DNA of 64,000 nucleotides from a virus. Lineage: Duplodnaviria; Caudoviricetes. Below are positions 1-64,000 of this stretch, piece after piece. Position 1 is the stretch's first letter. The number at the start of each line of letters is the position of its first letter. The position numbers were made by a program, and so were the translations under genes. The stretch is taken from positions 32,001-96,000 of IMG/VR virus record IMGVR_UViG_3300029305_002190; one strand, written 5' to 3'. The notes under the pieces were generated by a model. The model ran no database searches. It saw only the letters and a program-made list of their open reading frames with translations, and was not told where the DNA came from.

Positions 1-1059
1 ATTCAGTTGTCTGACACATCAGTGCCAACAAACTATCTAAACTTAAAGGTTAATGTTGCCTCTTCTGAGCATTGTAATAATGCGCTATTACAGAAGCGCT
101 ATGACAGATATTTACCATATACTACATTGGCAGCAGAAAAAGACGATAGAGCTAAAAACTCTATGGAATTCTTTAACTGTGTTGTATTTATTCAGGAAAC
201 TAGTGATGAAACACATAGAGAATTTAGTGATAAGGCAGTCCATTTCTACGCAATTGGTAATATAGGTGACTCTAAGAAGACAGATGATTCCAGAACTAAT
301 GATCCAGATGATGTTAACGAATTCTGTGTTGAAGTTATGGACTGGAATAGAGACTTGTCTACTTTCCCTACAGAAACTCGTATGTTTGCCGCTCATACTA
401 TTGGTTATGTAAAAGCAGAAGAGGAAGATTTAACTGTTGAAAACCTAGGCAATCTATATGAAAAAGTAGAGTTGCCAGAGGGAACTTCTTATGAGAAGAC
501 ATCTGATAGTGAAATTAATCCTTTGACCACTTATTACGTTAAGACCGAGACTATTAAGTATATTGACCTGTTAACACCAGAAAATTGTGGTGAAGACGGT
601 ATTGTTTATGAAATGAATTCCGACGGTGAGCTCGTTCATTCAATGGATACCGTAATGGACTTCACAAAGGATTATTATGTCGATGTTCTTGAGGGCGATG
701 ACTTCAGTGAAGACTATACTTATGGTTTTAGATATATCCAAAACGAGTGGGACGAAGATGATGGTGCTGACTACAAGGAGAAGAATGAAGCATTCCAGAA
801 ACCTTTGCGCCAAAAATGGGTTGAATTCTATCGTTTTGTTACTCGTGATTTAACGACTAATGGCAAAGAAGATAAAGCAAAGGTTGATGCATGGAAGAAA
901 GAGTTTGAGGATTGGTTTATTCTAGACTCTGCTTTGTATTACTATCTATATACTTTGAGATATACCATGGTCGATAACAGAGCCAAGAACTCATTCTATC
1001 ATTATGGTAAGTGCCCTGATGGCAAATACAGATTTGAGTTCTGGGCGTACGATATGGAT
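1..1059 (+). CDS. Exon 1 (5'-partial) of a large virion/tail protein with a CotH-kinase-like domain
   Basis: Frame is open from base 1. Motifs MVDNRAKN and WAYDMD. Joins in frame to 2309 to give WAYDMD|TALGIDNAG. Confidence 0.8.
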
Positions 1060-2308
1060 AAAATTTGTCCATGTAAAACCTCTATTGATTAATGGCGAAA
1101 ATCCAGAGATGGACAACGCTCAGGAAGATTATTAATTGTTTCAATCAATAATACAAAATGAAAGGAGTGAAAATATGAGAAAAATTAATAGTTATGAAAA
1201 ATATAAACATCTAATTGGTACAAAAATAAATGAATGGACTATTTTAGATGTTGTAGTTCGCAATGAAGAAAAACATCGTACATATTTGCTTGCGCAATGT
1301 AGCTGTGGAGAAATTAAAGAAATGTATATTTCAGATATATTTCAACAAACAGGAAAAGAGAAGAAAGATTGTGGTTGCGGTCACCGAAAGAGATTAGATA
1401 AAGCTGTGTTTGAGAAGTATGGCTATTTACTTGGGACAACCATTAATGGATGGACTATTTTAAAAATTCTTCCACCAAATGATAAGCATAAAAAAACTTA
1501 TGCTATCTGCTTGTGTCGATGCGGAACCATTAAAGAAGTTAAAATGAGTTACTTATTAAATGGCAATTCCAAAGATTGTGGATGCGGAAGAAAAGAAACT
1601 CTTAGCAAAATGCGGTCAAAAGATCTTACTGGACAAAAGTTTGGCAAGCTACTTGTGATCGAAAAAATGCCGTACAAAGATAAAAACGGTCATACACTGT
1701 ATAGATGCAGATGTGATTGTGGCAATGAAATTATTGTTCTTGGATACTCGCTCGTTACAAAGCATACATTGTCCTGTGGATGTTTAGTATCTTATTACAA
1801 CATGTACATAAAACAGTTTTTAGATAAAAACAATATTGAAAACAAGCCAGAACGTACCATTTTTATTGGTGACAATTACTATAGATTTGATTTCTATTTG
1901 CCTCAATACAATTTATTCATTGAGTATGATGGAGAGCAACATTTCAAACCAATACGATATTATACACAAACAGAAGAAGAAATGATGGCCGCATTTAAAA
2001 AGACGCAAGAACATGACCGTATTAAAAATAAATATTGTGAAGATAATCAAATTAATTTATTAAGAATTCCATATTGGGAAAAAGAAAATATTGAAACAAT
2101 TATAAATAATCACCTGCAACGACTGAGTATAGAGGGCTATATTGCTGAAGCGGTATAGTATGCAACAGTCTGAACTACGGCTATAATCTAAAAATGAAAC
2201 CGTAGAGGGTGGCTCAAAGGTATCTAGACCTTTTAAAGAAGAAGCTACCCCGCCTACTATATTGTAGGTCATAATCCACAAATGCCTAGTGTGGATAGTA
2301 ACAGATTG
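1060..2308 (+). ncRNA. Group I self-splicing intron (IA-like), 1249 nt
   Basis: P1: exon ATATGGAT (1052-1059) pairs with GTCCATGT (1067-1074), with U.G at the 5' splice site. P3: CCTCTAT 1079-1085 / ATAGAGG 2129-2135. P4/P5 at 1093-1122. P7: GACTG 2121-2125 / CAGTC 2166-2170. P8 hairpin 2137-2158. P9 hairpins 2175-2296. Terminal G2308. Splicing restores frame and motif. Confidence 0.92.
1175..2158 (+). CDS. Intron-encoded homing endonuclease (three CxC..CG/CGC modules plus a Vsr/DUF559-like nuclease domain)
   Basis: RBS AAGGAG before ATG 1175. C-terminal RFDFYLP..NLFIEYDGEQH. The ORF lies between the intron P4 and P7 elements and its stop falls in P8. Confidence 0.85.
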   Translation: MRKINSYEKYKHLIGTKINEWTILDVVVRNEEKHRTYLLAQCSCGEIKEMYISDIFQQTGKEKKDCGCGHRKRLDKAVFEKYGYLLGTTINGWTILKILPPNDKHKKTYAICLCRCGTIKEVKMSYLLNGNSKDCGCGRKETLSKMRSKDLTGQKFGKLLVIEKMPYKDKNGHTLYRCRCDCGNEIIVLGYSLVTKHTLSCGCLVSYYNMYIKQFLDKNNIENKPERTIFIGDNYYRFDFYLPQYNLFIEYDGEQHFKPIRYYTQTEEEMMAAFKKTQEHDRIKNKYCEDNQINLLRIPYWEKENIETIINNHLQRLSIEGYIAEAV

Positions 2309-5300
2309 ACAGCTTTAGGTATTGACAACGCAGGTAAGCTTGACATTCCTTTTGGTCAAGAAGATCATGACGTTGATGCTGCTGGTGCAGCACACTTTAG
2401 AGCACATAACTCTACATTCTTTGACAGAATTGTTAAGTATTTCTCCGAAGAATTAAATGCAAGATGGGCAGCTATTGAACAAAGTCCTGCTGGCAATGCA
2501 TTTGATTCCGTTTCTCTGTTAAATGAGTTTGATGCATGGCAGCAACAATTTGCAGAAGAGCTATGGAGACTTGACTACGAAAGAAAATATAAGAGAACAT
2601 ATGTTGGTGGTAATGGCCCTGATTGGGATAATGCTTTACCAAAGAAAAATGAAGCTGGTGCAAATGTCACTGAGCCTCGTTTCCTAAAAGAAATGATGAA
2701 TGGACGTAAGAAGTATCAAAGAAGACAGTTTGAGAGAGCACAAGACACATACATGTCAAGTAAGTTCTTAGGTAGTAAAAATGTATCTGATACTATCACT
2801 CTTCGTGGTGCTGGTGCTTCAGAGACTCATCCTATTCCCGCTAATTATACTTTATCTATTATTCCATTCTCTAACATGTATATCAATATTCATGATGGTA
2901 CAACTAACTTCTATCACAATAGATGTTATGCTGGTCAGACATATAATATTGACTTACTTGGTGCTAGTGGAGCGTTTGACTTTGGATATATTAGAGGCTC
3001 TTCCAATATTCAAGAACTAGGCGACTTGTCACTGAAATATCTACAGACTGCAACATTGAATAGTGGTTCTAGATTGAAGACAATTAAGCTTGGTAATGCA
3101 GATGAAAGATATGAAAATAAATCTCTAAAGACTCTAGCAATTGGTTCTAGTAATAGACTACTTGAAGAGTTAGATATTAGAAATCTAAAATATCTGGCAA
3201 ATGAAAGCTTAGACTTACCTGTTACAAATATTCCTAGTTTGAAGCGTGTATATGCTCAAGGTTCTAATATTAGACAGGCACGTTTTGCCAATAATGGTTT
3301 GTTAGAGGAAGCATATCTACCAGCAACAGTTACCGAGTTGTCTCTACGTAATTTACACTTTATCAAGACTATTGAACTTGAAAGTTATGACAGTTTAGTT
3401 AACCTAACTATTGAAAACTGTCCAACTATGAATGACAAAGCACTTGTGATGATTGGTTTGGCAAAGAATTTAAAATCTGTAAAAGTAACCAACGTTAATT
3501 GGGAACAAAAAACAACTGACTTGTTGAATCGTATCGTAAGGATGAAGGGTAGCCTACTTACTGGTTTCGTAAAATTTACTGGCTATGTCAGACAAAGTGA
3601 ATTGGACGCATATGCAAATGCTTGGCCTGATTTGAATGTGGATATTAGTGAGGCAACTTTGGTGCCACAGTATCCAGTAGCGTTCTTTAACTATGATGGT
3701 GTTACTCCTATTTTAGATAAGAATGGCAATCCTTATGTACAGCTTGTTGATGAGTTTAAATCTCCATATGATCCTACCGAAAAAGATCCAAACACACCTA
3801 TCGATATTGATATGCCGACTCGTGAAGAAACTGCACAATATAAATATGTTTTCACAGGTTGGGATGGCATTAAAGGAACCGTTCCAGAGTTAACAAAAGT
3901 TGTGGCAATTTATGTTGAACAAGATCAGTATTATAATGTTTATTGGCATAACAAAAATGGTGATATATTGTATACAGTTAAGGATGTCAAGTATGGAAAT
4001 CCTGCCGTCTATGGCGGAAATTGGCCAACATATACTGTTAATGAAGCAGAGTATTATGAATATAGCATCTTTACTGGATGGGATATTAGCACTAGTGTTA
4101 TTGTTGGAGAAACTCACGCTTATGCACAATATGAAACAGTAAATGGCCTTCCTGCTAAAGGCACTGATATAAAAGATATGAGCGTCGCACAGATTTATAG
4201 TATTGTTACTTCTGGTAATAGTGCTGGTTATTTTGAAGACAAGGATTATATTGACATTAAACTTGGCAATGATTATTCTTACAACAATGTTGCAGAAAAT
4301 GTAATTATCAGTAACGATACTGTTTTGGATGGAACTGAATCTAAAGTAATTGAGTCTGATATTAAACTTTGCGGTTCAGATTCTCCTGCATTTACTATGG
4401 CTATCGACTTTGAATTTGGTGTTAATGATACTTCATCTCCTGTTAGACCCACTCTTGTTTCTTGTTTTGAAAATGCTAACTCTAAGGGAATGAGATTATT
4501 CTATGGTACTGATGGCAATCCTGCTATTCAATGGGGTGATCAGACAATGACTGTTGGATATGGCACACAAAGAAATATGGTTGTCATTCGTCATGCTAAG
4601 GGAGAAGAACTTGTACACGTTTATGCATTTAATGGTGTAAATGCTGGATCTGGTGCATATTCAACAAGTATTGATTATAGAACATTAACTCGTACTACAC
4701 AGCAATTCACAAATCGACCAGTTATTATCGGTGGTTTCAGATACGATCCAGAGGCTGGTTCAGACGTTGGTAAGCTTGGTGGACTATGTAATGGTATCGT
4801 GCATTGGGTTAAAGTTTGGAATGAAGATCTTGGTGATGTAGATGCTAGAAATCTAGCAGCATGGACTCATGAAACAATTCGTTTCCAATATTGTGGTAGT
4901 GGCAGATACCAGGTGAATCCTAATACTGGTCGTATGACTGGTGCATCTTTTATTTGCGAAAACCTATTAGCATATGGTGGCAATATTAATTCTAGCCAGT
5001 CTAATGTTGGTGGTTGGGAAGCATCTGAGATGAGAGATTTCTGTAATGATCGTGTATATAATGCATTCCCGACTGTATGGAAGTCTGTGATTAAGAAACC
5101 ATATATCCCTGCAAATATTGGTAATAATTCTTCTACTGTTGTAACATCTCAAGATTATATTTATCTGCCATCTTATGTTGAGTTGACTACTATTACTACA
5201 GATCCATATGATGATGAAGGTTACGCAATTAGTTGGATGATTAACCCCGCAGATAGAATTAAGAAACAAAATGGTGTTGCGACAAAATACTGGACTCGTT

Positions 5301-5422
5301 CTGCTATGAAGGGATATGACCGTTATTGGGTATATGTTGCCGAAGATGGTTCTATGAACGGAAATCTGACATATGCATATCCACAAACAAAGAACGGCAT
5401 TTGTCCTTGCTTCTCAATCTAA
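2309..5422 (+). CDS. Exon 2 of the large virion/tail protein (CotH C-terminal part, LRR-like segment, LamG-like region, DUF6273-like C-terminus)
   Basis: Starts TALGIDNAG. LRR-like LEELDIRNL and LKRVYAQGS. Ends YWTRSA...NGICPCFSI. Confidence 0.8.
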   Translation, partial: TALGIDNAGKLDIPFGQEDHDVDAAGAAHFRAHNSTFFDRIVKYFSEELNARWAAIEQSPAGNAFDSVSLLNEFDAWQQQFAEELWRLDYERKYKRTYVGGNGPDWDNALPKKNEAGANVTEPRFLKEMMNGRKKYQRRQFERAQDTYMSSKFLGSKNVSDTITLRGAGASETHPIPANYTLSIIPFSNMYINIHDGTTNFYHNRCYAGQTYNIDLLGASGAFDFGYIRGSSNIQELGDLSLKYLQTATLNSGSRLKTIKLGNADERYENKSLKTLAIGSSNRLLEELDIRNLKYLANESLDLPVTNIPSLKRVYAQGSNIRQARFANNGLLEEAYLPATVTELSLRNLHFIKTIELESYDSLVNLTIENCPTMNDKALVMIGLAKNLKSVKVTNVNWEQKTTDLLNRIVRMKGSLLTGFVKFTGYVRQSELDAYANAWPDLNVDISEATLVPQYPVAFFNYDGVTPILDKNGNPYVQLVDEFKSPYDPTEKDPNTPIDIDMPTREETAQYKYVFTGWDGIKGTVPELTKVVAIYVEQDQYYNVYWHNKNGDILYTVKDVKYGNPAVYGGNWPTYTVNEAEYYEYSIFTGWDISTSVIVGETHAYAQYETVNGLPAKGTDIKDMSVAQIYSIVTSGNSAGYFEDKDYIDIKLGNDYSYNNVAENVIISNDTVLDGTESKVIESDIKLCGSDSPAFTMAIDFEFGVNDTSSPVRPTLVSCFENANSKGMRLFYGTDGNPAIQWGDQTMTVGYGTQRNMVVIRHAKGEELVHVYAFNGVNAGSGAYSTSIDYRTLTRTTQQFTNRPVIIGGFRYDPEAGSDVGKLGGLCNGIVHWVKVWNEDLGDVDARNLAAWTHETIRFQYCGSGRYQVNPNTGRMTGASFICENLLAYGGNINSSQSNVGGWEASEMRDFCNDRVYNAFPTVWKSVIKKPYIPANIGNNSSTVVTSQDYIYLPSYVELTTITTDPYDDEGYAISWMINPADRIKKQNGVATKYWTRSAMKGYDRYWVYVAEDGSMNGNLTYAYPQTKNGICPCFSI

Positions 5423-5436
5423 GGAGGTGAGCGTAT

Positions 5437-6084
5437 ATGAAATATTATAAGATTATTAAAAACAAAGAATTTATTGGTGTTGGAACTACGCTCAACTTAC
5501 GTAGATTCCAGAAAAAGCATAAAATTATTTTGATTTGTGATGAAACACAAGTACAATATATTCAGTTGGGTGATGTTCTATATCGTGCAAATTGGATGTG
5601 GCCTGAAACTACTGATAGTGTTAAATATGAAATCGCAGATGTTATTAGAATCGAAAAAGGCGAATATGATTTACTATTGAAAGCAGTTGAGACAAATGAA
5701 GAAATTGCCATTGAAGAAGAGCCTGTTGTCGAAACTGAACACGTTGTAGTTGAAGAACCAACAATCGATTATGTTCGTGCTTCTAAAATCTCAGAGTTGA
5801 AGCATCATTGTAATAAGGAGATTACCAACGGTGTGAATATTAAGTTAAGTGACGGGGAAACTCGTCACTTTTCTATGTCATTGGAAGACCAAATTAATTT
5901 ACTGACAATGGCATATCTGTCTGATGAGAGTGTATATTCCACCGAGGATATGAAAACGATTATTGCAGAAACAAATGCTTTCAAAAATCGTCATATTGCA
6001 AAATTTAAGCAATTAGAAAACCGTGTGAACTCCTTAAATACTATTCAGGAAATTTCTGCGGTGAATTACCATGAGGAGGTGTAA
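5437..6084 (+). CDS. Tail-fibre-associated protein (DUF4376-like C-terminus)
   Basis: RBS AAGGAGGT. C-terminal KISELK..CN.EI..G...HFSMSLEDQINL pattern. Confidence 0.5.
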   Translation: MKYYKIIKNKEFIGVGTTLNLRRFQKKHKIILICDETQVQYIQLGDVLYRANWMWPETTDSVKYEIADVIRIEKGEYDLLLKAVETNEEIAIEEEPVVETEHVVVEEPTIDYVRASKISELKHHCNKEITNGVNIKLSDGETRHFSMSLEDQINLLTMAYLSDESVYSTEDMKTIIAETNAFKNRHIAKFKQLENRVNSLNTIQEISAVNYHEEV

Positions 6085-6087
6085 GAT

Positions 6088-7524
6088 ATGGCGTATTTAA
6101 ATAAAATTGATATAAACGGTAGAACCTATTATCTTCAACACCTAACTGATGGTAAAAATGAGGCAAAACTACCAACCCCTGTAAAAGATGACGAATTACT
6201 ATTGCGGAGTCAGGTTATAAATAGTGTAACAAGTAAGGACAGCCAAAGTGGCTATAGAATTCCTTTGTCTGCAGCACAGGGTTATTCATTAAATACTAAA
6301 TTAAATCAAGAGATTCTTGATCGTGAAGCAGATGTTGATGAGGAACAAGCAAGAGCAGAGGCCGCAGAAAAAGTATTAACTGACAATTTAAATAAAGAAA
6401 TTCAAGACAGAATTGATGATGTTGATACTGAGGAGGCAAGAGCTCTGGCTGCTGAGAAAGTTTTAACAGATAATCTGGCGCAGGAAATTATTGACAGAAC
6501 TAATGATGTTAATGAAGAACAAAAGCGTGCTGAAGATGCGGAAAAAATCTTAACAGACAATTTAAACAAAGAAATTCAAGATAGAACTGACGACGTTAAC
6601 GCAGAAGAAACGAGAGCTTTAACTGCAGAAAAGGTGTTAACGGATAATCTTGCACAAGAAATTGTTGACCGCACAAATGCAGTCACAACAGAACAAAATA
6701 GAGCAACTGCAAAAGAGAATGAGATTAGTGCCAATCTAACAGCTGAAATCAATCGTGCTAAATCTGCGGAGGAAACTAATGCAACTGCAATTGCTACTGA
6801 GAAATCTCGTGCTGAGGGTGTTGAATCTAATCATGAGTCTCGTATTGTAACTATGGAAACCTTCTTTAAAGAAGCGGATATTGATGCAAGTCAAGAATTC
6901 ATTGATACCTTAAAAGAAATTCAGACCTATATTGCAGATGATAAAACTGGTGCAGCAGCTATGACAGCTTCTATTCAATCAAATAAAACTGCTATTGAAA
7001 CTGAGGCTGGTCGTGCCGAGGGTGTGGAAGCTGATTTACAGTCTCAGATTACTGCCGAGGCAACAACTGCTCGTGCTGCTGAAAAATCCAATGCTGATGC
7101 TATTGCCGTTTTGAATGGCTCTGCTGATGGATCTGTTGCGAAGGCAGTTGTTGATGCTAGAACTGTTTTGGAATCTGAAATTGCTAAGAAGCTGGATAAA
7201 ACTGATGCCTATGTCCATCCTTCTCATGACGGTTGTGTTTCTGGTTTGTATAAGATTACTGTTGATGAGTTTGGTCATGTTTCTAGTGTGATTCCTGTAA
7301 GTAAGGATGATATTGTTGGTCTTGGTGTTCCAGCGCAAGACACTACTTATGGTGACGCTACTGCGGGTACTAGTGGATTATTGTCTGCTGTGGATAAGGT
7401 TACATATGATGGATATGCTGCTACTATTGCGAGTTTACAAGAACAAATTGATGCATTAAAAGCATTAGTGGAAAGTTATCATCCTACAGTTGAACCCGAA
7501 CCTGAACCTGATGAAACGGAATAA
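6088..7524 (+). CDS. Coiled-coil tail-fibre/structural protein with 29-aa repeats
   Basis: Repeats of LxxEIxDRxxDVxxExxRAxxAEKxLTDN, then DTLKEI and YVHPSH...GLYKITVD.FGHV motifs typical of phage fibres. Confidence 0.65.
   Translation: MAYLNKIDINGRTYYLQHLTDGKNEAKLPTPVKDDELLLRSQVINSVTSKDSQSGYRIPLSAAQGYSLNTKLNQEILDREADVDEEQARAEAAEKVLTDNLNKEIQDRIDDVDTEEARALAAEKVLTDNLAQEIIDRTNDVNEEQKRAEDAEKILTDNLNKEIQDRTDDVNAEETRALTAEKVLTDNLAQEIVDRTNAVTTEQNRATAKENEISANLTAEINRAKSAEETNATAIATEKSRAEGVESNHESRIVTMETFFKEADIDASQEFIDTLKEIQTYIADDKTGAAAMTASIQSNKTAIETEAGRAEGVEADLQSQITAEATTARAAEKSNADAIAVLNGSADGSVAKAVVDARTVLESEIAKKLDKTDAYVHPSHDGCVSGLYKITVDEFGHVSSVIPVSKDDIVGLGVPAQDTTYGDATAGTSGLLSAVDKVTYDGYAATIASLQEQIDALKALVESYHPTVEPEPEPDETE
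6301..6740 (+). repeat. About 5 tandem 87-bp (29-aa) coding repeats
   Basis: Visible in the translation; LNKEIQDR units alternate with LAQEIxDR units. Confidence 0.85.
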
Positions 7525-7532
7525 TGATTATA

Positions 7533-7572
7533 AGGAGGGCGTGGAGACACGCTCTCCTCTATTTATATTTGA
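7533..7572 (+). terminator. Intrinsic terminator-like hairpin
   Basis: AGGAGGGCGTG-GAGA-CACGCTCTCCT followed by a T-rich tract. Confidence 0.65.
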
Positions 7573-7578
7573 TAGGAT

Positions 7579-8085
7579 GTGATGAATATGATTGTTGCTG
7601 GAATTGATGGCAGCACTACAAGCACAGGGCTGGCAATTATGAGAGATGGTGAATTAATATTTCGTACACTAATTGATTTAAAAAAAGACAAAGATTCAAT
7701 GAGGCGTATTCGTCGCATGCTTTTAAAAATTTGCGAAATATTAGATGAACATAAGCCAGATGTAGTTTATATGGAAAAGAGCATTATGAAAACCAATATA
7801 GACACAACGCAAAAGCTATCAAATCTCGCAGGCGGTATGATGTTATATTGTGCTTTACATGACATTGAGTTTGTTCACCCAATGCCGTCTGAATGGCGTG
7901 CGAAAATTGGAATTGAGCAATCAAATAAAATTAAGCGTGAGACATTAAAAGAAGAAGCAATTTTGGCTGTTAAAAATGAGTATGGTATTAATGTTAATGA
8001 TGATGTGGCTGAAGCCATACTAATTTGTAGAAGCGCTTTTGATTTGCCAAAGATTGATATTTCAGAAGAGGATCTTTGGAACTGA
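7579..8085 (+). CDS. ruvC: RuvC-like Holliday junction resolvase
   Basis: AGIDGSTTSTG, VYME, PSEWR and DDVAEAILI: RNase H-fold catalytic motifs. Confidence 0.85.
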   Translation: MMNMIVAGIDGSTTSTGLAIMRDGELIFRTLIDLKKDKDSMRRIRRMLLKICEILDEHKPDVVYMEKSIMKTNIDTTQKLSNLAGGMMLYCALHDIEFVHPMPSEWRAKIGIEQSNKIKRETLKEEAILAVKNEYGINVNDDVAEAILICRSAFDLPKIDISEEDLWN

Positions 8086-8098
8086 CTATGAGAACTAT

Positions 8099-8130
8099 GC
8101 CGTCATGGTGCGATTTTCATGGCGGTTTTA
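8099..8130 (+). terminator. Hairpin/terminator after ruvC
   Basis: GCCGTCATG...CATGGCGGT followed by TTTA. Confidence 0.5.
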
Positions 8131-8166
8131 TATATAAAAATTATGAACTAAAAAGGAGAAAACGAT

Positions 8167-8724
8167 ATGACTACTAAGGAACTAATTACACTAATGAGCG
8201 ACAACAGAAACAAGATGCTAAAAATTGAGCAGTTAGAAGCGGTTCTAAAAAAGAAATTAGAAGTGAAAGAATACATTAGCATCAAGTCAAAAAAGAGCCT
8301 TGTTGACGACATTGTAAACGAATGCATTCTATATGAAGATGGTATTTTTAAATTCAATGATATTGAAAAATATATTTGTTTCACCATGAGAGTTATTGAA
8401 GCTTATACAAATATTGAACTATCTGATGATTTAGAAGAAGAGTACGATCTACTGTGCGAGTCTAAGTTGCTTGAATCAATTATTAATACGTTCAAGAAGG
8501 AATATGACGACGTAAATATTCTACTTCAAATGAAGTGTGATTATGTATTAAATAACAATACACTTGCTGCACAGGTTGGTAGATTTTTCGATGGCATTTT
8601 GGAGAAGCTAGATATTGTCGTTGACACTCTGGCTAACAAAGTTGACGGTTCTGATTTTAAAAACTTACCCATTAGCAGTGAAGATATAAATAAATTAATG
8701 CAGTTCATTAATAAGCAGAAATAA
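8167..8724 (+). CDS. Hypothetical phage protein (possible tail assembly factor)
   Basis: RBS AAAGGAG. Lies upstream of the tape measure gene. Confidence 0.55.
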   Translation: MTTKELITLMSDNRNKMLKIEQLEAVLKKKLEVKEYISIKSKKSLVDDIVNECILYEDGIFKFNDIEKYICFTMRVIEAYTNIELSDDLEEEYDLLCESKLLESIINTFKKEYDDVNILLQMKCDYVLNNNTLAAQVGRFFDGILEKLDIVVDTLANKVDGSDFKNLPISSEDINKLMQFINKQK

Positions 8725-8740
8725 TATAAGGAGTGATTTT

Positions 8741-9286
8741 ATGGCTGTTCAATGTTTGGACGCTGCTTTTGCTGCGATTATTAAGGACTGCCAAGCTATT
8801 GCAGTGGAGGCAGTTAAAAACGCAGCCAAAAAAACACAAAAGGATATTTTAAAAGAAGCAGATAATTATTTGCAAAAATATTATAGCAATTATACACCTA
8901 AGAGATATAAACGCACACATCAATTACAAAATGCAATTAAGCCAGTGATTGAAGACCATTCAACTGGAACAAGTACTTCAATCGAAGTTGGTGTTGAATA
9001 CGACTCTAGTGCGTTAAAAGGTGCCTATAGAAGCAATTCTCGTTGGCATCAATCTGGAGGCGCTTGGAGGCCAGTTGTTGATTATACAGATTTTAGTTCT
9101 GACAATGGTATTCCAGAACCAGAATGGATTATAGGAAATTTTTTAGAAGGAATTCACCCATGGGCACAAACAGATGGAGAGTCTACTAATAGCCTTATGG
9201 AAGAATTTTTTGATGTTCAATTAGCTGGTCGTATTGAAAAATATGTTCAGGAAGAATTATTTGCTGCTATAACTAGCAGATTGTAA
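8741..9286 (+). CDS. Phage morphogenesis protein (HK97 gp10-like, tentative)
   Basis: YYSNYTPKRYKRTHQL motif. Directly precedes the tape measure gene. Confidence 0.5.
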   Translation: MAVQCLDAAFAAIIKDCQAIAVEAVKNAAKKTQKDILKEADNYLQKYYSNYTPKRYKRTHQLQNAIKPVIEDHSTGTSTSIEVGVEYDSSALKGAYRSNSRWHQSGGAWRPVVDYTDFSSDNGIPEPEWIIGNFLEGIHPWAQTDGESTNSLMEEFFDVQLAGRIEKYVQEELFAAITSRL

Positions 9287-9301
9287 TGGTGGTGAAATAA
9301 T

Positions 9302-12300
9302 ATGGGAAAAGATGTTAAGAAGAGATTTACGGTTAGTCTTGATATTGAAACCAAAGATGTTGAAAAACAAGTCAAAGCAACTGTTGGTAATCTAAAAACA
9401 ATTCTTGCGGATCTAGGTAAAGCATCTGATAAGATGGGTTATTTTAAAGAACTTGTTGATTATATTGGTCAGATTGATACAGCACTTACTGCATTAAGAG
9501 CAAAAAATAAAAATGCTTTTGACCATATGTTTGATGGTTTGGACGCAGATTTAAAGAAAGCGATGGAGGGCATTTTTGACACAAGTAGCAAAACAATGTC
9601 TGCACTTGATGCGCTTCGTGGTAAATTAAATGATGCATCAAAAAATGGTGCAGGAGTTAAAGAATTGAGACAGATCGCCTCTGAAATCAACGATTTGTTT
9701 ACCAGTCTTGGCAGAGCAGAACCAATTGATATTGATGCACAATTTTCTGGTAGAGGTAAAACAGAAGATAGAATAAATATATTAACCGATGCATTAGATA
9801 ATTTTGCAACTGTATGGGACGGCGTTAACAACAAGGTTAAGAGTGGATTTGGCTTTGGTGGCGCTGGTGGTATTGTAGAATTTAGTGAAGAAGTGCAAAA
9901 AGAGATTGATGCTTTAGAAGATAAAATTAAGTCAATTCAAGATCTAATGACAGAATTGCAAAATGTATTCAAAATGACCAAGGCATTTAGTGATGGCAAA
10001 GATGTGTCACTAGGATTCGAGGCCACAGAAGAATCAGCAAAAAACTTACTTGAGCAGTTTAAATTATTGTCTGCTACTAGACAAAAATTTCTTGAAGATG
10101 GGGACACATCATCACCTGCTTATTATGAAAATTTAATTCAGTACACTAAAGCTGCGACTCAACTAGTTGCTTTAAACGACGAGTTAGCAAAATCCAGTAA
10201 AGGTAGCCCAAAATTTTTAGCAAATGCGCTTTCTGGTGAGTTCGTAGATGTATATGACTTTATAGAGTCTTTTGATAAAAAGTTTGTGTCCGGTATTCAA
10301 ACCTCATTAAGTAAGATTGTTTCAGATGCACAAACTGGCATAGATAAAATTAAAGCAGATGCTCTGAAAAATATGTCACCAAGCACTGCTCAAGGAGCAG
10401 GAAGACCTGATGGTGGAAATGTTCCTGACGGAAAAGTGGAAAAAAACAAAGAGTTATCAAATTCCTACGAGGAATTGTCTAAGAAGGTTAATGAATATTA
10501 TGATATCCTTCAAAAAAGAAGCAAGTTTGATGAGGATTCTGATGAGTATAGACAGTTATCTTTTAGTCTTGACGCAATATCTGACTCCATAAAGAAAATA
10601 AAGTCATTAAATATTGATGAGACAATGGAGCTTACTGATGTTTTTGGAGATTTGGAATATGAAGAATATGGTCCAGAAGAAGCATTAAAAAGAATATGTA
10701 AAATACTACAGGTAGAGATTCCTTCTGCAGCCAAAACTGCAAAGAAAAGTCTTGATGAACTTGGAGGATCCACTGATGGCGGCACAGGTGTCTCAAGTGG
10801 TGGATCTGGCGGTACTATTACAAATGTCGATTTCACGTCTCTAGAAAATACTATTAAAGCGGAAATTGCATCTGTAGCAAATAAGTTAGATAGTGTTTTT
10901 AAAGTCGAAGTTGTGAAAAATGACACATCTGATATCAAAAATGCTATTGATGGAGTTAAATCAACCATTGAAAAGATTTCTGCAGAAATTGATGGTTACA
11001 ATGCATTAAAAAAGACTAACGCTCAGCAGGCTGAAGTCAATGCAATGAAGAATAATTTAACTCAGTTGTTCAAATTTGTATCTGAGTTTAATGCAAAACA
11101 AATTGATGGAAACTACCAACACCAGGAGATTAGCGCAGCAATTTTGTCAGATGGTTCAATATCTACTGGATATGGTGAACATGGTACTGTACCGTGGGAT
11201 AGGATGGCGAGCGCCCTAGTATCCAATTTGACAAAATCTTTGATGGTGGATATCCATTCTCATCCATGGGCACAAAATGGATTCTTAGATAGATATGCCA
11301 ACGATTCATTCAGTGGTTCAAAAGGTGACCTTGGTGCATTTAGATTCTCTAAAGAACTAGGTGCACAAATGGCAGCAATGATCACTGGCAATGTCATGAG
11401 AACTCTTGATGTAAGTAAGCTGACAGACGAGCAAATGAGACAATTCGGAAAAGCACTTGCTCAGATAGAAAAAACTCAAGCAAATACTCCTGAGTACTCT
11501 AAGTACATGGAGTACAAGAATGATAAATTGTATTATCATAGTCAACCAACACTGGATGAGCAACATAAAGTTACAGAGGCTTTTGAAAGCCTGATGTACA
11601 AAGCCTTTAAGGAGATAGGTTTATCAAAAAATAAAGTCGATAAGGAAATATTTAAAAAATATGACTTAACTGATGATGCACAGCTTACAGAGTTGGCTGA
11701 ACGCCTAGTTCATTTATCTCAGTCTTCACAGAACGCACTAAGTCCAGTTGAAAGACTTTCAGAGATTATCTCTCATTTTAGTGGCGACGTAAATAGCAAA
11801 ACAGCAAAAGAAAATTTTGAGGCGTTTACAAAAGGTGAGCTGACTGCCGCAGAAGTGTTCAATAACTTAAATCGTGATGGTCATACACTGAACCAAGAAA
11901 CGCTTGATTCTTTGTATAAAATTGATAGTGCCAATGAAATACCTGCTGTTGAATCATTGTTAACACAGGTTGTAAGTATTCTAAATACAATTGAATCAAG
12001 CGTGGCAAATATCAATAATAGCACAAGACAGAGCACAAGTGGTCAATTTGATACGGCAATCAATAACATCTTAGATATTCGTGAAGGTGTAAAAAACAAG
12101 AATATTTTAGCTGGAATAAAGTCAATTTTTGATCCTCTGAATATATCAGAATATAAAAACAAAGAAGTTTTGCAAATTGCTGATGGATCAATATTGGATG
12201 CAAAAGATTACATTCAGGACTTATTTGTGCAGTCTCATTCTGATGGCTCTGTAAACTTGGATGAAATGCAGGTTGCATTAGATAAATTTTATTTAGCAAT

Positions 12301-15300
12301 GTCTAATATCCAGGATGCGATTAAGCAAGTTGATCTGTACGAAGAGAGAACAGGCAAAACTTATGTAGATAGTGACGGCGATATAGCAAAGCTAACATTA
12401 AATGATAAATATAGAGAGATAACTGATGATAATTTATTACAGCAGTTATTGTATTTACTATCTCAAGCAAAAGTTGATATTAGTAAAAGCAAAGAATTTT
12501 ATCAAAATGGGTTTGGCGACAAGCAGACAGATTATGACTATGATAATAGTCAAGTGTCTAGTGTTCTGCAGTCCATACAATCTACATTAGACTCTATTTA
12601 TGGTGTCTTACATGGTTTTACTGGTATTGAGGCAGATAATAAAAATGCACTTAAGTATAAAGAGCCTGTAGTTGATACTGGTATAAATAGAAAAGAATTC
12701 TCTGAACAAGACCTTTCTGTTCTAAATTCTATTTTACAAGTACTACATGGCATTGATGGTTACTTGTCTACAAATAAACCTGATGACGTAACTGAAAAGG
12801 TTACTCAGGATAACACTGACATTTCTGAGCTTGTAAGCTTTATTAGATCAAAGCTATCTCAGCAACTTGCTACAGAAGATACATTGCAATCAATTAAGGG
12901 AGCAATAGAGCAAATTGCAGAACTTGCGAGATCAAAAGACGAATCTAAAAAGGACGATGGCGAAGATCTTACCCAAAACCTTAATACACTAATAAGTGCT
13001 TTGACTGCCAATGTGTCTACTTTAAAAGATGTAGCTAACGGAATTGTCCAGCACCAAAAGGCACAAAAATCTGATACAAGCAAGGCAATGGCCAGGATTC
13101 AAGATCCGACTGAACAGCAAATCATTTCTGGCATAGCAAAGAATTCTGTAATAGATCTTGGCACAGAAGTGGAAATTGAAAGTTTGCAGGCACTCGCAAA
13201 TGGCTTAGTTAAGGTTGAAGGTGCTTTTAAAAATGCAAATGGTCAATGGGAAGGGTTTGCTGTTAAGGTCAATGAAGCGAATGCAGCAGTCGATCTTGCA
13301 ATTAAGAAGCAGTCTGTATTTGCAAGAGCTTTGAACAAAGCTAAAGATATTGATGAAAATACATACCAATATAACAAAGAAGAAGTCGAGGCAAGGGCGC
13401 AAAAGCATCTTGAAGAGTATGCTGCTCAGGGCAAAAATGCAACAGTGCAATTTAAGGATAGTGGTAGATATACCATTACTATCCTAGAAGAAATTGATGG
13501 CTTATCTAAGCAAATCTTCCAGACATTTGATGAGAATGATGATAAGATTGAGCGTACCACTGTCACTATGTCTAATAAACAAAAACTTAAGTTAGAAAAT
13601 TTGCAAAAGAAGCTTATAGATAATGGTCTAACTAATGGTTTAATTAGCGACAAGGACAATGAGTATAAAAATTATCAAGCTGCTGCTGATGCATTAAGTA
13701 ACATGACTAATGCGTATAGTCAGATGGATAATATTTCCGACGTAGAGATTGCAAACTGGAAACAACAAATTGCACTTGTACAGCAATTAGGCGGTCAGGT
13801 AGAGGCATTAATTAATCAAAGAAAAGCAGTAAATGATCAGAAAGTTTTTGAATCTGATAGAACAAAAAAGCTAGGTAGGTTCAATTTAGACAAGGCAAAT
13901 CTTGAAAGCAATATCGACATGACAAAAATTTCTGATAAATTAAAATCAGATATTGCTGATGCAGGAAAAGCTATAGCAAATGCAACTGATGCAGACAGTT
14001 TAAAAATTGCAATCAATAACTGGGAAGCATTACAGAATCAAATTAAAGCAACTGCTGTTCAACAAGATTTATATATTAAAAAGACAAAAGAGATTAGCGG
14101 AGGCAATACCAAAAAAGGCCAAGCATATGGAACTAGTCAGCTACAGAATTTTACTGCAAGATATAATTCGCTAAGAACTGGCGCATCTGAAGTTGGTTTG
14201 AATGAGCAGTCCACTGTTGTTGCTAATTTGGCAAATGCGTACAAACAGTTGCAGGTGGCTCAAAGCGCATTTGTTGCAGGTGAAGACAAGACTTCTGCAG
14301 AATATGCGAAAAAAGTTGAAGTTTTTAAGGCCGCACAATTAGCATGTAACAATTATGCAAGGGAATTGAATAAAGTTGTCACTGCTTCAAAGAAGTTAGA
14401 AGCAGAAAGTGTTGCGTCTGATGTATTGGATGAAGATTTTAAAGATACAATTGATGGTCGTAAGGTTGCACTTAAAGATTTTGTTCAGACGACATATGGG
14501 TCAAAGGCAGTTGTTGGAGAATTTACTAATCAATTTAATGAATTAAACTTTGTTGTTAAAAATGGTGATGGCACGTTCACTAGAATGACAGCGTCTATTA
14601 ATGAAGCAAGAACGGCCATTCACGCAACTGCTGGTGCCACAGGAGAAGTTACTAACAAGTTTAAGTCATTTATTAATGAGCTTTCAGGAAAATTCAAATC
14701 AATTAGCACATACTTTATGGCATCGTTTGGTATCGAAGAAGTATGGCAACAGTTGAGACAAGGTATTCAGTATGTAAGAGAGATAGATTCTGCTTTAACA
14801 GAACTTAAAAAGGTTACAAATGAAACTGATGCAAGCTATGATGCGTTCTTGCAATCAATGTCCAAGACTGGCAGTGTTATTGGTGCGACAGTTCAAGATT
14901 TGACAACGATGGCTGCAGATTGGGCAAGACTTGGCTATTCTATGGAAGAGGCAGGTAAGCTTGCTGAGAGTACTGCTATCTTGCTTAATGTCTCTGAATT
15001 TGATGATGCTACTGCTGCATCTGAAGCATTGATTTCTACAATGCAGGCATTCAAGTATACTGCGGATGATAGTCAACATGTTGTTGACATCCTCAATGAA
15101 GTTGGTAACAATTACGCAGTATCCTCTGACGGAATTGCAACAGCACTACAAGATTCCGCTTCTGCATTGATGGAAGCTGGCAACAACTTAGAACAGTCAG
15201 TCGCTCTAGTAGCTGCTGCCAATAAGGTTGTTCAGGATCCTAATTCTGTAGGTAGTGCATTGCGTACAATCTCTCTAAGACTCCGTGGTACTTCAGTAGA

Positions 15301-18300
15301 AGTACTAGAAGAATTGGGAGAGGAAACTGATGGAGCAGTAGAAAGCATCAGTAAGATGCAAGAAAAAATTAAGGCACTAACTGGCGTAGATATTTTAACA
15401 GATAGTGGCTCTTATAAAGAAACATATACAATTCTAAAAGAAATCGGTACAGTTTGGGAAGACATGTCTGATATTGACCAGGCAGCACTACTCGAACTCA
15501 TGGCAGGTAAAAACCGTGCAAACACTCTAGCTGCCATCCTTGGCAACATGGAAGACCTAGAGGGTGCATACAACGATGCCTTAAAAGCAGAAGGCTCAGC
15601 ATTAAAAGAAAACGAAGCATACTTGGATTCCATTCAAGGTAGAATCGACCTATTCAAAAATTCACTCCAAACAATGTGGATGAATTTTGTTGACTCCAGT
15701 GTTGTCAAATTTATTGTTGATATCGGAACCGCCTTGATTAAAACAGCAGATGCGATGGGAGTTCTATCAACTGCAGCAGGTGGATGGGCTGGTATAAAAA
15801 CCATGATTAGTTCAATAAAAACTGATTTTGAGTCTATCAGCAATGGAACTTTTAACAAAGATATTTTTGGATTTAAGCAAATGCTTGAATCTGGCGATAT
15901 TGCCAAAAAGACTATTCAAGAAGTAGATAAGGCAATTCAAGACCAAACAGATACCAAAAATAAAAATGCTAAAGCAACAAAAGAGCAAATTAATGCAGAT
16001 ATACAAAAAATTAGCACACAGCAGACTGAAAATGCTGTAGAGAGTGCTGGTGCAGTGCAAACAGGTGTAGATACTGCACAAAAAATAGCAAACGAAAAAG
16101 CCACATGGGGACAGGTTGCAGCAGAAAGAGCTCTTGCTGTTGCCAAGGGTTTAGTAAAAGGACTTCTAATAGGTGCAGTAGTATCCCTAGCAGCAACTGC
16201 GATTACAGGTGTTATTAGTGCAATTTCTGATGCTTCAAAACGCATGGATGAATTGACAGATAGTGCAATTAAGTCTGCTGAAGAAACCAAAGAAGCACAA
16301 GAAAGCATTTCTGATTACAAAGATGAAATTGCAGATCTTGGAAAAGTCCTCAATGATAATGCGTCTTCGGAGACAGAACTTTACGACGCACGTAAAAGAT
16401 TAATTGAAATTCAAAATGAATTGATTGATAAATTTGGTCTAGAAGCAAAGGGATTAGATTTAGTTACTGATGCAATTAATGGTCAAACTAATGCTTTGGA
16501 TAAATTATCTCAGAAGTCTGCCTCCGACTGGATGAAAGAAAATATGGAAGCATATAAAGAAGCCAAAAATGAAATGGCAAAAACATATGATTCCAATAGA
16601 GAACTTCTGTTATTTGGTCAATCCAATTCTTCTGTAACAGGAACATCTGGAACTTTGGCTAATGCATCTCAAGATGTAATTAATGATTATCAAGATGGAT
16701 TGAAACGGATCATCGAAGATGAATATGGTGGAACTTTATCTGAAAAAATTTCCTCTAGTGTAGACGACTTAGGAAATACAATTAGTTTTGATAATATTTA
16801 TGCTTCTTTTGAAGGTAAAACAACCGAAGAACTAGATAAGGTATTTGATGCAATTCAAACATATTTATTGGATTTTGAAAATAATTATGATGGCATTGAC
16901 CTTAGTGATGAAATTATAAGAGTTCAAAATTTAAGAAACAAGTATGTTGACGAAGATTATAAAAAATCTAGAGAGTTATATGATTCTGGTCGCCAACAGG
17001 AAGCAATATCTAATTACGCCAAAGAGTATGGGGCTATTCTAGATGCAGAAGAAGAAATTTACAATGCAAAAAATGATGAAGAAAAACTAAATGCACTTAA
17101 AGAGTATAGGACGGCACTAGAGGCAGCAAAAAATGCAAAAACTGATGACCCACACATGGATGACTATTTTGACAAGATTGGCAAAAAATTTGATGAACAA
17201 GAGTATGAATTAAAAGTCAAATTGGACGAAGATGGTCTAAAGTCTAATCTGGAAGAAATAATTAACAGTGGAGGAGAAAGTGGCCTATCTGTTTTGGATG
17301 ATGTTGCAATCCAAGATATGGTTAATAGAGGACTAAATGTCGAGGGTGCAACTGATTCTAGTGGCAAATACACACAGGAACAAATCAGTGGATTGATTGC
17401 GTTACAATCAGAAGCAGATAAGGCTGGTATTAGCGTTGATAGCCTAATTAGCATTTTAACTAAACTTGGATTGGTTGCAGGCAAGCCTATAGAACAATCT
17501 GCTGAAAGTGTCAAGGCAGTTGCTGAAACATACTCAACACTTCGTGAGTCTGTTGATGGCTATAACGAAGTCCTCACACGAACCTCCGAAATCGTCTCTG
17601 ACAATACCGAAGTAACCCAAGAATATAAAGACTCCTTGAAAAGTCTTGGATTTTCCGAAGAAGAACTTGCAGATTGTTTTGATGAAAACAATAAGTTAAT
17701 TGTTAAGAACGCCGCTTTGCTAAATAAGCTTGTCAAACAAAAGAAACAAGATAAAACAGCAACCGTTCAGCAAGCCAAGGCATATGGACAGCTTCAGTAT
17801 AAAACTACTATTTCTCAAATTGGTCAACTTGTCAATAGAATGGCTACCGAAATTAAGGCCACAGGTTATGTATCTGCTGCTACATTGGATAACATTAGTG
17901 TGTTGCGTGAACAGTTAGATGTTATTAAACAAACCATTCAGCAATACGCTTTGCTCGAATTAAGCCTCAGCGATGCAGCTCAGGCTTATAGCGATTTTGA
18001 AGCAGCAAAACAAAGAGATGCACAACTAACTTATGGCGATTCAATGGTAGAAATGTTGGATGTTATCAATGAAGGTTTTAAGACTGGGCAGGTAGGCACC
18101 GAGGCGTTTCAGTTTGCTGTTAAGGCGATTGTTCCTCCTGAGTTTTATGAGAACATTGACGATGCTCAAGATAGAATGCAAGCAATTCATGATTATGTTG
18201 ATAAGCATCCTTTGTTTGCAGATTATTTCACCATTGACGAGGGTGAAATCTCCATCACAATGGACAACATCAAGGCATTTATTAAAGATTGTCAAGATGT

Positions 18301-21300
18301 TGGTCTTTTCACTGGAACTGATCCTTATGACTTTGATTTAAATTCTGGTTTTATTAATGACTCTGAAAAAGAACAGATTAGCGAATTAAATAACGAATTA
18401 GTTAAATTCCAGGATACATATAACGGCACTGTTGATCTCGTTAATAGAAAACGAATTGATATAACCGAAGAAAACATTGAGACCGTTCGTGGTTGGGGAG
18501 GCAGTATGGCGGAGGTCAACGTAGGTGACTACATGACCGTTGCCTCACAGACATATCAAGACGGTAAGGCAGCAATTGTTGTTACTCCAATTCTTCCGAA
18601 TGGAGAATTAATGAAACAGGATGAGTTGGATGCGTATATTGACGATGTCATTGCTAAAACTAATGCCGGTAGTGGTAATTACGCTGATTATGACACGAAA
18701 GGCATCTTAATGGGTGTGTTTGGAGATGCAGACACATGGGAGGCTAATTTAGCGGCATCCGATGAGTTTGTAAATCGTGTCCATGAGATCCATGAAATTA
18801 TTAATTCGTTTGGTGATTCTGTAACATTAAAAGACTTTGCAGATGAACTTGGTATGACCGAAGCGGCAGCTCTTGCAATGCTTACAGAGTTTGAAAAGTA
18901 TGATGCAAGCTGGGGAGACCTTATAGCAAGACTTACCACAACTGGATTAGATCGAGAAATAAACGATGCGACAGATGCTTTAGAAAAAGCAATAACCACA
19001 CAAGAAGAATTCATAAAGAGTGGTCAACCATTATATGATGAAAATGGAGAAATAACATCTGGATATAAGGCTGTTGTTGATGCGGTCAATAAGGCTCGTG
19101 ACGGATTAGATAATGCTACACAGGCAGCGATAAACAACGCACAGACATATACTCAAGTTGAATCAATATTAAAGGGTATGTCTGGAGAAATGAAATACAC
19201 TCAAGAGCAAGCAGACGCACTAGCTAGATCACTTGGGTTAATTGACGAGAATGGCCACATCACAATAAATACCGAAACTGGTGCTCTTGAATTAACCAAT
19301 GAGCAAGTTGATATTTTAAATCAAAAATTAACTGGGTTAGAAGAGCCAACCATGCTGGATATACAGCTTGCATATGATGATATTTATGGTCAAGTAGAAG
19401 AATTAAAGTCATACTTAGCCGACCCAGATAATTATGATGGAACTATTTTGGCGGATCTTGAGCTTACAGATTCAAGTGAAGCAGAAGTGCAAGCAGAGCT
19501 TGATAGATTGAATTCTATTTTAGGAGTTCTTGAATTGCATTATAATCTTTCCCCAAGTGTAGAGCAAAATGATGGCAACTTAGAAAAGCTTGGTAATTGG
19601 GAAACCAATGGCATCAATATAACAATTACTGGTGATAGTTCTAGTTTTGATGCGGCGGTAGCAGAAGTCAATGCTGTTGAGATGGAAGATAAACCAGTTA
19701 ATATTACAGCAGATCCAACAGAAGCAAATGCTAATATTGATTCTGTTGATAATAATAATATTGCAGACAAAAAGCCAGTGATTGCAATGCAAGGCGTTTC
19801 TGCTGCATTAACAAATATTTATTCTATTGATAGTGCGCTTGATGAATTACCAAACTATAAATCTGTAACTGTTGATGTTATATATAGGCAAACCGGATCT
19901 CCACCTAGTGGGGGTGTTGGTGTTGATGGAAATTTCCATGTGTCTGGTGATGCATTTGCAGGGGGTACCATTGGCGCACCAAGAAATGAAACAGCATTGA
20001 TGGGAGAACTTGGACCAGAAATATTAGTCAGGGATGGTAGATGGACTACTGTTGGAGAGAATGGCGCAGAATTTACACAAGTTAAAAAGGGCGACATAAT
20101 TTTTAATCATAAACAGTCTGAGCAACTACTTAAAAATGGCTATGTAACTGGCAGAGGAAAAGCATATGCAGGTGGTACAGCTTATGGTTTTGGTATTTTT
20201 GATTCATATGTTGGTGATGACGATGCTTTCAAAAATGGCTCCGATAAGTGGGTTAATCCTGGAGAAAATGCTTGGAGTGATGCCGCAGACGATGTTTCTG
20301 ATGCTGCAGATGACGCAGAACAAATTGTAGATTTCATTGAAATGAAGTTAGAAGAAATCGAAGCTATTATTGAAAAAACTACAACTAAGATTGCTAATTT
20401 CCTCGATGACACTACAAGTATTAAAAGCAAAGACGAACTCTATGACGAACTAATAAAAGCGGAAAAAGATAAGTCCGAAGCTTATTTAAAAGCTGCTCAA
20501 AAGTATAACGTAGAAGCTGCGGCCGCTCTATCTGGTGTGCCACAGCAATATCAAAAAATGGCCCGTAATGGTGCTATTGCCATTAAAGATTTCATTGGAG
20601 AAGACCAAGTTGAAATAGCAGAGGCAATCCAAGAATATAGAGATTGGGCAGCAAAAGCAGATGAAGCGGAAAACGGACATCTAGAAGCTATTGCTGCTAT
20701 TTCTGCGCATAGAGTTGAACAACTTGAAGATATTGCTACAGATTTTGAAAATATCGTTAGTATCTCTAAGTCTCATTCTGATTTGTTGCAGGCAGAGATG
20801 GATTTAATTGAAGAATCTGGAAATAGACTATCAGAGAGTTATTATGAAGAGCTTAAGAAGCATTCTCAGAAACAACTAGATGATATGCAAAATGAGCGTG
20901 CAGCGCTACAAAAGATTTTAGACGATTCTGTTGCTGCAGGTGATGTTGTTATTGGCTCTGATGACTGGTATTCTATGCTTGAGACTATCTATGAGGTCGA
21001 TCAAGAAATTGTTGATTGTAAGATTAGCTTAGAGGAATTCCAAAATGCGATAAATGAGCTATACTGGGATAACTTTGATAAGCTGATTGATGAAATCGAT
21101 AATGTTAACTCTGAGTTATCTAATCTATATGATCTTGTTTCCGACACTGACAATATAGTGGACGATACTGGAAATTGGACTGATGACGGCATTACTGCTC
21201 TTGGTTTACTTGCGCAGCAAATGGAGAATGCACAGTTCAAGTCTCAGCAATACGGTGAAGCAATTGAGAAACTTAAGAAAGATTATGCCGATGGTTTATA

Positions 21301-22492
21301 TAGTACTGATGAGTATAATGAAAAATTAGCAGAACTAACAGATAGTCAATATGATGCAATTAAGTCTTACGAAGACGCAAAAGACGCTATTGTTGATCTA
21401 AATAAAACTCGTGCAGAAGCTGTCAAAAAATATATGCAAGAAGAAATTGACAAGTATGGAGAACTTATCGAAAAGAAAAAAGAATCTCTGAACGCAGACA
21501 AAGAGGCACGTGATTTTGAAAAGTCTGTGCAAGAATCAAACAAAAACATAAAAGACATTGAAAGACAAATAGCTGCTCTCCAAGGAAATACATCTTCTAG
21601 CGCCATGGCACAAAGAAAGCGTCTTGAGGCTGAATTGCTCAAAGCTCGTGAGGAACTAGATGATCTGTATTACGATCACAGTGTTGAGAAACAACAAGAG
21701 GCACTTGATAAAGAACTTGAGGATTACACTAAAAACAAAGAAGATCAGATGGATGCTCTTGATGAGTATTTGGAAAAAGAAGAACAGGTAATTGCTGATA
21801 GTTTTGATCTAATAGCTGAAAATACAAAAAATATTGCCGACGTTCTAATCGGTATTTCTCAGGAGTATGGCGTATCGATTTCCGATGCTGTTGCGGCACC
21901 TTGGATTAACGGGACAAATGCTATTGGAACATATCAAGAACAACTAAACACTTCTGTAAGTGCTACGACAAAAAATCTTGAGACTCTAAAGAAACAGTTA
22001 GAAGACCTGCAGACTCAGGCGGATAAGACTGCTAATAGCATTGTTAACGCAACCCATTCTACAATTGTTGAAACCAATGATGGTCATCAGACTAGTATTA
22101 AGGGTTATGCCAAGGGTAGCAAGAGTGTTGAGTATGACCAGTGGGCACTTATTGACGAACTTGGTGACGAATTACAAATTACACCAGACGGATCGGGTCG
22201 TTTGGCTTATATCAAGAAAGGTACTGGAATTTTAAACAACACTTTAACTGAGAGATTAATGGATCTAGCTATGGACCCCACTAGTATGATTGAAAATAGC
22301 AGACCTGTTATTGGAACTCCTGGCATTACAACAACCAATAATACAATTGAGATAGATGCCAGCGTCGGTACATTACTCCACGTAGAACATCTTGATGGCA
22401 ACAATCCTTCCGAAGTTGCTAAACTTATTGATAAGGCTTGGGAAAAGAAGATGCAAACACTTAATAACAGTATTAAAAAGTTTACAAGATAA
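9302..22492 (+). CDS. Giant tape measure protein (TP901-type core), 4396 aa
   Basis: Core EIDSALTELKKVT...DWARLG...NEVGNNYAVSS...GSALRTISLRLRG...AGKNRAN at about 14780-15680. Later FAGG...GELGPE and YAKG...DELGDE motifs. Largely helical. Confidence 0.93.
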   Translation: MGKDVKKRFTVSLDIETKDVEKQVKATVGNLKTILADLGKASDKMGYFKELVDYIGQIDTALTALRAKNKNAFDHMFDGLDADLKKAMEGIFDTSSKTMSALDALRGKLNDASKNGAGVKELRQIASEINDLFTSLGRAEPIDIDAQFSGRGKTEDRINILTDALDNFATVWDGVNNKVKSGFGFGGAGGIVEFSEEVQKEIDALEDKIKSIQDLMTELQNVFKMTKAFSDGKDVSLGFEATEESAKNLLEQFKLLSATRQKFLEDGDTSSPAYYENLIQYTKAATQLVALNDELAKSSKGSPKFLANALSGEFVDVYDFIESFDKKFVSGIQTSLSKIVSDAQTGIDKIKADALKNMSPSTAQGAGRPDGGNVPDGKVEKNKELSNSYEELSKKVNEYYDILQKRSKFDEDSDEYRQLSFSLDAISDSIKKIKSLNIDETMELTDVFGDLEYEEYGPEEALKRICKILQVEIPSAAKTAKKSLDELGGSTDGGTGVSSGGSGGTITNVDFTSLENTIKAEIASVANKLDSVFKVEVVKNDTSDIKNAIDGVKSTIEKISAEIDGYNALKKTNAQQAEVNAMKNNLTQLFKFVSEFNAKQIDGNYQHQEISAAILSDGSISTGYGEHGTVPWDRMASALVSNLTKSLMVDIHSHPWAQNGFLDRYANDSFSGSKGDLGAFRFSKELGAQMAAMITGNVMRTLDVSKLTDEQMRQFGKALAQIEKTQANTPEYSKYMEYKNDKLYYHSQPTLDEQHKVTEAFESLMYKAFKEIGLSKNKVDKEIFKKYDLTDDAQLTELAERLVHLSQSSQNALSPVERLSEIISHFSGDVNSKTAKENFEAFTKGELTAAEVFNNLNRDGHTLNQETLDSLYKIDSANEIPAVESLLTQVVSILNTIESSVANINNSTRQSTSGQFDTAINNILDIREGVKNKNILAGIKSIFDPLNISEYKNKEVLQIADGSILDAKDYIQDLFVQSHSDGSVNLDEMQVALDKFYLAMSNIQDAIKQVDLYEERTGKTYVDSDGDIAKLTLNDKYREITDDNLLQQLLYLLSQAKVDISKSKEFYQNGFGDKQTDYDYDNSQVSSVLQSIQSTLDSIYGVLHGFTGIEADNKNALKYKEPVVDTGINRKEFSEQDLSVLNSILQVLHGIDGYLSTNKPDDVTEKVTQDNTDISELVSFIRSKLSQQLATEDTLQSIKGAIEQIAELARSKDESKKDDGEDLTQNLNTLISALTANVSTLKDVANGIVQHQKAQKSDTSKAMARIQDPTEQQIISGIAKNSVIDLGTEVEIESLQALANGLVKVEGAFKNANGQWEGFAVKVNEANAAVDLAIKKQSVFARALNKAKDIDENTYQYNKEEVEARAQKHLEEYAAQGKNATVQFKDSGRYTITILEEIDGLSKQIFQTFDENDDKIERTTVTMSNKQKLKLENLQKKLIDNGLTNGLISDKDNEYKNYQAAADALSNMTNAYSQMDNISDVEIANWKQQIALVQQLGGQVEALINQRKAVNDQKVFESDRTKKLGRFNLDKANLESNIDMTKISDKLKSDIADAGKAIANATDADSLKIAINNWEALQNQIKATAVQQDLYIKKTKEISGGNTKKGQAYGTSQLQNFTARYNSLRTGASEVGLNEQSTVVANLANAYKQLQVAQSAFVAGEDKTSAEYAKKVEVFKAAQLACNNYARELNKVVTASKKLEAESVASDVLDEDFKDTIDGRKVALKDFVQTTYGSKAVVGEFTNQFNELNFVVKNGDGTFTRMTASINEARTAIHATAGATGEVTNKFKSFINELSGKFKSISTYFMASFGIEEVWQQLRQGIQYVREIDSALTELKKVTNETDASYDAFLQSMSKTGSVIGATVQDLTTMAADWARLGYSMEEAGKLAESTAILLNVSEFDDATAASEALISTMQAFKYTADDSQHVVDILNEVGNNYAVSSDGIATALQDSASALMEAGNNLEQSVALVAAANKVVQDPNSVGSALRTISLRLRGTSVEVLEELGEETDGAVESISKMQEKIKALTGVDILTDSGSYKETYTILKEIGTVWEDMSDIDQAALLELMAGKNRANTLAAILGNMEDLEGAYNDALKAEGSALKENEAYLDSIQGRIDLFKNSLQTMWMNFVDSSVVKFIVDIGTALIKTADAMGVLSTAAGGWAGIKTMISSIKTDFESISNGTFNKDIFGFKQMLESGDIAKKTIQEVDKAIQDQTDTKNKNAKATKEQINADIQKISTQQTENAVESAGAVQTGVDTAQKIANEKATWGQVAAERALAVAKGLVKGLLIGAVVSLAATAITGVISAISDASKRMDELTDSAIKSAEETKEAQESISDYKDEIADLGKVLNDNASSETELYDARKRLIEIQNELIDKFGLEAKGLDLVTDAINGQTNALDKLSQKSASDWMKENMEAYKEAKNEMAKTYDSNRELLLFGQSNSSVTGTSGTLANASQDVINDYQDGLKRIIEDEYGGTLSEKISSSVDDLGNTISFDNIYASFEGKTTEELDKVFDAIQTYLLDFENNYDGIDLSDEIIRVQNLRNKYVDEDYKKSRELYDSGRQQEAISNYAKEYGAILDAEEEIYNAKNDEEKLNALKEYRTALEAAKNAKTDDPHMDDYFDKIGKKFDEQEYELKVKLDEDGLKSNLEEIINSGGESGLSVLDDVAIQDMVNRGLNVEGATDSSGKYTQEQISGLIALQSEADKAGISVDSLISILTKLGLVAGKPIEQSAESVKAVAETYSTLRESVDGYNEVLTRTSEIVSDNTEVTQEYKDSLKSLGFSEEELADCFDENNKLIVKNAALLNKLVKQKKQDKTATVQQAKAYGQLQYKTTISQIGQLVNRMATEIKATGYVSAATLDNISVLREQLDVIKQTIQQYALLELSLSDAAQAYSDFEAAKQRDAQLTYGDSMVEMLDVINEGFKTGQVGTEAFQFAVKAIVPPEFYENIDDAQDRMQAIHDYVDKHPLFADYFTIDEGEISITMDNIKAFIKDCQDVGLFTGTDPYDFDLNSGFINDSEKEQISELNNELVKFQDTYNGTVDLVNRKRIDITEENIETVRGWGGSMAEVNVGDYMTVASQTYQDGKAAIVVTPILPNGELMKQDELDAYIDDVIAKTNAGSGNYADYDTKGILMGVFGDADTWEANLAASDEFVNRVHEIHEIINSFGDSVTLKDFADELGMTEAAALAMLTEFEKYDASWGDLIARLTTTGLDREINDATDALEKAITTQEEFIKSGQPLYDENGEITSGYKAVVDAVNKARDGLDNATQAAINNAQTYTQVESILKGMSGEMKYTQEQADALARSLGLIDENGHITINTETGALELTNEQVDILNQKLTGLEEPTMLDIQLAYDDIYGQVEELKSYLADPDNYDGTILADLELTDSSEAEVQAELDRLNSILGVLELHYNLSPSVEQNDGNLEKLGNWETNGINITITGDSSSFDAAVAEVNAVEMEDKPVNITADPTEANANIDSVDNNNIADKKPVIAMQGVSAALTNIYSIDSALDELPNYKSVTVDVIYRQTGSPPSGGVGVDGNFHVSGDAFAGGTIGAPRNETALMGELGPEILVRDGRWTTVGENGAEFTQVKKGDIIFNHKQSEQLLKNGYVTGRGKAYAGGTAYGFGIFDSYVGDDDAFKNGSDKWVNPGENAWSDAADDVSDAADDAEQIVDFIEMKLEEIEAIIEKTTTKIANFLDDTTSIKSKDELYDELIKAEKDKSEAYLKAAQKYNVEAAAALSGVPQQYQKMARNGAIAIKDFIGEDQVEIAEAIQEYRDWAAKADEAENGHLEAIAAISAHRVEQLEDIATDFENIVSISKSHSDLLQAEMDLIEESGNRLSESYYEELKKHSQKQLDDMQNERAALQKILDDSVAAGDVVIGSDDWYSMLETIYEVDQEIVDCKISLEEFQNAINELYWDNFDKLIDEIDNVNSELSNLYDLVSDTDNIVDDTGNWTDDGITALGLLAQQMENAQFKSQQYGEAIEKLKKDYADGLYSTDEYNEKLAELTDSQYDAIKSYEDAKDAIVDLNKTRAEAVKKYMQEEIDKYGELIEKKKESLNADKEARDFEKSVQESNKNIKDIERQIAALQGNTSSSAMAQRKRLEAELLKAREELDDLYYDHSVEKQQEALDKELEDYTKNKEDQMDALDEYLEKEEQVIADSFDLIAENTKNIADVLIGISQEYGVSISDAVAAPWINGTNAIGTYQEQLNTSVSATTKNLETLKKQLEDLQTQADKTANSIVNATHSTIVETNDGHQTSIKGYAKGSKSVEYDQWALIDELGDELQITPDGSGRLAYIKKGTGILNNTLTERLMDLAMDPTSMIENSRPVIGTPGITTTNNTIEIDASVGTLLHVEHLDGNNPSEVAKLIDKAWEKKMQTLNNSIKKFTR

Positions 22493-22495
22493 AAT

Positions 22496-22517
22496 GGAGG
22501 GGTGTAACAACCCCTCC
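22496..22517 (+). terminator. GC-rich hairpin between tape measure and Dit genes (no U-tract)
   Basis: GGAGGGGT-GTAACA-ACCCCTCC. Confidence 0.4.
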
Positions 22518-22519
22518 TA

Positions 22520-22535
22520 ACAATACATAATTAAT
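22520..22535 (+). promoter_or_regulatory. 16-bp repeated element copy (ACAATACATAATTAAT)
   Basis: One mismatch to consensus. Abuts the GGAGG RBS of the Dit gene. Confidence 0.7.
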
Positions 22536-22549
22536 GGAGGTGATTTTAT

Positions 22550-23692
22550 ATGTCAGTTTATTTACCCATTATTTCTTATAAAGGCAAAACAAATTATGAC
22601 TTTCAATTAACGGTAGCGCACTTTGACGCTGACTCAGGAGAATTTGACAGTTATCAAAATATGGAGCCAATTTATACTGAGAATTACGACGGGTCTTTGC
22701 GATATGATTTTGGAGCGAGATATACAGACGTGGCTCGTCCAGTAGTTACTTTTGTAGATCCTGATGGAGATAATATCTCTCCCTATAAAATTAAAGCAGT
22801 TTTACGTTGGCTAACTGGTGCAAAAGATGTATCATTTATGGACATTTGCGACGAAACAGGAGAGAGCATGTGCTCTTATATTGGCCGTTTTACCGATGTA
22901 AAATTATATAAAATTGATGCTCGTGTTGTGGGTATAACGGCTATGTTTACTAGTACTTCTCCTTTTGCGTATTCTCCAATTAAAGAGGCCAGGTTTACTG
23001 TTACTCAAGAAGGAACGGATTTTATAATCGATTGCGATAGCGATGATGAATATAATGTTCTACATCCTACGGTAGAATTTACAAACACTCAAGCAAAAGA
23101 CGAAACAAATCCAGACAAGATTATGTTGTCTCTGTACAACGAAACGATGAATAATGAAACAACTTTTAAAAATTTAAGCACTGGTGAAACTGTCACTATA
23201 AATAGTTCTCTTGCTGTCTACTCAAATAATACTGCACGTATTTTTAATGATGATTACAATTTTGAGTTCCCAGTTTTGAGTTGCGGTAGCAACAATTTTA
23301 CAGCAATTGGCGAAGGAGAATTAGTTATTCGTTTTAGATACCCTATGAAACTAGCAGACGGCCTACTAGACGCTCAACAGCTTAATAATAGCCCTGTCGT
23401 TTATGTTGAAGAAACTACTGTATTTATTAAAGGCGACCTTACTCAAAATCCACCTAACAACACCTCCATTAAAGTAAATGGTACAACACTAACTATTCGT
23501 GGAGATATGAAGTCTGTCAAGGTGCCTGGGTTTAGCGAGGTTGAGAATGGAAATCTATTTATTGATTACGGCAATGTCAATTGTGCATTTGACAGTCTAT
23601 ATGCAATTGTCGAAAATGGCGAACTCTTTATTGGTAAGGATCTTGATAAAGTCGATCCTGACTACAATTTTCCAGGAAGCAAAAATAAATAA
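22550..23692 (+). CDS. Distal tail protein (Dit-like) with C-terminal extension
   Basis: Follows the tape measure gene. RWLT, FTSTSPFAYS and FP.L..G.N motifs of Dit/phage tail family proteins. Confidence 0.75.
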   Translation: MSVYLPIISYKGKTNYDFQLTVAHFDADSGEFDSYQNMEPIYTENYDGSLRYDFGARYTDVARPVVTFVDPDGDNISPYKIKAVLRWLTGAKDVSFMDICDETGESMCSYIGRFTDVKLYKIDARVVGITAMFTSTSPFAYSPIKEARFTVTQEGTDFIIDCDSDDEYNVLHPTVEFTNTQAKDETNPDKIMLSLYNETMNNETTFKNLSTGETVTINSSLAVYSNNTARIFNDDYNFEFPVLSCGSNNFTAIGEGELVIRFRYPMKLADGLLDAQQLNNSPVVYVEETTVFIKGDLTQNPPNNTSIKVNGTTLTIRGDMKSVKVPGFSEVENGNLFIDYGNVNCAFDSLYAIVENGELFIGKDLDKVDPDYNFPGSKNK

Positions 23693-23718
23693 AGAAAAAT
23701 TAATATAGAAAGGAGGTA

Positions 23719-26700
23719 ATGCTTATGAGACTTCCCAAAAATATATTTAATAACACCTATACCAAGCCTAAGATTTTTCTGTGTGAAACTGATAAACAAA
23801 AAATGGGCGTATTAAACACAACAGACACGCATGTATCTCTAAAGTTCAAAGCATACAGCGAATTAACTTTCAATATAGATCGTACTTATATTGACACACT
23901 AACTGGCGATAAACAAACTCACCTGTTATATGATCGAATTGAACATCCTCGTCTGATTTTGCTTGATAATATTGGCTACTTCCAGATTCAAGCACCAGAC
24001 ATGTCTACGGATAGCTTTAAGGAAAGCAAAGCCATTGTTGCCTATTCATCGGAATATGCTTTGTCCCAAAAGTATATTGTTGATCTACATGTAAATACAG
24101 GTAAAGTTGACTCTGTTGAAGTTATTTATTCAGAAGAAACTGGCAGTGCGCTAGAACCAGTCGTTTTCTATAACCAAGCAAACCCAAGATTGAGTCTACT
24201 AGATCTAGCACTTGAAGGTGTGTACGGATGGAAAATCGGCCACATTGATGACTCTCTAAAAACATTATCCCGTTCTTTTGATATTGATAGGCAATCTGTG
24301 TATGATTTCTTGATGAATGACGTATGTAAAAAATTCAATTGTTATATTATTTTTGATACATTAAAAAATGAAATCAACATATACGCAGAGGCGAAAATCG
24401 CCAAATTTATTGGTGACGGCAGAACAAAAAAGTTTACAATATCTCCTTCATTTTATAAGATAAATACCGTATCTATTGATGGCTACAAAACAACTCAATG
24501 GGAATATGATAAAAAAACTGGTGCGCTGACATTTACAAAAGCACCTGAGAATTTATCCAATATTGAAGTTGTCGATGGTGGCCTAACGGAGTGGGAAACA
24601 GACGTGTTTGTCACTTTTGAAAATTTAGCAAAAGAAATGCAAGTGTCATATAATGCTGATGATATTAAGACCCAATTAACCGTTACTTATGGTGATGATC
24701 TAGATATTAGAGAAATCAATATGGGTTCTCCATACATAACCGACTTGTCTTATTACTATACGGTTGATTGGATGGGTCAGGATCTATATGATGCTTACAC
24801 AGCATACCTAAAGAAATCTCAAACATCTCAAACAAATTACACTAAGAACTCACAAGAGATGCTTGAAATTTCTGATCATCAGTATTTTGAAGAGCACAGA
24901 CTTTCTATGGCATATTCTACGATTACTGTTGATAGTAATACTATTGGTACTTATTATGTAAAAGATTCTTCTAACGGCGGATATTTCTTCAAAGAAGTTA
25001 CTTTGCCAGATGACTATAAGGCTTATACCACATACTATCAATTTGATGGCGTAAAGCTAACATCTGAAAAGGTAAATGATTTGTACATGGCCATTCGTGA
25101 TAATTTTAAAACTGGCTCTGTAGAAAAAATCAATGAACTTGCTGATGCATTTGAGTTTATGAATGACAGTGATAGTTATGGCATAGATTATTTGGCTAGG
25201 TATTTAAACAACTCTAATGCGCCAGAAAAAAAGAAATCTTATGTTATGAACTTCTTAAAAGAAATGTGGGAACAAGTTGGTAGAACTCCTCTAAAGTTTT
25301 TATATCAAGAAACATTTAAGATTCTACAGAGTACAAATATTGATTGGGCACAAGAACATATTGATCCTGATGGCAATAAAACATATCATGAAAATTATCC
25401 TTGGTATTATGCAATTTTATTGTTCTTGGAGTCTATAGATAGTGCCATCGCTCTAAGAGATCAGCAGACTGATAAACTGCAACAGGCATATGACAAGCTA
25501 CAAGCAGAAAACATTGAAATTAGCAACGGCCTTTTAATGGAGAATAATTTCACAGAAGCACAGCTGATTAGATTAAGTGCATTCATAAAAGAAGATGAGC
25601 TTCATGTTGAAGACATAATCGAAACTGAATATGATACCCTAGAAGATTCTTTTAAGGTCAAACAATACGCAATGGAAGCTGGCAGAATTGAATTGCACAA
25701 AAGAAGTCAACCACAATTGCAATTTTCTATGACAATGGCAAACATTTATGCCATTCCAGAATTTGAGCCAATCATTCATCAATTCCAACTTGGCAAAGTA
25801 ATTAAAGTCGGACTTCGTTTAGAGACTAAAATTGTAGAGTTTGTTGGAGATGGTGCAAGAAAACAATTTGTAATTGCTCCACCATTCTACAATGTTAAGA
25901 CTGTATCTATTGATGGCGTTGAAACAACTAACTGGCAGTATGATAACATAACTGGTCTTTTAATGCTAAAATCATATAGCGCACCAAAAAGAGGCACTCG
26001 TATCAAAGTTATTGGTGAAAATAACTATATTAAACAGTCTAGATTGCTACAAGTTGATATGGGATTAGATGATCTTTCAGATTTTCAAGCACAGTTTGGT
26101 GAACTAACAGATCTTCGTAATCAATCTGATATTCATGCAGACTTACTATCACAAGCTATTCAAGCTGGTAAATCAGTAGCTAGTTCACAAGACAATTGGA
26201 ACACTGGTGTGGATATGGCTATTAGCACAGATATTAAAATTCAACAGGGTCTGCTGGATTCTGCGACTGTGCTAAAATCAATGGATGGTACTCAGGGAAC
26301 AGAAATCGATAAATATGGTATACATCTTAGAAAAGTTAATCCAGATACAGGTGAAATAGATCCAAAACAAGGCTGGATTACAAATAATATGATGGCGTAC
26401 ACTGATAACAATTGGTTATCATCTAAGAGCGTATTTGGTGAATATCAAATCAAAGGAGAGTCGTCTCCAAGATGGGGTTTGCTTGCAGACGCTTGTATTG
26501 CTTCTTATATTGAAGGTTCAACGTTGATTGGTGGTAGACTTAGTATTGGTGAGCGATCAGATGGATCATATAACTTCTCTGTTGATTACGATGGTAACAT
26601 GATAGCTCAGAGTGCAGATGTTGTTGGTAAGATTACTGCAGATAGTGGCTCTATTCGTGGTGACCTTGAAATATCTGGTGCATTAAAACATACGAATGGC

Positions 26701-27927
26701 AATTATACCGTGCAACTTAGAGGAGTGCAAGAAGATCCAGCAGATAGTGTGTTTCATATTGCAGAAAAAAGCGGATATACAACTAAATATCCATTCCAAG
26801 TAAATGGCGATGGTAGTTTCGTTGCAACTAAAGCAACAATCACTGGTAAAATCACTACTGCAGATATTACGGCCACTGGCGGTGCTATTGGTGGTTTTAC
26901 TATCACAGATAAATATATTGCAAAAACAAAGAAAGCTTATAACGATACATCTTCTGGTGTCTATCTTGGTACTGATGGTATCGGACTAGGTGCAAATAAA
27001 TTCTACGTAACTTCCGCAGGTAAGCTAACTGCAGAAGATGCCATTATCAAAGGCAAGATCACAACATCGGACATCACTGCTACTGGTGGCACTATTGGTG
27101 GATTTACTATTTCATCGTCATATCTTACTAAAGATAAAAAATCTTATAGTGATGCCAATGATGGTGTGTATATTGGCACTACTGGTATTGGACTTGGAAA
27201 AGGTAAATTCTACGTAACTTCTGCAGGTAAATTAACGGCAACGGACGCTGTTATTACAGGTAAAATTACATCTACAGAAGGTACGATTGGTGGATGGACT
27301 ATTGGAAATAATATCATCAGCGGCAAGAGCGGTTCATATGAAGCTCGTATGTCTAAGGCTGCTATTGGTAGCTCTGGTAGTGTCGTATTTGGTGTTTATA
27401 ATGGAAGCAAGTGGTCTGCTTATATTGATGGTGTTGGTAAGTTATATGCAAGTGGTGCAAATATTGAAGGAACCATCAAGTCTAGTGACGCAGATATTGC
27501 AGGTAAAATAGTTGCAAATAGTGGTGTAATTGGTGGATGTCAGATCACTAATGGCACATTACAAATTAAAAGTGCAAATATACAGAACTTAGAGGTTGGA
27601 TCTATCAATGGAGAGAAAATCGAAAAGGGAACTGTTAACGGTAATAGGCTCGAAGGTAATACAGTTACAACTGCTTATACCAGTAGTGGAATTAATAAAA
27701 GTTTGGGATATGCAAACTTTTCTGATGACGTTTTTAATAATAGAGATAAAGCCAGTTATATTTTAACAAGTGTTATAGATGCAGACACAACATATACAGA
27801 TAGATTGAATGCAAATAGTATTAACGTATCAACAATTACATGGGGTTCTCAGTCTTTGGCGAAACAATCAGCAAGTGTAATGTTGGCAGATGGATCTACA
27901 CAAACTATCTATTATGTAGAGTGGTAA
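23719..27927 (+). CDS. Baseplate hub/tail spike protein (Tal-like) with repeated beta-rich C-terminus
   Basis: Follows Dit. YSELTF and WKIGHID motifs. G.I.A..G.IGGF repeats. Confidence 0.75.
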   Translation: MLMRLPKNIFNNTYTKPKIFLCETDKQKMGVLNTTDTHVSLKFKAYSELTFNIDRTYIDTLTGDKQTHLLYDRIEHPRLILLDNIGYFQIQAPDMSTDSFKESKAIVAYSSEYALSQKYIVDLHVNTGKVDSVEVIYSEETGSALEPVVFYNQANPRLSLLDLALEGVYGWKIGHIDDSLKTLSRSFDIDRQSVYDFLMNDVCKKFNCYIIFDTLKNEINIYAEAKIAKFIGDGRTKKFTISPSFYKINTVSIDGYKTTQWEYDKKTGALTFTKAPENLSNIEVVDGGLTEWETDVFVTFENLAKEMQVSYNADDIKTQLTVTYGDDLDIREINMGSPYITDLSYYYTVDWMGQDLYDAYTAYLKKSQTSQTNYTKNSQEMLEISDHQYFEEHRLSMAYSTITVDSNTIGTYYVKDSSNGGYFFKEVTLPDDYKAYTTYYQFDGVKLTSEKVNDLYMAIRDNFKTGSVEKINELADAFEFMNDSDSYGIDYLARYLNNSNAPEKKKSYVMNFLKEMWEQVGRTPLKFLYQETFKILQSTNIDWAQEHIDPDGNKTYHENYPWYYAILLFLESIDSAIALRDQQTDKLQQAYDKLQAENIEISNGLLMENNFTEAQLIRLSAFIKEDELHVEDIIETEYDTLEDSFKVKQYAMEAGRIELHKRSQPQLQFSMTMANIYAIPEFEPIIHQFQLGKVIKVGLRLETKIVEFVGDGARKQFVIAPPFYNVKTVSIDGVETTNWQYDNITGLLMLKSYSAPKRGTRIKVIGENNYIKQSRLLQVDMGLDDLSDFQAQFGELTDLRNQSDIHADLLSQAIQAGKSVASSQDNWNTGVDMAISTDIKIQQGLLDSATVLKSMDGTQGTEIDKYGIHLRKVNPDTGEIDPKQGWITNNMMAYTDNNWLSSKSVFGEYQIKGESSPRWGLLADACIASYIEGSTLIGGRLSIGERSDGSYNFSVDYDGNMIAQSADVVGKITADSGSIRGDLEISGALKHTNGNYTVQLRGVQEDPADSVFHIAEKSGYTTKYPFQVNGDGSFVATKATITGKITTADITATGGAIGGFTITDKYIAKTKKAYNDTSSGVYLGTDGIGLGANKFYVTSAGKLTAEDAIIKGKITTSDITATGGTIGGFTISSSYLTKDKKSYSDANDGVYIGTTGIGLGKGKFYVTSAGKLTATDAVITGKITSTEGTIGGWTIGNNIISGKSGSYEARMSKAAIGSSGSVVFGVYNGSKWSAYIDGVGKLYASGANIEGTIKSSDADIAGKIVANSGVIGGCQITNGTLQIKSANIQNLEVGSINGEKIEKGTVNGNRLEGNTVTTAYTSSGINKSLGYANFSDDVFNNRDKASYILTSVIDADTTYTDRLNANSINVSTITWGSQSLAKQSASVMLADGSTQTIYYVEW
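26810..27300 (+). repeat. 207-bp (69-aa) coding tandem repeat, about 2.3 copies
   Basis: TTCTACGTAACTTCxGCAGGTAA at 27001 and 27208. Confidence 0.85.
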
Positions 27928-27940
27928 GGAGGAAAAATAA

Positions 27941-28186
27941 ATGGATATAATTAAAACTTCAAACGGAAAAATATATGAATGTGACTTTTTGTCAGTGATA
28001 GACAATCCTTGCAGGATGTATATTCGAGTTGTAAATTCTACATTGCCAGAAATTGCAACTACGTTTGGTGACAAAGAAGAAACAAAGGAACTTTTGTATG
28101 GAGATATTTTATTAATCGGATATACTAAGTTGATTTCAATAGTAATAGAAGATACGGCAATTAGAGTCGTGCTTACTAGGGAATAA
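27941..28186 (+). CDS. Small hypothetical tail-associated protein
   Basis: RBS AAGGAGG, 81 aa. Confidence 0.6.
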   Translation: MDIIKTSNGKIYECDFLSVIDNPCRMYIRVVNSTLPEIATTFGDKEETKELLYGDILLIGYTKLISIVIEDTAIRVVLTRE

Positions 28187-28192
28187 TTTTAT

Positions 28193-28645
28193 ATGAACAA
28201 TCTAAAATATAAGGATTACGATCATATACTAAAAATGGAGCCAAATGAACTTTTGCAATTGAAACGCAAAAATGGTCTGGCTCTTTCTTTAATTGGTGAC
28301 ATTGTATATAGAATTTTATTCTCAATGAATTATAAACCAAAAGAGTTTTATGACATATGCCCATATTTTGAGATAGGACAAAATTGGGGTGGACTATCAT
28401 TAGGTTGGTTTTTTATATGCTGCAAAGATTCATCTGAGAGTCTAAAATGTCACGAAGTTGGTCATACATTACAAAACGCAAATATTGGTGGTTGGCATAT
28501 GTTGGCCCTTAGTCTTGGGTCTGTCGTACGTTATTGGTATCGTGAAATATTTGGCGCAAAAACACCTTATGATTCTTGGTGGTTTGAAGGACAAGCCACA
28601 GAGCTTGGAACAAAATATGCAAAAAATAGAAAAAGCAAAATGTAA
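28193..28645 (+). CDS. HEXXH-motif putative metallopeptidase-like membrane protein
   Basis: HEVGHTLQ with downstream WWFEGQA, and hydrophobic segments. Confidence 0.55.
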   Translation: MNNLKYKDYDHILKMEPNELLQLKRKNGLALSLIGDIVYRILFSMNYKPKEFYDICPYFEIGQNWGGLSLGWFFICCKDSSESLKCHEVGHTLQNANIGGWHMLALSLGSVVRYWYREIFGAKTPYDSWWFEGQATELGTKYAKNRKSKM

Positions 28646-28661
28646 GAAAGGATACGATAAA

Positions 28662-28874
28662 ATGGATAAAAATATTATTATAAAGCCTGTTACTCTAATT
28701 AGACAGGAATTTGTAGATACGCTCGTGGAAGAAATTAATAATTGTCAGTTGCCAATGTTTGTGATTGAGCCAATTCTTCAAGATTTGTTGGATCAAGTGA
28801 GAACTGCCGCTCAAAAACAATATGAAGCAGATAAGGCTCAATACGAAGCGCAACTGAAAGAAGTCGAGGAATAA
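28662..28874 (+). CDS. Small hypothetical protein
   Basis: RBS GAAAGGA before ATG 28662; the longer called ORF overlaps the upstream gene. Confidence 0.6.
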   Translation: MDKNIIIKPVTLIRQEFVDTLVEEINNCQLPMFVIEPILQDLLDQVRTAAQKQYEADKAQYEAQLKEVEE

Positions 28875-28927
28875 TACAGATTCCAATAACAGAGTAATAA
28901 AATACTTTTTATTGGAGGAGATTTATT

Positions 28928-29527
28928 TTGAAACCTGAAGAAGCACTGATAAATATGTTCGGGGATTTAACTATTTTACATGTAGTTGAATTCTTTTTTG
29001 CTATGTATTTTATTATTAGAGTTAGCAAAGACGCCATTGCGTTTATTAACAGAAAACATGACGAGGAACAACAAAAGACTGCAGATGTAGCAGAAGCTTT
29101 AGCTGGAGTACGGGCTATGCCTGCTTATCGTCAGCAAAGCGTTGAGATACAGGGTCAATTAAATCAAAAAATTACAGATGTGCATGACGAAATGAATAAT
29201 AAGTTTGATGAGCTTACGAAGAAGTTTGATGCTGTAATGGACAGACTTAATGCCATGGACGCAGAGAACAAAAAGCGAGCTAGAAATCGTATAAGAGAAG
29301 AATTAATGCGTGGACATCGTATGTTCACAGATCCGATAAAGAATCCAATGAAGGCTTGGTCGTCCTTAGAACATGATAGCTGGTTTGCACTATATGAGGA
29401 TTATTTAGATTGCAAAGGAAATGGGGACATGCAATATCGCATTTGCCCTGAGATGAACAATCTTGATATAATTCATATGGATGATACGGAAAAATTATAC
29501 GAACTAATGCATAGTAGAAAACTATAA
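28928..29527 (+). CDS. Holin-like membrane protein
   Basis: N-terminal TM helix, coiled coil, C-terminal Y..Y...KGNG motif. Last gene of the late operon. TTG start with GGAGG. Confidence 0.5.
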   Translation: MKPEEALINMFGDLTILHVVEFFFAMYFIIRVSKDAIAFINRKHDEEQQKTADVAEALAGVRAMPAYRQQSVEIQGQLNQKITDVHDEMNNKFDELTKKFDAVMDRLNAMDAENKKRARNRIREELMRGHRMFTDPIKNPMKAWSSLEHDSWFALYEDYLDCKGNGDMQYRICPEMNNLDIIHMDDTEKLYELMHSRKL

Positions 29528-29546
29528 AATTGGTGTTAAATAAATT

Positions 29547-29575
29547 TAGGAGAGCTTTTGCTCTCCTATTTTTTT
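29547..29575 (+). terminator. Intrinsic terminator at the convergence of the two arms
   Basis: TAGGAGAGC-TTTT-GCTCTCCTA followed by T7. Confidence 0.85.
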
Positions 29576-29718
29576 ACGTTTTTTAAATAGCTTTCTATAA
29601 TGTTAATCAACCAAGAATTAGTTGTTTTAAATCCTTCTGCGACCACAGCTTTTTCAATTTGAAAGTGTAAGCTTTCAGGTATACGTAAAGTATATACTTT
29701 TTTCTTTTCTTTTTCTAT
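29566..29718 (-). CDS. Unannotated Arc/HicB-like ribbon-helix-helix protein, 50 aa, ATA start
   Basis: (M)EKEKKKVYTLRIPESLHFQIEKAVVAEGFKTTNSWLINIIESYLKNVKK. GGAGG 8 nt upstream. Has its own promoter. Confidence 0.65.
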   Translation of the reverse strand: MEKEKKKVYTLRIPESLHFQIEKAVVAEGFKTTNSWLINIIESYLKNVKK

Positions 29719-29740
29719 ATTACTCGCCTCCCCCTTTTTT

Positions 29741-29769
29741 ATTATAGTATGACTTCACTTTTTTATCAA
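29741..29769 (-). promoter_or_regulatory. Sigma-A promoter of the RHH gene
   Basis: TTGATA-17 bp-TATAAT on the minus strand. Confidence 0.7.
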
Positions 29770-29840
29770 ATGACTGCATAAAATTATTTGAATGGCTAAT
29801 AATATAAATACCATTTTTTCATCATGTTATTTCCAAAATT

Positions 29841-29869
29841 ATAGGAGCCACCATAACGGCAGCTCCTAT
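29841..29869 (-). terminator. Terminator hairpin after the recombinase operon
   Basis: ATAGGAGC...GCTCCTAT stem. Confidence 0.65.
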
Positions 29870-29872
29870 TTT

Positions 29873-30070
29873 TTATTTAATACCAAATTCTTCGCATGCA
29901 ATTTTCATAGCCTCCTTAAGTCGTCCATGCTTGCCTTCTGTAAGTTCGTAGATTCTTTGTGTTATTGGATCATTTTCACGAAACTCTTCGCTGTTTAGAT
30001 ATTCTATAATTTCTTTATATATAGCTTCTTTTCTTTTTTGTCCGACTTTTCTCCTTGTGTTATTTGTCAT
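29873..30070 (-). CDS. Small hypothetical protein downstream of the recombinase
   Basis: RBS AAGGAGA, 65 aa. Confidence 0.6.
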   Translation of the reverse strand: MTNNTRRKVGQKRKEAIYKEIIEYLNSEEFRENDPITQRIYELTEGKHGRLKEAMKIACEEFGIK

Positions 30071-30087
30071 ATTACCATCTCCTTATA

Positions 30088-32028
30088 TTATTTTATACGT
30101 TTAATCCACTTACATATTTTTAATAGCCCCATAAATGTTACATTGAATGTACATCTATATCCCTGGATGTACCCTTCAGTGTATAAATTAAATAACATAT
30201 ATGCATCATCTTTTGTGCCAACTACATAGTTTTTATCACGTGCCCTTGGTGTTCTAACTATAATGCCTGCGCTTTCAAGCTTATTAATGATCGGCATGAA
30301 TACACTATAGTATCCTTCTTTGTATCCTTTGGAAGCAACCTTCTTGTGCAGATCTCCAAAGTGAAATTCCTTCATTTCAAACATTGTATCTATTATTGCT
30401 TTCTTATATATGTCTATGGATCCTAGGCTAATATCTATATGACCACTCATTACTTCATTTAAATTACCATTCATATAAATATCTATGCCACCATTATAAT
30501 TGACAACAATTCTTTCCACAAGTAGTTTTAATTGTTTAACAGTGAGTGTGTCACTTGTAATGATTTCATCAAATAACAATAATGCTTTATTTAGTCCACT
30601 TCGTACTTCTTTGCTCGATTGAGAAACGCTCTGTTGTTCATCAATTTGAGTTTTTAAAGATTGAATATAATTTGATTTATCATTGATTGCTTGTTGATAA
30701 GTTTCCTCAAGTATATCTTTCATGGCTGGATTTTTTATAATGTCTTTTACTTTTTGCTCCATTAGCATTTTTAGTTCATTTGTTGTTTTATCTAGCTCTT
30801 TTTGCAATGCACCTATTGAGTTAATAGCATTTACATCGCACACTTGTTTTAATTCTTTTTGAATGATATTGTCTAGATTTTCAATTGCGCCCTTTAAACT
30901 GTGCCTACACTGTCTTAGGTACACTTTAACAAACTCAATTAATTCATCTTCATAGACTCTATTATGATTACAATAATTTGCCCCATATGAATTATATGTT
31001 GAGCATACATAATATCTTCTTTTATTCACACCGCTTCTTGGAGTTAACGGTCTACCGCAGTCACCACAGAATATTAATCCAGTAAAGATATTAACGTGCT
31101 TTCTTACACCCTTATGATGTTTAGTGGCTCTTTCTTCTTTAACTTTTTGTGCCAGATAGAATGTTTCTTTATCTATGATTGCTTCATGATGATCTGGGAA
31201 TATAAGATTTTCACTCTTGTCCCTTTTAACATTTTTACCATGGATGCCTATTACTTGCATTTTTCTTTGCACTAATGTGCCTATGTAGAACTCATTGCTT
31301 ATAATTCGTTTTATGTGGGTGGAAGACCATAATTCTGAAGTGGCTCTTTTACTTGGCTCCAATCCATTTTCCTCTCTTATTCTTGCTAATGCTTGTGTTG
31401 GAGTTGGCACTCCTTCGTCATTTAACATTCTTGCAATGTTCATACCGCCATACCCATTAACATACAAGTCGAATATTTTTTTAACATATACGCTTGTTAT
31501 TGGGTCAATTTCAAAAGTATGTTTTTTTCCATATATTCTTCTGTATCCATATGGCACATTACTACTAACCCATTTACCTTCTTTTTGCTTTGAGTGTATT
31601 ACTGCACGAACTTTTTTGCTTGTATCTTTAACAAGCTTTTCATTTGCCCATGTTGTTATACCAAGCATGGAATCATCGTCTTTTAGGTTGTTATAATTAT
31701 CACCTATACTAATTAATTCAACTTGTCTTTGAATTAAATCTTCATTGAATAATTGCACTCTAGCATTATGTCTACCCAATCTTGATAAATCTTTTACTAT
31801 GACACCTTCAACCAAACCATCGTCAATATCTTGTTTTAGTCTGTCAAATGATGGTCTGTTCCAAAGGTATCCACTCACACCGTCATCAACATAAAATTCA
31901 GTGATTTCATATCCATGCTCATTGGCATATTGTAAAATAATTTTTCTCTGATTGGCGATTGACATAGATTCGAAATTGCAATTATCATCTTCACTTAATC
32001 TTACATATGCAACTCTTTGATTTGACAT
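30088..32028 (-). CDS. Large serine recombinase (integrase) with C-terminal extension
   Basis: YVRLS, DDGVSG, RPSFDRL, KDLSRLGR, PYGY, zinc ribbon CGDCG...YVC...C, and coiled coil. Confidence 0.95.
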   Translation of the reverse strand: MSNQRVAYVRLSEDDNCNFESMSIANQRKIILQYANEHGYEITEFYVDDGVSGYLWNRPSFDRLKQDIDDGLVEGVIVKDLSRLGRHNARVQLFNEDLIQRQVELISIGDNYNNLKDDDSMLGITTWANEKLVKDTSKKVRAVIHSKQKEGKWVSSNVPYGYRRIYGKKHTFEIDPITSVYVKKIFDLYVNGYGGMNIARMLNDEGVPTPTQALARIREENGLEPSKRATSELWSSTHIKRIISNEFYIGTLVQRKMQVIGIHGKNVKRDKSENLIFPDHHEAIIDKETFYLAQKVKEERATKHHKGVRKHVNIFTGLIFCGDCGRPLTPRSGVNKRRYYVCSTYNSYGANYCNHNRVYEDELIEFVKVYLRQCRHSLKGAIENLDNIIQKELKQVCDVNAINSIGALQKELDKTTNELKMLMEQKVKDIIKNPAMKDILEETYQQAINDKSNYIQSLKTQIDEQQSVSQSSKEVRSGLNKALLLFDEIITSDTLTVKQLKLLVERIVVNYNGGIDIYMNGNLNEVMSGHIDISLGSIDIYKKAIIDTMFEMKEFHFGDLHKKVASKGYKEGYYSVFMPIINKLESAGIIVRTPRARDKNYVVGTKDDAYMLFNLYTEGYIQGYRCTFNVTFMGLLKICKWIKRIK

Positions 32029-32067
32029 TGACGTACCTCCTATGTTATTTCTATGTACCTTAAATGT

Positions 32068-32097
32068 ATTATAACATAGGACATAAAATTTTGTAAA
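32068..32097 (-). promoter_or_regulatory. Sigma-A promoter of the recombinase
   Basis: TTTACA-18 bp-TATAAT with an extended TG. Confidence 0.65.
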
Positions 32098-32104
32098 TAC
32101 AAAA

Positions 32105-32260
32105 TTAAGAATTGTATTTATTTTTAATTAGTTCTCTGATAATTTCTAGAATATCTTTATTCCCGCCAATAAAATTAACTACTCTATACTCGTTTTCAAT
32201 TATATTATAACTTTTAGTATCGTTTGCTGATTTATGTATGTAAAATGTTCTTTTTTCCAT
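32105..32260 (-). CDS. Unannotated 51-aa protein
   Basis: RBS AGGAG. MEKRTFYIHKSANDTKSYNIIENEYRVVNFIGGNKDILEIIRELIKNKYNS. Confidence 0.5.
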   Translation of the reverse strand: MEKRTFYIHKSANDTKSYNIIENEYRVVNFIGGNKDILEIIRELIKNKYNS

Positions 32261-32275
32261 ATTTGTCTCCTATAT

Positions 32276-32309
32276 AAAAAAATAGCGGTGATATTACTAC
32301 CACCGCTAT
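32276..32309 (-). terminator. Intrinsic terminator
   Basis: ATAGCGGTG...CACCGCTAT stem with an A-tract on + (U-tail on -). Confidence 0.8.
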
Positions 32310-32315
32310 GTAATT

Positions 32316-33011
32316 TTAATTAATTGCATCTGTACAAATATCGCTTACATCAGTATAAGCTTTTGCTGTACTAAGCACACAATCCGCTTCTTCCATACAA
32401 CTATCATATGTGGCTTTTATATCTAAGCCATCCAAAGTGCAAGACTTAGTTGCACATGCAGCTGCTGTTACAGTACTATATAGCGCATCAGTACCTCTTA
32501 CAGAGTAATCATAATTTAATGAGTAATCTCTTTTAATGCCAATACTTTCTGCTTCCTTGACCGCATCCATATTTGCACCTAAGAACATAAAGTTCCAACC
32601 ATGACCATTGGTTTGATGCTTAATTATCTTTTCAATCTGCGCTTTTGTAAACTTGCGACTAGAGTTTTCTTCGCCATCAGTTGTAATTACAAATAGAACA
32701 TTATCAGGTTTGTTTTCACCAAGCTCATCATGTCTATCTTGAACACGATTGATAATTTCACCAATTGCGTCAAGCATTGCTGTGCCACCATATGCCATGT
32801 AATCTTTAGTAGTCATTGGATTCACTTCATACACATCAACACCATCATGTAGGATCTTCCATGAAGTATCAAACAAAACTGTTGTTAGTGTAGTTTTAGT
32901 ATCATCTTTCTGGCTCTCAACAAAACCATTAAAACCTTCAATAGTGTCATTTGTAAGGCTGCTCATTGAACCGCTCTTATCAATTACAAAAATAATCTCT
33001 GTGCTTTTCAT
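32316..33011 (-). CDS. von Willebrand factor A domain protein
   Basis: MIDAS DKSGSM, GGTAMLDAIG, ITTDGEENSS, FLGAN. Confidence 0.9.
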   Translation of the reverse strand: MKSTEIIFVIDKSGSMSSLTNDTIEGFNGFVESQKDDTKTTLTTVLFDTSWKILHDGVDVYEVNPMTTKDYMAYGGTAMLDAIGEIINRVQDRHDELGENKPDNVLFVITTDGEENSSRKFTKAQIEKIIKHQTNGHGWNFMFLGANMDAVKEAESIGIKRDYSLNYDYSVRGTDALYSTVTAAACATKSCTLDGLDIKATYDSCMEEADCVLSTAKAYTDVSDICTDAIN

Positions 33012-33030
33012 TGTACTTTCCTCCTATTTA

Positions 33031-33471
33031 TTACTTGCCTGTACTTCCAAAGCCGCCAGATCCTCTATCGGTTTCTTCAAGAGATTCCGCTTCTTCAAAC
33101 TGTGCATCAAGACATGGTACAAAAATAAGCTGTGCAATTCTATCGCCATTTTTGATGCGTCTTGCCACATGAGAATCATTATGAAGAGGAACAATATACT
33201 CACCAGTATAATCTGCATCACAAACACCAACACAGTTTGCTGGTCTTAGGCTCTGCTTTGTCGCAAGACCACTTCTTGCAAAAATACCACCAAACCATCC
33301 ATTCGGAGGCTGAATAGCCAAACCAGTGCCAACTGGCTCTGTTGCAAATGGAGCAATTGTAATATCATCTTCAATACATGCGTATAAATCATATCCCGCA
33401 GCAAGACTGCTTCCCTGAGTGGGAACATGTGCATTGGGATTTAGTTTTACAAATTTAACAATAGTACTCAT
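33031..33471 (-). CDS. dut: Trimeric dUTPase
   Basis: AGYDL, RSGLA, GVCDADYTG, RIAQ, RGSGGFGSTG. Confidence 0.97.
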   Translation of the reverse strand: MSTIVKFVKLNPNAHVPTQGSSLAAGYDLYACIEDDITIAPFATEPVGTGLAIQPPNGWFGGIFARSGLATKQSLRPANCVGVCDADYTGEYIVPLHNDSHVARRIKNGDRIAQLIFVPCLDAQFEEAESLEETDRGSGGFGSTGK

Positions 33472-33482
33472 GCTTCACCTCA

Positions 33483-33782
33483 TCAAACACCAAAAATGTA
33501 CTTAAATACATCTTCCAAATTTCTGATGTCACGATAGAAATAAGACTTATCGAAATCTGCTTCCAATTTCTTTTGCAGGTCATACGCCTTATCAAATGCC
33601 ATATCAACTTCTGCTACACGAGCCTCGTATTCTGCAGCCTTCTTTGCTTCAGCAGCCTTTCTTTCTTCTTCTGCTCGCTTCTTTAGGCAGGTCTGTTCAC
33701 AGTTCATACGCTGTGCGATGGAGTCATAGACTTCACCGCATACAGCACACTTACACATAGGTTTTGCACATATTTTATCCAT
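33483..33782 (-). CDS. Hypothetical protein with N-terminal Cys motif
   Basis: CAVCG...CEQTC. RBS AGGAGG. Confidence 0.6.
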   Translation of the reverse strand: MDKICAKPMCKCAVCGEVYDSIAQRMNCEQTCLKKRAEEERKAAEAKKAAEYEARVAEVDMAFDKAYDLQKKLEADFDKSYFYRDIRNLEDVFKYIFGV

Positions 33783-33798
33783 AATTAAATCCTCCTAC

Positions 33799-33814
33799 AT
33801 TAATTTCGTATTGT
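33799..33814 (-). promoter_or_regulatory. 16-bp repeated element copy (ACAATACGAAATTAAT)
   Basis: Lies between the nrdJ stop and the next RBS. Confidence 0.75.
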
Positions 33815-36007
33815 TTATTCACACTTGGTCCATCCACAGTTTTTGCAGATATTACATCCACCTTCATGAACTATTTCTGCTCCACACTTTGGACATTTTG
33901 GCGCATTCACATTGATAGGCTTATTTACTGTGGTTTTGCCAAGCAACTCGTTGTGCATTTCCTTGAGTGCTTTACCTACAGCAATAGGACAGCAGCTACC
34001 AGGAGATGTGTCACCCTTTGTTGCTTTTCTTACAGCATAGGACGGACATACGCCACAAGAATTTAGCTGATCAATAATGTCATCCAGTTTAACTCCTGCT
34101 CTTGCAGACAAGCTAATCATTCTTGATAGACCTATCATAAAGTTATTGCAACCTCCACTTGACCCTTTGGACAAATATGTTTCACGCAGTTCTTTTGTTT
34201 CTGCGTCAAAGAATGCGCTGCAATGTAAAGATCCACAACCAGTCATTAGTTTGCGCTTCATGCCAATTACATTGTCACCTGCAGGAACTACATAACCACG
34301 TTCTAGGACGTTCTCGTCCTTTTCTAGCGACTTTTTAGTCTCATCTGTAACCAGAATACCTTCTCTTGCACATCCTGCACGATAGACTGTGACACCCTTA
34401 AGGCCGCATTCCCATGCATACATATAAATCTTTTCAACGTCTTCTACTGTGGCTTCATTTGGTAGATTGATGGTAGAGGAAATGCTTGCATCAATCCACT
34501 TCTGCCAAGCAGCCTGACATCTGATTCTATTTTCAGGAGAAATATCAGACGCTACAACAAACACATCAGGCAATTCGGATTCATCTTTTAAATTGTGTGT
34601 ATCCATGTATGCTTTAACAATAGGAGTATATACCTTATAGAACACATCTCCACCATGTAAAGATTGAGTCTTTCTGGTATATGAGTTGGCGAAAATAGGC
34701 TCAATACCACCGCTAATGCCAAGCATAGTAGAAATACTACCAGTTGGAGCGATAGTAAGTAGCTGAGAATTATTTAAGCCATTAACTTTATGGCCAATTG
34801 CTTGAATCATAGGAGAAGAATTAACAGCATCTGCATTAAACATTGGATAGTTGCCATATTCGTAACTCCTGTATTCTGATGTACTAACTGAGCATTCAAA
34901 CAAGTGTCTTGCAATGTCATCGCACAGCTCATTTGCTTTGTCAGATCCATACACAATACCAAGCTTAATCAAGCAATCCGCTAACCCCATCATTCCAAGA
35001 CCAATTTGTCTCCAATTTCTAACTGAGTTTCTTTGTTCTTCTAGGGGGTGTAGTTCAAGACCTTCGTCCAATACTTCATTTAATGCATATATGGCATCAG
35101 TGATTGCGCATTCAAATGAAACAAAATCAAATGATGCATTTTCAGTAAATGGATTATTTACAAATGCGGATAGGTTTAATGCGCCAAGCAAACAGCTGCC
35201 ACCTGCAGGGAGTGGCTCCTCTGCACAAGGATTGGTTCCTGCATATTCAAATCTTTCATCGTTAACTAATAAATTATGATTAGAAATTCTATCCCAGAAT
35301 AGAACTCCAGGTTCAGCGTAATTCCAGTTCATTTCACAAATCTTATGGAATAATTCCTTGGCATTTACAGTTCTGGTAATGGGCTCTCCATTTTCTTGGC
35401 GAGTAAATGTTAATTCATAATTCTTGTTGTTTTGCACTGCCTTCATAAAATTATCATTAACACGAACAGAAATGTTTGCATTTGTAATTTTATTTAGGTC
35501 TGACTTGATATTAATAAAGTCTTCAATATCTGGATGGTTTACAGGCATTGAAATCATCAATGCGCCTCTGCGGCCATTCTGCCCGATCAATCCAGTGGTA
35601 AGATTATATAGATCCATAAAGCTTACTGCACCAGAAGATTTCTTTGCAGTGTTATTGACTTTTGCATCCTTTGGACACAGCTTACCAATATCAATTCCAC
35701 ATCCACCACCATAAGAGAAAGTTCTAGCAAGTTTTTTAGCTGCGTCAAATATACTTTCTAGATTATCTTCTGGCTGTGCAATCACATAACAATTACTGTA
35801 TGTCTTATTGCCAGGAATGTTTCTATTGGCAAGAATTCTTCCTCCAAATAAAAACTTCTTTTCTTTGATGAGTTCTCTAATGGATTGGTTGCCACCACTA
35901 ACTCTATCTAGCCACTCTTCGAAGTTTTCATTTTCATATCTGTACTTTTTTTCCCAGATATCAATTCCTAACTGATTATCTTCTCCAAGCCATTCTTGAA
36001 CGTTCAA
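33815..36007 (-). CDS. nrdJ: Class II (B12-dependent) ribonucleotide reductase
   Basis: SNCYV, GGGCG, RRGALM, TNPCAEEPL, SCLLG, IAPTGSIS, GVTVYR, and a C-terminal Cys-rich domain. No small subunit gene nearby. Confidence 0.93.
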   Translation of the reverse strand: MNVQEWLGEDNQLGIDIWEKKYRYENENFEEWLDRVSGGNQSIRELIKEKKFLFGGRILANRNIPGNKTYSNCYVIAQPEDNLESIFDAAKKLARTFSYGGGCGIDIGKLCPKDAKVNNTAKKSSGAVSFMDLYNLTTGLIGQNGRRGALMISMPVNHPDIEDFINIKSDLNKITNANISVRVNDNFMKAVQNNKNYELTFTRQENGEPITRTVNAKELFHKICEMNWNYAEPGVLFWDRISNHNLLVNDERFEYAGTNPCAEEPLPAGGSCLLGALNLSAFVNNPFTENASFDFVSFECAITDAIYALNEVLDEGLELHPLEEQRNSVRNWRQIGLGMMGLADCLIKLGIVYGSDKANELCDDIARHLFECSVSTSEYRSYEYGNYPMFNADAVNSSPMIQAIGHKVNGLNNSQLLTIAPTGSISTMLGISGGIEPIFANSYTRKTQSLHGGDVFYKVYTPIVKAYMDTHNLKDESELPDVFVVASDISPENRIRCQAAWQKWIDASISSTINLPNEATVEDVEKIYMYAWECGLKGVTVYRAGCAREGILVTDETKKSLEKDENVLERGYVVPAGDNVIGMKRKLMTGCGSLHCSAFFDAETKELRETYLSKGSSGGCNNFMIGLSRMISLSARAGVKLDDIIDQLNSCGVCPSYAVRKATKGDTSPGSCCPIAVGKALKEMHNELLGKTTVNKPINVNAPKCPKCGAEIVHEGGCNICKNCGWTKCE

Positions 36008-36013
36008 TATTCA

Positions 36014-36565
36014 TCACTCCAAATCATTAATTTTATTAATCGCTGCAACAACATCATCCCAGTTGTAACAACGATGAATGCCGTAAACATAATCCTTTTT
36101 TGATTCGTTCCAAGGATAGTTGAAACAGATTCGATGATAATAAGGCTTCGCAAGAAGATTAGCTAAATTATCTTCAATAAGTACATCACATCTAAATAAA
36201 TGCTTGTGTTTCATGGCAACAATATGCCCATCATCGATGAATGGAAAATACCGATGAATAAATTCAACTTTTTCTCCATATGTTTTTGGAATTGCGTCGG
36301 TCACCAAATATACTTGATGACCGTCACTAATTAATTTTTGTAATGAATCTTGTGCCCCAATAAGCGGCTTTACAATATTGTATAAGCCTGTTTCGCTGTA
36401 TATATCTCGCATTTTAATTGCATCAGATGTAGGTAAAACATTCATTACATCATACTCAGTAAAATGATTAAGTGTATAATGTGTGCCATTGCGCTCATTA
36501 AATAAGTTAACTACAACTTCTTGAAGATTACATATCACATTGTCTACATCACATACAATCACCAT
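36014..36565 (-). CDS. 5'(3')-deoxyribonucleotidase (HAD, NT5C-like)
   Basis: DVDNVI, LIEDN, YPWN. Confidence 0.85.
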   Translation of the reverse strand: MVIVCDVDNVICNLQEVVVNLFNERNGTHYTLNHFTEYDVMNVLPTSDAIKMRDIYSETGLYNIVKPLIGAQDSLQKLISDGHQVYLVTDAIPKTYGEKVEFIHRYFPFIDDGHIVAMKHKHLFRCDVLIEDNLANLLAKPYYHRICFNYPWNESKKDYVYGIHRCYNWDDVVAAINKINDLE

Positions 36566-36567
36566 GT

Positions 36568-37131
36568 TTACACCCCCATGTGGCGCTCAGCTCTAGTGAC
36601 TACAGATGCTAGATCATCATCTGCATACATGTCAAACAAAAAAATTCGACGGTTATAATAAGCTCTATATCGCCAAACAACATCATCTAGTTTGTCATGC
36701 CAATCTTCTTTCTCGTCTTGCAAAAGCCTAGAAATAATAGCCATATCGCTATCACCTCTATCTATCATTCGATTAATGCGAGTGCAAACATTGGTGCTAA
36801 AATATAAAATCGCAATTTGCCTATCTGCTTCATATCTTTCTAGTAGTGTTTCCACTCCAGGCACATCAACTACATACATCTGGCACTGATCTAGCTGTTC
36901 TGCTGTTGTGCCGTAGCGATGACCATTGTATTCTGTATACGCCACCATCTCTCCAAGATCATCAAACTCTTCATCACTTACAAAGATGTGACCAATTTCA
37001 CCTTCATATCTAGGAGGTCTTGTGGTGTAGGAATTTACCTGTTTAAAACCATGTTTTTGTTCTAGAAAATTTGCCACAGTTGTTTTGCCTGATGCACTTT
37101 TGCCCACGAATAAATAAAGAGTATTATCCAC
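36568..37131 (-). CDS. gmk: Guanylate kinase-like protein
   Basis: GKSASGKTT, SYTTRPPR, YNGHRYGT. Confidence 0.9.
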   Translation of the reverse strand: MDNTLYLFVGKSASGKTTVANFLEQKHGFKQVNSYTTRPPRYEGEIGHIFVSDEEFDDLGEMVAYTEYNGHRYGTTAEQLDQCQMYVVDVPGVETLLERYEADRQIAILYFSTNVCTRINRMIDRGDSDMAIISRLLQDEKEDWHDKLDDVVWRYRAYYNRRIFLFDMYADDDLASVVTRAERHMGV

Positions 37132-37837
37132 GAACCCTCACCTCTGCAATCATTTGCTTAAGCTGTTTCTTGGTAGGATATGCACCGCAAGATGCTTTGC
37201 CCTCAGGGCACCACAGCAACTCCTGACAGTTAGGAACTAGCTTTTCTTTTAGTTCAGGGAGAAGTTCAAGTGTCGCATTTTTAAATCCTAAAGCCAGTTC
37301 TCTAATTTTATCTTCTGCTCTGATGCACAGTCTAGAATTTTCAAAATGAATAAGTGCTTCTACAGTCATGCCAATAACAAAATCTGCATGAGTAGAAATA
37401 GGAATAACATGTCTCGCCTGTTCATTTGCTCTTTCATGAGAACCAGTTTTATTCAGAACATACTCCTGAATTTCACAGTAAAGATCTCTAGCAGCCATCA
37501 TATGTACATGGTACTTTTCTAATAGCTCATGATTGTCAGTAATTTCTACAGGGATTTCATAGACAAACGCATCTTTACTTACGTATCTAAATGACTGTAC
37601 ATTTTTCATTACGCCAACTTCATGTCTGACGGCTTGATCAATTGTAAATCTGGGGCAGCCCTCTACTTTGAATAAGATAAATCTTCCACGACTTCCAGAG
37701 AAATGGCCACTATTCATACAATGCTTACCAACATTTGCAGGAGTGTCGGTTTCAGTATCATAACATACACAGCTTGCTTTTCCCCAATACTCAAAAAGTC
37801 TTGTAGTTTCTTCAGGGTTTAAAATTGTTACTTTCAT
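37124..37837 (-). CDS. thyX: Flavin-dependent thymidylate synthase
   Basis: CY...GHFS, QAVRHE...QSFRYV, EQARHVIP, RLCIRA, CPE...CG. Start moved to ATG 37837 because of the RBS. Confidence 0.8.
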   Translation of the reverse strand: MKVTILNPEETTRLFEYWGKASCVCYDTETDTPANVGKHCMNSGHFSGSRGRFILFKVEGCPRFTIDQAVRHEVGVMKNVQSFRYVSKDAFVYEIPVEITDNHELLEKYHVHMMAARDLYCEIQEYVLNKTGSHERANEQARHVIPISTHADFVIGMTVEALIHFENSRLCIRAEDKIRELALGFKNATLELLPELKEKLVPNCQELLWCPEGKASCGAYPTKKQLKQMIAEVRVRG

Positions 37838-37850
37838 GTATTTGCCCTCC

Positions 37851-37866
37851 ATTAATTTTGTACTGT
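37851..37866 (-). promoter_or_regulatory. 16-bp repeated element copy (ACAGTACAAAATTAAT)
   Basis: Encodes the TVQN* end of the upstream gene and abuts the thyX RBS. Confidence 0.8.
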
Positions 37867-38175
37867 TTCAGATTCAGTTTCTTCTGGAACTTCGATTTCA
37901 CCATTCTCATTCATCTTACGAGCAAGTCCAGTTTCTACAAACTTTTTAATATCCTTAATAAGTCTCTTATGATCATTGTTAGACTTGCTGCCAGGGGATC
38001 TTTCAAATGCGGTGATCTTGTCTAGAACAGTCTGACAGCTTACTCTAAAGCCTAAAATCATAGACTGTCTTCGAATCTTAGAAAGCTGTTCCTCAATTGC
38101 TCCCTTTAGAGCATCGTCGTCTAGAACGGGCTTATCATTTTCCTGATCTTCAATGGTCTTCATTTCATCTTCCAT
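37852..38175 (-). CDS. Hypothetical protein
   Basis: RBS AAGGAAGG. First gene after the promoter at 38208-38236. Confidence 0.65.
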   Translation of the reverse strand: MEDEMKTIEDQENDKPVLDDDALKGAIEEQLSKIRRQSMILGFRVSCQTVLDKITAFERSPGSKSNNDHKRLIKDIKKFVETGLARKMNENGEIEVPEETESETVQN

Positions 38176-38207
38176 TGTAATACCTTCCTTTCATTGTAGT
38201 CGGATAT

Positions 38208-38236
38208 ATTATATCACATTAATTTTGTATTGTCAA
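38208..38236 (-). promoter_or_regulatory. Consensus sigma-A promoter containing the 16-bp element (38218-38233)
   Basis: TTGACA-atacaaaattaatgtga-TATAAT, 17-bp spacer. Confidence 0.9.
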
Positions 38237-38259
38237 GAGGGTGGTAATTCCCTCTTGAC
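38232..38259 (-). terminator. Hairpin after dnaE that overlaps the next -35 box
   Basis: GTCAAGAGGG...CCCTCTTGAC, 10-bp stem. Confidence 0.6.
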
Positions 38260-38266
38260 TTAACAA

Positions 38267-41200
38267 TTAATAGTTATAAATATTAGCTTTTGCTTTAAGC
38301 TTTTTGATCTTGTTAAGCCAAACCTGATACGGCTTAATCTTCTCAACAAATAAATGTTCTTCTTCTTTTTTACCAAGAATGCAAATACAACTACCCTTTG
38401 TGATAAGCTCAGCATATTCTTTAAGCTGTTTACTCCAAATAGTTGCTTCTAGAATGCGGTCATTAATACACAAATCTAAATATGCAAACTGATTATTATT
38501 TCTATCCTTTTTACGTTTGATATCTACAATAACACATGGCACAACTGCTTTGTTGCCACTTGGAACATCATCCCACTCGGTGCCAATAAGATCATAGGCT
38601 TCTTTCAAAGGATTAAATGTGATAAACATAGATAGACTCTGGAATTCCCACAAGAATTCATCTTCCGCATATTTACATTTAAACTCTGCCATAAAAGCTT
38701 TAAACTTTTGCTTTTGATCTGCATCAAATATTTCTTTGCGCTTTTGATTATAAATATTAAGCACTCTTTCTTTATCGACCTTTTTGCCAATCATATAATC
38801 GGAAGTGTCAATATCCCAATCAAGTAGAAGCCTGGCTTTAGTGGGCAAAGAAGAAACTGGTTTATATTCTTTTTCAGGATACAAACTCTTTGCATATTTC
38901 TGCATAAGTTTCATTCTATCTTTGGTTGGAAACGCATTTGCTTTAATGAGAGCAATAGTTGCAGTTTTATCTTGAACTTTATCAACATAATCATCAAAGC
39001 TTTTATATGGCTGATTTTCAATAATCTTAGAGATAACTGAATCTCCAATGCCTTTAACTGCGCCAAATCCAAATAGAATCTCACGCTTAGCGGCATTGCC
39101 CGTAAATGACTGCTTTGATTCATTGATCTTCGGAGGAAGCACTTGGATACCCATTCGATTACAATCATTAATAATTGCGCTCAGCTTTTCAGTACGGTCT
39201 GATTTTGCAGTCAATAGTGCAGTCATAAACTGAACAGGATAATAAACTTTTAACCAAGCTGTCAAATAAGATAACAAACTGTATGCAACTGCATGCCCAC
39301 GGTTAAAAGAATATTCTGCCTGCTTAGCAAGCAATGCCCATACATCTTGAATCTGCTTTTCTGACCATTGCTTTGCAACTAATCCATTTTTAAATTCTTC
39401 GTACAAAGAAGCCATGACATCTTTTTTCTTCTTACCAATTGCTCTTCTTGCAACATCTTGTTTTTCCTCGGGAAAACCTGCATATGCAAATAAATGAAGT
39501 GCATCTTCTTGGTACAAAAGAATACTATGAGTAGTTTTAAATAAAGTATCAAGGTCTTTATGGATGCTTTCTATACTTTCTGGATGTAGCTTATTCTTGC
39601 AGTAGTCAGGAAAACTATTTTTAGTGCCAGGACGATTACTTGCATTCACTGCAATAACATCTTCAATATTGTCAACATGCGCAGCAATACTCATCGCTCT
39701 AGCTTCGGCAGATTCAAACTGGAAAATTCCAATTGTATTGCCAGAATTGTATACTTCATCAAAGACTTTTTTGTCATCAATGTTTAGATGGTTGATGTTA
39801 ACATTATCCCATGTCAAGCCTGCATTTTTTAAAGCATCATCAATAATGTCAAGATTTTCAAGACCAAGATAGTCCATTTTACAATAACCCAGCTTGTCCA
39901 TAGCGGCATGCATTTCAAGCTGAGCCATAACATTTTTGTCGTTATCAAGACATAATGGCATATGCTCAATAACTGGATGTGGCGTAATCAATGTTGCACT
40001 TGCATGTCTACCCCTACTCTTAGGAAGTCCTTCAAGATCCATAACATACTTAAACCACATAGGGAATTGTTTGTGAATTGTGTCAAGCTTTTCATTTTTA
40101 CCAACGAGTTCTCGTAGCAAGACATCTTTTTCTTCGGCTTCACCAAGGTCGCTTAATGTTTTTACAGTAGGAATCATTTTTGCAACTTCATCACGTACTG
40201 AATATGGAATCTGACCAAAATATGGGCTACTTTCTTTTTCATTAAGAACCTTACCAATATCTTTGATTGCAACCTTTGTAGACAATGTATTAAATGTAGC
40301 AATTGGTGCCACGTTTTCTTTGCCAAATAACTCTTCTGTAATTTCAATAATTTCTTTACGTCTACGCTTAGAAATATCCCAGTCGAAGTCTGCTAGACTA
40401 CCAATACGACCCATATTAGCAAAACGAGAAAAATCAAGCGTCCATCTTACACTGTCAACCTGAGTGACATTTAGCATAAATAGACACAAGCAGTTTGCGC
40501 CAGAACCTCTAGAATACCCTCTAGGAAGTCCACGCTTATCTGCTTCTTTTGCAATCATATAAAGCATAATAAAATAGTCTGTGTAATCTAGAGCGTTAAT
40601 AACAGGAAGCTCTCTTTCAAGTCTCTCTCGTCTAATTTCTTGCTCCTCTTTACTCATCCATCCAAACTTTTCATTAAACGTTTGGAAAACAAGATAGTGC
40701 AAATAGTCTGCATGAGATGAATATTCTGCAGGAACATCAACTACAGGAGTAATACTACCATGTCCTAGACCATAATCAATACCATCATCAATCATATTTG
40801 TGATTTTAATTGTTTCGTCAATTCCCGCCTGAATTACTCTGTCTAGATTCCAGTTGCCTAAATATTTGTAGACATCTTTTTCATTTTGCAAATGACATCC
40901 TGAATAAATCTCACCGGCTTCACGACCTTCACCGATTTCAACAAAAATGGAATGAGAATCAAGCTGATCGGCGCTTAACATATGTGCATCAGTAGTAATG
41001 ACATAAGGCATTTTCATATATCTTGCAAAATTAAAAATTAAAGTATTGCATGCCAACTGCTGTTCTGTGGGGTGAGATTGAATTTCAAGAGATACATAAT
41101 CGAAAGTATCTTTAAGAAGCTTAACATATTCTTCTGCTTCTTTATATCTTTCTGCTTCAAGATATCTACTAACACGACCTGCTTGACATGCGGTAAGGCA

Positions 41201-41608
41201 AATAATGCCATCACCAAGATTATTATCTTTTATCCAAGGAATTGAAATTCTTGGCTTGCCATAAAAACCAGTCGTCGATGCTTCACTTACAATTTTAAAT
41301 AGATTTTTTAGACCTTGCTGTGTTTTGACAATAAGAAGCAAGTGATATCTTGGCTGTTTATATTCTTTAGTATCTTGCTTTTCAAGGTAGTTATCTACCT
41401 CATAAATTTCACAAGCAACAATGGGCTTAATGCCATGTTTATTACACAGCTCTACTTGGTCCACAAAACCATGCATTGTTCCATGGTCAGACAGTGCAAT
41501 AGCTGGTTGTTTATTATCTACAGCATACTTGACCATTTGGTCAATAGTTAAAATTGAATCTAGTAATGAACCTTGTGCTGAGTGAACATGAAGATTCACA
41601 AAACTCAA
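38267..41608 (-). CDS. dnaE: DNA polymerase III alpha subunit (family C)
   Basis: PHP LHVHS..SLLD, SDHG, RGSGA, DFDWD, YSFNRGHAVAY, C-terminal OB fold. Confidence 0.96.
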   Translation of the reverse strand: MSFVNLHVHSAQGSLLDSILTIDQMVKYAVDNKQPAIALSDHGTMHGFVDQVELCNKHGIKPIVACEIYEVDNYLEKQDTKEYKQPRYHLLLIVKTQQGLKNLFKIVSEASTTGFYGKPRISIPWIKDNNLGDGIICLTACQAGRVSRYLEAERYKEAEEYVKLLKDTFDYVSLEIQSHPTEQQLACNTLIFNFARYMKMPYVITTDAHMLSADQLDSHSIFVEIGEGREAGEIYSGCHLQNEKDVYKYLGNWNLDRVIQAGIDETIKITNMIDDGIDYGLGHGSITPVVDVPAEYSSHADYLHYLVFQTFNEKFGWMSKEEQEIRRERLERELPVINALDYTDYFIMLYMIAKEADKRGLPRGYSRGSGANCLCLFMLNVTQVDSVRWTLDFSRFANMGRIGSLADFDWDISKRRRKEIIEITEELFGKENVAPIATFNTLSTKVAIKDIGKVLNEKESSPYFGQIPYSVRDEVAKMIPTVKTLSDLGEAEEKDVLLRELVGKNEKLDTIHKQFPMWFKYVMDLEGLPKSRGRHASATLITPHPVIEHMPLCLDNDKNVMAQLEMHAAMDKLGYCKMDYLGLENLDIIDDALKNAGLTWDNVNINHLNIDDKKVFDEVYNSGNTIGIFQFESAEARAMSIAAHVDNIEDVIAVNASNRPGTKNSFPDYCKNKLHPESIESIHKDLDTLFKTTHSILLYQEDALHLFAYAGFPEEKQDVARRAIGKKKKDVMASLYEEFKNGLVAKQWSEKQIQDVWALLAKQAEYSFNRGHAVAYSLLSYLTAWLKVYYPVQFMTALLTAKSDRTEKLSAIINDCNRMGIQVLPPKINESKQSFTGNAAKREILFGFGAVKGIGDSVISKIIENQPYKSFDDYVDKVQDKTATIALIKANAFPTKDRMKLMQKYAKSLYPEKEYKPVSSLPTKARLLLDWDIDTSDYMIGKKVDKERVLNIYNQKRKEIFDADQKQKFKAFMAEFKCKYAEDEFLWEFQSLSMFITFNPLKEAYDLIGTEWDDVPSGNKAVVPCVIVDIKRKKDRNNNQFAYLDLCINDRILEATIWSKQLKEYAELITKGSCICILGKKEEEHLFVEKIKPYQVWLNKIKKLKAKANIYNY

Positions 41609-41626
41609 TTTATATCACTCCCTCTC

Positions 41627-41642
41627 ATTAATTTTGTGCTTT
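41627..41642 (-). promoter_or_regulatory. 16-bp repeated element copy (AAAGCACAAAATTAAT)
   Basis: Encodes the KAQN* end of the HNH gene and precedes the dnaE RBS. Confidence 0.6.
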
Positions 41643-42281
41643 TCCGAACAATGCATCTTGTACATTCCATCCTCTTGAAATACGTGTTTGCAATGTACGT
41701 GGATTCAATCCAATCTCTTCCGCCCACTGCGCCATTGTTTGTGTTTTATTGTTATATGTAAGCAAATGATTAGTTCGCTGATTATTATTTTGTTCTTTTC
41801 TTGTGCTCCATTTACAATTTTCAGGACAGTAATTTTTATTATTATCAATCCTATCTATTGTCAAATTGTCACTATAACCATTACTTGTTGCCCAGTTATA
41901 AAAAGAAATAAAATCATCTTTCCATTCTTCGCATATAGCAATTCCTCTTCCGCCATAGTCTTTATATTGGTTGTGATTAATGTTATAGCATCTTTCTTTC
42001 ATGCTTTTCCATATATTATGAAGGCGAGATCCAGACATTTTATGAGTACTTATTCTCTTACTTGTTTCTTCTGCTGACAAACACCCACAAGACTTACTAT
42101 TTCCGCTTACAAGACTATGCCGTGCTATAATTTTTCTTGTATGATTATCACAGGAGCATTCGCATAACCAAAAACTATTTTTCCCGTCTAAAGATTTAGA
42201 CCGCTCTATAACTTTCCATTTGCTATCAGGAACACCATGTTCACTCATAACCCATCCGGTCATATCAATTATTTTTCCCAT
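41628..42281 (-). CDS. Free-standing HNH-type homing endonuclease
   Basis: CGC, W.SMKERC, YGGRGI, TIDRIDNN.NY.PENC.W. Confidence 0.88.
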   Translation of the reverse strand: MGKIIDMTGWVMSEHGVPDSKWKVIERSKSLDGKNSFWLCECSCDNHTRKIIARHSLVSGNSKSCGCLSAEETSKRISTHKMSGSRLHNIWKSMKERCYNINHNQYKDYGGRGIAICEEWKDDFISFYNWATSNGYSDNLTIDRIDNNKNYCPENCKWSTRKEQNNNQRTNHLLTYNNKTQTMAQWAEEIGLNPRTLQTRISRGWNVQDALFGKAQN

Positions 42282-42298
42282 ACTCTCACCTCACTTAT

Positions 42299-42314
42299 AT
42301 TAATTTTGTATTGT
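42299..42314 (-). promoter_or_regulatory. 16-bp repeated element copy (ACAATACAAAATTAAT)
   Basis: Exact consensus between the helicase stop and the HNH RBS. Confidence 0.85.
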
Positions 42315-43454
42315 TTATTTAACAATTACTAATTGTTTTGAAGCTCTCGTGATTCCGGTATATAACCACTTCTGATGCTGTTCATAATCTCCTAGCCACT
42401 CTTCAAATAAAATCACACGATTAAACTCAGAACCTTGGCTCTTATGACAAGTGATCGCATATGCATATGCAAATTCAAGCAATTTTGGCGCACCGGCATA
42501 TTGTTTCCAATTATCTTTATTTACAGTGGATTTTCCCTCAACCATTAACTTATAGTCAATTAATAAATCTTCATAAACTCCACCATCATCAGATATAAAA
42601 TCTGCAACAATAACTTTCTCATAAGGGGGCATTTCAATTATGTGAATGTTTGTTAACTGCCCAATTTGCCCATTAATTAATGGATCTCCATTTGATGCGG
42701 TTTCGTTCCAGTTATTTTTAAGACAAATACACTTTTCTCCTTCTAGGGGATCTTTAGAATATTTTTCTCCCCATTTTAATTGACGCATATACTCATTAAT
42801 CTTATGTCTGGTAATATTTTTACCAACAATAATTTGATCTGCACCAAGCAACAACGCATCTGTAACTTTGTCATTCTGCATTACTCTGCATCGCTTGTCA
42901 CCGCCATATTCAAGCCGTTTTCCTTCTCGCACATCCATAGATAATTGAATAATAGGATTATCAAGTGCTTGCCTCGTAACCTCTGTTAAAAATACATTTG
43001 GATTATTGAGAATAGTCTGCTTGCCTTCAATTGGAGGGAGCTGTGCATTATCACCAAGAAATAATACATGAACACTGTGTGACAACAATAGGTCTATCAT
43101 CTCCTGTGGCAGCATTGACGCCTCATCACAAACAATTAGATCATAATTTCTGTCCAGCTTCTTTTTTGGCGTATGAATAAATGTTCCGTCTGGAAGCTCT
43201 TCTGATTTATATAATAGCCTATGGGCGGTCATAGCATTAGTACATCCTTTGTTACGTAGAACTAATGCAGCCTTTCCTGTGTATGCAATGTATACAACTT
43301 TAGAGTCATGTAGCTTGAGTTCATCCACAATAAATCTAACAAGTGTCGTTTTACCAGTTCCAGCGTACCCGACAATAGTTGTGTACGGCTTTCCTTTTTT
43401 ATATCTTTCAACCGCTATCTTTAATCCTTTTTCTTGTCCATTAGTTAAAACCAT
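42315..43454 (-). CDS. SF1B Dda/RecD-like helicase
   Basis: GYAGTGKTT, AYTGKAA, DEASM, GDNAQLPP, AITCHKSQGSEF, YTGITRA. Confidence 0.92.
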   Translation of the reverse strand: MVLTNGQEKGLKIAVERYKKGKPYTTIVGYAGTGKTTLVRFIVDELKLHDSKVVYIAYTGKAALVLRNKGCTNAMTAHRLLYKSEELPDGTFIHTPKKKLDRNYDLIVCDEASMLPQEMIDLLLSHSVHVLFLGDNAQLPPIEGKQTILNNPNVFLTEVTRQALDNPIIQLSMDVREGKRLEYGGDKRCRVMQNDKVTDALLLGADQIIVGKNITRHKINEYMRQLKWGEKYSKDPLEGEKCICLKNNWNETASNGDPLINGQIGQLTNIHIIEMPPYEKVIVADFISDDGGVYEDLLIDYKLMVEGKSTVNKDNWKQYAGAPKLLEFAYAYAITCHKSQGSEFNRVILFEEWLGDYEQHQKWLYTGITRASKQLVIVK

Positions 43455-43458
43455 TAAT

Positions 43459-43944
43459 TCACTTCCTTAACTTGCCACCCTGCATTGTTACCTTCGTCTG
43501 CTTAAATTCCTTCATCAAATCCTCAAACGGTCTATTTACCTCACAAGTCTTATTCGTAATAGTCAAATCACTTCTTTGTCGAGGATTATAAGTTCTACGA
43601 TTCTGTGCTTCATAAACCTTTGCAGAGCTTCCCTGAATAGACTGAATCTTACTCTTGAAAGACTGTCCTGGCTGACTCTTAATATAGTCATACATGTCTT
43701 TGAGCAAATCATTCTCATCCTTGGCCTGTCTTCTCTGCATACGCAAATCCTTCACTTGTTTATACAGTTTATATCCGCCATAAAGATCCTGAGGTTTACC
43801 AAGCTCAATTTCGTGATAAACGTCATTCAGCTCATCTTCAGTCTTCTTGATAATTTCTACGTTGCTTTCGTACTTTTTTACCACGTCAGTTGCAATCTGA
43901 ATAAGAGTGCTACAGTAATTGTTGACAATATTGTTACTTGCCAT
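43459..43944 (-). CDS. Hypothetical coiled-coil protein
   Basis: RBS GAAAGGA before ATG 43944. H.IE...GY.LY...RR..K.E pattern. Confidence 0.65.
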   Translation of the reverse strand: MASNNIVNNYCSTLIQIATDVVKKYESNVEIIKKTEDELNDVYHEIELGKPQDLYGGYKLYKQVKDLRMQRRQAKDENDLLKDMYDYIKSQPGQSFKSKIQSIQGSSAKVYEAQNRRTYNPRQRSDLTITNKTCEVNRPFEDLMKEFKQTKVTMQGGKLRK

Positions 43945-43960
43945 ATTGGTTATTCCTTTC

Positions 43961-44005
43961 ATTAATTTTGTACTGTTATTATAGCAGAAATTTCTAGTTT
44001 GTCAA
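43961..44005 (-). promoter_or_regulatory. Sigma-A promoter with the 16-bp element (43961-43976) over the expected +1
   Basis: TTGACA-16 bp-TATAAT, then ACAGTACAAAATTAAT. Confidence 0.8.
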
Positions 44006-44014
44006 GTGCAAATT

Positions 44015-44043
44015 AAGGGCACATAGATAGCCCATGTGCCCTT
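44015..44043 (-). terminator. Terminator hairpin
   Basis: AAGGGCACAT...ATGTGCCCTT. Confidence 0.7.
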
Positions 44044-44048
44044 TTCAA

Positions 44049-44372
44049 TTAATTTTTATTATTAATAATTGTTGCTAAATGTTTTAGTAAATTCTTGTTT
44101 GAAGTAGTACTAAATGTTAGCTTATTATTAACATAAATATGCCATACATTATCATAAGTCATTTTGATATGTATATTATGTTTGACAGACGGTTTCACTG
44201 GTGACATAGGAATATTTGTGTGCCCAAGTGGTTTTAAACCTCTACCATCAAGAATATCTCGATTAGCTACTGATGCAGGATGCTTGTAATTTGGATTAGG
44301 CTGTCTTTTACTTGCAGTAGGACGCCTTGATGCGTTAATTAAGTTTAATACTATTGGCGCCATATTTATCAT
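44049..44372 (-). CDS. Hypothetical protein
   Basis: ORF coupled to the ligase stop codon. Confidence 0.45.
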   Translation of the reverse strand: MINMAPIVLNLINASRRPTASKRQPNPNYKHPASVANRDILDGRGLKPLGHTNIPMSPVKPSVKHNIHIKMTYDNVWHIYVNNKLTFSTTSNKNLLKHLATIINNKN

Positions 44373-46324
44373 ATATGTTCTCCAAGCATCTTCATTAATT
44401 CTTCTTCATTTGCAACTCTAACACCAAGCTGTTGTGCCTTTGTAAGCTTGCTGCCAGCCTTCTCTCCTGCGAAAAGAATGTCCAGATTCTTGCTCACGGA
44501 GCTGATAAACTTGGCTCCACGGCTCTCTAACTGCTTCTTGAGGCCATCTCTAGGCTGACTGAAACTGCCAGTTATGCAAAACTTTAATCCTTCAAGAGAA
44601 TTATCATTATGCTCCTCTGGAAGTATAAAATTCATTTCATCGGCCAATTCATTAATTTCTTCAAAATGATTACACAAATACTTATTGATACTTTCTGCCA
44701 TAACATCTCCAAAGTCTTCAAGAGCTGTCCAATCAAAACGCCAGTAAAAATATGTATTCATTAATTCTTTATAGCTGCCACTGAAGTGTTTTGATATAGT
44801 TTTAGACGCTGATAGTCCAATGTTTGGAATGCCTAGTGCAGCAATAAAATTCTCAAGCTTCACATTCCTCGAATCTTCAATAGATTTTAGCAGATTTTCC
44901 ACTGATTTTTTGCCAAATCCATCTAGACGAATAAGTTGCTGTTTATGGTCAGCAAGATGGTAAATGTCTTTGAAGTTGTGGATAAATCCATGTGAGATCA
45001 AATCTTGAAGTGTTGCCTCAGATAAATTTTTAATATCCATACCTTTCTTAGAAACAAAGTGAGTAAACTGCGCAAGCTTCTTGCCCGCACACTCAGAATT
45101 TGTACAGATTAGCACCTCAGATTCATTATCTCTTTTAATAGCAGTTGCTCCTCCACAAATCGGGCAAGTCATAGGGATTTCAATATCACCACTGCCATCA
45201 TTTTCACAAGAGTCAATCTGTGGGATAATTTGATTGGCCTTAAATACATTTACAGTACAACCATTAGTCAGTCCAAGATTTTTAATAATACTGATATTAT
45301 GTAGTGATGCACGTGACACATCGGCTCCATCAATTTCTACAGTATCAAATACTGCTGTTGGTGTTAGCTGAGAAGACTTACCAATTGTCCAATCAATATA
45401 TTGTAATCTTGTAGGATATAACTCATCATAAAACTTAAAAGCAAGTTGGCTACGCAGATGGTGTCCTGTTGCACCAAGTGATTTACCATAAGCTACATCG
45501 TCATATCCAAACACACATCCGTCAATAGGATATCCTTCTTCTTTAGACCAAATCTTAATTTGTTCAATCGCAATTTGAATCTGCTCTTTATTTTGAAAAA
45601 TCGTCGGCAGTGGAATTAGTGGAGTAGTGCTAAACCCAAGTCCACTTGCAAACATCAACCTACGTATAAAAGAATTATTACTACAACCTTTAATAACTTT
45701 CCACGCAATGAACTTCATGTTTCTTTGTGCGGCAATATTGCTATCAAGCTGTCTAATAGATCCTGACGCAAGGTTTCGTGGATGTTTGTATTTTTGATCG
45801 TCTGGTAATGTGGAATTGATTTTTTCAAAGTCATCATATGTAATAATCACTTCGCCATCAATAATGATTTCTTCTGTGCAATTAATTTTAAGAGGAATAT
45901 TTTTAATAGTTTTTGCACAGTGCAAAATATCCTCTCCGACCTCACCATTGCCTCTCGTTTCAGCAGAAACAAGCTCTCCATTCAAATATCGTAGCGAACA
46001 TGTCAGCCCATCCATCTTGGCCATAATTGCGCCATCTTTTCCATCAAGGAATGAAAGTACATCATCTACGCTTTTGGTTTTATCAAGTGACAACATAGGA
46101 TGATTATGTTTCACTTTTTTCAGTTCTGACTTAACCTCATAACCAACTGTTTGTGTTGGTGACACTGCCATAATAAAACCAGTTTCTGATTCTAGACTAA
46201 CAAGTTCGTCAAATAACTGGTCATATTCAAAATCTGAGATTTCACTGCGAGAGTTGTTATAATATTCATTTCGATAATGATTTAGCAGCTCTACGAGTTC
46301 TTTAATTCTATCAATTTTATTCAC
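44369..46324 (-). CDS. ligA: NAD+-dependent DNA ligase
   Basis: EYDQL, HPMLSL, KMDG, TRGNG.VGEDI, HPRNLASG, zinc finger, HhH, BRCT. Confidence 0.97.
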   Translation of the reverse strand: MNKIDRIKELVELLNHYRNEYYNNSRSEISDFEYDQLFDELVSLESETGFIMAVSPTQTVGYEVKSELKKVKHNHPMLSLDKTKSVDDVLSFLDGKDGAIMAKMDGLTCSLRYLNGELVSAETRGNGEVGEDILHCAKTIKNIPLKINCTEEIIIDGEVIITYDDFEKINSTLPDDQKYKHPRNLASGSIRQLDSNIAAQRNMKFIAWKVIKGCSNNSFIRRLMFASGLGFSTTPLIPLPTIFQNKEQIQIAIEQIKIWSKEEGYPIDGCVFGYDDVAYGKSLGATGHHLRSQLAFKFYDELYPTRLQYIDWTIGKSSQLTPTAVFDTVEIDGADVSRASLHNISIIKNLGLTNGCTVNVFKANQIIPQIDSCENDGSGDIEIPMTCPICGGATAIKRDNESEVLICTNSECAGKKLAQFTHFVSKKGMDIKNLSEATLQDLISHGFIHNFKDIYHLADHKQQLIRLDGFGKKSVENLLKSIEDSRNVKLENFIAALGIPNIGLSASKTISKHFSGSYKELMNTYFYWRFDWTALEDFGDVMAESINKYLCNHFEEINELADEMNFILPEEHNDNSLEGLKFCITGSFSQPRDGLKKQLESRGAKFISSVSKNLDILFAGEKAGSKLTKAQQLGVRVANEEELMKMLGEHI

Positions 46325-46325
46325 T

Positions 46326-46688
46326 TTATCCCCTTCTACATCTTACACTTCCACTGCAATCAATATCACCTGAGACATTACCACAAGTCACAGATCCACT
46401 TGCGTCAATGTCACCATTAACATTACCATCTACTTTACAGCTGCCGCTACAATCAATGGAACCACAATTGCCATGCACTTCAACAGAGCCAGCGCAATCA
46501 AGCTTATTTACGTCACCATATACAACAACCTTGATATCATATCCAATGTTGGACTGAATTACCTTGCCATCAACGATGACTTTGCCGTTTTGTACAGTAA
46601 TGTTATTACCAACACAGTCAATGGATTTTCCATTAATAACAATTCGACTAAAGCTATTATTTTTGTTAAAACCAAACATATTTATCAC
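46326..46688 (-). CDS. Small beta-helix repeat protein (bactofilin/DUF4097-like)
   Basis: G.V.G.I..SGSV repeats. Confidence 0.55.
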   Translation of the reverse strand: MINMFGFNKNNSFSRIVINGKSIDCVGNNITVQNGKVIVDGKVIQSNIGYDIKVVVYGDVNKLDCAGSVEVHGNCGSIDCSGSCKVDGNVNGDIDASGSVTCGNVSGDIDCSGSVRCRRG

Positions 46689-47098
46689 CCCAACAGGTCA
46701 GCAATTGCATCAATTTCTAGCTCTGTCTTCTTATCGTCAGATAGTAGCTTGTCCAACTTCTTTTCCATTACAGTTAGCTGAGACTTCTTTGCGGTATATT
46801 CAATAACTGTCTTCTTAGAATGTAGGTCTTCCATCCAATCAGCAACAGAAAAACCATCAAAAGCAACATCTTCTAGGTTAATGCCAAGGTTCTCTGCAGA
46901 CATGGCGTAGATATTAAAATAAACTAACATTGCATTAATATCCTTAACAGATGTTAGAGTGTGAATATTCACTCTATTGCCGTTATAAGTAAACATACAT
47001 GTGGTTACAGGAGTGAATCTAGGCTGCTTACCTAGCTCCTTCTTCTTGTCTTCAATCTGTTTCTTGAGAGTTAAAATTCTATCATCATTCTTGCTCAT
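46685..47098 (-). CDS. Hypothetical protein
   Basis: ORF within the operon; coiled-coil ends. Confidence 0.65.
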   Translation of the reverse strand: MSKNDDRILTLKKQIEDKKKELGKQPRFTPVTTCMFTYNGNRVNIHTLTSVKDINAMLVYFNIYAMSAENLGINLEDVAFDGFSVADWMEDLHSKKTVIEYTAKKSQLTVMEKKLDKLLSDDKKTELEIDAIADLLG

Positions 47099-47100
47099 AA

Positions 47101-48378
47101 TTAATACCCCTTTGTATATTCTTTTCCATTAGTTAAATAAGTTTGCTTGTACATTGGTTTCATTTTATTATATATTTCCTGCCATGTTGCTGGAATCATG
47201 TGATGTTCTGTGTACTTTTTATATGGCCAACGATATTCAGTTTTTTCTTCACTTATTACAGGAAAAATATCTAGAACTTCTTTTTCTGCATAATTATTAT
47301 CTACTTTGCATTTATATAACACATATTCATTAACATTACTATTTTTAGGAACAATTTTAAAACGTTCAATTTTGCCATTTATATTTGAATAAAAATAAAC
47401 TGTTGCATATGGCCAATAATAATTTGGAGTATATGCTCTTTTAGAGAAGTCTTCAAGTAACTCTTCGTGGTATGTTACTTTATCGTTATCTGGCATAGAA
47501 TAGCTTGGCTTGCGCTCCAATGAATCAAAATATGTTGCATAATTTGCATTACAATTTTCATCAATTACATTAATTAAAAATTTACTAATTGAAGCTTTCC
47601 ATTCAAATGTAGAACGCTCTGCACCATTACTGTCTGTCCATGAGTAATAGAAACAATGCTGTTTACCAACAGGGCCATAATCCCACTTATCTGCTTCATA
47701 ACAGCTTGTAGTCCAATAACCATTATATGTTTTTGTTGGCGGAATATTGTTTTCTTCACAATATTTAATCATCTTTTTGCGAGTTGTAAAGAACAAACCA
47801 TTTTTCCAATAACCTTGTTCATATTTATCAAACTTTCCCATATATACGTATTTACCGTCGTTTTTACTTAAATATGTTGCGCCAACTTTTAAGTCTTTTG
47901 CTTTAATAAATTCGTTATTGTGGAAAATCTTATTCTTTCTTTCAATTTCTTTATAGTCTGCAGAGTCTACAGGAACTAGCAATAGTTCCTTTCCATCCCA
48001 ACCATAAACAAACTCACCTTCAAGACCCTTGCCCTTAATACAATTGGCGTTTTCTAGAATCCATAGCAGATTAGGAATTGTAATTTCAAATTCAAATCCT
48101 CTTGGATCATAGACTCTTGTGTATGTTTTTCTTGGATCCCAGCCCCAACATTCTTCCACACCGCCAACCTTTTTGTTTAAAACAAATCCTTCAGTTGGCT
48201 CATTGTCATAGATTTCATTGGGGATGTTCTCATCTCTCCAACTATTCCATGAAGTTTCTTTGCGAAGTTTTCCTTTTTCGTCAAAGTAAATTACATATGC
48301 GAGCTTGCCAGAATATGTATCTTTGCGATTTTGAAAACCAACATTGATTTGCTTTGGCACAAATATATTAGTGTTCAC
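47101..48378 (-). CDS. Hypothetical phage protein
   Basis: 425 aa. N-terminal KLAYVIY.DEKG.LRKE.SW..WRD...DPRGFEFEI. Confidence 0.7.
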   Translation of the reverse strand: MNTNIFVPKQINVGFQNRKDTYSGKLAYVIYFDEKGKLRKETSWNSWRDENIPNEIYDNEPTEGFVLNKKVGGVEECWGWDPRKTYTRVYDPRGFEFEITIPNLLWILENANCIKGKGLEGEFVYGWDGKELLLVPVDSADYKEIERKNKIFHNNEFIKAKDLKVGATYLSKNDGKYVYMGKFDKYEQGYWKNGLFFTTRKKMIKYCEENNIPPTKTYNGYWTTSCYEADKWDYGPVGKQHCFYYSWTDSNGAERSTFEWKASISKFLINVIDENCNANYATYFDSLERKPSYSMPDNDKVTYHEELLEDFSKRAYTPNYYWPYATVYFYSNINGKIERFKIVPKNSNVNEYVLYKCKVDNNYAEKEVLDIFPVISEEKTEYRWPYKKYTEHHMIPATWQEIYNKMKPMYKQTYLTNGKEYTKGY

Positions 48379-48821
48379 TGCAACATTCCTCCAAGTACCT
48401 TATTAACAATACTCATATCTGCCTTACCCTTCAGTACAGGAGCAAGAATCTTCATAAGAACGCCTCTATTTGATTTTGAGAATTCATGTTCATTATTAAC
48501 AATGTCAAGAATGAGATAATGAATCTCAGTTTCATCAGTGATCAGAGTAGGTGCAAATTCGGTAACAACTGCCATCTGCGCCTTATACTCTTCAAGAGTT
48601 TCAATGCGCTTTGCAGGACAAGTGTCAATCTGTTCTTGAACCATTTTCTTATACTTTAACAGAACTTCATCAACAAGCTGCTCTGTAATTTCAATACGAC
48701 CATTATTGGTCATAGATGCTTTCTTTACTGCGTCCACAAGTCCAGAAAGTACGGACTTGCGTAGTTTATCTTTGTCCTTCATAGCCTGAACCATTTCAGA
48801 CTGTAGCTTTTCTAGTGTCAT
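48375..48821 (-). CDS. GatB/YqeY domain protein
   Basis: AMKDKDK.R...L...K pattern and C-terminal G..MK...LKGKADM. Confidence 0.85.
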   Translation of the reverse strand: MTLEKLQSEMVQAMKDKDKLRKSVLSGLVDAVKKASMTNNGRIEITEQLVDEVLLKYKKMVQEQIDTCPAKRIETLEEYKAQMAVVTEFAPTLITDETEIHYLILDIVNNEHEFSKSNRGVLMKILAPVLKGKADMSIVNKVLGGMLQ

Positions 48822-48823
48822 AT

Positions 48824-49516
48824 TTAAGCCTCCTTAACGCTCTGAATCTTGTTCAACTTACTCCAATTAATCCAACCATAAATTGCATTTACAGTCCAAA
48901 CAATGTACATTGCAACCATGGACCAATTACCTGCAACGAACCACATCTTGATGCAGAACAGATCAATTACGATCCACCAAATCCACTGCTCACGGAATCT
49001 CCAAACCATTAAAAGCTGAGCAAAGATAGCCATAACATTAGTAGCTGCATCTGTATATGCCTGTGCGCTACCAATACCGTCTAACCAGTAACCCATAGCC
49101 ATCGTTGCAATTACAGTGCCAGCAATAGACAGAATCCACTGAGTGGGACTGAACTTCTTGGCAATAACATCCTCAGTACCGTCAGCATTGGTGACTTCAT
49201 TCTTCTTCCACTCAAAAATGCCCAAAATCATAGTTACAAAGTAGAAAATGTTTTCAAGCACTTCGCCATAAAATCTATTCTGCCATGCAAGAACCAGATA
49301 CGTTACCGTCTGAATAAAGCCAATAAAATAGAACATGGTTCTACCCTTGGCGCACATAATAACAGACACTACACCAGCAAGGCCAGCTACGATATTTAGC
49401 CAACTATCAGGTGTAATCATAAAGACAATCACCTGCATTGCTACTGCTACTAGCATAAACAGCTTCTCGAAAAGAGTGTATCCATTCCAAAAATTCTTCA
49501 ATACCCAATTCTTCAT
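48824..49516 (-). CDS. pnuC: Nicotinamide riboside transporter PnuC
   Basis: Multi-TM protein with G...W, YTDA..N, AQLLM..RFREQW..W and YGW.NW motifs. Confidence 0.92.
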   Translation of the reverse strand: MKNWVLKNFWNGYTLFEKLFMLVAVAMQVIVFMITPDSWLNIVAGLAGVVSVIMCAKGRTMFYFIGFIQTVTYLVLAWQNRFYGEVLENIFYFVTMILGIFEWKKNEVTNADGTEDVIAKKFSPTQWILSIAGTVIATMAMGYWLDGIGSAQAYTDAATNVMAIFAQLLMVWRFREQWIWWIVIDLFCIKMWFVAGNWSMVAMYIVWTVNAIYGWINWSKLNKIQSVKEA

Positions 49517-50004
49517 TTTGCTTCTCCTTTTAATACAATAGGTACTCTAAAATTATTATCAACGTTTCTAATTATTGTGATTGTTTTAAACTTTTCACTC
49601 AACAAAGGTATTTGAAATTGGTCACGCATTTTATCCATTACATCGTCTGGAACTTGTCTGCGACGAGATTTATTGTTCTGCTTTCTTAGGTCATGTGTAG
49701 CTTTAATGTAAATTAGATGATGTTCAAAAGTTGGAAACCAATCAATAAACTGTTCACGATGAGAACGAGTAATTGCATTTGTATCAATAACTACGTCAAG
49801 ATTATTAATCTCTGCTTCATGAATTGCTTTATAAAATTCAATCCACACTTCAAATGAATTAGTGTGTATACATTCATCACCATTGACTAGTGCGTAGAAA
49901 TCATCAATACCTAAATACTTAAGGCTATTTTTCTTGGCAAACTCTTTTGCAAATGTTGTCTTTCCTGCGCCACTGCAACCGCACATTAAATACATTTTAG
50001 CCAT
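49513..50004 (-). CDS. P-loop kinase (AAA_33/Pnk-like)
   Basis: GCSGAGKTT, IDTNA...R, N.SR.RQVP. Confidence 0.8.
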   Translation of the reverse strand: MAKMYLMCGCSGAGKTTFAKEFAKKNSLKYLGIDDFYALVNGDECIHTNSFEVWIEFYKAIHEAEINNLDVVIDTNAITRSHREQFIDWFPTFEHHLIYIKATHDLRKQNNKSRRRQVPDDVMDKMRDQFQIPLLSEKFKTITIIRNVDNNFRVPIVLKGEAK

Positions 50005-51174
50005 TTAATCAGCCATGCCTTTCTCAATTCGATCTTTTACATAACTTACAATTGCCATGAAATTTTCGTAATAGTTTCCAGTTAGAATTGTAACCTTGTC
50101 CCAGTTTCCAGATTCCTTAATGTTTCTGCATAGGATTTCAAATAGCTCTTGCCGTTCCTTCATGCCAGAATGAGCCATATATCTTTCATGGTCGTCAACA
50201 AATACACCATGCGGTGCCAGTAAGAAGATCTTGTCCCAACGAGATTTACGTGTAATTTCATCGGCCATTACTGCTACTCGTTCAAATTCTTCTTGAGTAA
50301 GCGCACAAGTTTCATCCTGAGCATAATACTCTGCATACATTCTAGTTACCATAGAGTCAGAATCAGCAAAGAAAATGCCATGATTGCCAGGAGAATTAAT
50401 CATCTGCTTGTTTAGGTTGTACTGGCCTTCAAGGAAAGCCATATAATCTGCGCCATCTAGTTCCCAGTCAATAACGCAACTTTCTCTCATATAGTCACGT
50501 GCCCATTCATAGCTATAAGGCGCATTGAAATACTTACCAAGATCCGTTGTAAGAGTTGATTTACCTTCAGATGCTGTGCCACAAATTAGAATGTTGTGGC
50601 TAAACAGACGACGGAAGGGGAAAGTAATTTTATCCCAGTGCTTAATAGGATTCTGACGAATCATTGTTGCACAAATAGGATTGTCTGCTACACGGTCAAG
50701 CAGAGTTGCTTCTTCGCCACGTTCAACGAGGTCACTCACATAATTAGGGTCACCTGCATACCAGTGGCGCTTAGGACGTTCCAAACTAACACTAGTTTCA
50801 AAACCTTCTGGACCATCTGTTTCTTTCCAAGATAGCTCAGTGGCCTTTTCCCAAATATTCCAAAACTCGTCGAGCCACTTTTCCCAACCATTAGGATAAG
50901 GCTCTGCGCCAATCTCACCGTCATCAATTGCATATACAGCAACCAAATCATCATCAGAGAAGAACTCTCTAACATATCTGTATCTTCGCTTTAGTGGCAT
51001 CATTTTACCACCCTTGTCACCGTCGAATCCGCAAACGATTACAATTGCGCCGCCATCATTTTCTTTCTTTGCCCTCATAATGCAGTCCAGATGACCTTGG
51101 TGTAGAGGGGCAAAAGAGCCAAATACTACACCAACACTTTTGCCACTCAAAGGTTTCTGATAAGAATGAATCAT
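50005..51174 (-). CDS. nadR: NadR-type NMN adenylyltransferase / nicotinamide riboside kinase (no HTH)
   Basis: GSFAPLHQGH (HxGH), ICATMIR, GTASEGKST, EWARDY. Confidence 0.9.
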   Translation of the reverse strand: MIHSYQKPLSGKSVGVVFGSFAPLHQGHLDCIMRAKKENDGGAIVIVCGFDGDKGGKMMPLKRRYRYVREFFSDDDLVAVYAIDDGEIGAEPYPNGWEKWLDEFWNIWEKATELSWKETDGPEGFETSVSLERPKRHWYAGDPNYVSDLVERGEEATLLDRVADNPICATMIRQNPIKHWDKITFPFRRLFSHNILICGTASEGKSTLTTDLGKYFNAPYSYEWARDYMRESCVIDWELDGADYMAFLEGQYNLNKQMINSPGNHGIFFADSDSMVTRMYAEYYAQDETCALTQEEFERVAVMADEITRKSRWDKIFLLAPHGVFVDDHERYMAHSGMKERQELFEILCRNIKESGNWDKVTILTGNYYENFMAIVSYVKDRIEKGMAD

Positions 51175-51191
51175 TTTATTGCTCCTTTTAT

Positions 51192-51207
51192 ATTAATTTT
51201 GTATTGT
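51192..51207 (-). promoter_or_regulatory. 16-bp repeated element copy (exact consensus)
   Basis: Encodes the TIQN* end of recJ and precedes the nadR RBS. Confidence 0.85.
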
Positions 51208-52920
51208 TTTTTCTATTCTTGCATCCTTAATAATAACTTGACTATCTAGCTTACCTTCATACAAGCTCAATCCAAGTGTACCAATAACAGTAATAACTGC
51301 TTTATCATCTCCCCAGTTATTACTAATCCATTGATACAGTTCCTCTGCTCCATTGCAGAAGAACATAACATACTTTACGTTTGCTACTTCATCATAAATC
51401 TGAATTGTATTTTGACTTTTGCCACAGATTCTAGAGTTCTCAGAAGATATGTGTAGATTATTAATTGCGAACAAAGGTTCGTTAACGTTATGTCCCCAAA
51501 GTGTTTTGTTTTGGTCAAGCGCTTGGAACATTGGAATAGAAAGATTTTCTGCGTTGATTTCGAAGTCAACGTTGTAGACTTTATCCATATCAACATTCGC
51601 AAGCCGCTCGTTAAGCCAATCTCTTGCAAGTCCTATATTCTCAACTGGAATCTCAATTCCGAATGCACCTGGGTGCCCTTGTGCCAAGGTGGTGTAAGGA
51701 CATTCATCAACAAGTGCTCTGAAGTCTTCTATTGGACAGTTATCAAATACTCTGCCACTTCCTCCATACACTTTGTCATTTCTTTGTTGTAAAAGTAATG
51801 TTGGCTTGTTTAAAGATTCTGAAACCTTGATTGCCACAACTCCTGTTAGAGATGTGTCAATAATGCCAGTGGCATCAATAAGTGCAACGTTACCATCACA
51901 CTCTTTACCCTTGTTTACAAGCGTAGGTAAAGTATTTTGTCTCTGTCGGTCTTGTTTGCCCTTATATGACTTCATTAGTCGAACAACATGTTCATAAATG
52001 TTCTCTTCAGTTGGTAGTGATTCTCCACGTTTTGTGTACGAAAAAGTTTCAGACTCATCTTCGCAAAATGCTCGAACAAGTAGTTGACGCTCTTCAAAAG
52101 TTGCCATGCGAATAAAAGCATTGATTAGAGGGCCAACATAAAAACCTACTGTATGTGGACTCACAATACCTTTCATGGAGAAGTCTTGAGCTTTAATGAT
52201 TTCTTGTAGCATCTTGTTGTTTATATTAGACAAGCCCTCATTAATTACTGCTCTAGTTTCAAATTCAGTGATTGGCATAATGTCACATACATTTGCCACA
52301 GCGGCAAGGTCTAACAGATCGTCGCATACGTCTTCCCAATAAAATTCTTCTAGTGCTCTGCAGAATTCTAGTGTCACTGATGCGCCACAGCATCCTTTGT
52401 TTTCATATCTATCACTTGTTTGATTGTTAACAATGATCGCTGGGCTCTTGCTTGTATCAACAGTTACTTGGTGATGGTCTAAACACAAACAATCAATTCC
52501 AAGCTCGTAATACAGTCTTTTATGCTCTGCAACATCGTTGGATCCTGCATCTGGCACAATTAACAACTTAATATCACTGTCAATGTCGAAGTCTCCATCT
52601 AGTCCATGACTCTTATTTTTTCTGTGAACATACATTCTAACATCGTAATCTGGATCAAGTGTCTTAATAAACCTGTACATTAATGTACTACTACAAACAC
52701 CATCAACGTCATTGTCCACAAGAATTGCAATTGGATGTTTCTGTACATAGTGCAAATCAAACGCAAAAACAGCTTTTGCAATATTATCCAAGTTATCATA
52801 TGTGTCTCGTGGAGCTTTACTAAGGTTAATGTACCCATTCCAGTCTTCTATTCCTCTGTTGTTTAATATTGTTTTAATTATATTATTTGTATCATTGCTT
52901 CCTATTAGTTTATATTTCAA
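51193..52920 (-). CDS. recJ: RecJ-like DHH single-strand DNA exonuclease
   Basis: DNDVDG, PDAGS, LDHH, GSGR, GHPGAFG. TTG start at 52920 chosen from the RBS and promoter. Confidence 0.9.
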   Translation of the reverse strand: MKYKLIGSNDTNNIIKTILNNRGIEDWNGYINLSKAPRDTYDNLDNIAKAVFAFDLHYVQKHPIAILVDNDVDGVCSSTLMYRFIKTLDPDYDVRMYVHRKNKSHGLDGDFDIDSDIKLLIVPDAGSNDVAEHKRLYYELGIDCLCLDHHQVTVDTSKSPAIIVNNQTSDRYENKGCCGASVTLEFCRALEEFYWEDVCDDLLDLAAVANVCDIMPITEFETRAVINEGLSNINNKMLQEIIKAQDFSMKGIVSPHTVGFYVGPLINAFIRMATFEERQLLVRAFCEDESETFSYTKRGESLPTEENIYEHVVRLMKSYKGKQDRQRQNTLPTLVNKGKECDGNVALIDATGIIDTSLTGVVAIKVSESLNKPTLLLQQRNDKVYGGSGRVFDNCPIEDFRALVDECPYTTLAQGHPGAFGIEIPVENIGLARDWLNERLANVDMDKVYNVDFEINAENLSIPMFQALDQNKTLWGHNVNEPLFAINNLHISSENSRICGKSQNTIQIYDEVANVKYVMFFCNGAEELYQWISNNWGDDKAVITVIGTLGLSLYEGKLDSQVIIKDARIEKTIQN

Positions 52921-52948
52921 ATAATTCCAACTCCTTTCTAGCATCGCT

Positions 52949-52977
52949 ATTATACCACATTAATTTTGTATTGTCAA
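52949..52977 (-). promoter_or_regulatory. Consensus sigma-A promoter containing the 16-bp element (52959-52974)
   Basis: TTGACA-atacaaaattaatgtgg-TATAAT, 17-bp spacer. Confidence 0.9.
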
Positions 52978-52993
52978 TATTGACAATATATAC

Positions 52994-53025
52994 AAAAAAC
53001 GGGCCACAGTTTTGCCGTGACCCGT
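52994..53025 (-). terminator. Intrinsic terminator
   Basis: ACGGG.CAC...GTG.CCCGT stem with an A6 tract on +. Confidence 0.75.
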
Positions 53026-53030
53026 ATAAA

Positions 53031-53783
53031 TTAATAATATCTTCTTCTATAGTTGTCTTCGAGCCACCTATTGTCGATATAATAGAATCCATAAACAACT
53101 ACGCCAGTTAGGAAAACCCAACAAATCCAAAAGAATATAATTCCAAAATCGTTTGTTTTAATCTCAAGAGTTTCTTCAATTGTGCAGTTATGATACATAG
53201 TGGTATAGTTAGAAATTGTATCATCTTTTAAATTTGTATAAATTGTACCAATGCTGTATGTTGGTGCACCATAGTATACATATCTAATATGATATCCGCC
53301 ATCTTGTGTGTCAATATGACGTTCACTGGGAAAATTAATTTTACCATAATCAAACTCAACGTCTAAAAATGTAATTTTCTCAGAATGTTTATCCCAACTA
53401 TCTACTTCATCCCAGGTCCAATACACTTCTGTTTCAGTATATGTTTGAGTCTTGCCATTAACAGTTCTAGTTTTTGTTACGGTTCTGGTGTGTCTTGTGT
53501 ATCTCTCTTTGACTTTTTCAACATATGAATATTCTCCACCAATTTCATCGAACGTCACGGTGTCAACAGCTTTTAGCTCACCATATACAAATGCATTACC
53601 AACGTTCGTTCTCATACCATATTCAAATAGGTCTTTATCATTATTAATTTGCAATGCAGTAATATATTCTTGCTGCTTTTCCATAACTGCATCATTGATA
53701 TTGCCAGCAATAACAATACCAATGATGAGCATGGCACAAACAATAACAATGCTAAACAGAACTTCTCGTTTTGTAACTTTCAT
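53031..53783 (-). CDS. Membrane protein with N- and C-terminal TM helices (LemA partner)
   Basis: Two hydrophobic helices flanking a soluble domain. Confidence 0.75.
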   Translation of the reverse strand: MKVTKREVLFSIVIVCAMLIIGIVIAGNINDAVMEKQQEYITALQINNDKDLFEYGMRTNVGNAFVYGELKAVDTVTFDEIGGEYSYVEKVKERYTRHTRTVTKTRTVNGKTQTYTETEVYWTWDEVDSWDKHSEKITFLDVEFDYGKINFPSERHIDTQDGGYHIRYVYYGAPTYSIGTIYTNLKDDTISNYTTMYHNCTIEETLEIKTNDFGIIFFWICWVFLTGVVVYGFYYIDNRWLEDNYRRRYY

Positions 53784-53785
53784 TA

Positions 53786-54334
53786 TTAATCACCAAACAA
53801 ATTAGTAGGGGCATCGGCAGACGTATTATAGTCCAAATAAGTATAGGCAACTGCTTCATAGCCAAGCATACTTAGAATCTGCTTGTTAGGGAACTTGCGA
53901 ACATACTGATTATAGCTCTTGATCCATTTATTATAGTTGCTACGGTAGTTTGCAATTAGATTCTCTGTGGTTGCAAGCTCATTCATAAGCTCCTTATAGT
54001 TCTCATTGCTCTTCAGGTCAGGATACGCTTCTGCAACCGCCTGAATCATAGTCTGGATTTCTGCTACAGACTGGTCAGAATCAGTGCCTCTTGCGCTCAC
54101 AACGTCCATCAGAGTCTGATATTCATGCTTGTCATATGCTTTAACGCAGTCTACCAGATTGGGAATAAGGTCTGCTCTGCGCTTCTGCTGAACATCAATG
54201 TCAGAGTATGCAGTGTAAATCTGCTCCTCTAGGGAAATTGCTTTATTCTGCACACCCTGGAATGCAAATACACCCAGTAGAATAGTTGCAATAATAATTG
54301 CAATAGTAATTAATACAATCTTTGAACTCTTCAT
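53786..54334 (-). CDS. lemA: LemA family protein
   Basis: IDVQQKRRADLIPNLV, EAYPDLKSNENY, TEN.IA..R..YN, FP. Confidence 0.93.
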   Translation of the reverse strand: MKSSKIVLITIAIIIATILLGVFAFQGVQNKAISLEEQIYTAYSDIDVQQKRRADLIPNLVDCVKAYDKHEYQTLMDVVSARGTDSDQSVAEIQTMIQAVAEAYPDLKSNENYKELMNELATTENLIANYRSNYNKWIKSYNQYVRKFPNKQILSMLGYEAVAYTYLDYNTSADAPTNLFGD

Positions 54335-54346
54335 TTAAAGTCTCCT

Positions 54347-54955
54347 TTATCTCATACGCCAATAATGGGTGTTCTTGTTTTCTTCAAAAGTATCTCGCAA
54401 CAGAATTTCCTTGGAAGACCAAGATAAATAGATGTAGTCACTACTCATAGGGCGATGACCATCGTTATACCAGGTCTTTAATTCAGCTAGAGCTAAATCA
54501 TAATTCTCAGTTAAAACTGGATTGTCACTAGAGTAGCCCATCCACTGTTTAGGCTGTTCACAAACTTCTGCAATAGTGTCAGGGTGGGCATAATGTTCAA
54601 CTCGATTTAAGATACACCACACAACAGCTTTCTTATCGGAATCCACATGATTGCGAGCAGTGCCATAAATAACCTTTGCGATGTATTCTGCTTCTCGTTC
54701 GATCTGAGAAACATCTCCACCATATTCATAGTATTGTTCAAGTTCAGAGACTTTGGATTCGTAATCACTCTGTAATTCTGCACGAAGAGCAACCATCTCT
54801 TCTTCGTGATTGGCATTAATTTCTGCAATTTGCTTTTCGTACTTGACTCGTTGACTTACAACGGGAGTCATAATCACAATAGCAAAAATGATTACGTAAA
54901 TCACTACTTTTTGAATTTGAGAAAAGCGATTTACTTTTTTCTGATATTTACCCAC
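54347..54955 (-). CDS. Membrane-anchored SleB/Hydrolase_2-like protein lacking the catalytic Glu
   Basis: TM helix and coiled coil, then IAKVIYGTAR...AVVWCILNRV...PDTIAEV..QPKQW. Confidence 0.75.
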   Translation of the reverse strand: MGKYQKKVNRFSQIQKVVIYVIIFAIVIMTPVVSQRVKYEKQIAEINANHEEEMVALRAELQSDYESKVSELEQYYEYGGDVSQIEREAEYIAKVIYGTARNHVDSDKKAVVWCILNRVEHYAHPDTIAEVCEQPKQWMGYSSDNPVLTENYDLALAELKTWYNDGHRPMSSDYIYLSWSSKEILLRDTFEENKNTHYWRMR

Positions 54956-54971
54956 AATGTTTTTCTCCTTA

Positions 54972-55030
54972 ATTAATTTTGTGTTGTTATTTAACTGTGT
55001 GTATTATATCATATATTCTTTGTTTGTCAA
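54972..55030 (-). promoter_or_regulatory. Sigma-A promoter (55003-55030) with the 16-bp element (54972-54987) before the RBS
   Basis: TTGACA-16 bp-TATAAT. ACAACACAAAATTAAT is followed by TAAGGAG. Confidence 0.8.
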
Positions 55031-55038
55031 GAACTTTT

Positions 55039-55872
55039 TTAAATAAAAATCAATTTATTTACATAATCTTTATCTTGCGTGAAAATAGGTATCTCAGTGT
55101 CAATTACCCATTTGTTACGAACTGTTTCCTGCTCGGTGCCCTCATTAATCTTGAAAGGTTTCTTAATACAACAGCTGCCACGCTTTAGGTGAGTCGGATA
55201 ATCGTTCCAGTTGATGCCCTTTTCGAACATTAACATATCCTGAATATCGCTACAGTTCTTACCGTGAAGCTGATTATGAGAGAAGTTTGCCTGCCCAACC
55301 ATTTGAATGCTGTTTCTAGTAGCATCTAACTGTCTCCAATATAGAAGGTTCATGACTTCTTCCTTAGGGATATTAAATACTCTAGCATCGAACATTGCAC
55401 CTTTTTCACAAGCCTTGGTATAGGCATTAAACAACTTCTTGATATCTTCATCTGCTGCGACAACGTCTAGGTCACTCCAATCAATGTTATTTTCAAACCA
55501 CTGACAACATTCGTTTGCAAAAAACTTATTGAACGCCATAGTTGCCATAGAAGCTAGAATTGAACACAGCTTTTGAATTTCGTAGTCAAAATATGGAGAT
55601 GTGTTGAATTCTTTATAGTCAATTAAAATCAAAGTAATTTCATCTGACTGCTGATATGACAGCACAACACCTTGTACATTTTCACATAAATATTTTGCTG
55701 TTTTCTGCATCGACTTAATATAAACTTCGTCAAACGGTCTTTTGAATCCTTTTGTAAAGCTATGGTGAGCCTTTCCGTCAATACGACATGCCACGGGACA
55801 ACGCCTCATCAGCCTTGCTTTTGGCACAGACTCATAGTCTTTCATTCTTTTTGCTAGTTCACTTGTATCCAT
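55039..55872 (-). CDS. Thg1-like protein (tRNA-His guanylyltransferase / 3'-5' polymerase)
   Basis: RMKDYE, RIDGKA, YQQSDEIT, FDAR, WRQLDA.RNS. Confidence 0.95.
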   Translation of the reverse strand: MDTSELAKRMKDYESVPKARLMRRCPVACRIDGKAHHSFTKGFKRPFDEVYIKSMQKTAKYLCENVQGVVLSYQQSDEITLILIDYKEFNTSPYFDYEIQKLCSILASMATMAFNKFFANECCQWFENNIDWSDLDVVAADEDIKKLFNAYTKACEKGAMFDARVFNIPKEEVMNLLYWRQLDATRNSIQMVGQANFSHNQLHGKNCSDIQDMLMFEKGINWNDYPTHLKRGSCCIKKPFKINEGTEQETVRNKWVIDTEIPIFTQDKDYVNKLIFI

Positions 55873-55892
55873 AATATTATTCTCCAATCAAA

Positions 55893-56681
55893 TTAATTTG
55901 CCAATGGACTTTTAGATTTTTTATAACTTAAATATAATTGATATTTTCTATCCAGTCTTGTTAAGTCTGATGAACATCCATATAATATGTCTAGAATTTT
56001 ATATGCAACACTACAAGAATAGTTAATTACATATTGATGGATTGGTGGCATTCCAGTATTATTTCGAACTAATATATTATTGTTATATACAAAATTCATA
56101 ATCTGTTGAAGCATAGTTTCAGATCCAGAAGTGAAATTAATGCGTAAATAATTGTTTGTATGAGTTACACTACCATCGCCATCAAAGTAACCACGAATAA
56201 AATGTTTAACCATATCTTCTGGAATTTTGTCTGGAATTGTAATATCAAATGTTTTATTTGGACGTATATTAAAATTTTTATCTAGAGCATCTTGAAACCA
56301 TTTGCCAGCAAATGTAATATAACAATCATTCTTATTGAGTTTGACGTTCCCTTCATAATTGGTTAATTTGGCAAGTTTTAACAAATGCTCATAATCTACA
56401 CTTGCTAAATGTATTGTTACAGCTGCTCTGTCGGATCTCACATATCCATCTGCTGCAATAAACCCTGCCCAATAACAACTATTTTCATTGTATTCGTCAA
56501 AGAAATGAATGTCATAATGTACAGGTGTACGTTTACGTAAATCTATATTATTTCTTTTTAAAATTCTTTGAACAGTTGCTCTATGAATTTCACATTTTTG
56601 TGATATTTCCATAGTCCCGTATCCATTATTATATAAATCAATTATATCTTTTTCTGTTTTTTTATCAATTTTATTTGGCAT
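55893..56681 (-). CDS. Free-standing LAGLIDADG homing endonuclease with N-terminal HTH
   Basis: YWAGFIAADG and FIRGYFDGDG. Markedly AT-rich. Confidence 0.92.
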   Translation of the reverse strand: MPNKIDKKTEKDIIDLYNNGYGTMEISQKCEIHRATVQRILKRNNIDLRKRTPVHYDIHFFDEYNENSCYWAGFIAADGYVRSDRAAVTIHLASVDYEHLLKLAKLTNYEGNVKLNKNDCYITFAGKWFQDALDKNFNIRPNKTFDITIPDKIPEDMVKHFIRGYFDGDGSVTHTNNYLRINFTSGSETMLQQIMNFVYNNNILVRNNTGMPPIHQYVINYSCSVAYKILDILYGCSSDLTRLDRKYQLYLSYKKSKSPLAN

Positions 56682-56700
56682 AGAACCACTCCAATTTTAC

Positions 56701-56716
56701 ATTAATTTTGTATCGT
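56701..56716 (-). promoter_or_regulatory. 16-bp repeated element copy (ACGATACAAAATTAAT)
   Basis: Upstream of the LAGLIDADG RBS. Confidence 0.75.
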
Positions 56717-56741
56717 CTATGCATCTTTTATTTTTAATTAC

Positions 56742-57638
56742 TTAATGTGCATTCCTGTCCGCCTCGTGAAGCAAATCTACCTGTTTCTTTAGATAAGCAG
56801 GAAGTCTATTGTAATATTTCGTATTTAGATAAGGATCCATATGTGTGGAAATCAGCCAAGCAATTTTTACCCATGTGTCACTAGTACCACCAATTTCACT
56901 AGTCATTCCATAATACATATATGAACCCAAACATTGATGCTGGTAGTAATGAGCATTCTCACAAGGATTACCTTTGCTATCAACAAATGCTTTTACGTAT
57001 GGTTTTCCTATGTCATGATACATAGCTGCCACCCACACTTCGTCATACTGACCTCTTTCATAAAAATATGATCCTGCTTCAGCACAATGATCTAAAATAT
57101 TCAAAGTGTGATGAGGGTTATCATGAGGGATATCCATGTTCATAACTATCTTTTTACTGTATTCTTTTGCATTAAAATTGTCATCAGAATAACGAATATA
57201 GATACCATCAAACCCTTCATCATAATAAGGTGCCTGGAATCGCTTAAGCATTCTATCAATGACTTCCTTGCCAACAGTGCGTTCTCTGGCAGCGTCTCTC
57301 TCGATGCAAGTCTCAATAGGTGCCCAAATAATATGGCACTCAATCTTAGCAAACTTAGGGCAAAGAGTGATAATGTAAGATCTGTCTTTTCTTGTAATGT
57401 TCGTAGCGTCATATACCACAGACTGTCCGTTATTCAGTGCTTCAATTGCTCTAGACTGCATCAGAGAAAACACTTTGTTGTTGTCGCCCTGAGTAGCTTC
57501 ATTACCCCAAAGTTCTTCACGAATCTTGTCGGAGGAAAGATGTACTGTATTGGGATTCTCTTTAATATATTTTTCTGCGTATGTAGTTTTGCCTGAGCCG
57601 GGAATTCCGACAAGTAAAATTAAACTAGGTCTGTTCAT
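56742..57638 (-). CDS. Polynucleotide kinase-HD phosphoesterase fusion (RNA end-healing enzyme)
   Basis: GIPGSGKTT, YDATN, HDNPHH, YHDIGK, HEAD. Confidence 0.85.
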   Translation of the reverse strand: MNRPSLILLVGIPGSGKTTYAEKYIKENPNTVHLSSDKIREELWGNEATQGDNNKVFSLMQSRAIEALNNGQSVVYDATNITRKDRSYIITLCPKFAKIECHIIWAPIETCIERDAARERTVGKEVIDRMLKRFQAPYYDEGFDGIYIRYSDDNFNAKEYSKKIVMNMDIPHDNPHHTLNILDHCAEAGSYFYERGQYDEVWVAAMYHDIGKPYVKAFVDSKGNPCENAHYYQHQCLGSYMYYGMTSEIGGTSDTWVKIAWLISTHMDPYLNTKYYNRLPAYLKKQVDLLHEADRNAH

Positions 57639-57639
57639 T

Positions 57640-58449
57640 TTAATCACCAATTTCTTTCTTAATAGCAATCTTCATAATGTTGTACTGCACATCATCAAGT
57701 AGAACATCAACATCTTTATCAACTTCAGTTGAACAAGTCTCTAGATACTTATCGCACATTTTATCAATACAGCCAATAGCCCAATTAGCAATCATGCGAG
57801 CATCATCCAGGTTGTGAAAACCAAGTTTTACTGACTGTAAATAGTCTGGCATTTTTGAAATCAAGCAATCTTCATATGATTCGCCGTCAATGTATCTGCT
57901 GATATATTCATTAACTCTCAGTAGATGATGCAGTTGTTTCGGATCGTAAGAAAACTTCTCAATCCATGCCATTCGTGCAGGATAGTGATGTTCCATTGCA
58001 TGATACTTTTCTTTTGCAATGCCCTTCATAGACTTAATAGCCTGTACAGGTGCATAGCGTGCAATTTTCTCACGAGCCTTTACAAGTCTATCCCATTCAT
58101 CTTTATACATAGGATTGATAATTGCATATTTAGTAAACAGGATTTCTAGGAAGTTCAAGTTTTGCTTTCTGAAAGTCTGGATATAGAGTCTAATATCCTT
58201 AAAATCGATGTGCTCTTCATTCTCTCTGATATGAGTTGTACTTACTGCCTTTTTATTCATTGCAATATCTTCAAAGGTTGGCGTGACAATCAGCTTGGTG
58301 TCTACATCAGAACCTTCATAGTCAAGGCCGTAGTTACCGCTGCCCTGATAAAAGATACCTACAATTCTATCTTCGGGGAAGTGTTCGAGAGCCTCGTTGT
58401 AGTGCTCTCGAACATTCCGCATGATCCATTCATCACTGTGAAAATTCAT
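57640..58449 (-). CDS. Pol-beta-fold nucleotidyltransferase (RlaP-like)
   Basis: QGSGNYGLD...SDVD, N.NFLE.LF, YDPKQLHH.LR. Confidence 0.8.
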   Translation of the reverse strand: MNFHSDEWIMRNVREHYNEALEHFPEDRIVGIFYQGSGNYGLDYEGSDVDTKLIVTPTFEDIAMNKKAVSTTHIRENEEHIDFKDIRLYIQTFRKQNLNFLEILFTKYAIINPMYKDEWDRLVKAREKIARYAPVQAIKSMKGIAKEKYHAMEHHYPARMAWIEKFSYDPKQLHHLLRVNEYISRYIDGESYEDCLISKMPDYLQSVKLGFHNLDDARMIANWAIGCIDKMCDKYLETCSTEVDKDVDVLLDDVQYNIMKIAIKKEIGD

Positions 58450-59818
58450 CAGTCATCACTTCCTCATTAATGCCATCGGCTTCTTCCATATCAGGAGCCT
58501 CAGCTTCAACCTTAACAATTCCTTCAAGAGCCTTGAAAGACCAGTTCTTATGCTTGTATGCACAGAATTTAGGACGGTTCAGAATACGAACTACAACGCC
58601 TTCACGGACATGAGTCTTGCCAATAGGGTCGGGACCATCATAGTACTTTTCTGCACGAGTAATTGCATAATGCCCTGCGCTTTCCCACGTGTTAGCTTCA
58701 AGCCAATCTGCGTAAGGAATAGTGCCCTTCCACATCACAGGGACAGTCTTAACACCCATCTGCTCACAACGATAGCGCATGAAATCAGGAGTGTACTCGA
58801 CAACATCACCATCTTCATTGGTCATTGTCATACGGTAAACGTAGATATCAGACTGAGGAATAACTCCATCTGCGGAATTTACACCATCAGGGGCACAACC
58901 ATAAGAGAAAGTAGTAGTCTTTCCATACTGCTTAACAAACTCCTTGTCGTTCAGCTTCTTATTGTCTGCCGTAGACATAATAGGTGCGCCAGTATGAGTG
59001 AAACCAACCACCTCGTAGTAGACCTCTTCGCCCTTCCACAGCTTGCCCTCAAAGAACTTAGAATGTGCTTCACGGAACTCGTTAGATCCATAATATCCAC
59101 CTTCAAAATTCTCTAGAACAGTACGACGAGTGCCAGAGACGTAACCCCAATCATAAACAGGAGTACCTTCACGACGGAATAGTTTGTCCCAGATTGTGCG
59201 CTTGTAGTCCTTAAACACAGGTAGGTGTGCAGTTCGCTGAGAAGTGCCATGCATCTTTAGAGTGATTTCAATCTCGTCACCGGGCTTAAAAGCTGCCAGA
59301 TTGTAGGCGAGCTGCTCAGTGTCCATATGCTCATAAAACAGAGGTGCAATGCTTCTCTTAGCTCTACGCTTAATGCGCTTTCCTGCTCCACCTGCGGCAG
59401 TACGTTCACGCTTAAAAGGTACATACTTGCAGCAAATCTCATGTCCATTAAAGTTATCAATTCGGTCACCCTCACGCAGAGTGGTAATGTCACCAAAAGG
59501 CTCAAGAGACTTCAGAGGCAGGAACAGGCCATCAGACTTTTCTCCACGAAGCTTAATAGCAGTGACGTTGCGCTTGTCGGGATCCATGTAACCGCCAATG
59601 TTATTGCCGTTTTCATCCTTCTTGCGAAGCAGGTTATTTGCTTCTGCAAATGCAGTGCTAATCTGTCCATCAGAAGGGAAGTAAATGCCAAGCTGGTTGT
59701 CCTCGTATTCCAGAGAGACAATTACAGTGTTACCAAAGCACTCACCCATCTGCAGTCGATCCGCCTTAGGGTGTGTACGCAGATTCTTAATTCTTGTAAT
59801 AAATGCTGTATAAGCCAT
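58433..59818 (-). CDS. ATP-dependent RNA ligase with N-terminal OB/tRNA-binding-like domain
   Basis: HPKADRL...KLRGEKSDG N-terminus; motif I LKMHGTS, YEVVG, REGVVVR, YKHK. Confidence 0.85.
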   Translation of the reverse strand: MAYTAFITRIKNLRTHPKADRLQMGECFGNTVIVSLEYEDNQLGIYFPSDGQISTAFAEANNLLRKKDENGNNIGGYMDPDKRNVTAIKLRGEKSDGLFLPLKSLEPFGDITTLREGDRIDNFNGHEICCKYVPFKRERTAAGGAGKRIKRRAKRSIAPLFYEHMDTEQLAYNLAAFKPGDEIEITLKMHGTSQRTAHLPVFKDYKRTIWDKLFRREGTPVYDWGYVSGTRRTVLENFEGGYYGSNEFREAHSKFFEGKLWKGEEVYYEVVGFTHTGAPIMSTADNKKLNDKEFVKQYGKTTTFSYGCAPDGVNSADGVIPQSDIYVYRMTMTNEDGDVVEYTPDFMRYRCEQMGVKTVPVMWKGTIPYADWLEANTWESAGHYAITRAEKYYDGPDPIGKTHVREGVVVRILNRPKFCAYKHKNWSFKALEGIVKVEAEAPDMEEADGINEEVMTDEFSQ

Positions 59819-60016
59819 TTCTTATTGTCCTTTCTAATTAATCTTCATCATTCTTATGTTTTTCCATGGAATCAAAAGCCTGCTCATATCTATCAAGCTC
59901 TTTAATAGCAACTTCAATAAAGCATCCATTTGTTCCATTTAGACTGCATCTAGAGCAGCTACATTCCTTACATTTCTTCAGTTCATATTTTAGATCAAGC
60001 ATTGTTTTGTACCTCC

Positions 60017-60032
60017 ATTCATTTTGTACTGT
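60017..60032 (-). promoter_or_regulatory. 16-bp repeated element copy (ACAGTACAAAATGAAT)
   Basis: Directly followed by GGAGGT and the ATG (60003) of a small Cys-rich ORF upstream of the ligase. Confidence 0.7.
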
Positions 60033-60068
60033 TAGTATATCATATATTTTCCAGAAATCAATATGGCA

Positions 60069-60096
60069 AAATGGCCAAAGATCACTTCGGCCATTT
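60069..60096 (-). terminator. Terminator-like hairpin
   Basis: AAATGGCC...GGCCATTT. Confidence 0.55.
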
Positions 60097-60107
60097 GTTT
60101 ATTTTAG

Positions 60108-60515
60108 TTAAAGTTTATCTTCGCAACTACCACAAAGCGGCACAATGATATGTCCATACGTCATATGTGCTGTTTCTTTGCCACAGATTATACAGGTATG
60201 TCTGCTAATTTCAGTATACCTCTTAATAATATCTTGGACAGTCGGAATGATCTCTTCAATATCTTTATTGTCTATATCTGTATAATAATCTTTATCGGGG
60301 AAATTCCAGTACACAGTTAACTGCCCGTACTTTTCTTTAATCTGATAAAACATTATCTCGTCCGCATATGCGCCGCACGCTTTAAACAATTCGTCTTTTA
60401 ATTGAGGGAAAAATGACTTAATCCAGCCATCTGGAATACCATCAATTGAAGATTCAAAGTTATATTCAAAATCTGTCCGAATATCATGCTGATAATCTTT
60501 CCATTCATTACTCAT
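60108..60515 (-). CDS. Hypothetical phage protein
   Basis: GW...QIKEKYG.L.Y...C..CG...C..C motif. Confidence 0.7.
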   Translation of the reverse strand: MSNEWKDYQHDIRTDFEYNFESSIDGIPDGWIKSFFPQLKDELFKACGAYADEIMFYQIKEKYGQLTVYWNFPDKDYYTDIDNKDIEEIIPTVQDIIKRYTEISRHTCIICGKETAHMTYGHIIVPLCGSCEDKL

Positions 60516-60542
60516 TTTTCATACCTCAAATAAAATCAACAT

Positions 60543-60998
60543 TTATTCATCAAGCATTTTTGCAGTATTAATAAAGATCTGCTTTAGCTGGTCATCATAT
60601 CCAAATCTTGTTGCGTTAATTTCAATTGATTTGAGCAGATTGCCATCATGTTGCCTCATACTAGCAGCCTTCCAATCACATAACATTTCCACAACATCAA
60701 CAAGAGTCATATCGTTAATACCTTTGCTAAAATGCTCAGGATGATGACGATTACACGCATAGTGATGTTGAAGTGCTGTATTAAGTTCCTTTAGTGACTC
60801 GTTATATTCTGGTGTTCCGTAAGTCAGTTTTGCCAACTTTGGAGTGCATTTAGTAAATGCTTCTACTTCTGGACTTTCTAGCTTAGAAGCATCATGTTTA
60901 ACTCCACGAGTTGTAAGTGCATCTGTAAACATTCTAATATACATTCTTACATTTTCAATGTGCTTAATCGTTTCTACCTTGCACTCTGTTACAGTCAT
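60543..60998 (-). CDS. HD-like protein (DUF5662-like)
   Basis: HI..V, HDASK, HHY..NRHHPEH, EMLCDW.AA. Confidence 0.75.
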   Translation of the reverse strand: MTVTECKVETIKHIENVRMYIRMFTDALTTRGVKHDASKLESPEVEAFTKCTPKLAKLTYGTPEYNESLKELNTALQHHYACNRHHPEHFSKGINDMTLVDVVEMLCDWKAASMRQHDGNLLKSIEINATRFGYDDQLKQIFINTAKMLDE

Positions 60999-61002
60999 TC
61001 TC

Positions 61003-61425
61003 TTAGCCCTCCAATTTCTTCCACATATCACTCAAAGACCAACCGTTAGTCTTTGCCAGATACACAGAATAAGCGCCAATCTTATAGCTATCAGTTACAC
61101 CAATACAATCCTTAAAGTAATCACTTAGACAATTAAATGTATCTTTCTTGCTTCCCTCTTGCCAAGCAATTACTCCAACACCATTAATGGTTAGGAAATC
61201 ATATGCGGTTCCTCTGTGCTCGCCATTTGAAAAGCAGCAGAAAATTTCTTCATTCATACAGAATGATTCAATATTGCCTAGGTCACACTTTTCTACTTTC
61301 CAAACTTCATAATAAGGATGGTCATTGTATGGATCATGCGGACATCTATATGTACGCTTTGCTGCAATATGTAGATGACTTACGACATCACGAAATTCTC
61401 CACCAGTTAGCACTTCAACCTTCAT
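61003..61425 (-). CDS. Hypothetical protein
   Basis: ORF coupled to the upstream gene. Confidence 0.6.
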   Translation of the reverse strand: MKVEVLTGGEFRDVVSHLHIAAKRTYRCPHDPYNDHPYYEVWKVEKCDLGNIESFCMNEEIFCCFSNGEHRGTAYDFLTINGVGVIAWQEGSKKDTFNCLSDYFKDCIGVTDSYKIGAYSVYLAKTNGWSLSDMWKKLEG

Positions 61426-62198
61426 TCTTTATTCTCCTTATTCAAATGTTCTTTCATTGCCTTAATCATATTCAAAATATCAGGCTTTTTAATGTTTTCT
61501 TCCATCCACGCAATATAGTCAGGCGCAGATCTATACACATCAATTAGACGTTTACCTGAATGCTTACCGAATGGTAGTGTATAATTCTCATCAAATTCAA
61601 CATTTTCTTGCACCATGAAATATCCATCAAAGTCCATAGTCAAGCATTTTCTAGATGCAAGATAGTCTGCAACATGAACCATTCTGGCAAACTTATTATT
61701 AGGCTTAGGAAGCTCAACACCAGTTTTTTTGTCTTCGTTCCATTGTCCCATATGTTTGCTAATGGTATCGGCTACCATTTCAATTTCTTCATGAGTTAAA
61801 TACTTTCCATCAAAACTTCTAATTACGTCTGCCATCAGAATAGGATGATTAAATCTGGTGTACTTGGACTTTTCATAATCTTCCTGAGATCCTGATTTGC
61901 GCCCATCGTGCACAAGTCCAGAAAGTCTAATAAGATCCCTTTCTCTGCTTGTTAACTTGCTATTATATTGTTCTAACTCCAAAAAGAAATTTAAAAATCT
62001 AACTACTGCAACTTGATGTCTCATCAAACCCATTTCTCCAAGCGAATATGCTGGGTGATATTTGCCAGTGGAGCTTGCGCCTACATGCCAAATATAATCA
62101 GGCAAATCGCCAAGCAAAACAACTGCAAATTCTTTAATATCTTCATTCTCAAATGTGTCTAAAATTGGCTGAATGAATTTCAGTCTTTCTTCTGTCAT
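61422..62198 (-). CDS. HD-domain phosphohydrolase with C-terminal PFGKH.G module
   Basis: ASSTGKYHP, GL.RH, LVHDGRK, HP, HMG, VHVADY, LPFGKHSG...DY..W. Confidence 0.8.
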   Translation of the reverse strand: MTEERLKFIQPILDTFENEDIKEFAVVLLGDLPDYIWHVGASSTGKYHPAYSLGEMGLMRHQVAVVRFLNFFLELEQYNSKLTSRERDLIRLSGLVHDGRKSGSQEDYEKSKYTRFNHPILMADVIRSFDGKYLTHEEIEMVADTISKHMGQWNEDKKTGVELPKPNNKFARMVHVADYLASRKCLTMDFDGYFMVQENVEFDENYTLPFGKHSGKRLIDVYRSAPDYIAWMEENIKKPDILNMIKAMKEHLNKENKE

Positions 62199-62376
62199 TG
62201 TTAATCCTCCACATACTCAACAATGTAATCAGTCTTATTACAACAATCACACTGATACTCTTCGTCACTCATAACAATCTTCTTAATTTCCTTCTTGGTC
62301 GGCTTCATAATACGAATATAACACTTCTTACAAAGAGATTCGTATATATCCTGTTGACTCATTAATAACTCTCCTT

Positions 62377-62392
62377 ATTAATTTTGTATTGT
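62377..62392 (-). promoter_or_regulatory. 16-bp repeated element copy (exact consensus)
   Basis: Between the deaminase stop and the AAGGAG RBS of a small ORF (ATG 62362). Confidence 0.85.
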
Positions 62393-62808
62393 TAATATAT
62401 AATCTCTTCATGAGAGAACCCGCCCTCATTAGAGTAATAAATATTTCTGATTCCAAGGTCTTTTATCAAGTTAAAACAGCTCTCACAAGGCCGTGCAAGC
62501 CCCAGTTCGCCGTTTTTATAAGACCTGAATATGTAAATATCTACATTTCTAAAATCGATATCCTTGCGCCCAATAAGCGGCTTAAGGCAACTTGTTTCGG
62601 CGTGGCAAGTGTGTGGAGTTTCCACCGTAAATCTGTACTGATTATATTTCTTCTGAAGAGGGCTTGTGCGCATAGAGTTACAACCTGTGCTGATTACTTT
62701 ATGCTTGTATACTGCACACGCACCAATTTGAACTCTAGGAAAATCAGACAGCTTAGATACTTCTTTTGCAATATTAAAATATGCTCTGTCTTTCTTTGTC
62801 AAATCCAC
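62392..62808 (-). CDS. Zinc-dependent cytidine/dCMP-type deaminase
   Basis: HAE...RPCESC. Confidence 0.85.
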   Translation of the reverse strand: MDLTKKDRAYFNIAKEVSKLSDFPRVQIGACAVYKHKVISTGCNSMRTSPLQKKYNQYRFTVETPHTCHAETSCLKPLIGRKDIDFRNVDIYIFRSYKNGELGLARPCESCFNLIKDLGIRNIYYSNEGGFSHEEIIY

Positions 62809-62958
62809 AACACTCTACCTCTTTTTTAATCATACAATTTCTTATTCTTGCGATCTTTTTGCCTGTTATACTTTTTTCGGCTCTCAACAATTCTTGTTAC
62901 TGGACTCATTGGCCACAGATTGCGCTGCTGTTTAGCCTCTTCTTTTTTCTTATTTTTA

Positions 62959-63159
62959 TCAATCATCGTCGTATTCAACCCTTTCCAATCGTGCCTCTAT
63001 ACAACCAAGACAAAGCTGTTGGCCATCAAACCAATAAAGTTGATTCTCTTCCTCGCATTCATCGCAATATAATGTAGGGACGTTTTTATAAGGGCAATAT
63101 TCTCCCATACATCCAATTTCTGGAGGGCATCCAACACACTCATCTTCAAACCTAACCAT
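62959..63159 (-). CDS. Small Cys-rich protein
   Basis: MVRFEDECVGC...CDEC...CLGC. Start overlaps the primase stop. Confidence 0.55.
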   Translation of the reverse strand: MVRFEDECVGCPPEIGCMGEYCPYKNVPTLYCDECEEENQLYWFDGQQLCLGCIEARLERVEYDDD

Positions 63160-64000
63160 CTGACTCACCCCCTTTGCTAATATCATAGATATGATTATTA
63201 ACAAGCTTTGCCCATTTCTCGGGGCAATCAGATGGGCTTTCTTTTTCATCAAGAATGTTTTCTTTATCTATAACAGCATAAACGGTGATGCCATCCATAA
63301 ACATTGATGCTATTTTTTTTAACTCTTCTTCATCAACATCCTTATCAAGTGCAAGAATTGGAGTGCATCCAGTTCGTATAATCTCTTCAACTTGGTACTT
63401 AGAAATAGTTTTGCCGCCAGTCGATACGCATGAACGCACTCCAATAGTAGCTAATTGCTGAACTGCCTTTTCGCTTTCTAACACATATATATACTTATTT
63501 TGCTTGATATGCTCTCGATTTTGCCAATATCCGTATAAAATTTTAGACTTATTGCACTTTTCCAAATACGTATATTTGGTGTGTGACTCGTCAGGCTCAC
63601 CAAAATAGCGCCCCTTGATACCACAAAGCGTTCCTAGACTGTCACGAATAGGGATAGTAATATAATTGCTTTGAGGATCATACCCAATCTCAAATTCTTT
63701 TTGGGTTTCAAGAGAGATATTGTCATCTTCAAACATCTTATTGCCACAATGAAGATAGTAGCTCAATATTTTTTCAGATATTGGCTTCACTTGGCTATTA
63801 TCTTCATCATCATCATTGATGCTCATATCTTTTAGCATACGAAGAATTTGCAATGACTCAGGCAAATCTTCTCTTTCACCGTAATAATCAATTCCTGCAA
63901 CTCCGCATACAAATTTCATTGCCTCAGCGAAGGAACAATCCTCTACATAAGCAACCAAGTCAAAAATATCAGCTGTTCTACCATTTTTAGTTATCTGTCT
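63152..64000 (-). CDS. DNA primase (TOPRIM), 5'-partial
   Basis: ITIPIRD..G...GIKGR, LYG, VLESEKAV, LALDKD, KESP.D. Confidence 0.88.
   Translation of the reverse strand, partial: RQITKNGRTADIFDLVAYVEDCSFAEAMKFVCGVAGIDYYGEREDLPESLQILRMLKDMSINDDDEDNSQVKPISEKILSYYLHCGNKMFEDDNISLETQKEFEIGYDPQSNYITIPIRDSLGTLCGIKGRYFGEPDESHTKYTYLEKCNKSKILYGYWQNREHIKQNKYIYVLESEKAVQQLATIGVRSCVSTGGKTISKYQVEEIIRTGCTPILALDKDVDEEELKKIASMFMDGITVYAVIDKENILDEKESPSDCPEKWAKLVNNHIYDISKGGESDG

Follow-up and report, generated by a model that had tools for sequence, protein, structure and literature searches.

JAMM/MPN+ enzymes such as AfJAMM, PfJAMM1, Rpn11, CSN5 and AMSH, together with the Prok-JAB family (PF14464), Cap3 and BilC, have a common residue set, E...HxH...S...D, and they stand alone or in a lid complex. 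The JAMM motif is spaced as HxH-x7-S-x2-D (PMC300881) and the x7 spacing is also found in the 30 Prok-JAB sequences that we compared. Tox-JAB-2, or DUF4329 (PF14220), was described in polymorphic toxins, NCLDVs and some phages (Zhang et al., 2012, PMC3482391), typically as the C-terminal tip of a toxin with an immunity gene. In lambda, the TAPK protein (JAB + NlpC/P60) is small and separate and is paired with the ubiquitin-like (Ubl) protein I (Iyer et al., 2006, PMC1779556). Polyvalent proteins (PMC5512222) and MuF polymorphic toxins (PMC5576092) are described as giant multidomain products of virion genes with rapidly swapped enzyme domains; ART-PolyVal and PBECR5-type domains appear there as virion-packaged early effectors of polyvalent proteins, and a JAB clade (RadC) is listed too (PMC5512222). 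The term 'tape measure' has zero occurrences in the main texts, supplements apart, of PMC5512222 and PMC5576092. Our literature search found no paper linking a tape measure protein (TMP) with JAB, JAMM, MPN, DUF4329 or deubiquitinase.

TMPs with embedded lytic domains are also known, for example with the motif of a peptidase or a transglycosylase in T5 pb2 and in mycobacteriophage TMPs. Here we analyzed a giant TMP, P0001, that is encoded in a window of 64,000 nucleotides (the whole stretch of phage DNA under analysis), and a JAB-like domain inside it. The domain has the same fold as JAMM/MPN+ proteins in two structure searches, and its model has the same residue set on the same secondary-structure elements; yet there is no significant sequence match, the domain is embedded mid-chain in a structural protein, its spacing is x16-S-x4-D instead of x7-S-x2-D, and it has no Ubl/E1/E2 neighbourhood. 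The likeness to DUF4329 lies in E, H[ST]H, S and D, where the loop from HxH to Ser is enlarged (x12 among the DUF4329 sequences compared), in the signature '[ND]-x-F-S-x-x-D', which lines up, and in NCLDV proteins among the look-alikes of the domain, the odd host range that is reported for DUF4329 in PMC3482391, but the domain of P0001 is internal and not a tip, and a non-systematic look revealed no immunity gene. With lambda TAPK it has in common that a JAB-superfamily domain is found in a siphophage tail gene cluster, whereas no Lambda_tail_I homologue is found on the contig of P0001. Compared with polyvalent and MuF proteins, the carrier here is a TMP and P0001 itself has one recognisable enzyme-like domain only. 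Compared with the lytic TMPs, there is again an enzyme inside a TMP that is presumably used at infection, but with another fold and chemistry, and in an N-terminal extension instead of the middle or C-terminal part.

A giant tape measure protein with a variable slot

P0001 is a TP901-type TMP of 4,396 aa. The features of its gene and of the genes that follow are:

9302–22492, + strand: giant tail TMP gene, a single ORF (Pfam, PHROG and TIGR matches)
9302–10729, + strand: conserved N-terminal anchor, residues 1 to ~476, with a Gly-rich linker at its end (blastp)
10730–14221, + strand: variable slot, residues ~477–1640, holding the JAB-like cassette in this phage (blastp)
14756–15697, + strand: canonical tape measure core (TIGR01760, residues 1819–2132; PhageMin_Tail, residues 1854–2069)
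16127–16234, + strand: hydrophobic, membrane-helix-like segment, residues 2276–2311 (Kyte-Doolittle window of 19 above 1.5)
22550–27927, + strand: downstream tail-tip genes, for a 380-aa DUF6558 phage tail protein and a 1,402-aa minor tail protein

The core is matched by PhageMin_Tail in Pfam (E 5.1e-21) and by TIGR01760 tape_meas_TP901 in NCBIfam (E 1.8e-29), while the tape measure family phrog_4211 covers residues 1740–4170 (E 1.6e-85). This core is the region of highest conservation in P0001, and the gene sits between chaperone-like genes and tail-tip genes, as in TP901-type TMPs. The 380-aa tail-tip protein matches Pfam DUF6558 and DUF6558_C, and the 1,402-aa protein matches phrog_6211, a minor tail protein family (E 8.8e-26). 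The hydrophobic segment that follows the core may insert into a membrane. P0001 has 1,154 related giant TMPs at E ≤ 1e-20; TMPs of this type come from phages of roughly 150–170 kb, and the cultured phages closest to these infect Bacillota of the gut.

Relatives align to P0001 before residues ~476–493 and after residues ~1575–1640, and not between. The N-terminal anchor (query ~1–476/493) is common to relatives without the JAB-like domain (among them L012, L011, P0105, P0111, P0112 and P0168; blastp), and the consensus of 13 full-length TMPs has a conserved Gly-rich stretch at about residues 487–506, just upstream of the JAB-like cassette. The slot is between 454 and 2,673 aa long in the proteins in which both anchors were detected (44/120). 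The preliminary description of this DNA had proposed a survey for patchy presence across TMP homologues, and this is indeed the pattern: 29 of the 120 closest giant TMPs have the JAB-like domain and the other 91 share the same anchor and core without it. On the core tree, the presence and absence of the domain call for no fewer than 17 state changes, where shuffling gives a mean of 26.1. The domain is absent from four MAG-borne giant TMPs and from those of Sundance and PMBT24; scans of 50,697 phage records, of GTDB genome contigs and of JGI metagenome contigs gave no match, and a scan of IMG/VR gave one locus (L002). In one relative, P0119, the core is 81% identical and the slot holds ART-PolyVal (35.8 bits, cut-off 31.2) and PBECR5 (E 1.1e-25) instead, including a predicted RNase; most slots without the JAB-like domain have no recognisable domain. 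The JAB-like domain is accessory and cassette-like in its distribution and is probably not part of the tail-measuring machinery. Group I introns were considered as the cause of gaps in the TMP genes of relatives and rejected, as intron models account for one gap only.

A divergent JAB-like domain

The domain and its motifs are placed as follows:

11024–11731, + strand: JAB/MPN-like domain, residues 575–810, globular (42 homologues; AlphaFold2 model; MPN/JAMM fold matches)
11126–11128, + strand: E609 (gag), candidate general base (invariant; strand start in the model)
11255–11263, + strand: H652-S-H654 (cat tct cat), candidate zinc ligands (both His invariant)
11312–11329, + strand: S671...D676 (F-S-G-S-K-G-D), candidate catalytic Ser and third zinc ligand (conservation; model)
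11312–11314 and 11327–11329, + strand: codons of S671 (agt) and D676 (gac)

A search of 1.84 billion representatives gave 42 homologues of the domain at E ≤ 0.001, all of them in giant proteins (771–6,026 aa); in a second set, 64 of 64 matches fall in proteins of 2,455–6,286 aa, nearly all with PF10145. In the alignment of the 42 rows, in which identity to the query goes down to 23%, E609, G625, H652, H654, D676 and G696 are invariant, and conservation is 90% or more at Q608, P655, F670, S671 and G675. E609, H652, H654, S671 and D676 are also invariant in all 13 full-length TMPs, and the domain forms the second conservation peak of P0001, behind the TMP core. Thus the E609, H652/H654 and S671/D676 motifs of the preliminary description, which lie in the frame of the ORF at 9302–22492 (+), are conserved in homologues, where a lack of conservation would by its own account have refuted it; from its pair of candidate serines S671 stands, while S673 is variable in the 42 rows. 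The HxH-to-S/D spacing, which it had called longer than canonical, is H654-x16-S671-x4-D676, so that the H-x-H-x7-S-x2-D form is not found in this domain. The HxH-to-Ser loop varies in length among homologues and the most distant members have x17-S-x2-D, reading F-S-x-x-D at the third motif.

H652xH654 is the sole HxH in P0001, which has 35 His. The pattern HxH-x(5-30)-S-x(1-5)-D occurs at least once in 11.3% of 1,000 shuffles of the protein, and the bare pattern is not significant. Chance was nevertheless rejected as the origin of the motif set, which stands above chance because of its conservation and of the fold in which it is placed. An overlapping gene was also rejected, since the minus-strand ORFs of at least 80 aa within 8000–15000 (9469–9834, 10510–10968 and 13205–13450) are all outside 11024–11731.

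The AlphaFold2 model of residues 575–810 has a pLDDT of 93.6 and a pTM of 0.89. In model numbering, E609 is among the first residues of strand 34–41, H652-S-H654 is at the C-terminal end of strand 73–79 and D676 is the first residue of helix 102–111; these are the canonical elements, in which the Glu opens a strand, the HxH closes one and the Asp lies at the N-terminus of a helix. DSSP of the model also agrees with the earlier view of a beta-rich block inside a helical protein. In a Foldseek search of the PDB the top rows are nearly all MPN/JAMM or cytidine deaminase entries, with E values of only 0.007–0.16. An unbiased VIA-align comparison with 48,161 chains gave 31 rows with Z ≥ 5, at least 29 of which are MPN/JAMM proteins or complexes by title. 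The best match is PfJAMM1 (5ld9; Z 8.6, rmsd 2.8, 113 aa), followed by, among others, CSN5 (7.4), Rpn11 (7.3), Sst2 (7.3), Cap3 (6.7), the bacterial Ubl-deubiquitinase 8tyy_B (6.3), RadC (6.2), AfJAMM (6.0) and BubCD (5.0), where a Z below 8 may come from an arrangement that is widespread among proteins, and a single row attains 8. Although these scores are middling, the model and both searches support an MPN (deaminase-like) alpha/beta fold, in line with the JAB/MPN fold first suggested. Zinc binding and hydrolase chemistry would follow by analogy with the known enzymes of this fold.

Curated libraries do not name the domain. In Pfam, no family of the JAB clan (PF01398, PF14464, PF04002, PF14220, PF15659) is among the matches listed for the protein and the domain at E ≤ 1, and for the 42 members at E ≤ 10 no such family is among the 25 listed of 47 matched families. 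PHROGs and NCBIfam do not name it either, PADLOC gives scattered weak matches only, and the PDB gives no match by sequence or by profile. On the whole phage contig the PF14464 and PF14220 models have no match, PF14220 even at E ≤ 1. With hhalign, an alignment of five DUF4329 sequences brings E, HxH and FS..D into register over 96 columns (P 0.0016, probability 16%), which is no weaker than the benchmark of Prok-JAB against DUF4329 (P 0.0028); the domain against Prok-JAB gives P 0.0012, and probabilities in these comparisons are low (16–19%). H652-S-H654-P aligns with HSHP of Prok-JAB and with HSHG of DUF4329. In the ESM Atlas the nearest named look-alike clusters are DUF4329 and Toxin-JAB1 (score 0.91), and structural look-alikes in BFVD include NCLDV proteins. 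Alignments to lone sequences were uninformative: with lambda K the HSHP strand alone aligned (probability 1.5%) and OP1 ORF24 gave a probability of 0.2%. Residues 575–810 form a very divergent clade of the JAB superfamily, recognised by no curated library, whose closest branch, judged by weak profile alignments and embedding look-alikes, may be DUF4329/Tox-JAB-2.

Possible functions of the domain

The JAB-like domain is probably an enzyme that is injected with the inner protein of the tail. Delivery as an effector is plausible because the domain sits in the slot where P0119 carries ART-PolyVal and PBECR5, both families of phage polyvalent proteins. The reading that we favour, with moderate confidence, is that of a divergent JAB-superfamily zinc hydrolase, predicted to be catalytically intact, which is one of several alternative effector cargos of TMPs and is expelled at infection. 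In such an enzyme, by analogy with solved JAMM structures, the zinc ligands would be H652, H654 and D676, with E609 as the activator of water and S671 as the residue that stabilises the intermediate, and the long, length-variable loop between HxH and S..D may give the substrate site its shape. Within the N-terminal extension, the variable bay would carry alternative cargos, the JAB-like domain being one, and the TMP, acting as a 'polyvalent' effector, would be built into the tail and then expelled at infection. The N-terminal third of the protein would then have to reach the host cytoplasm, and the enzyme would act on a host molecule, most likely by cleaving a peptide or isopeptide bond. The relatives with recognised effector domains on which the polyvalent analogy draws are one in number (P0119). 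By our own estimate, the lumen of the tail tube would leave little room for three folded domains of 26 kDa. These two points count against the reading, as do the absence of library matches, the low hhalign probabilities, the middling structural scores, the x16 spacing and the many slots in which no domain is recognisable.

Another option, which we think unlikely, is an assembly or autoprocessing protease that cuts the TMP or another tail protein in tail maturation, in one variant releasing the N-terminal extension at the Gly-rich linker (residues ~487–506) before the cassette. TMPs of several phages are proteolytically matured, which fits this option, as does the position of the conserved Gly-rich stretch just upstream of the cassette, given that JAMM enzymes cut after a C-terminal Gly-Gly; that linker, however, may be a mere hinge. 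Lambda TAPK (PMC1779556) is also a precedent for a JAB domain in a protein of tail assembly. Yet the domain is missing from 91 of the 120 closest giant TMPs, which still have the anchor and core; were the cut a core step of maturation, most relatives would have to use a different protease for it, and this patchy presence argues somewhat against a core assembly role.

The patchy, cassette-like distribution suits arms-race genes, and the domain could be a deconjugase that removes the ubiquitin-like modifiers attached by Bil, CBASS-Cap2 or Bub-type systems of the host, acting once injected or else, in assembly, on fresh tail proteins; we regard this as quite unlikely. Bil is reported to attach its Ubl to the central tail fiber, the component that brings in the TMP when the tail is assembled (10.1101/2023.09.04.556158), and the fold resembles Cap3, the Ubl-deubiquitinase 8tyy_B and BubCD, but their Z values are no better than those of RadC or eukaryotic MPN proteins. 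The PADLOC BilC model weakly matches one of the 42 members (E 0.0018), whereas sequence and embedding affinities go to DUF4329/Tox-JAB-2, a family that, in the account of Zhang et al. (2012, PMC3482391), is without the residues of the Ubl-tail tunnel. No Lambda_tail_I or ThiS-type Ubl and no E1/E2 partner is found on the 109-kb contig. In 301 sampled genomes from the order of a MAG that carries a related phage, the likely host order, the BilC model had no match at E ≤ 1e-10, a weak point against this reading as no control genome matched either.

A cell-wall isopeptidase, which would cleave bonds in the peptidoglycan stem peptides or cross-bridges as the phage penetrates a Gram-positive host and would stand in for the M23, lysozyme or NlpC domains often found in other TMPs, is in our opinion very unlikely. 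Pfam recognises no peptidoglycan hydrolase domain in P0001 or its tail-tip neighbours, the nearest cultured relatives infect Gram-positive hosts, and homologous TMPs carry the wall-binding modules LysM, CW_7 or PG_binding_1. These modules, however, are at the far C-terminus (~residue 3,940 onward), thousands of residues from the JAB-like domain, and in the usual view it is the C-terminal end of the TMP that leaves the tail first. The domain is also missing from most relatives, and we know of no peptidoglycan hydrolase with a JAB fold. The least probable option, to which we give little weight, is that the domain is no peptidase and processes host nucleic acids or nucleotides, a role suggested for RadC, for the Tox-JAB toxin domains and for the diverged JAB clades of polyvalent proteins (Zhang et al., 2012, PMC3482391; Iyer et al., 2017, PMC5512222); RadC is indeed among the structural matches, the fold is common to deaminases, which also appear in the Foldseek and VIA-align results, and the slot of P0119 includes the predicted RNase, but the proposal is itself a prediction, the residue set (E, HxH, S, D) is that of a peptidase and a nuclease that travels beside the end of the phage DNA would have to be tightly controlled.

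Implications for tail proteins and the JAB superfamily

A bolder form of the effector-cargo reading, which we hold to be quite doubtful, is that the giant TMPs of this clade of gut phages are the long-tailed counterpart of injected polyvalent proteins, with the JAB-like module as the first virion-delivered isopeptidase that removes host-added modifications, ubiquitin-like or other, to disarm immunity. A swappable N-terminal effector bay would then be threaded through the tail tube and enter immediately before the DNA.

The common view of TMPs is that they are rulers, at most with a wall-degrading motif. Our analysis suggests that a large and abundant clade, the 1,154 giant TMPs, may use the ruler as a carrier for interchangeable enzymes. 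If the effector cargo is delivered and active, it would add to the known routes by which phages pre-load counter-measures. The domain is defined and foldable, with 236 residues and four obvious mutant controls, which makes it suited to target finding, and the JAB superfamily gains a family with an unusual active-site loop.

A JAB-like domain within the tape measure protein

The single open reading frame of 4,396 codons at 9302-22492 encodes a tape measure protein (TMP), on which three models agree: Pfam PhageMin_Tail matches residues 1854-2069 (E 5.1e-21), TIGR01760 tape_meas_TP901 matches residues 1819-2132 (E 1.8e-29) and phrog_4211, 'tail length tape measure protein', matches over 1740-4170 (E 1.6e-85). 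The source of the window is a 109,183-base viral contig (bases 32001-96000) with a completeness of 69% (CheckV). The features of the region are:

1136-2158, + strand: HNH/homing-endonuclease-like ORF amid structural genes (phrog_374, E 5.7e-41; no match in Pfam)
7579-8085, + strand: RuvC-like Holliday junction resolvase gene within the tail module, with two small ORFs between it and the TMP gene; Enterocloster phage PMBT24 is arranged likewise
9302-22492, + strand: TMP gene
11024-11731, + strand: JAB-like domain of the TMP (residues 575-810)
11732-12000: helical stretch after the JAB-like domain (residues ~811-900)
Downstream of the TMP gene: phage tail protein with DUF6558, and a minor tail protein of 1,402 aa
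30088-32028, - strand: large serine recombinase/integrase (phrog_95, E 2.5e-99), at a switch in gene orientation and GC skew

The serine recombinase/integrase suggests a temperate lifestyle, and the phage that carries it (roughly 150 kb) also encodes a DnaE-type polymerase, an NAD ligase, RNR and RecJ. No Rfam model matched the window at gathering scores. The length of the TMP is extreme, and it reaches 6,300 aa among the homologues P0014, P0083, P0088 and P0170, on contigs of up to ~172 kb. By the textbook ruler figure of ~1.5 Å of tail per TMP residue, proteins of 4,396-6,300 aa would correspond to tail lengths of 0.6-0.9 micrometres, provided that the chain is largely ruler and not cargo.

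The preliminary description had proposed a JAB/MPN-like metalloprotease inside this protein, and the predicted fold supports a JAB/MPN-type domain. The AlphaFold2 model of residues 575-810, for which an alignment of 42 rows was the input, has a pLDDT of 93.6 and a pTM of 0.89. Foldseek of this model against the PDB gives nothing at E <= 0.001, and its top rows (E 0.0066-0.16) are almost all MPN/JAMM proteins (an EMC8-type subunit, STAMBPL1, CSN5, Sst2, AMSH, Rpn11, BRCC36 and PfJAMM1) or cytidine deaminases, which have the same fold. VIA-align, a structure comparison independent of Foldseek, returned 31 rows with Z >= 5 from 48,161 representative chains; judging from titles and general knowledge of the complexes we take at least 29 of these to be MPN/JAMM proteins, and for the remaining two, 2kks and 2kcq from structural genomics, the titles give no family. 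The best match is PfJAMM1 (Z 8.6, rmsd 2.8 Å, 113 residues); CSN5 (7.4), Rpn11 (7.3), Sst2 (7.3), Cap3 (6.7), a bacterial Ubl-deubiquitinase (6.3), RadC (6.2) and AfJAMM (6.0) are also found, at Z values below 8 that may reflect a common arrangement. The fold call carries weight because the list of matches is uniform and because of the motif positions on the model: E609 starts strand 34-41, the HxH ends strand 73-79 and helix 102-111 starts at D676, which is the JAMM layout.

Conservation of the active site and relationship to the JAB clan

The interval 11110-11420 corresponds to TMP residues 603-706, and when the window is read in the TMP frame the codons of E609, H652, H654, S671 and D676 sit where they had been placed. 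H652xH654 is the sole HxH of the entire TMP. Shuffling the protein 1,000 times yields, in 11.3% of cases, an HxH with S..D about as far behind it; the bare pattern is weak evidence, and the motif is more than chance because of its conservation. A search with residues 580-770 as query, over 1.84 billion representative proteins, gave 42 homologues at E <= 0.001 (32 of them at E <= 1e-30), all very long (771-6,026 aa), in which the match lies 250-1,120 residues from the N-terminus. The 42-row alignment comprises the query and one stretch each from 41 homologues, the most distant row being 23% identical to the query; it omits P0016, a sequence truncated within the domain, and the earlier of the two copies in P0011. 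E609, H652, H654 and D676 of the proposed site are kept in every row, as are G625 and G696, whilst conservation reaches 90% or more at Q608, P655, F670, S671 and G675. Of the two serines that had been offered, S671 is thus retained and S673 is variable.

When 13 full-length TMPs are aligned, the invariant residues fall in just two clusters, the JAB-like site and the TMP core, and conservation per 100 residues is 0.54 in the JAB-like domain, the second in the protein, versus 0.70-0.76 in the core. The helical stretch that follows is nearly as conserved (0.42 per 100 residues) and perhaps forms one cassette with it, in a partner or regulatory role. Some TMPs have two JAB-like copies (P0011 at ~300-490 and 707-898, P0033, P0044 and P0124), and the first copy of P0011 retains E, HSH, S and D; weaker partial second matches are seen in P0029, P0010, P0048 and P0052.

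The domain is recognised by none of the curated libraries Pfam, PHROGs, NCBIfam and PADLOC, and it has no sequence match in the PDB. The 42-row alignment was compared by hhalign with 30 Prok-JAB sequences, which came from 29 of the 151 Bacillota genomes sampled, and with DUF4329 sequences, taken from 5 out of 301 genomes of Bacteroidota together with ORF24 of phage OP1. Against Prok-JAB only the strand ending HSHP was aligned (P 0.0012, probability 19%); against DUF4329 (P 0.0016, probability 16%) E, HxH and 'F-S..D' all line up, in an alignment that spans 96 columns. The same procedure gives P 0.0028 when Prok-JAB and DUF4329, both accepted clan members, are compared with each other, which serves as a yardstick. 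The HxH-to-S spacing is indeed longer than canonical, as had been remarked: x16-17 here versus x7 in the fetched Prok-JAB sequences and in the JAMM motif (PMC300881). The DUF4329 loop is likewise enlarged (HxH-x12-S-x2-D) and lies between the two. The nearest named clusters in the ESM Atlas are DUF4329 and Toxin-JAB1 (both 0.91), an affinity that we regard as no more than a lead. Structural look-alikes in BFVD (E 5e-5 to 1e-3) are NCLDV (giant eukaryotic virus) proteins and proteins of gut phages annotated as 'minor capsid protein', which is the same odd distribution as that described for Tox-JAB-2/DUF4329 (Zhang et al., 2012; PMC3482391). In phage OP1 the DUF4329-like ORF24 (20486-20857) is found among tail-fibre genes, and the tape measure gene (8074-13555) is interrupted by a homing endonuclease gene.

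A variable slot in giant tape measure proteins

When the search was limited to residues 575-810 it gave 64 hits, which are 2,455-6,286 aa long and nearly always contain PF10145. The domain was found in none of 50,697 phage records (tblastn). Brevibacillus phage Sundance and Enterocloster phage PMBT24 have TMPs (2,528 and 1,508 aa, respectively) that are relatives in the TMP core, and a profile search returned nothing from either at E <= 10; the domain is also missing from four MAG-borne giant TMPs that the full-length alignment had picked out. The core itself (residues 1800-2150) finds 1,154 giant proteins (2,417-7,693 aa, E <= 1e-20), and among the best 120 of these, with 70-95% core identity, 29 contain the domain and 91 lack it, the patchy presence foreseen in the preliminary description. 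On a FastTree core tree, the resolution of which is limited at such similarity, no fewer than 17 changes of the trait are required, versus a shuffled mean of 26.1 (minimum 21); the domain is therefore partly inherited, yet often gained, lost or recombined, since the relatives differ in a slot between shared flanks. By blastp they match P0001, the TMP of the window, at residues 1 to ~476-493 and from ~1575-1640 on, with no match in between. The slot measures 454-2,673 aa in the 44 of 120 proteins in which both anchors were detected. In P0119, a relative with 81% core identity, it holds two other domains:

Residues ~1402-1574: ADP-ribosyltransferase (ART-PolyVal, 35.8 bits, cut-off 31.2)
Residues ~2108-2280: predicted RNase (PBECR5, E 1.1e-25)

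Both families were defined from 'polyvalent proteins', which were argued to be packaged and then injected as early effectors, and whose listed domains include a JAB clade, RadC; the main text makes no mention of tape measure proteins (Iyer et al., 2017; PMC5512222).

Many homologue TMP ORFs end near position 85 of the PhageMin_Tail profile, and the TMP genes of relatives (including P0002, P0004 and P0006) are split; that of the window is without interruption. Gaps or splits in the TMP genes of related loci are:

L011 (MAG-borne related phage), 14755-14952
L010, 12181-13940
L008, 16558-17904

One gap of 218 nt scores 34.5 bits with a model of group I introns (E 3.9e-7), short of the gathering score of 50, and two larger gaps hold ORFs of 330-348 aa with CapR and zinc-finger domains. 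Upstream of the TMP, L011 has a complete group I intron (77.5 bits) together with a RAGATH-18 RNA, at 4620-5008 and 6265-6325. The hosts of the nearest cultured phages are Clostridium innocuum, Brevibacillus, Enterocloster and Bacillus, and therefore a host among the gut Bacillota is probable for the window's phage.

Possible functions of the domain

We suggest that the JAB-like domain would act as a zinc hydrolase of the JAB superfamily, carried in an effector bay of a polyvalent TMP and set free together with it upon infection; its likeliest chemistry would be peptide or isopeptide cleavage. What the analysis shows is the fold, the conserved set of catalytic residues, the setting within a TMP and the cassette-like behaviour, whilst metal binding, chemistry, delivery and target are inferences. 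The idea of a Ubl deconjugase, raised in the preliminary description, is attractive, as Bil acts on the central tail fiber, which recruits the TMP (10.1101/2023.09.04.556158). Yet no Ubl was found on the 109-kb contig when ThiS and Lambda_tail_I were sought, the affinity of the domain is to a JAB branch said to be without the Ubl-tail tunnel (PMC3482391), and a BilC survey of 301 sampled genomes, run without a positive control, gave none. A rival option is a nucleic-acid or nucleotide enzyme, a role that was proposed for RadC and Tox-JAB domains (PMC3482391, PMC5512222). Another rival, a peptidoglycan isopeptidase, would suit a tail module without any recognised lysin, but the domain is distant from the wall-binding C-terminus, where the LysM, CW_7 and PG_binding_1 modules of the homologues are found. 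An autoprocessing or assembly protease, for which a Gly-rich linker directly upstream of the cassette could speak, is hard to square with the 91 of 120 close relatives that manage without the domain.

JAB domains, TMP-borne enzymes and polyvalent proteins have each been known before; our literature searches, which for the two most relevant papers covered the main texts, found no paper connecting TMPs with JAB, JAMM, MPN, DUF4329 or deubiquitinases. What is new is a putative JAB-like clade without an existing model and, by its sequence, with an expanded active-site loop, the location of this clade within a TMP, and evidence for interchangeable effector domains carried by giant TMPs.

Follow-up and report, generated by a model that had tools for sequence, protein, structure and literature searches.

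A directional 16-bp element, ACARTACAAAATTAAT, recurs at promoters and gene junctions in a family of uncultured gut phages, and we consider it somewhat probable that the element is an SPBRE-type operator for a phage-encoded MrpR-like master repressor, spread in stoperator fashion to the junctions. SPBRE, the SPbeta repeated element, is bound by MrpR/YopR, the master repressor of Bacillus phage SPbeta, according to the excerpted text of the study describing it (PMC10516654). If the element is bound by an MrpR-type repressor, it would therefore be the SPBRE counterpart in distant, uncultured SPbeta-like gut phages.

The window is the whole 64,000-nucleotide stretch analyzed here, which belongs to a 109-kb contig. 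The contig is incomplete (69%) and comes from a distant SPbeta-like phage. It encodes homologues of SprA (8e-21) and YorL (1e-53), its ends fall inside genes, and its relatives carry YonO, YonJ, YonF and YonN homologues.

Results

Copy number, orientation and boundaries

Seven exact matches to ACARTACAAAATTAAT were found in the window (37851, 38218, 42299, 43961, 51192, 52959 and 62377), all on the minus strand, versus a mean of 0.00 in shuffled sequence, where none of 100 shuffles gave any. Allowing two mismatches returned 13 matches, whereas the shuffles averaged 0.49, never exceeded 3 and reached 13 in 0/100 cases. These 13 are exactly the twelve minus-strand sites and the plus-strand site at 22520 listed by the first-pass annotation. 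Of the 19 copies in the whole contig, the early arm (47 kb) has 16 and the structural arm (62 kb) only 3. The copies in the window and their surroundings are as follows.

1148..1163, plus strand: degenerate copy ATAATACAAAATGAAA with 3 mismatches, directly 5' of the ribosome-binding site (RBS) of an HNH endonuclease gene (1175-2155)
22520..22535, plus strand: 1-mismatch copy of the junction class, preceded by a hairpin 3' of the tape-measure gene and followed by the RBS for the tail gene at 22550
33799..33814, minus strand: 1-mismatch copy with the ribonucleotide reductase stop codon on its 5' side and, on its 3' side, the RBS for a 99-aa gene (33486-33782)
37851..37866, minus strand: exact copy encoding the TVQN* end of a 107-aa gene and adjoining the thyX RBS
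38208..38236, minus strand: perfect TTGACA-17-TATAAT promoter in which an exact copy, 38218-38233, takes up the -35/spacer (promoter-embedded class)
41627..41642, minus strand: 2-mismatch copy encoding KAQN* of an HNH endonuclease and adjoining the DNA polymerase III alpha RBS
42299..42314, minus strand: exact copy that separates the helicase stop codon from the RBS of the HNH endonuclease gene
43961..44005, minus strand: perfect TTGACA-16-TATAAT promoter, 1 nt, exact copy (43961-43976), then the RBS of a conserved 161-aa gene
51192..51207, minus strand: exact copy encoding TIQN* of a RecJ-like gene and adjoining the RBS of a NadR-like gene
52949..52977, minus strand: perfect TTGACA-17-TATAAT promoter of the RecJ-like gene, with an exact copy (52959-52974) in the -35/spacer
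54972..55030, minus strand: perfect TTGACA-16-TATAAT promoter, 15 nt, 1-mismatch copy (54972-54987), then an RBS
56701..56716, minus strand: 1-mismatch copy 5' of the RBS of a LAGLIDADG endonuclease gene
60017..60032, minus strand: 1-mismatch copy 1 nt after a TATACT -10-like hexamer and 5' of the RBS of a 54-aa Cys-rich ORF (59838-60002)
62377..62392, minus strand: exact copy 1 nt after TATATT and 5' of the RBS of a 53-aa Cys-rich ORF (62201-62362)

Genes in the window run on the plus strand up to about 29.5 kb and on the minus strand from about 30 kb. The element matches the local gene direction at 13/13 window sites and 19/19 contig sites; its co-orientation with transcription, first described as nearly invariable, thus holds for every copy. 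A position table of 127 sites from four genomes revealed a sharp-edged 16-bp block without dyad symmetry, as the first-pass annotation had claimed, with conservation even across 16/16 positions and G as the next base at 57% of sites. Such an asymmetric, evenly conserved block fits a recombinase-type clamp on one half-site.

Three further sites had been called degenerate copies, and they fared differently. The copy at 1148 (plus strand) is plausible. The reversed match at 32094 (plus strand, 3 mismatches), in the serine-integrase promoter, is probably due to chance because the same promoter of the close relative G005 has no counterpart. The site at 55892 (minus strand) keeps only the 3' half, CAAATTAAT, with more than 3 mismatches, and is therefore not confirmed as a copy. 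A full-text literature search with the element and its complement gave no phage paper among the matches, as judged by their titles.

Placement at promoters and gene junctions

The element is placed in one of three fixed registers: within the -35/spacer of consensus promoters, downstream of the -10 by 1-17 nt, or between a stop codon and the RBS that follows. All nine perfect TTGACA-N16-18-TATAAT promoters in the contig bear it, four in the spacer and five at 1-17 nt downstream, and a sigma-A-type promoter holds, or stands at most 17 nt upstream of, 10/19 copies. The copies at 38218 and 52959 were confirmed to fill the -35/spacer of perfect promoters with 17-nt spacing. The remaining copies lie just 5' of an RBS, as initially described; they end 13-22 nt before the start codon (13/19 in the contig) and adjoin the Shine-Dalgarno sequence. 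Each of the protein ends TVQN*, KAQN* and TIQN* proved to be encoded by the element.

An automatic tally of 198 sites in six genomes placed the peak distance from element end to start codon at 11-20 nt. Promoter spacers hold 32 of these sites, about 122 lack a recognizable adjoining sigma-A promoter, and 9 are followed by a terminator-like hairpin. The same registers return amid unrelated flanks in other phages; two phages have a single -10 with one copy on either side. A tRNA gene begins 2 nt past the end of one copy. At the primase promoter the register differs between relatives, being in the spacer in the contig and G003 and after the -10 in G005. In the contig, GIY-YIG, HNH and LAGLIDADG homing-endonuclease genes are preceded by copies and a second HNH gene by the degenerate one; one HNH gene has copies at both junctions.

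Distribution among phages and hosts

Relatives of 82-170 kb carry 23-44 copies each (0-3 for a reversed-pattern control), and the exact 16-mer is present at no fewer than 152 loci in IMG/VR. It is letter-for-letter the same among phages whose DNA polymerases are only 23-31% identical, and identical 16-mers flank very different genes in these highly diverged phages. The canonical element is at background in SPbeta (19 matches with up to 3 mismatches versus 8 for the control) and in phage Amboise. A Megablast search with 10 kb of window sequence matched no isolated phage.

In a 2.4-Mb assembly binned as Faecalimonas, a single phage contig of 162.6 kb accounts for 31/31 matches with at most 1 mismatch, and in an Anaerocolumna isolate assembly the element is at control level. 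On these two assemblies a host regulon was rejected. The hosts are probably gut Clostridia rather than Bacillus, as judged from binning only. In the only RNA run in which the stretch occurs, a metatranscriptome, 8% of the sampled words were present; the run was kept as assembled contigs and so carries no transcript start or end information.

Reverse copies occur at the tyrosine-integrase leader in G001 and G006; the MrpR-homologue promoter has them only in G001 and G004. An antisense RNA partner was rejected, since the complement was not found at any family-wide conserved locus.

MrpR homologues accompany the element

All six motif-bearing relatives examined (G001-G006) encode an MrpR homologue. 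Five of them (G001, G002, G003, G005 and G006) matched SPbeta MrpR by blastp with E values of 3e-11 to 7e-4, at about 25-27% identity, and G004 carries an orthologue (1.5e-88). The G005 protein matched Pfam MrpR_N_CB (2e-12; 48 bits, cut-off 27) and the solved MrpR/YopR chains in the PDB (1.5e-12 over residues 1-266 of 304). MrpR/YopR is represented by Pfam PF22822/PF22823 and PDB 8a0a and 8bj6. No MrpR homologue was matched in the motif-free phages G011 (complete) and Amboise (0/2). The MrpR homologue gene adjoins that of a YopP-like recombinase in this phage family, and in G005 and G001 its operon opens with a promoter-embedded variant copy of the element.

The 109-kb contig yielded no MrpR homologue, either by tblastn with SPbeta MrpR or in a search with the G005 homologue. 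The closest relative has the gene about 36 kb past the last shared segment, versus 24 kb of contig left, and the homologue is presumably missing because the contig is 69% complete. No arbitrium (AimR) homologue and no T7-type polymerase were found in the contig, nor was an HTH-type repressor detected by Pfam among its 117 proteins or when small proteins were re-scanned at E <=1.

The element and the MrpR homologue were compared further in 41 loci around MrpR homologues, a canonical copy being defined by at most 1 mismatch. At least one canonical copy is present in 30/41 loci; the reversed-pattern control gave 0 in 41/41. Eight loci encode homologues 67-69% identical to the G005 protein; seven of these hold 1-3 canonical copies and one holds none, and all eight repeat the ...AAAATGAAT variant more often than any other word. 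The G005 MrpR-homologue locus itself also bears this variant. Another eight loci, with homologues about 30% identical, contain zero canonical copies, and ACAG(A/T)ACAAAGTGATT is repeated there in the same registers. Besides the canonical 16-mer, the element has the ...TGAAT and ACAGAACAAAGTGATT variants, and its sequence changes where the MrpR homologue diverges. Both co-occurrence and co-variation follow phage lineages, so they do not represent independent events.

A 161-aa protein rejected as the specific factor

The 161-aa protein encoded at 43462-43944 (minus strand) is the most conserved non-structural protein among the relatives (54-65% identity), with 983 homologues and no Pfam domain. 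It was rejected as the specific factor because a protein with 57% identity occurs in G011, which is complete, motif-free and otherwise unrelated, and 4/41 loci around its homologues hold no element copy. The third reason is its predicted model (pLDDT 80), a set of three long helices that resembled no known fold significantly (best E 0.17); Atlas and PDB sequence searches with the protein gave nothing. G011 shares almost nothing with the family, and a comparison of gene content with it is therefore uninformative.

Comparison with known systems

For this comparison, the SPBRE sequence was derived from the ten ChAP-seq target regions given in the excerpted text of PMC10516654, which reports ten MrpR peaks, in promoter regions. 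SPBRE so derived resembles the element in being an AT-rich repeat of about 15-16 bp in the -35/spacer/-10 of SPbeta early promoters, with an ATACAAA core starting 1-2 nt downstream of the -35; the yopV and yopM copies adjoin the RBS, as many element copies do. The phage family is SPbeta-like in encoding the MrpR homologue beside a YopP-like recombinase together with YonO, SprA, YorL, YonJ and YonF homologues, and the repressor-homologue operon likewise opens with a copy. However, the two sequences differ, agreeing by eye at about 12/17 aligned positions, and the genomes here carry 19-44 copies compared with the ten peaks reported for SPbeta in those excerpts (PMC10516654). Also unlike SPbeta, over half of the copies stand at junctions without a recognizable promoter, the host is probably a gut Clostridium (from binning only) and AimR was not found in the contig.

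Similar features are seen in the operators and stoperators of Cluster A mycobacteriophages, as exemplified by L5 gp71 and the TipsytheTRex repressor. Like the element, these are described in the available excerpts of PMC9283540 as short asymmetric sites that number more than 20 per genome and stand in promoters as well as in short gaps between genes, with an orientation tied to transcription and a promoter copy overlapping the -35. The element shows the same pattern, with 19 copies in a 69%-complete contig and 23-44 in relatives, co-orientation at 19/19 sites, and both promoter and junction classes. In contrast, the GGTGGMTGTCAAG-type stoperator site is unrelated to it in sequence, the stoperator repressor is a monomer with HTH and stoperator domains rather than the recombinase fold of the present candidate, and stoperator specificity diversifies between subclusters (same excerpts, PMC9283540), whereas the 16-mer is identical across very diverged phages. 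Blocking of elongation is known of stoperators and is putative, by analogy, for the element.

The start-associated sequences (SAS) of Cluster K mycobacteriophages are, in the excerpted description (PMC3203893), likewise asymmetric repeats that concentrate in the non-structural arm, share one orientation and lie a short way 5' of start codons; some contain the preceding stop codon, the host lacks them and some genomes have a lone reverse copy. They include the Shine-Dalgarno core and end 3-7 bp before the start codon (PMC3203893, excerpts). Unlike SAS, the element lacks a Shine-Dalgarno sequence, since a separate one follows, ends mostly 11-20 nt before the start codon and also occurs inside promoters.

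Discussion

The operator part of the network proposed in the first-pass annotation has gained support from the SPbeta-like kinship, the MrpR homologues in 6/6 relatives, the co-variation and the SPBRE-like position in promoters. That annotation had left the binding factor unnamed; a candidate, the MrpR homologue, can now be put forward, although its gene is absent from the window's own contig. We infer that the element is the binding site of the MrpR homologue, that this protein is a repressor and that elongation halts at junction copies. The repressor would be of the MrpR type, that is, a DNA-binding protein with a tyrosine-recombinase fold that has lost recombination, and one molecule may occupy each asymmetric site. 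The adjacent YopP-like recombinase could be an alternative binder. It is also unusual for an immunity operator to be identical across phages as diverged as these in their DNA polymerases.

Alternatively, the element may work in RNA, as a shared mRNA leader 5' of the RBS that serves as the target of a translational regulator or the cleavage site of an endoribonuclease; transcripts would then share a short 5' end through processing or through initiation inside the element. The sense orientation of the copies and the distance to the start codon (the peak over 198 sites and 13/19 copies at 13-22 nt) agree with this, and in copies 1 nt after a -10 the start predicted from the -10 falls inside the element, giving the same 5' end as cleavage. 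The phage also has a large set of RNA-repair and tRNA genes, and SAS provide a precedent for start-linked repeats in the text excerpted from PMC3203893. However, the 32/198 spacer copies lie upstream of the transcripts of those promoters, and the exchange of spacer and after-the-(-10) registers at orthologous primase genes would create or destroy an RNA element while keeping a DNA operator. The copy 2 nt before a tRNA gene and the hairpins after 9/198 copies also speak against it, and substitutions among element copies (64 transitions versus 55 transversions) display no clear wobble-type bias. Placement between stop codon and RBS is equally expected of any intergenic DNA site under genome compaction. 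Taken together, we regard an RNA role as unlikely, and the operator reading does not require a translational one.

A promoter for the YonO-like single-chain RNA polymerase of the phage, with the start at the purine just 3' of the element, is slightly harder still to credit. Phage polymerase promoters of the T7 type are sharply bounded directional blocks followed by G, and the element shares the sharp edges, the direction, the frequent G and the position directly 5' of genes and of a tRNA. Motif-bearing relatives (G001, G002, G005 and G006) encode YonO homologues (blastp E 1e-32 to 2e-19, FDFDGD motif, Pfam RdRP 3.6e-7); no YonO gene was found in the contig fragment. On the polymerase-promoter reading, copies that are embedded in a promoter or follow a -10 would be dual host/phage promoters. 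In the excerpts of PMC5467207, the YonO promoter sequence is described as not yet known, which leaves room for this reading, but the late operon of SPbeta has a single mapped start, upstream of yonK, whereas the copies here cluster on host-type promoters of the early arm, with few in the structural arm. Because the copies are tied to consensus host promoters, most phage-polymerase promoters would be redundant. Moreover, with a start right 3' of the element, only 0-9 nt would separate the 5' end from the RBS, and a different conserved box (a hairpin, then TTTTGTTATATTAAAA) precedes the capsid module in relatives. It is highly improbable that the element has no regulatory role and is a short conserved boundary linker, both spread by and promoting recombination between related phages and the insertion of homing-endonuclease cassettes. 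Identical 16-mers beside very different genes in otherwise diverged phages, and the endonuclease genes preceded or flanked by copies, are what such a linker predicts; yet it leaves unexplained the exact registers to the -35 and -10 hexamers, the strict co-orientation and the lineage variants that track MrpR, and second-order selection would not keep 16/16 positions.

Under the preferred reading, as a DNA operator of an MrpR-type repressor, the effect of the element would depend on its register. A promoter-embedded site, at about -32 to -17, would exclude the host sigma-A polymerase, and a site 1 nt after the -10, at about -5 to +11, would block opening or escape. A site further downstream or between genes would be met by elongating polymerase and may be an orientation-dependent roadblock of the L5 stoperator kind. 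Inactivation of the repressor would let the consensus promoters fire. Since the SPbeta peaks lie in promoter regions and about 122 of the 198 copies lack a promoter, the junction copies require this additional, putative roadblock function. A bolder version, which we hold only tentatively and think doubtful as a whole, is that a recombinase-fold repressor of the MrpR type acts as a genome-wide, orientation-dependent silencer that covers every strong early promoter and halts polymerase at 10-25 junctions per genome, convergent with mycobacteriophage stoperators but of unrelated fold; the 16-mer might then also serve as a common mRNA leader once the repressor is gone.

For metagenomics, if the operator reading is right, the element is a simple marker by which the early arm of these phages can be recognized and oriented, and it explains spurious depth spikes and chimeric joins at its promoters. 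MrpR and SPBRE have so far been known from one phage, in Bacillus subtilis. If the operator reading is true, the same control logic would operate in a large and abundant group of uncultured 80-170-kb Firmicutes phages of the animal gut, their repressor and operator variants would form a natural series for studying how a recombinase fold reads DNA, and the junction copies would offer a clean test for stoperator-like roadblocks outside mycobacteriophages.

Results

The element is enriched, directional and sharply bounded

Seven exact copies of the 16-bp element ACARTACAAAATTAAT occur in the window, compared with 0.00 in 100 dinucleotide-preserving shuffles. Allowing up to two mismatches raises the count to 13 (shuffle mean 0.49, maximum 3); these sites are exactly the 13 positions listed in the first-pass annotation. 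The whole contig of 109,183 bp, of which the window covers bases 32001-96000, holds 11 exact copies and 19 with up to two mismatches. The 3 plus-strand copies all lie within its plus-strand structural arm and the 16 minus-strand copies within its minus-strand early/replication arm; thus, 19 of 19 match local gene direction, confirming the claimed co-orientation with transcription.

Across 127 sites from four genomes, a position table delimits the conserved block sharply at 16 bp and shows no dyad symmetry. T and A are preferred on its 5' side, often as a TAA stop codon sharing its last A with motif base 1, and G follows directly in 57% of sites. Of three degenerate copies also proposed, only that at 1148 (plus strand; 3 mismatches, upstream of a ribosome-binding site) is credible. 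The match at 32094 has 3 mismatches and is absent from the same promoter in a close relative, and that at 55892 retains only the 3' half of the motif.

The element occupies promoters and gene junctions in distinct registers

All nine perfect consensus promoters of the contig bear the motif. Four copies are promoter-embedded, as cTTGACAATACAAAATTAATnTGnTATAAT, such that the motif fills the spacer and its ACA ends the -35 hexamer; two of these lie in the window, within perfect TTGACA-17-TATAAT promoters, as originally described. Another six lie downstream of a -10 hexamer (3 at exactly 1 nt, 3 at 15-17 nt), and a tRNA-Gln gene starts 2 nt past one of them. In the remaining nine cases the motif separates a stop codon from the Shine-Dalgarno sequence that follows, and at three of these its own TAA serves as the stop codon. 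The reported abutment of other copies on ribosome-binding sites was also recovered, as were the three proteins whose ends (TVQN, KAQN and TIQN, each before the stop codon) are encoded by the motif. The register is not fixed for a given gene: at the primase gene, the contig and relative G003 carry the motif within the spacer, and relative G005 carries it after the -10 hexamer. Two phages carry a copy on both sides of a single -10 hexamer, 27 bp start to start.

At promoters feeding tRNA or non-coding stretches, in the contig and relatives, a second conserved box, CAGTTCAARGGA, lies between the -10 hexamer and the motif; combined with the opening letters of the motif, this box can make a small GTTC/GAAC hairpin or palindrome.

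Promoters with the second box
L003 (contig stretch right of the window) 8670-9900 (contig 103669-104900), minus strand

The element is widespread in a phage family

An exact-motif scan of IMG/VR returned at least 152 loci, with several matches apiece in many contigs of 80-170 kb, and the registers repeat within otherwise unrelated flanks. Whole-record counts in motif-bearing relatives at up to two mismatches were 41 (G001), 36 (G002), 23 (G003), 30 (G004) and 44 (G005), versus 0-3 per record for the motif read backwards. Six genomes together contain 198 sites (104 exact), classed automatically as promoter spacer (32), downstream of -10 (44) or without recognised promoter (122). The next called gene is co-oriented at 168 of the 198, and most of the 30 exceptions proved on inspection to be errors of the crude gene caller. 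Start codons most often lie 11-20 nt past the end of the motif, and a terminator-like hairpin lies 3' of 9 sites, versus 12 of 2000 random positions.

A host signal was ruled out, as all 31 matches in a 2.4-Mb Faecalimonas-binned assembly lie on one 162.6-kb phage contig. Neither SPbeta nor Clostridium phage Amboise, which among isolates has the closest DNA polymerase III alpha (47.5% identity), rose above background in whole-genome counts. A variant ending in ...AAAATTAT(T/A) characterises another partial contig.

The summed depth of contigs in assemblies of gut and faecal metagenomes jumps 10-40-fold at the motif-bearing promoter. These spikes are flanked on both sides by loose ends, with many false 'joints' between copies; evidently, the shared motif block pulls in contigs of many different phages.

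Depth spikes, gut and faecal metagenome assemblies
window 38204-38240
window 42295-42320

In relatives, the capsid module is preceded by a stop codon, the motif, a variable terminator hairpin and the conserved box TTTTGTTATATTAAAAyAAATTT.

Capsid-module arrangement
G005 158540
G001 134693
G002 22077

Motif-bearing relatives encode an MrpR homologue

Proteins common to complete motif-bearing relatives and absent from the fragment were listed and scanned. A 304-aa protein of G005 matches Pfam MrpR_N_CB (2e-12; 48 bits versus a cut-off of 27) and, weakly and under the cut-off, MrpR_C_cat (8.5e-5). Its residues 1-266 match the solved MrpR/YopR chains 8bj6, 8bjv and 8a0a at ~1e-12, and blastp against SPbeta YopR gave 1e-10. 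The homologue adjoins a YopP-like tyrosine recombinase (PF00589, 3e-35). The scan also turned up a 656-aa protein that contains an FDFDGD motif and matches YonO (4e-32) and Pfam RdRP. Relatives further encode YonJ, YonF and YonN homologues, and the contig itself encodes SprA and YorL homologues; with MrpR, these markers identify the family as a distant SPbeta-like group.

The MrpR homologue is present in all six motif-bearing relatives examined (G001-G006), and no match was found in the complete motif-free phage G011 or in Amboise. It was not found on the window's contig, a 69%-complete fragment. The contig's closest relative (76-86% nucleotide identity across the shared early arm) carries it ~36 kb past the last shared segment, where the contig has only 24 kb left on that side, a layout compatible with the gene being located beyond the end of the fragment.

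In G005 and G001, the operon holding the homologue opens with a promoter-embedded variant copy, which suggests autoregulation of the candidate repressor. A variant copy in reverse orientation, ACAATACAATATTAAT, occupies the spacer of the promoter of the homologue itself (TTGACT-17-TATAAT); G001 and G004 have this copy, and G002, G005 and G006 do not. A reverse exact copy also lies between a sigma-A-type promoter and the ribosome-binding site of a tyrosine integrase gene that is convergent with the late arm; this copy is co-oriented with late transcription entering the integrase gene.

Reverse-oriented copies
G001 20468-20483, variant, MrpR-homologue promoter
G004 81838-81853, variant, MrpR-homologue promoter
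G001 70697-70712, exact, tyrosine integrase gene (PF00589, 1.9e-26)
G006 78902-78917, exact, the same

The element co-varies with the MrpR homologue

We compared 41 IMG/VR loci surrounding MrpR homologues. One or more canonical copies (up to one mismatch) were present in 30 of 41, and the backwards control was absent from all 41. Eight loci encode a homologue with 67-69% identity to the G005 protein; seven of them hold 1-3 canonical copies and one none, and the commonest repeated word in each is a ...AAAATGAAT variant, also present at G005's locus. Eight loci with a ~30% identical homologue hold no canonical copy and instead repeat ACAG(A/T)ACAAAGTGATT, placed as the canonical motif is, downstream of -10-like hexamers and upstream of ribosome-binding sites. 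Neither sequence occurs at the two loci with a 23-24% identical homologue. Such co-variation is the pattern that a protein and its site would give; being lineage-bound, it supports the pairing and does not prove it.

Gene content of the phage

Pfam and PHROGs scans portray a long-tailed phage whose tape-measure protein (~4,350-4,396 aa) implies an extremely long tail. The contig encodes a large serine recombinase, DNA polymerase III alpha, a RecJ-like nuclease, primase, ligase, ribonucleotide reductase, ThyX and many homing endonucleases, and 20 tRNA genes with several interspersed HNH genes lie at its right end. These scans of the contig's proteins revealed no HTH repressor, sigma factor or T7-type polymerase. 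The contig breaks off inside a capsid-module gene (complete in G002) on the left and inside the tRNA cluster on the right; with a CheckV completeness of 69%, it represents part of a phage genome of some 160 kb.

Two ORFs match phrog_14959, one ending at 1092 (1489 aa, beginning upstream of the window) and one of 1046 aa at 2282-5419 (plus strand). Both match one single 2322-aa ORF in G001 and an HNH gene lies between them, so a large structural gene was apparently split by homing-endonuclease insertion. A NifS-like aminotransferase is among the few early proteins common to all relatives examined. A 161-aa protein has 983 homologues, with neither a Pfam domain nor a fold match found, and its conservation (53-65% identity) extends to a motif-free phage of 164.6 kb that is otherwise unrelated.

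Gene features and contig ends
window 1175-2155, plus, HNH endonuclease gene between the phrog_14959 ORFs
window 9302-22492, plus, tape-measure gene (Pfam PhageMin_Tail)
window 43462-43944, minus, 161-aa all-helical protein
window 55042-59818 and L003, minus, RNA-repair/tRNA gene set: RNA ligase, kinase/HD phosphatase, Thg1-like guanylyltransferase, nucleotidyltransferase, TROVE/vWA 'RNA-binding' protein (DUF2828/DUF7788)
L003 1316-2407 (contig 96312-97406), minus, NifS-like class-V aminotransferase (cysteine desulfurase type)
G000 (the contig) 1-364 and 108900-109183, contig ends, outside the window

Another phage type with the 161-aa protein (IMG/VR relatives L270 and, over its first 5 kb, L243) has different punctuation at nearly every gene junction: TAA stop, AA, ~7 nt, TTTAAGAGGT, start codon (19 junctions in 20 kb). 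A third type carries TTTACTTGTA over -35 regions.

Discussion

The reading that we favour, with modest confidence, is that the motif is an MrpR-type operator. The SPbeta study (PMC10516654) describes MrpR as a master repressor with a tyrosine-recombinase fold lacking recombinase function, ten ChAP-seq peaks in promoter regions with the 15-bp SPBRE, and binding and repression at SPBRE confirmed by EMSA and lacZ fusions. From the ten named upstream regions we derived SPBRE as (T)AGACAAATACAAAWAATATGTATAT(AAT), spanning -35, spacer and -10; at yopV and yopM it abuts AGGAG. The motif shares this place and an ATACAAA beginning 1-2 nt past the -35, whereas its remaining sequence differs, its sites are many more and spread across gene junctions, and most lie away from recognisable promoters. 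It would work like SPBRE and is probably its evolutionary counterpart. Among the other analogues first named, Cluster A mycobacteriophage stoperators fit in distribution and orientation, and reversal of such a site is reported to abolish repression (PMC9283540). Start-associated sequences do not fit, since the motif lacks a Shine-Dalgarno sequence and lies further from the start codon.

Judging by the anatomy of the sites and established facts on MrpR and L5 gp71, one repressor molecule would bind each asymmetric site. Spacer copies (~-32 to -17) would prevent initiation at strong early promoters, and copies 1 nt past the -10 (~-5 to +11) would likewise stop it, so that every strong early promoter would be covered. 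Leader and junction copies would stand in the path of elongating transcription and, given their strict orientation, may act like stoperators.

Against the operator reading stand the absence of the candidate gene from the window's contig and the fact that most copies, unlike the SPbeta peaks, have no recognisable promoter; moreover, an immunity operator would not usually be an identical 16-mer among phages with polymerases 23-31% identical. A leader acting at the RNA level would account for the tight linkage to ribosome-binding sites, but we consider it unlikely, as it leaves unexplained the 32 spacer copies, the tRNA-linked copy and the register switching of orthologous genes such as primase. 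A promoter of the YonO-like polymerase is attractive in form and, in our view, slightly more doubtful: in SPbeta, YonO transcribes the late cluster from a single start (PMC5467207), whereas the copies here are concentrated in the early arm and sit on host-type promoters. Additionally, a different conserved box precedes the capsid module and is a possible late promoter, either of the extended -10 type or of the YonO type.

A full-text literature search for the motif returned nothing relevant. Overall, we read these data as a candidate system of the MrpR/SPBRE type carried by an uncultured family of gut phages, in which the putative operators would be far more numerous than in SPbeta and extend across gene junctions.
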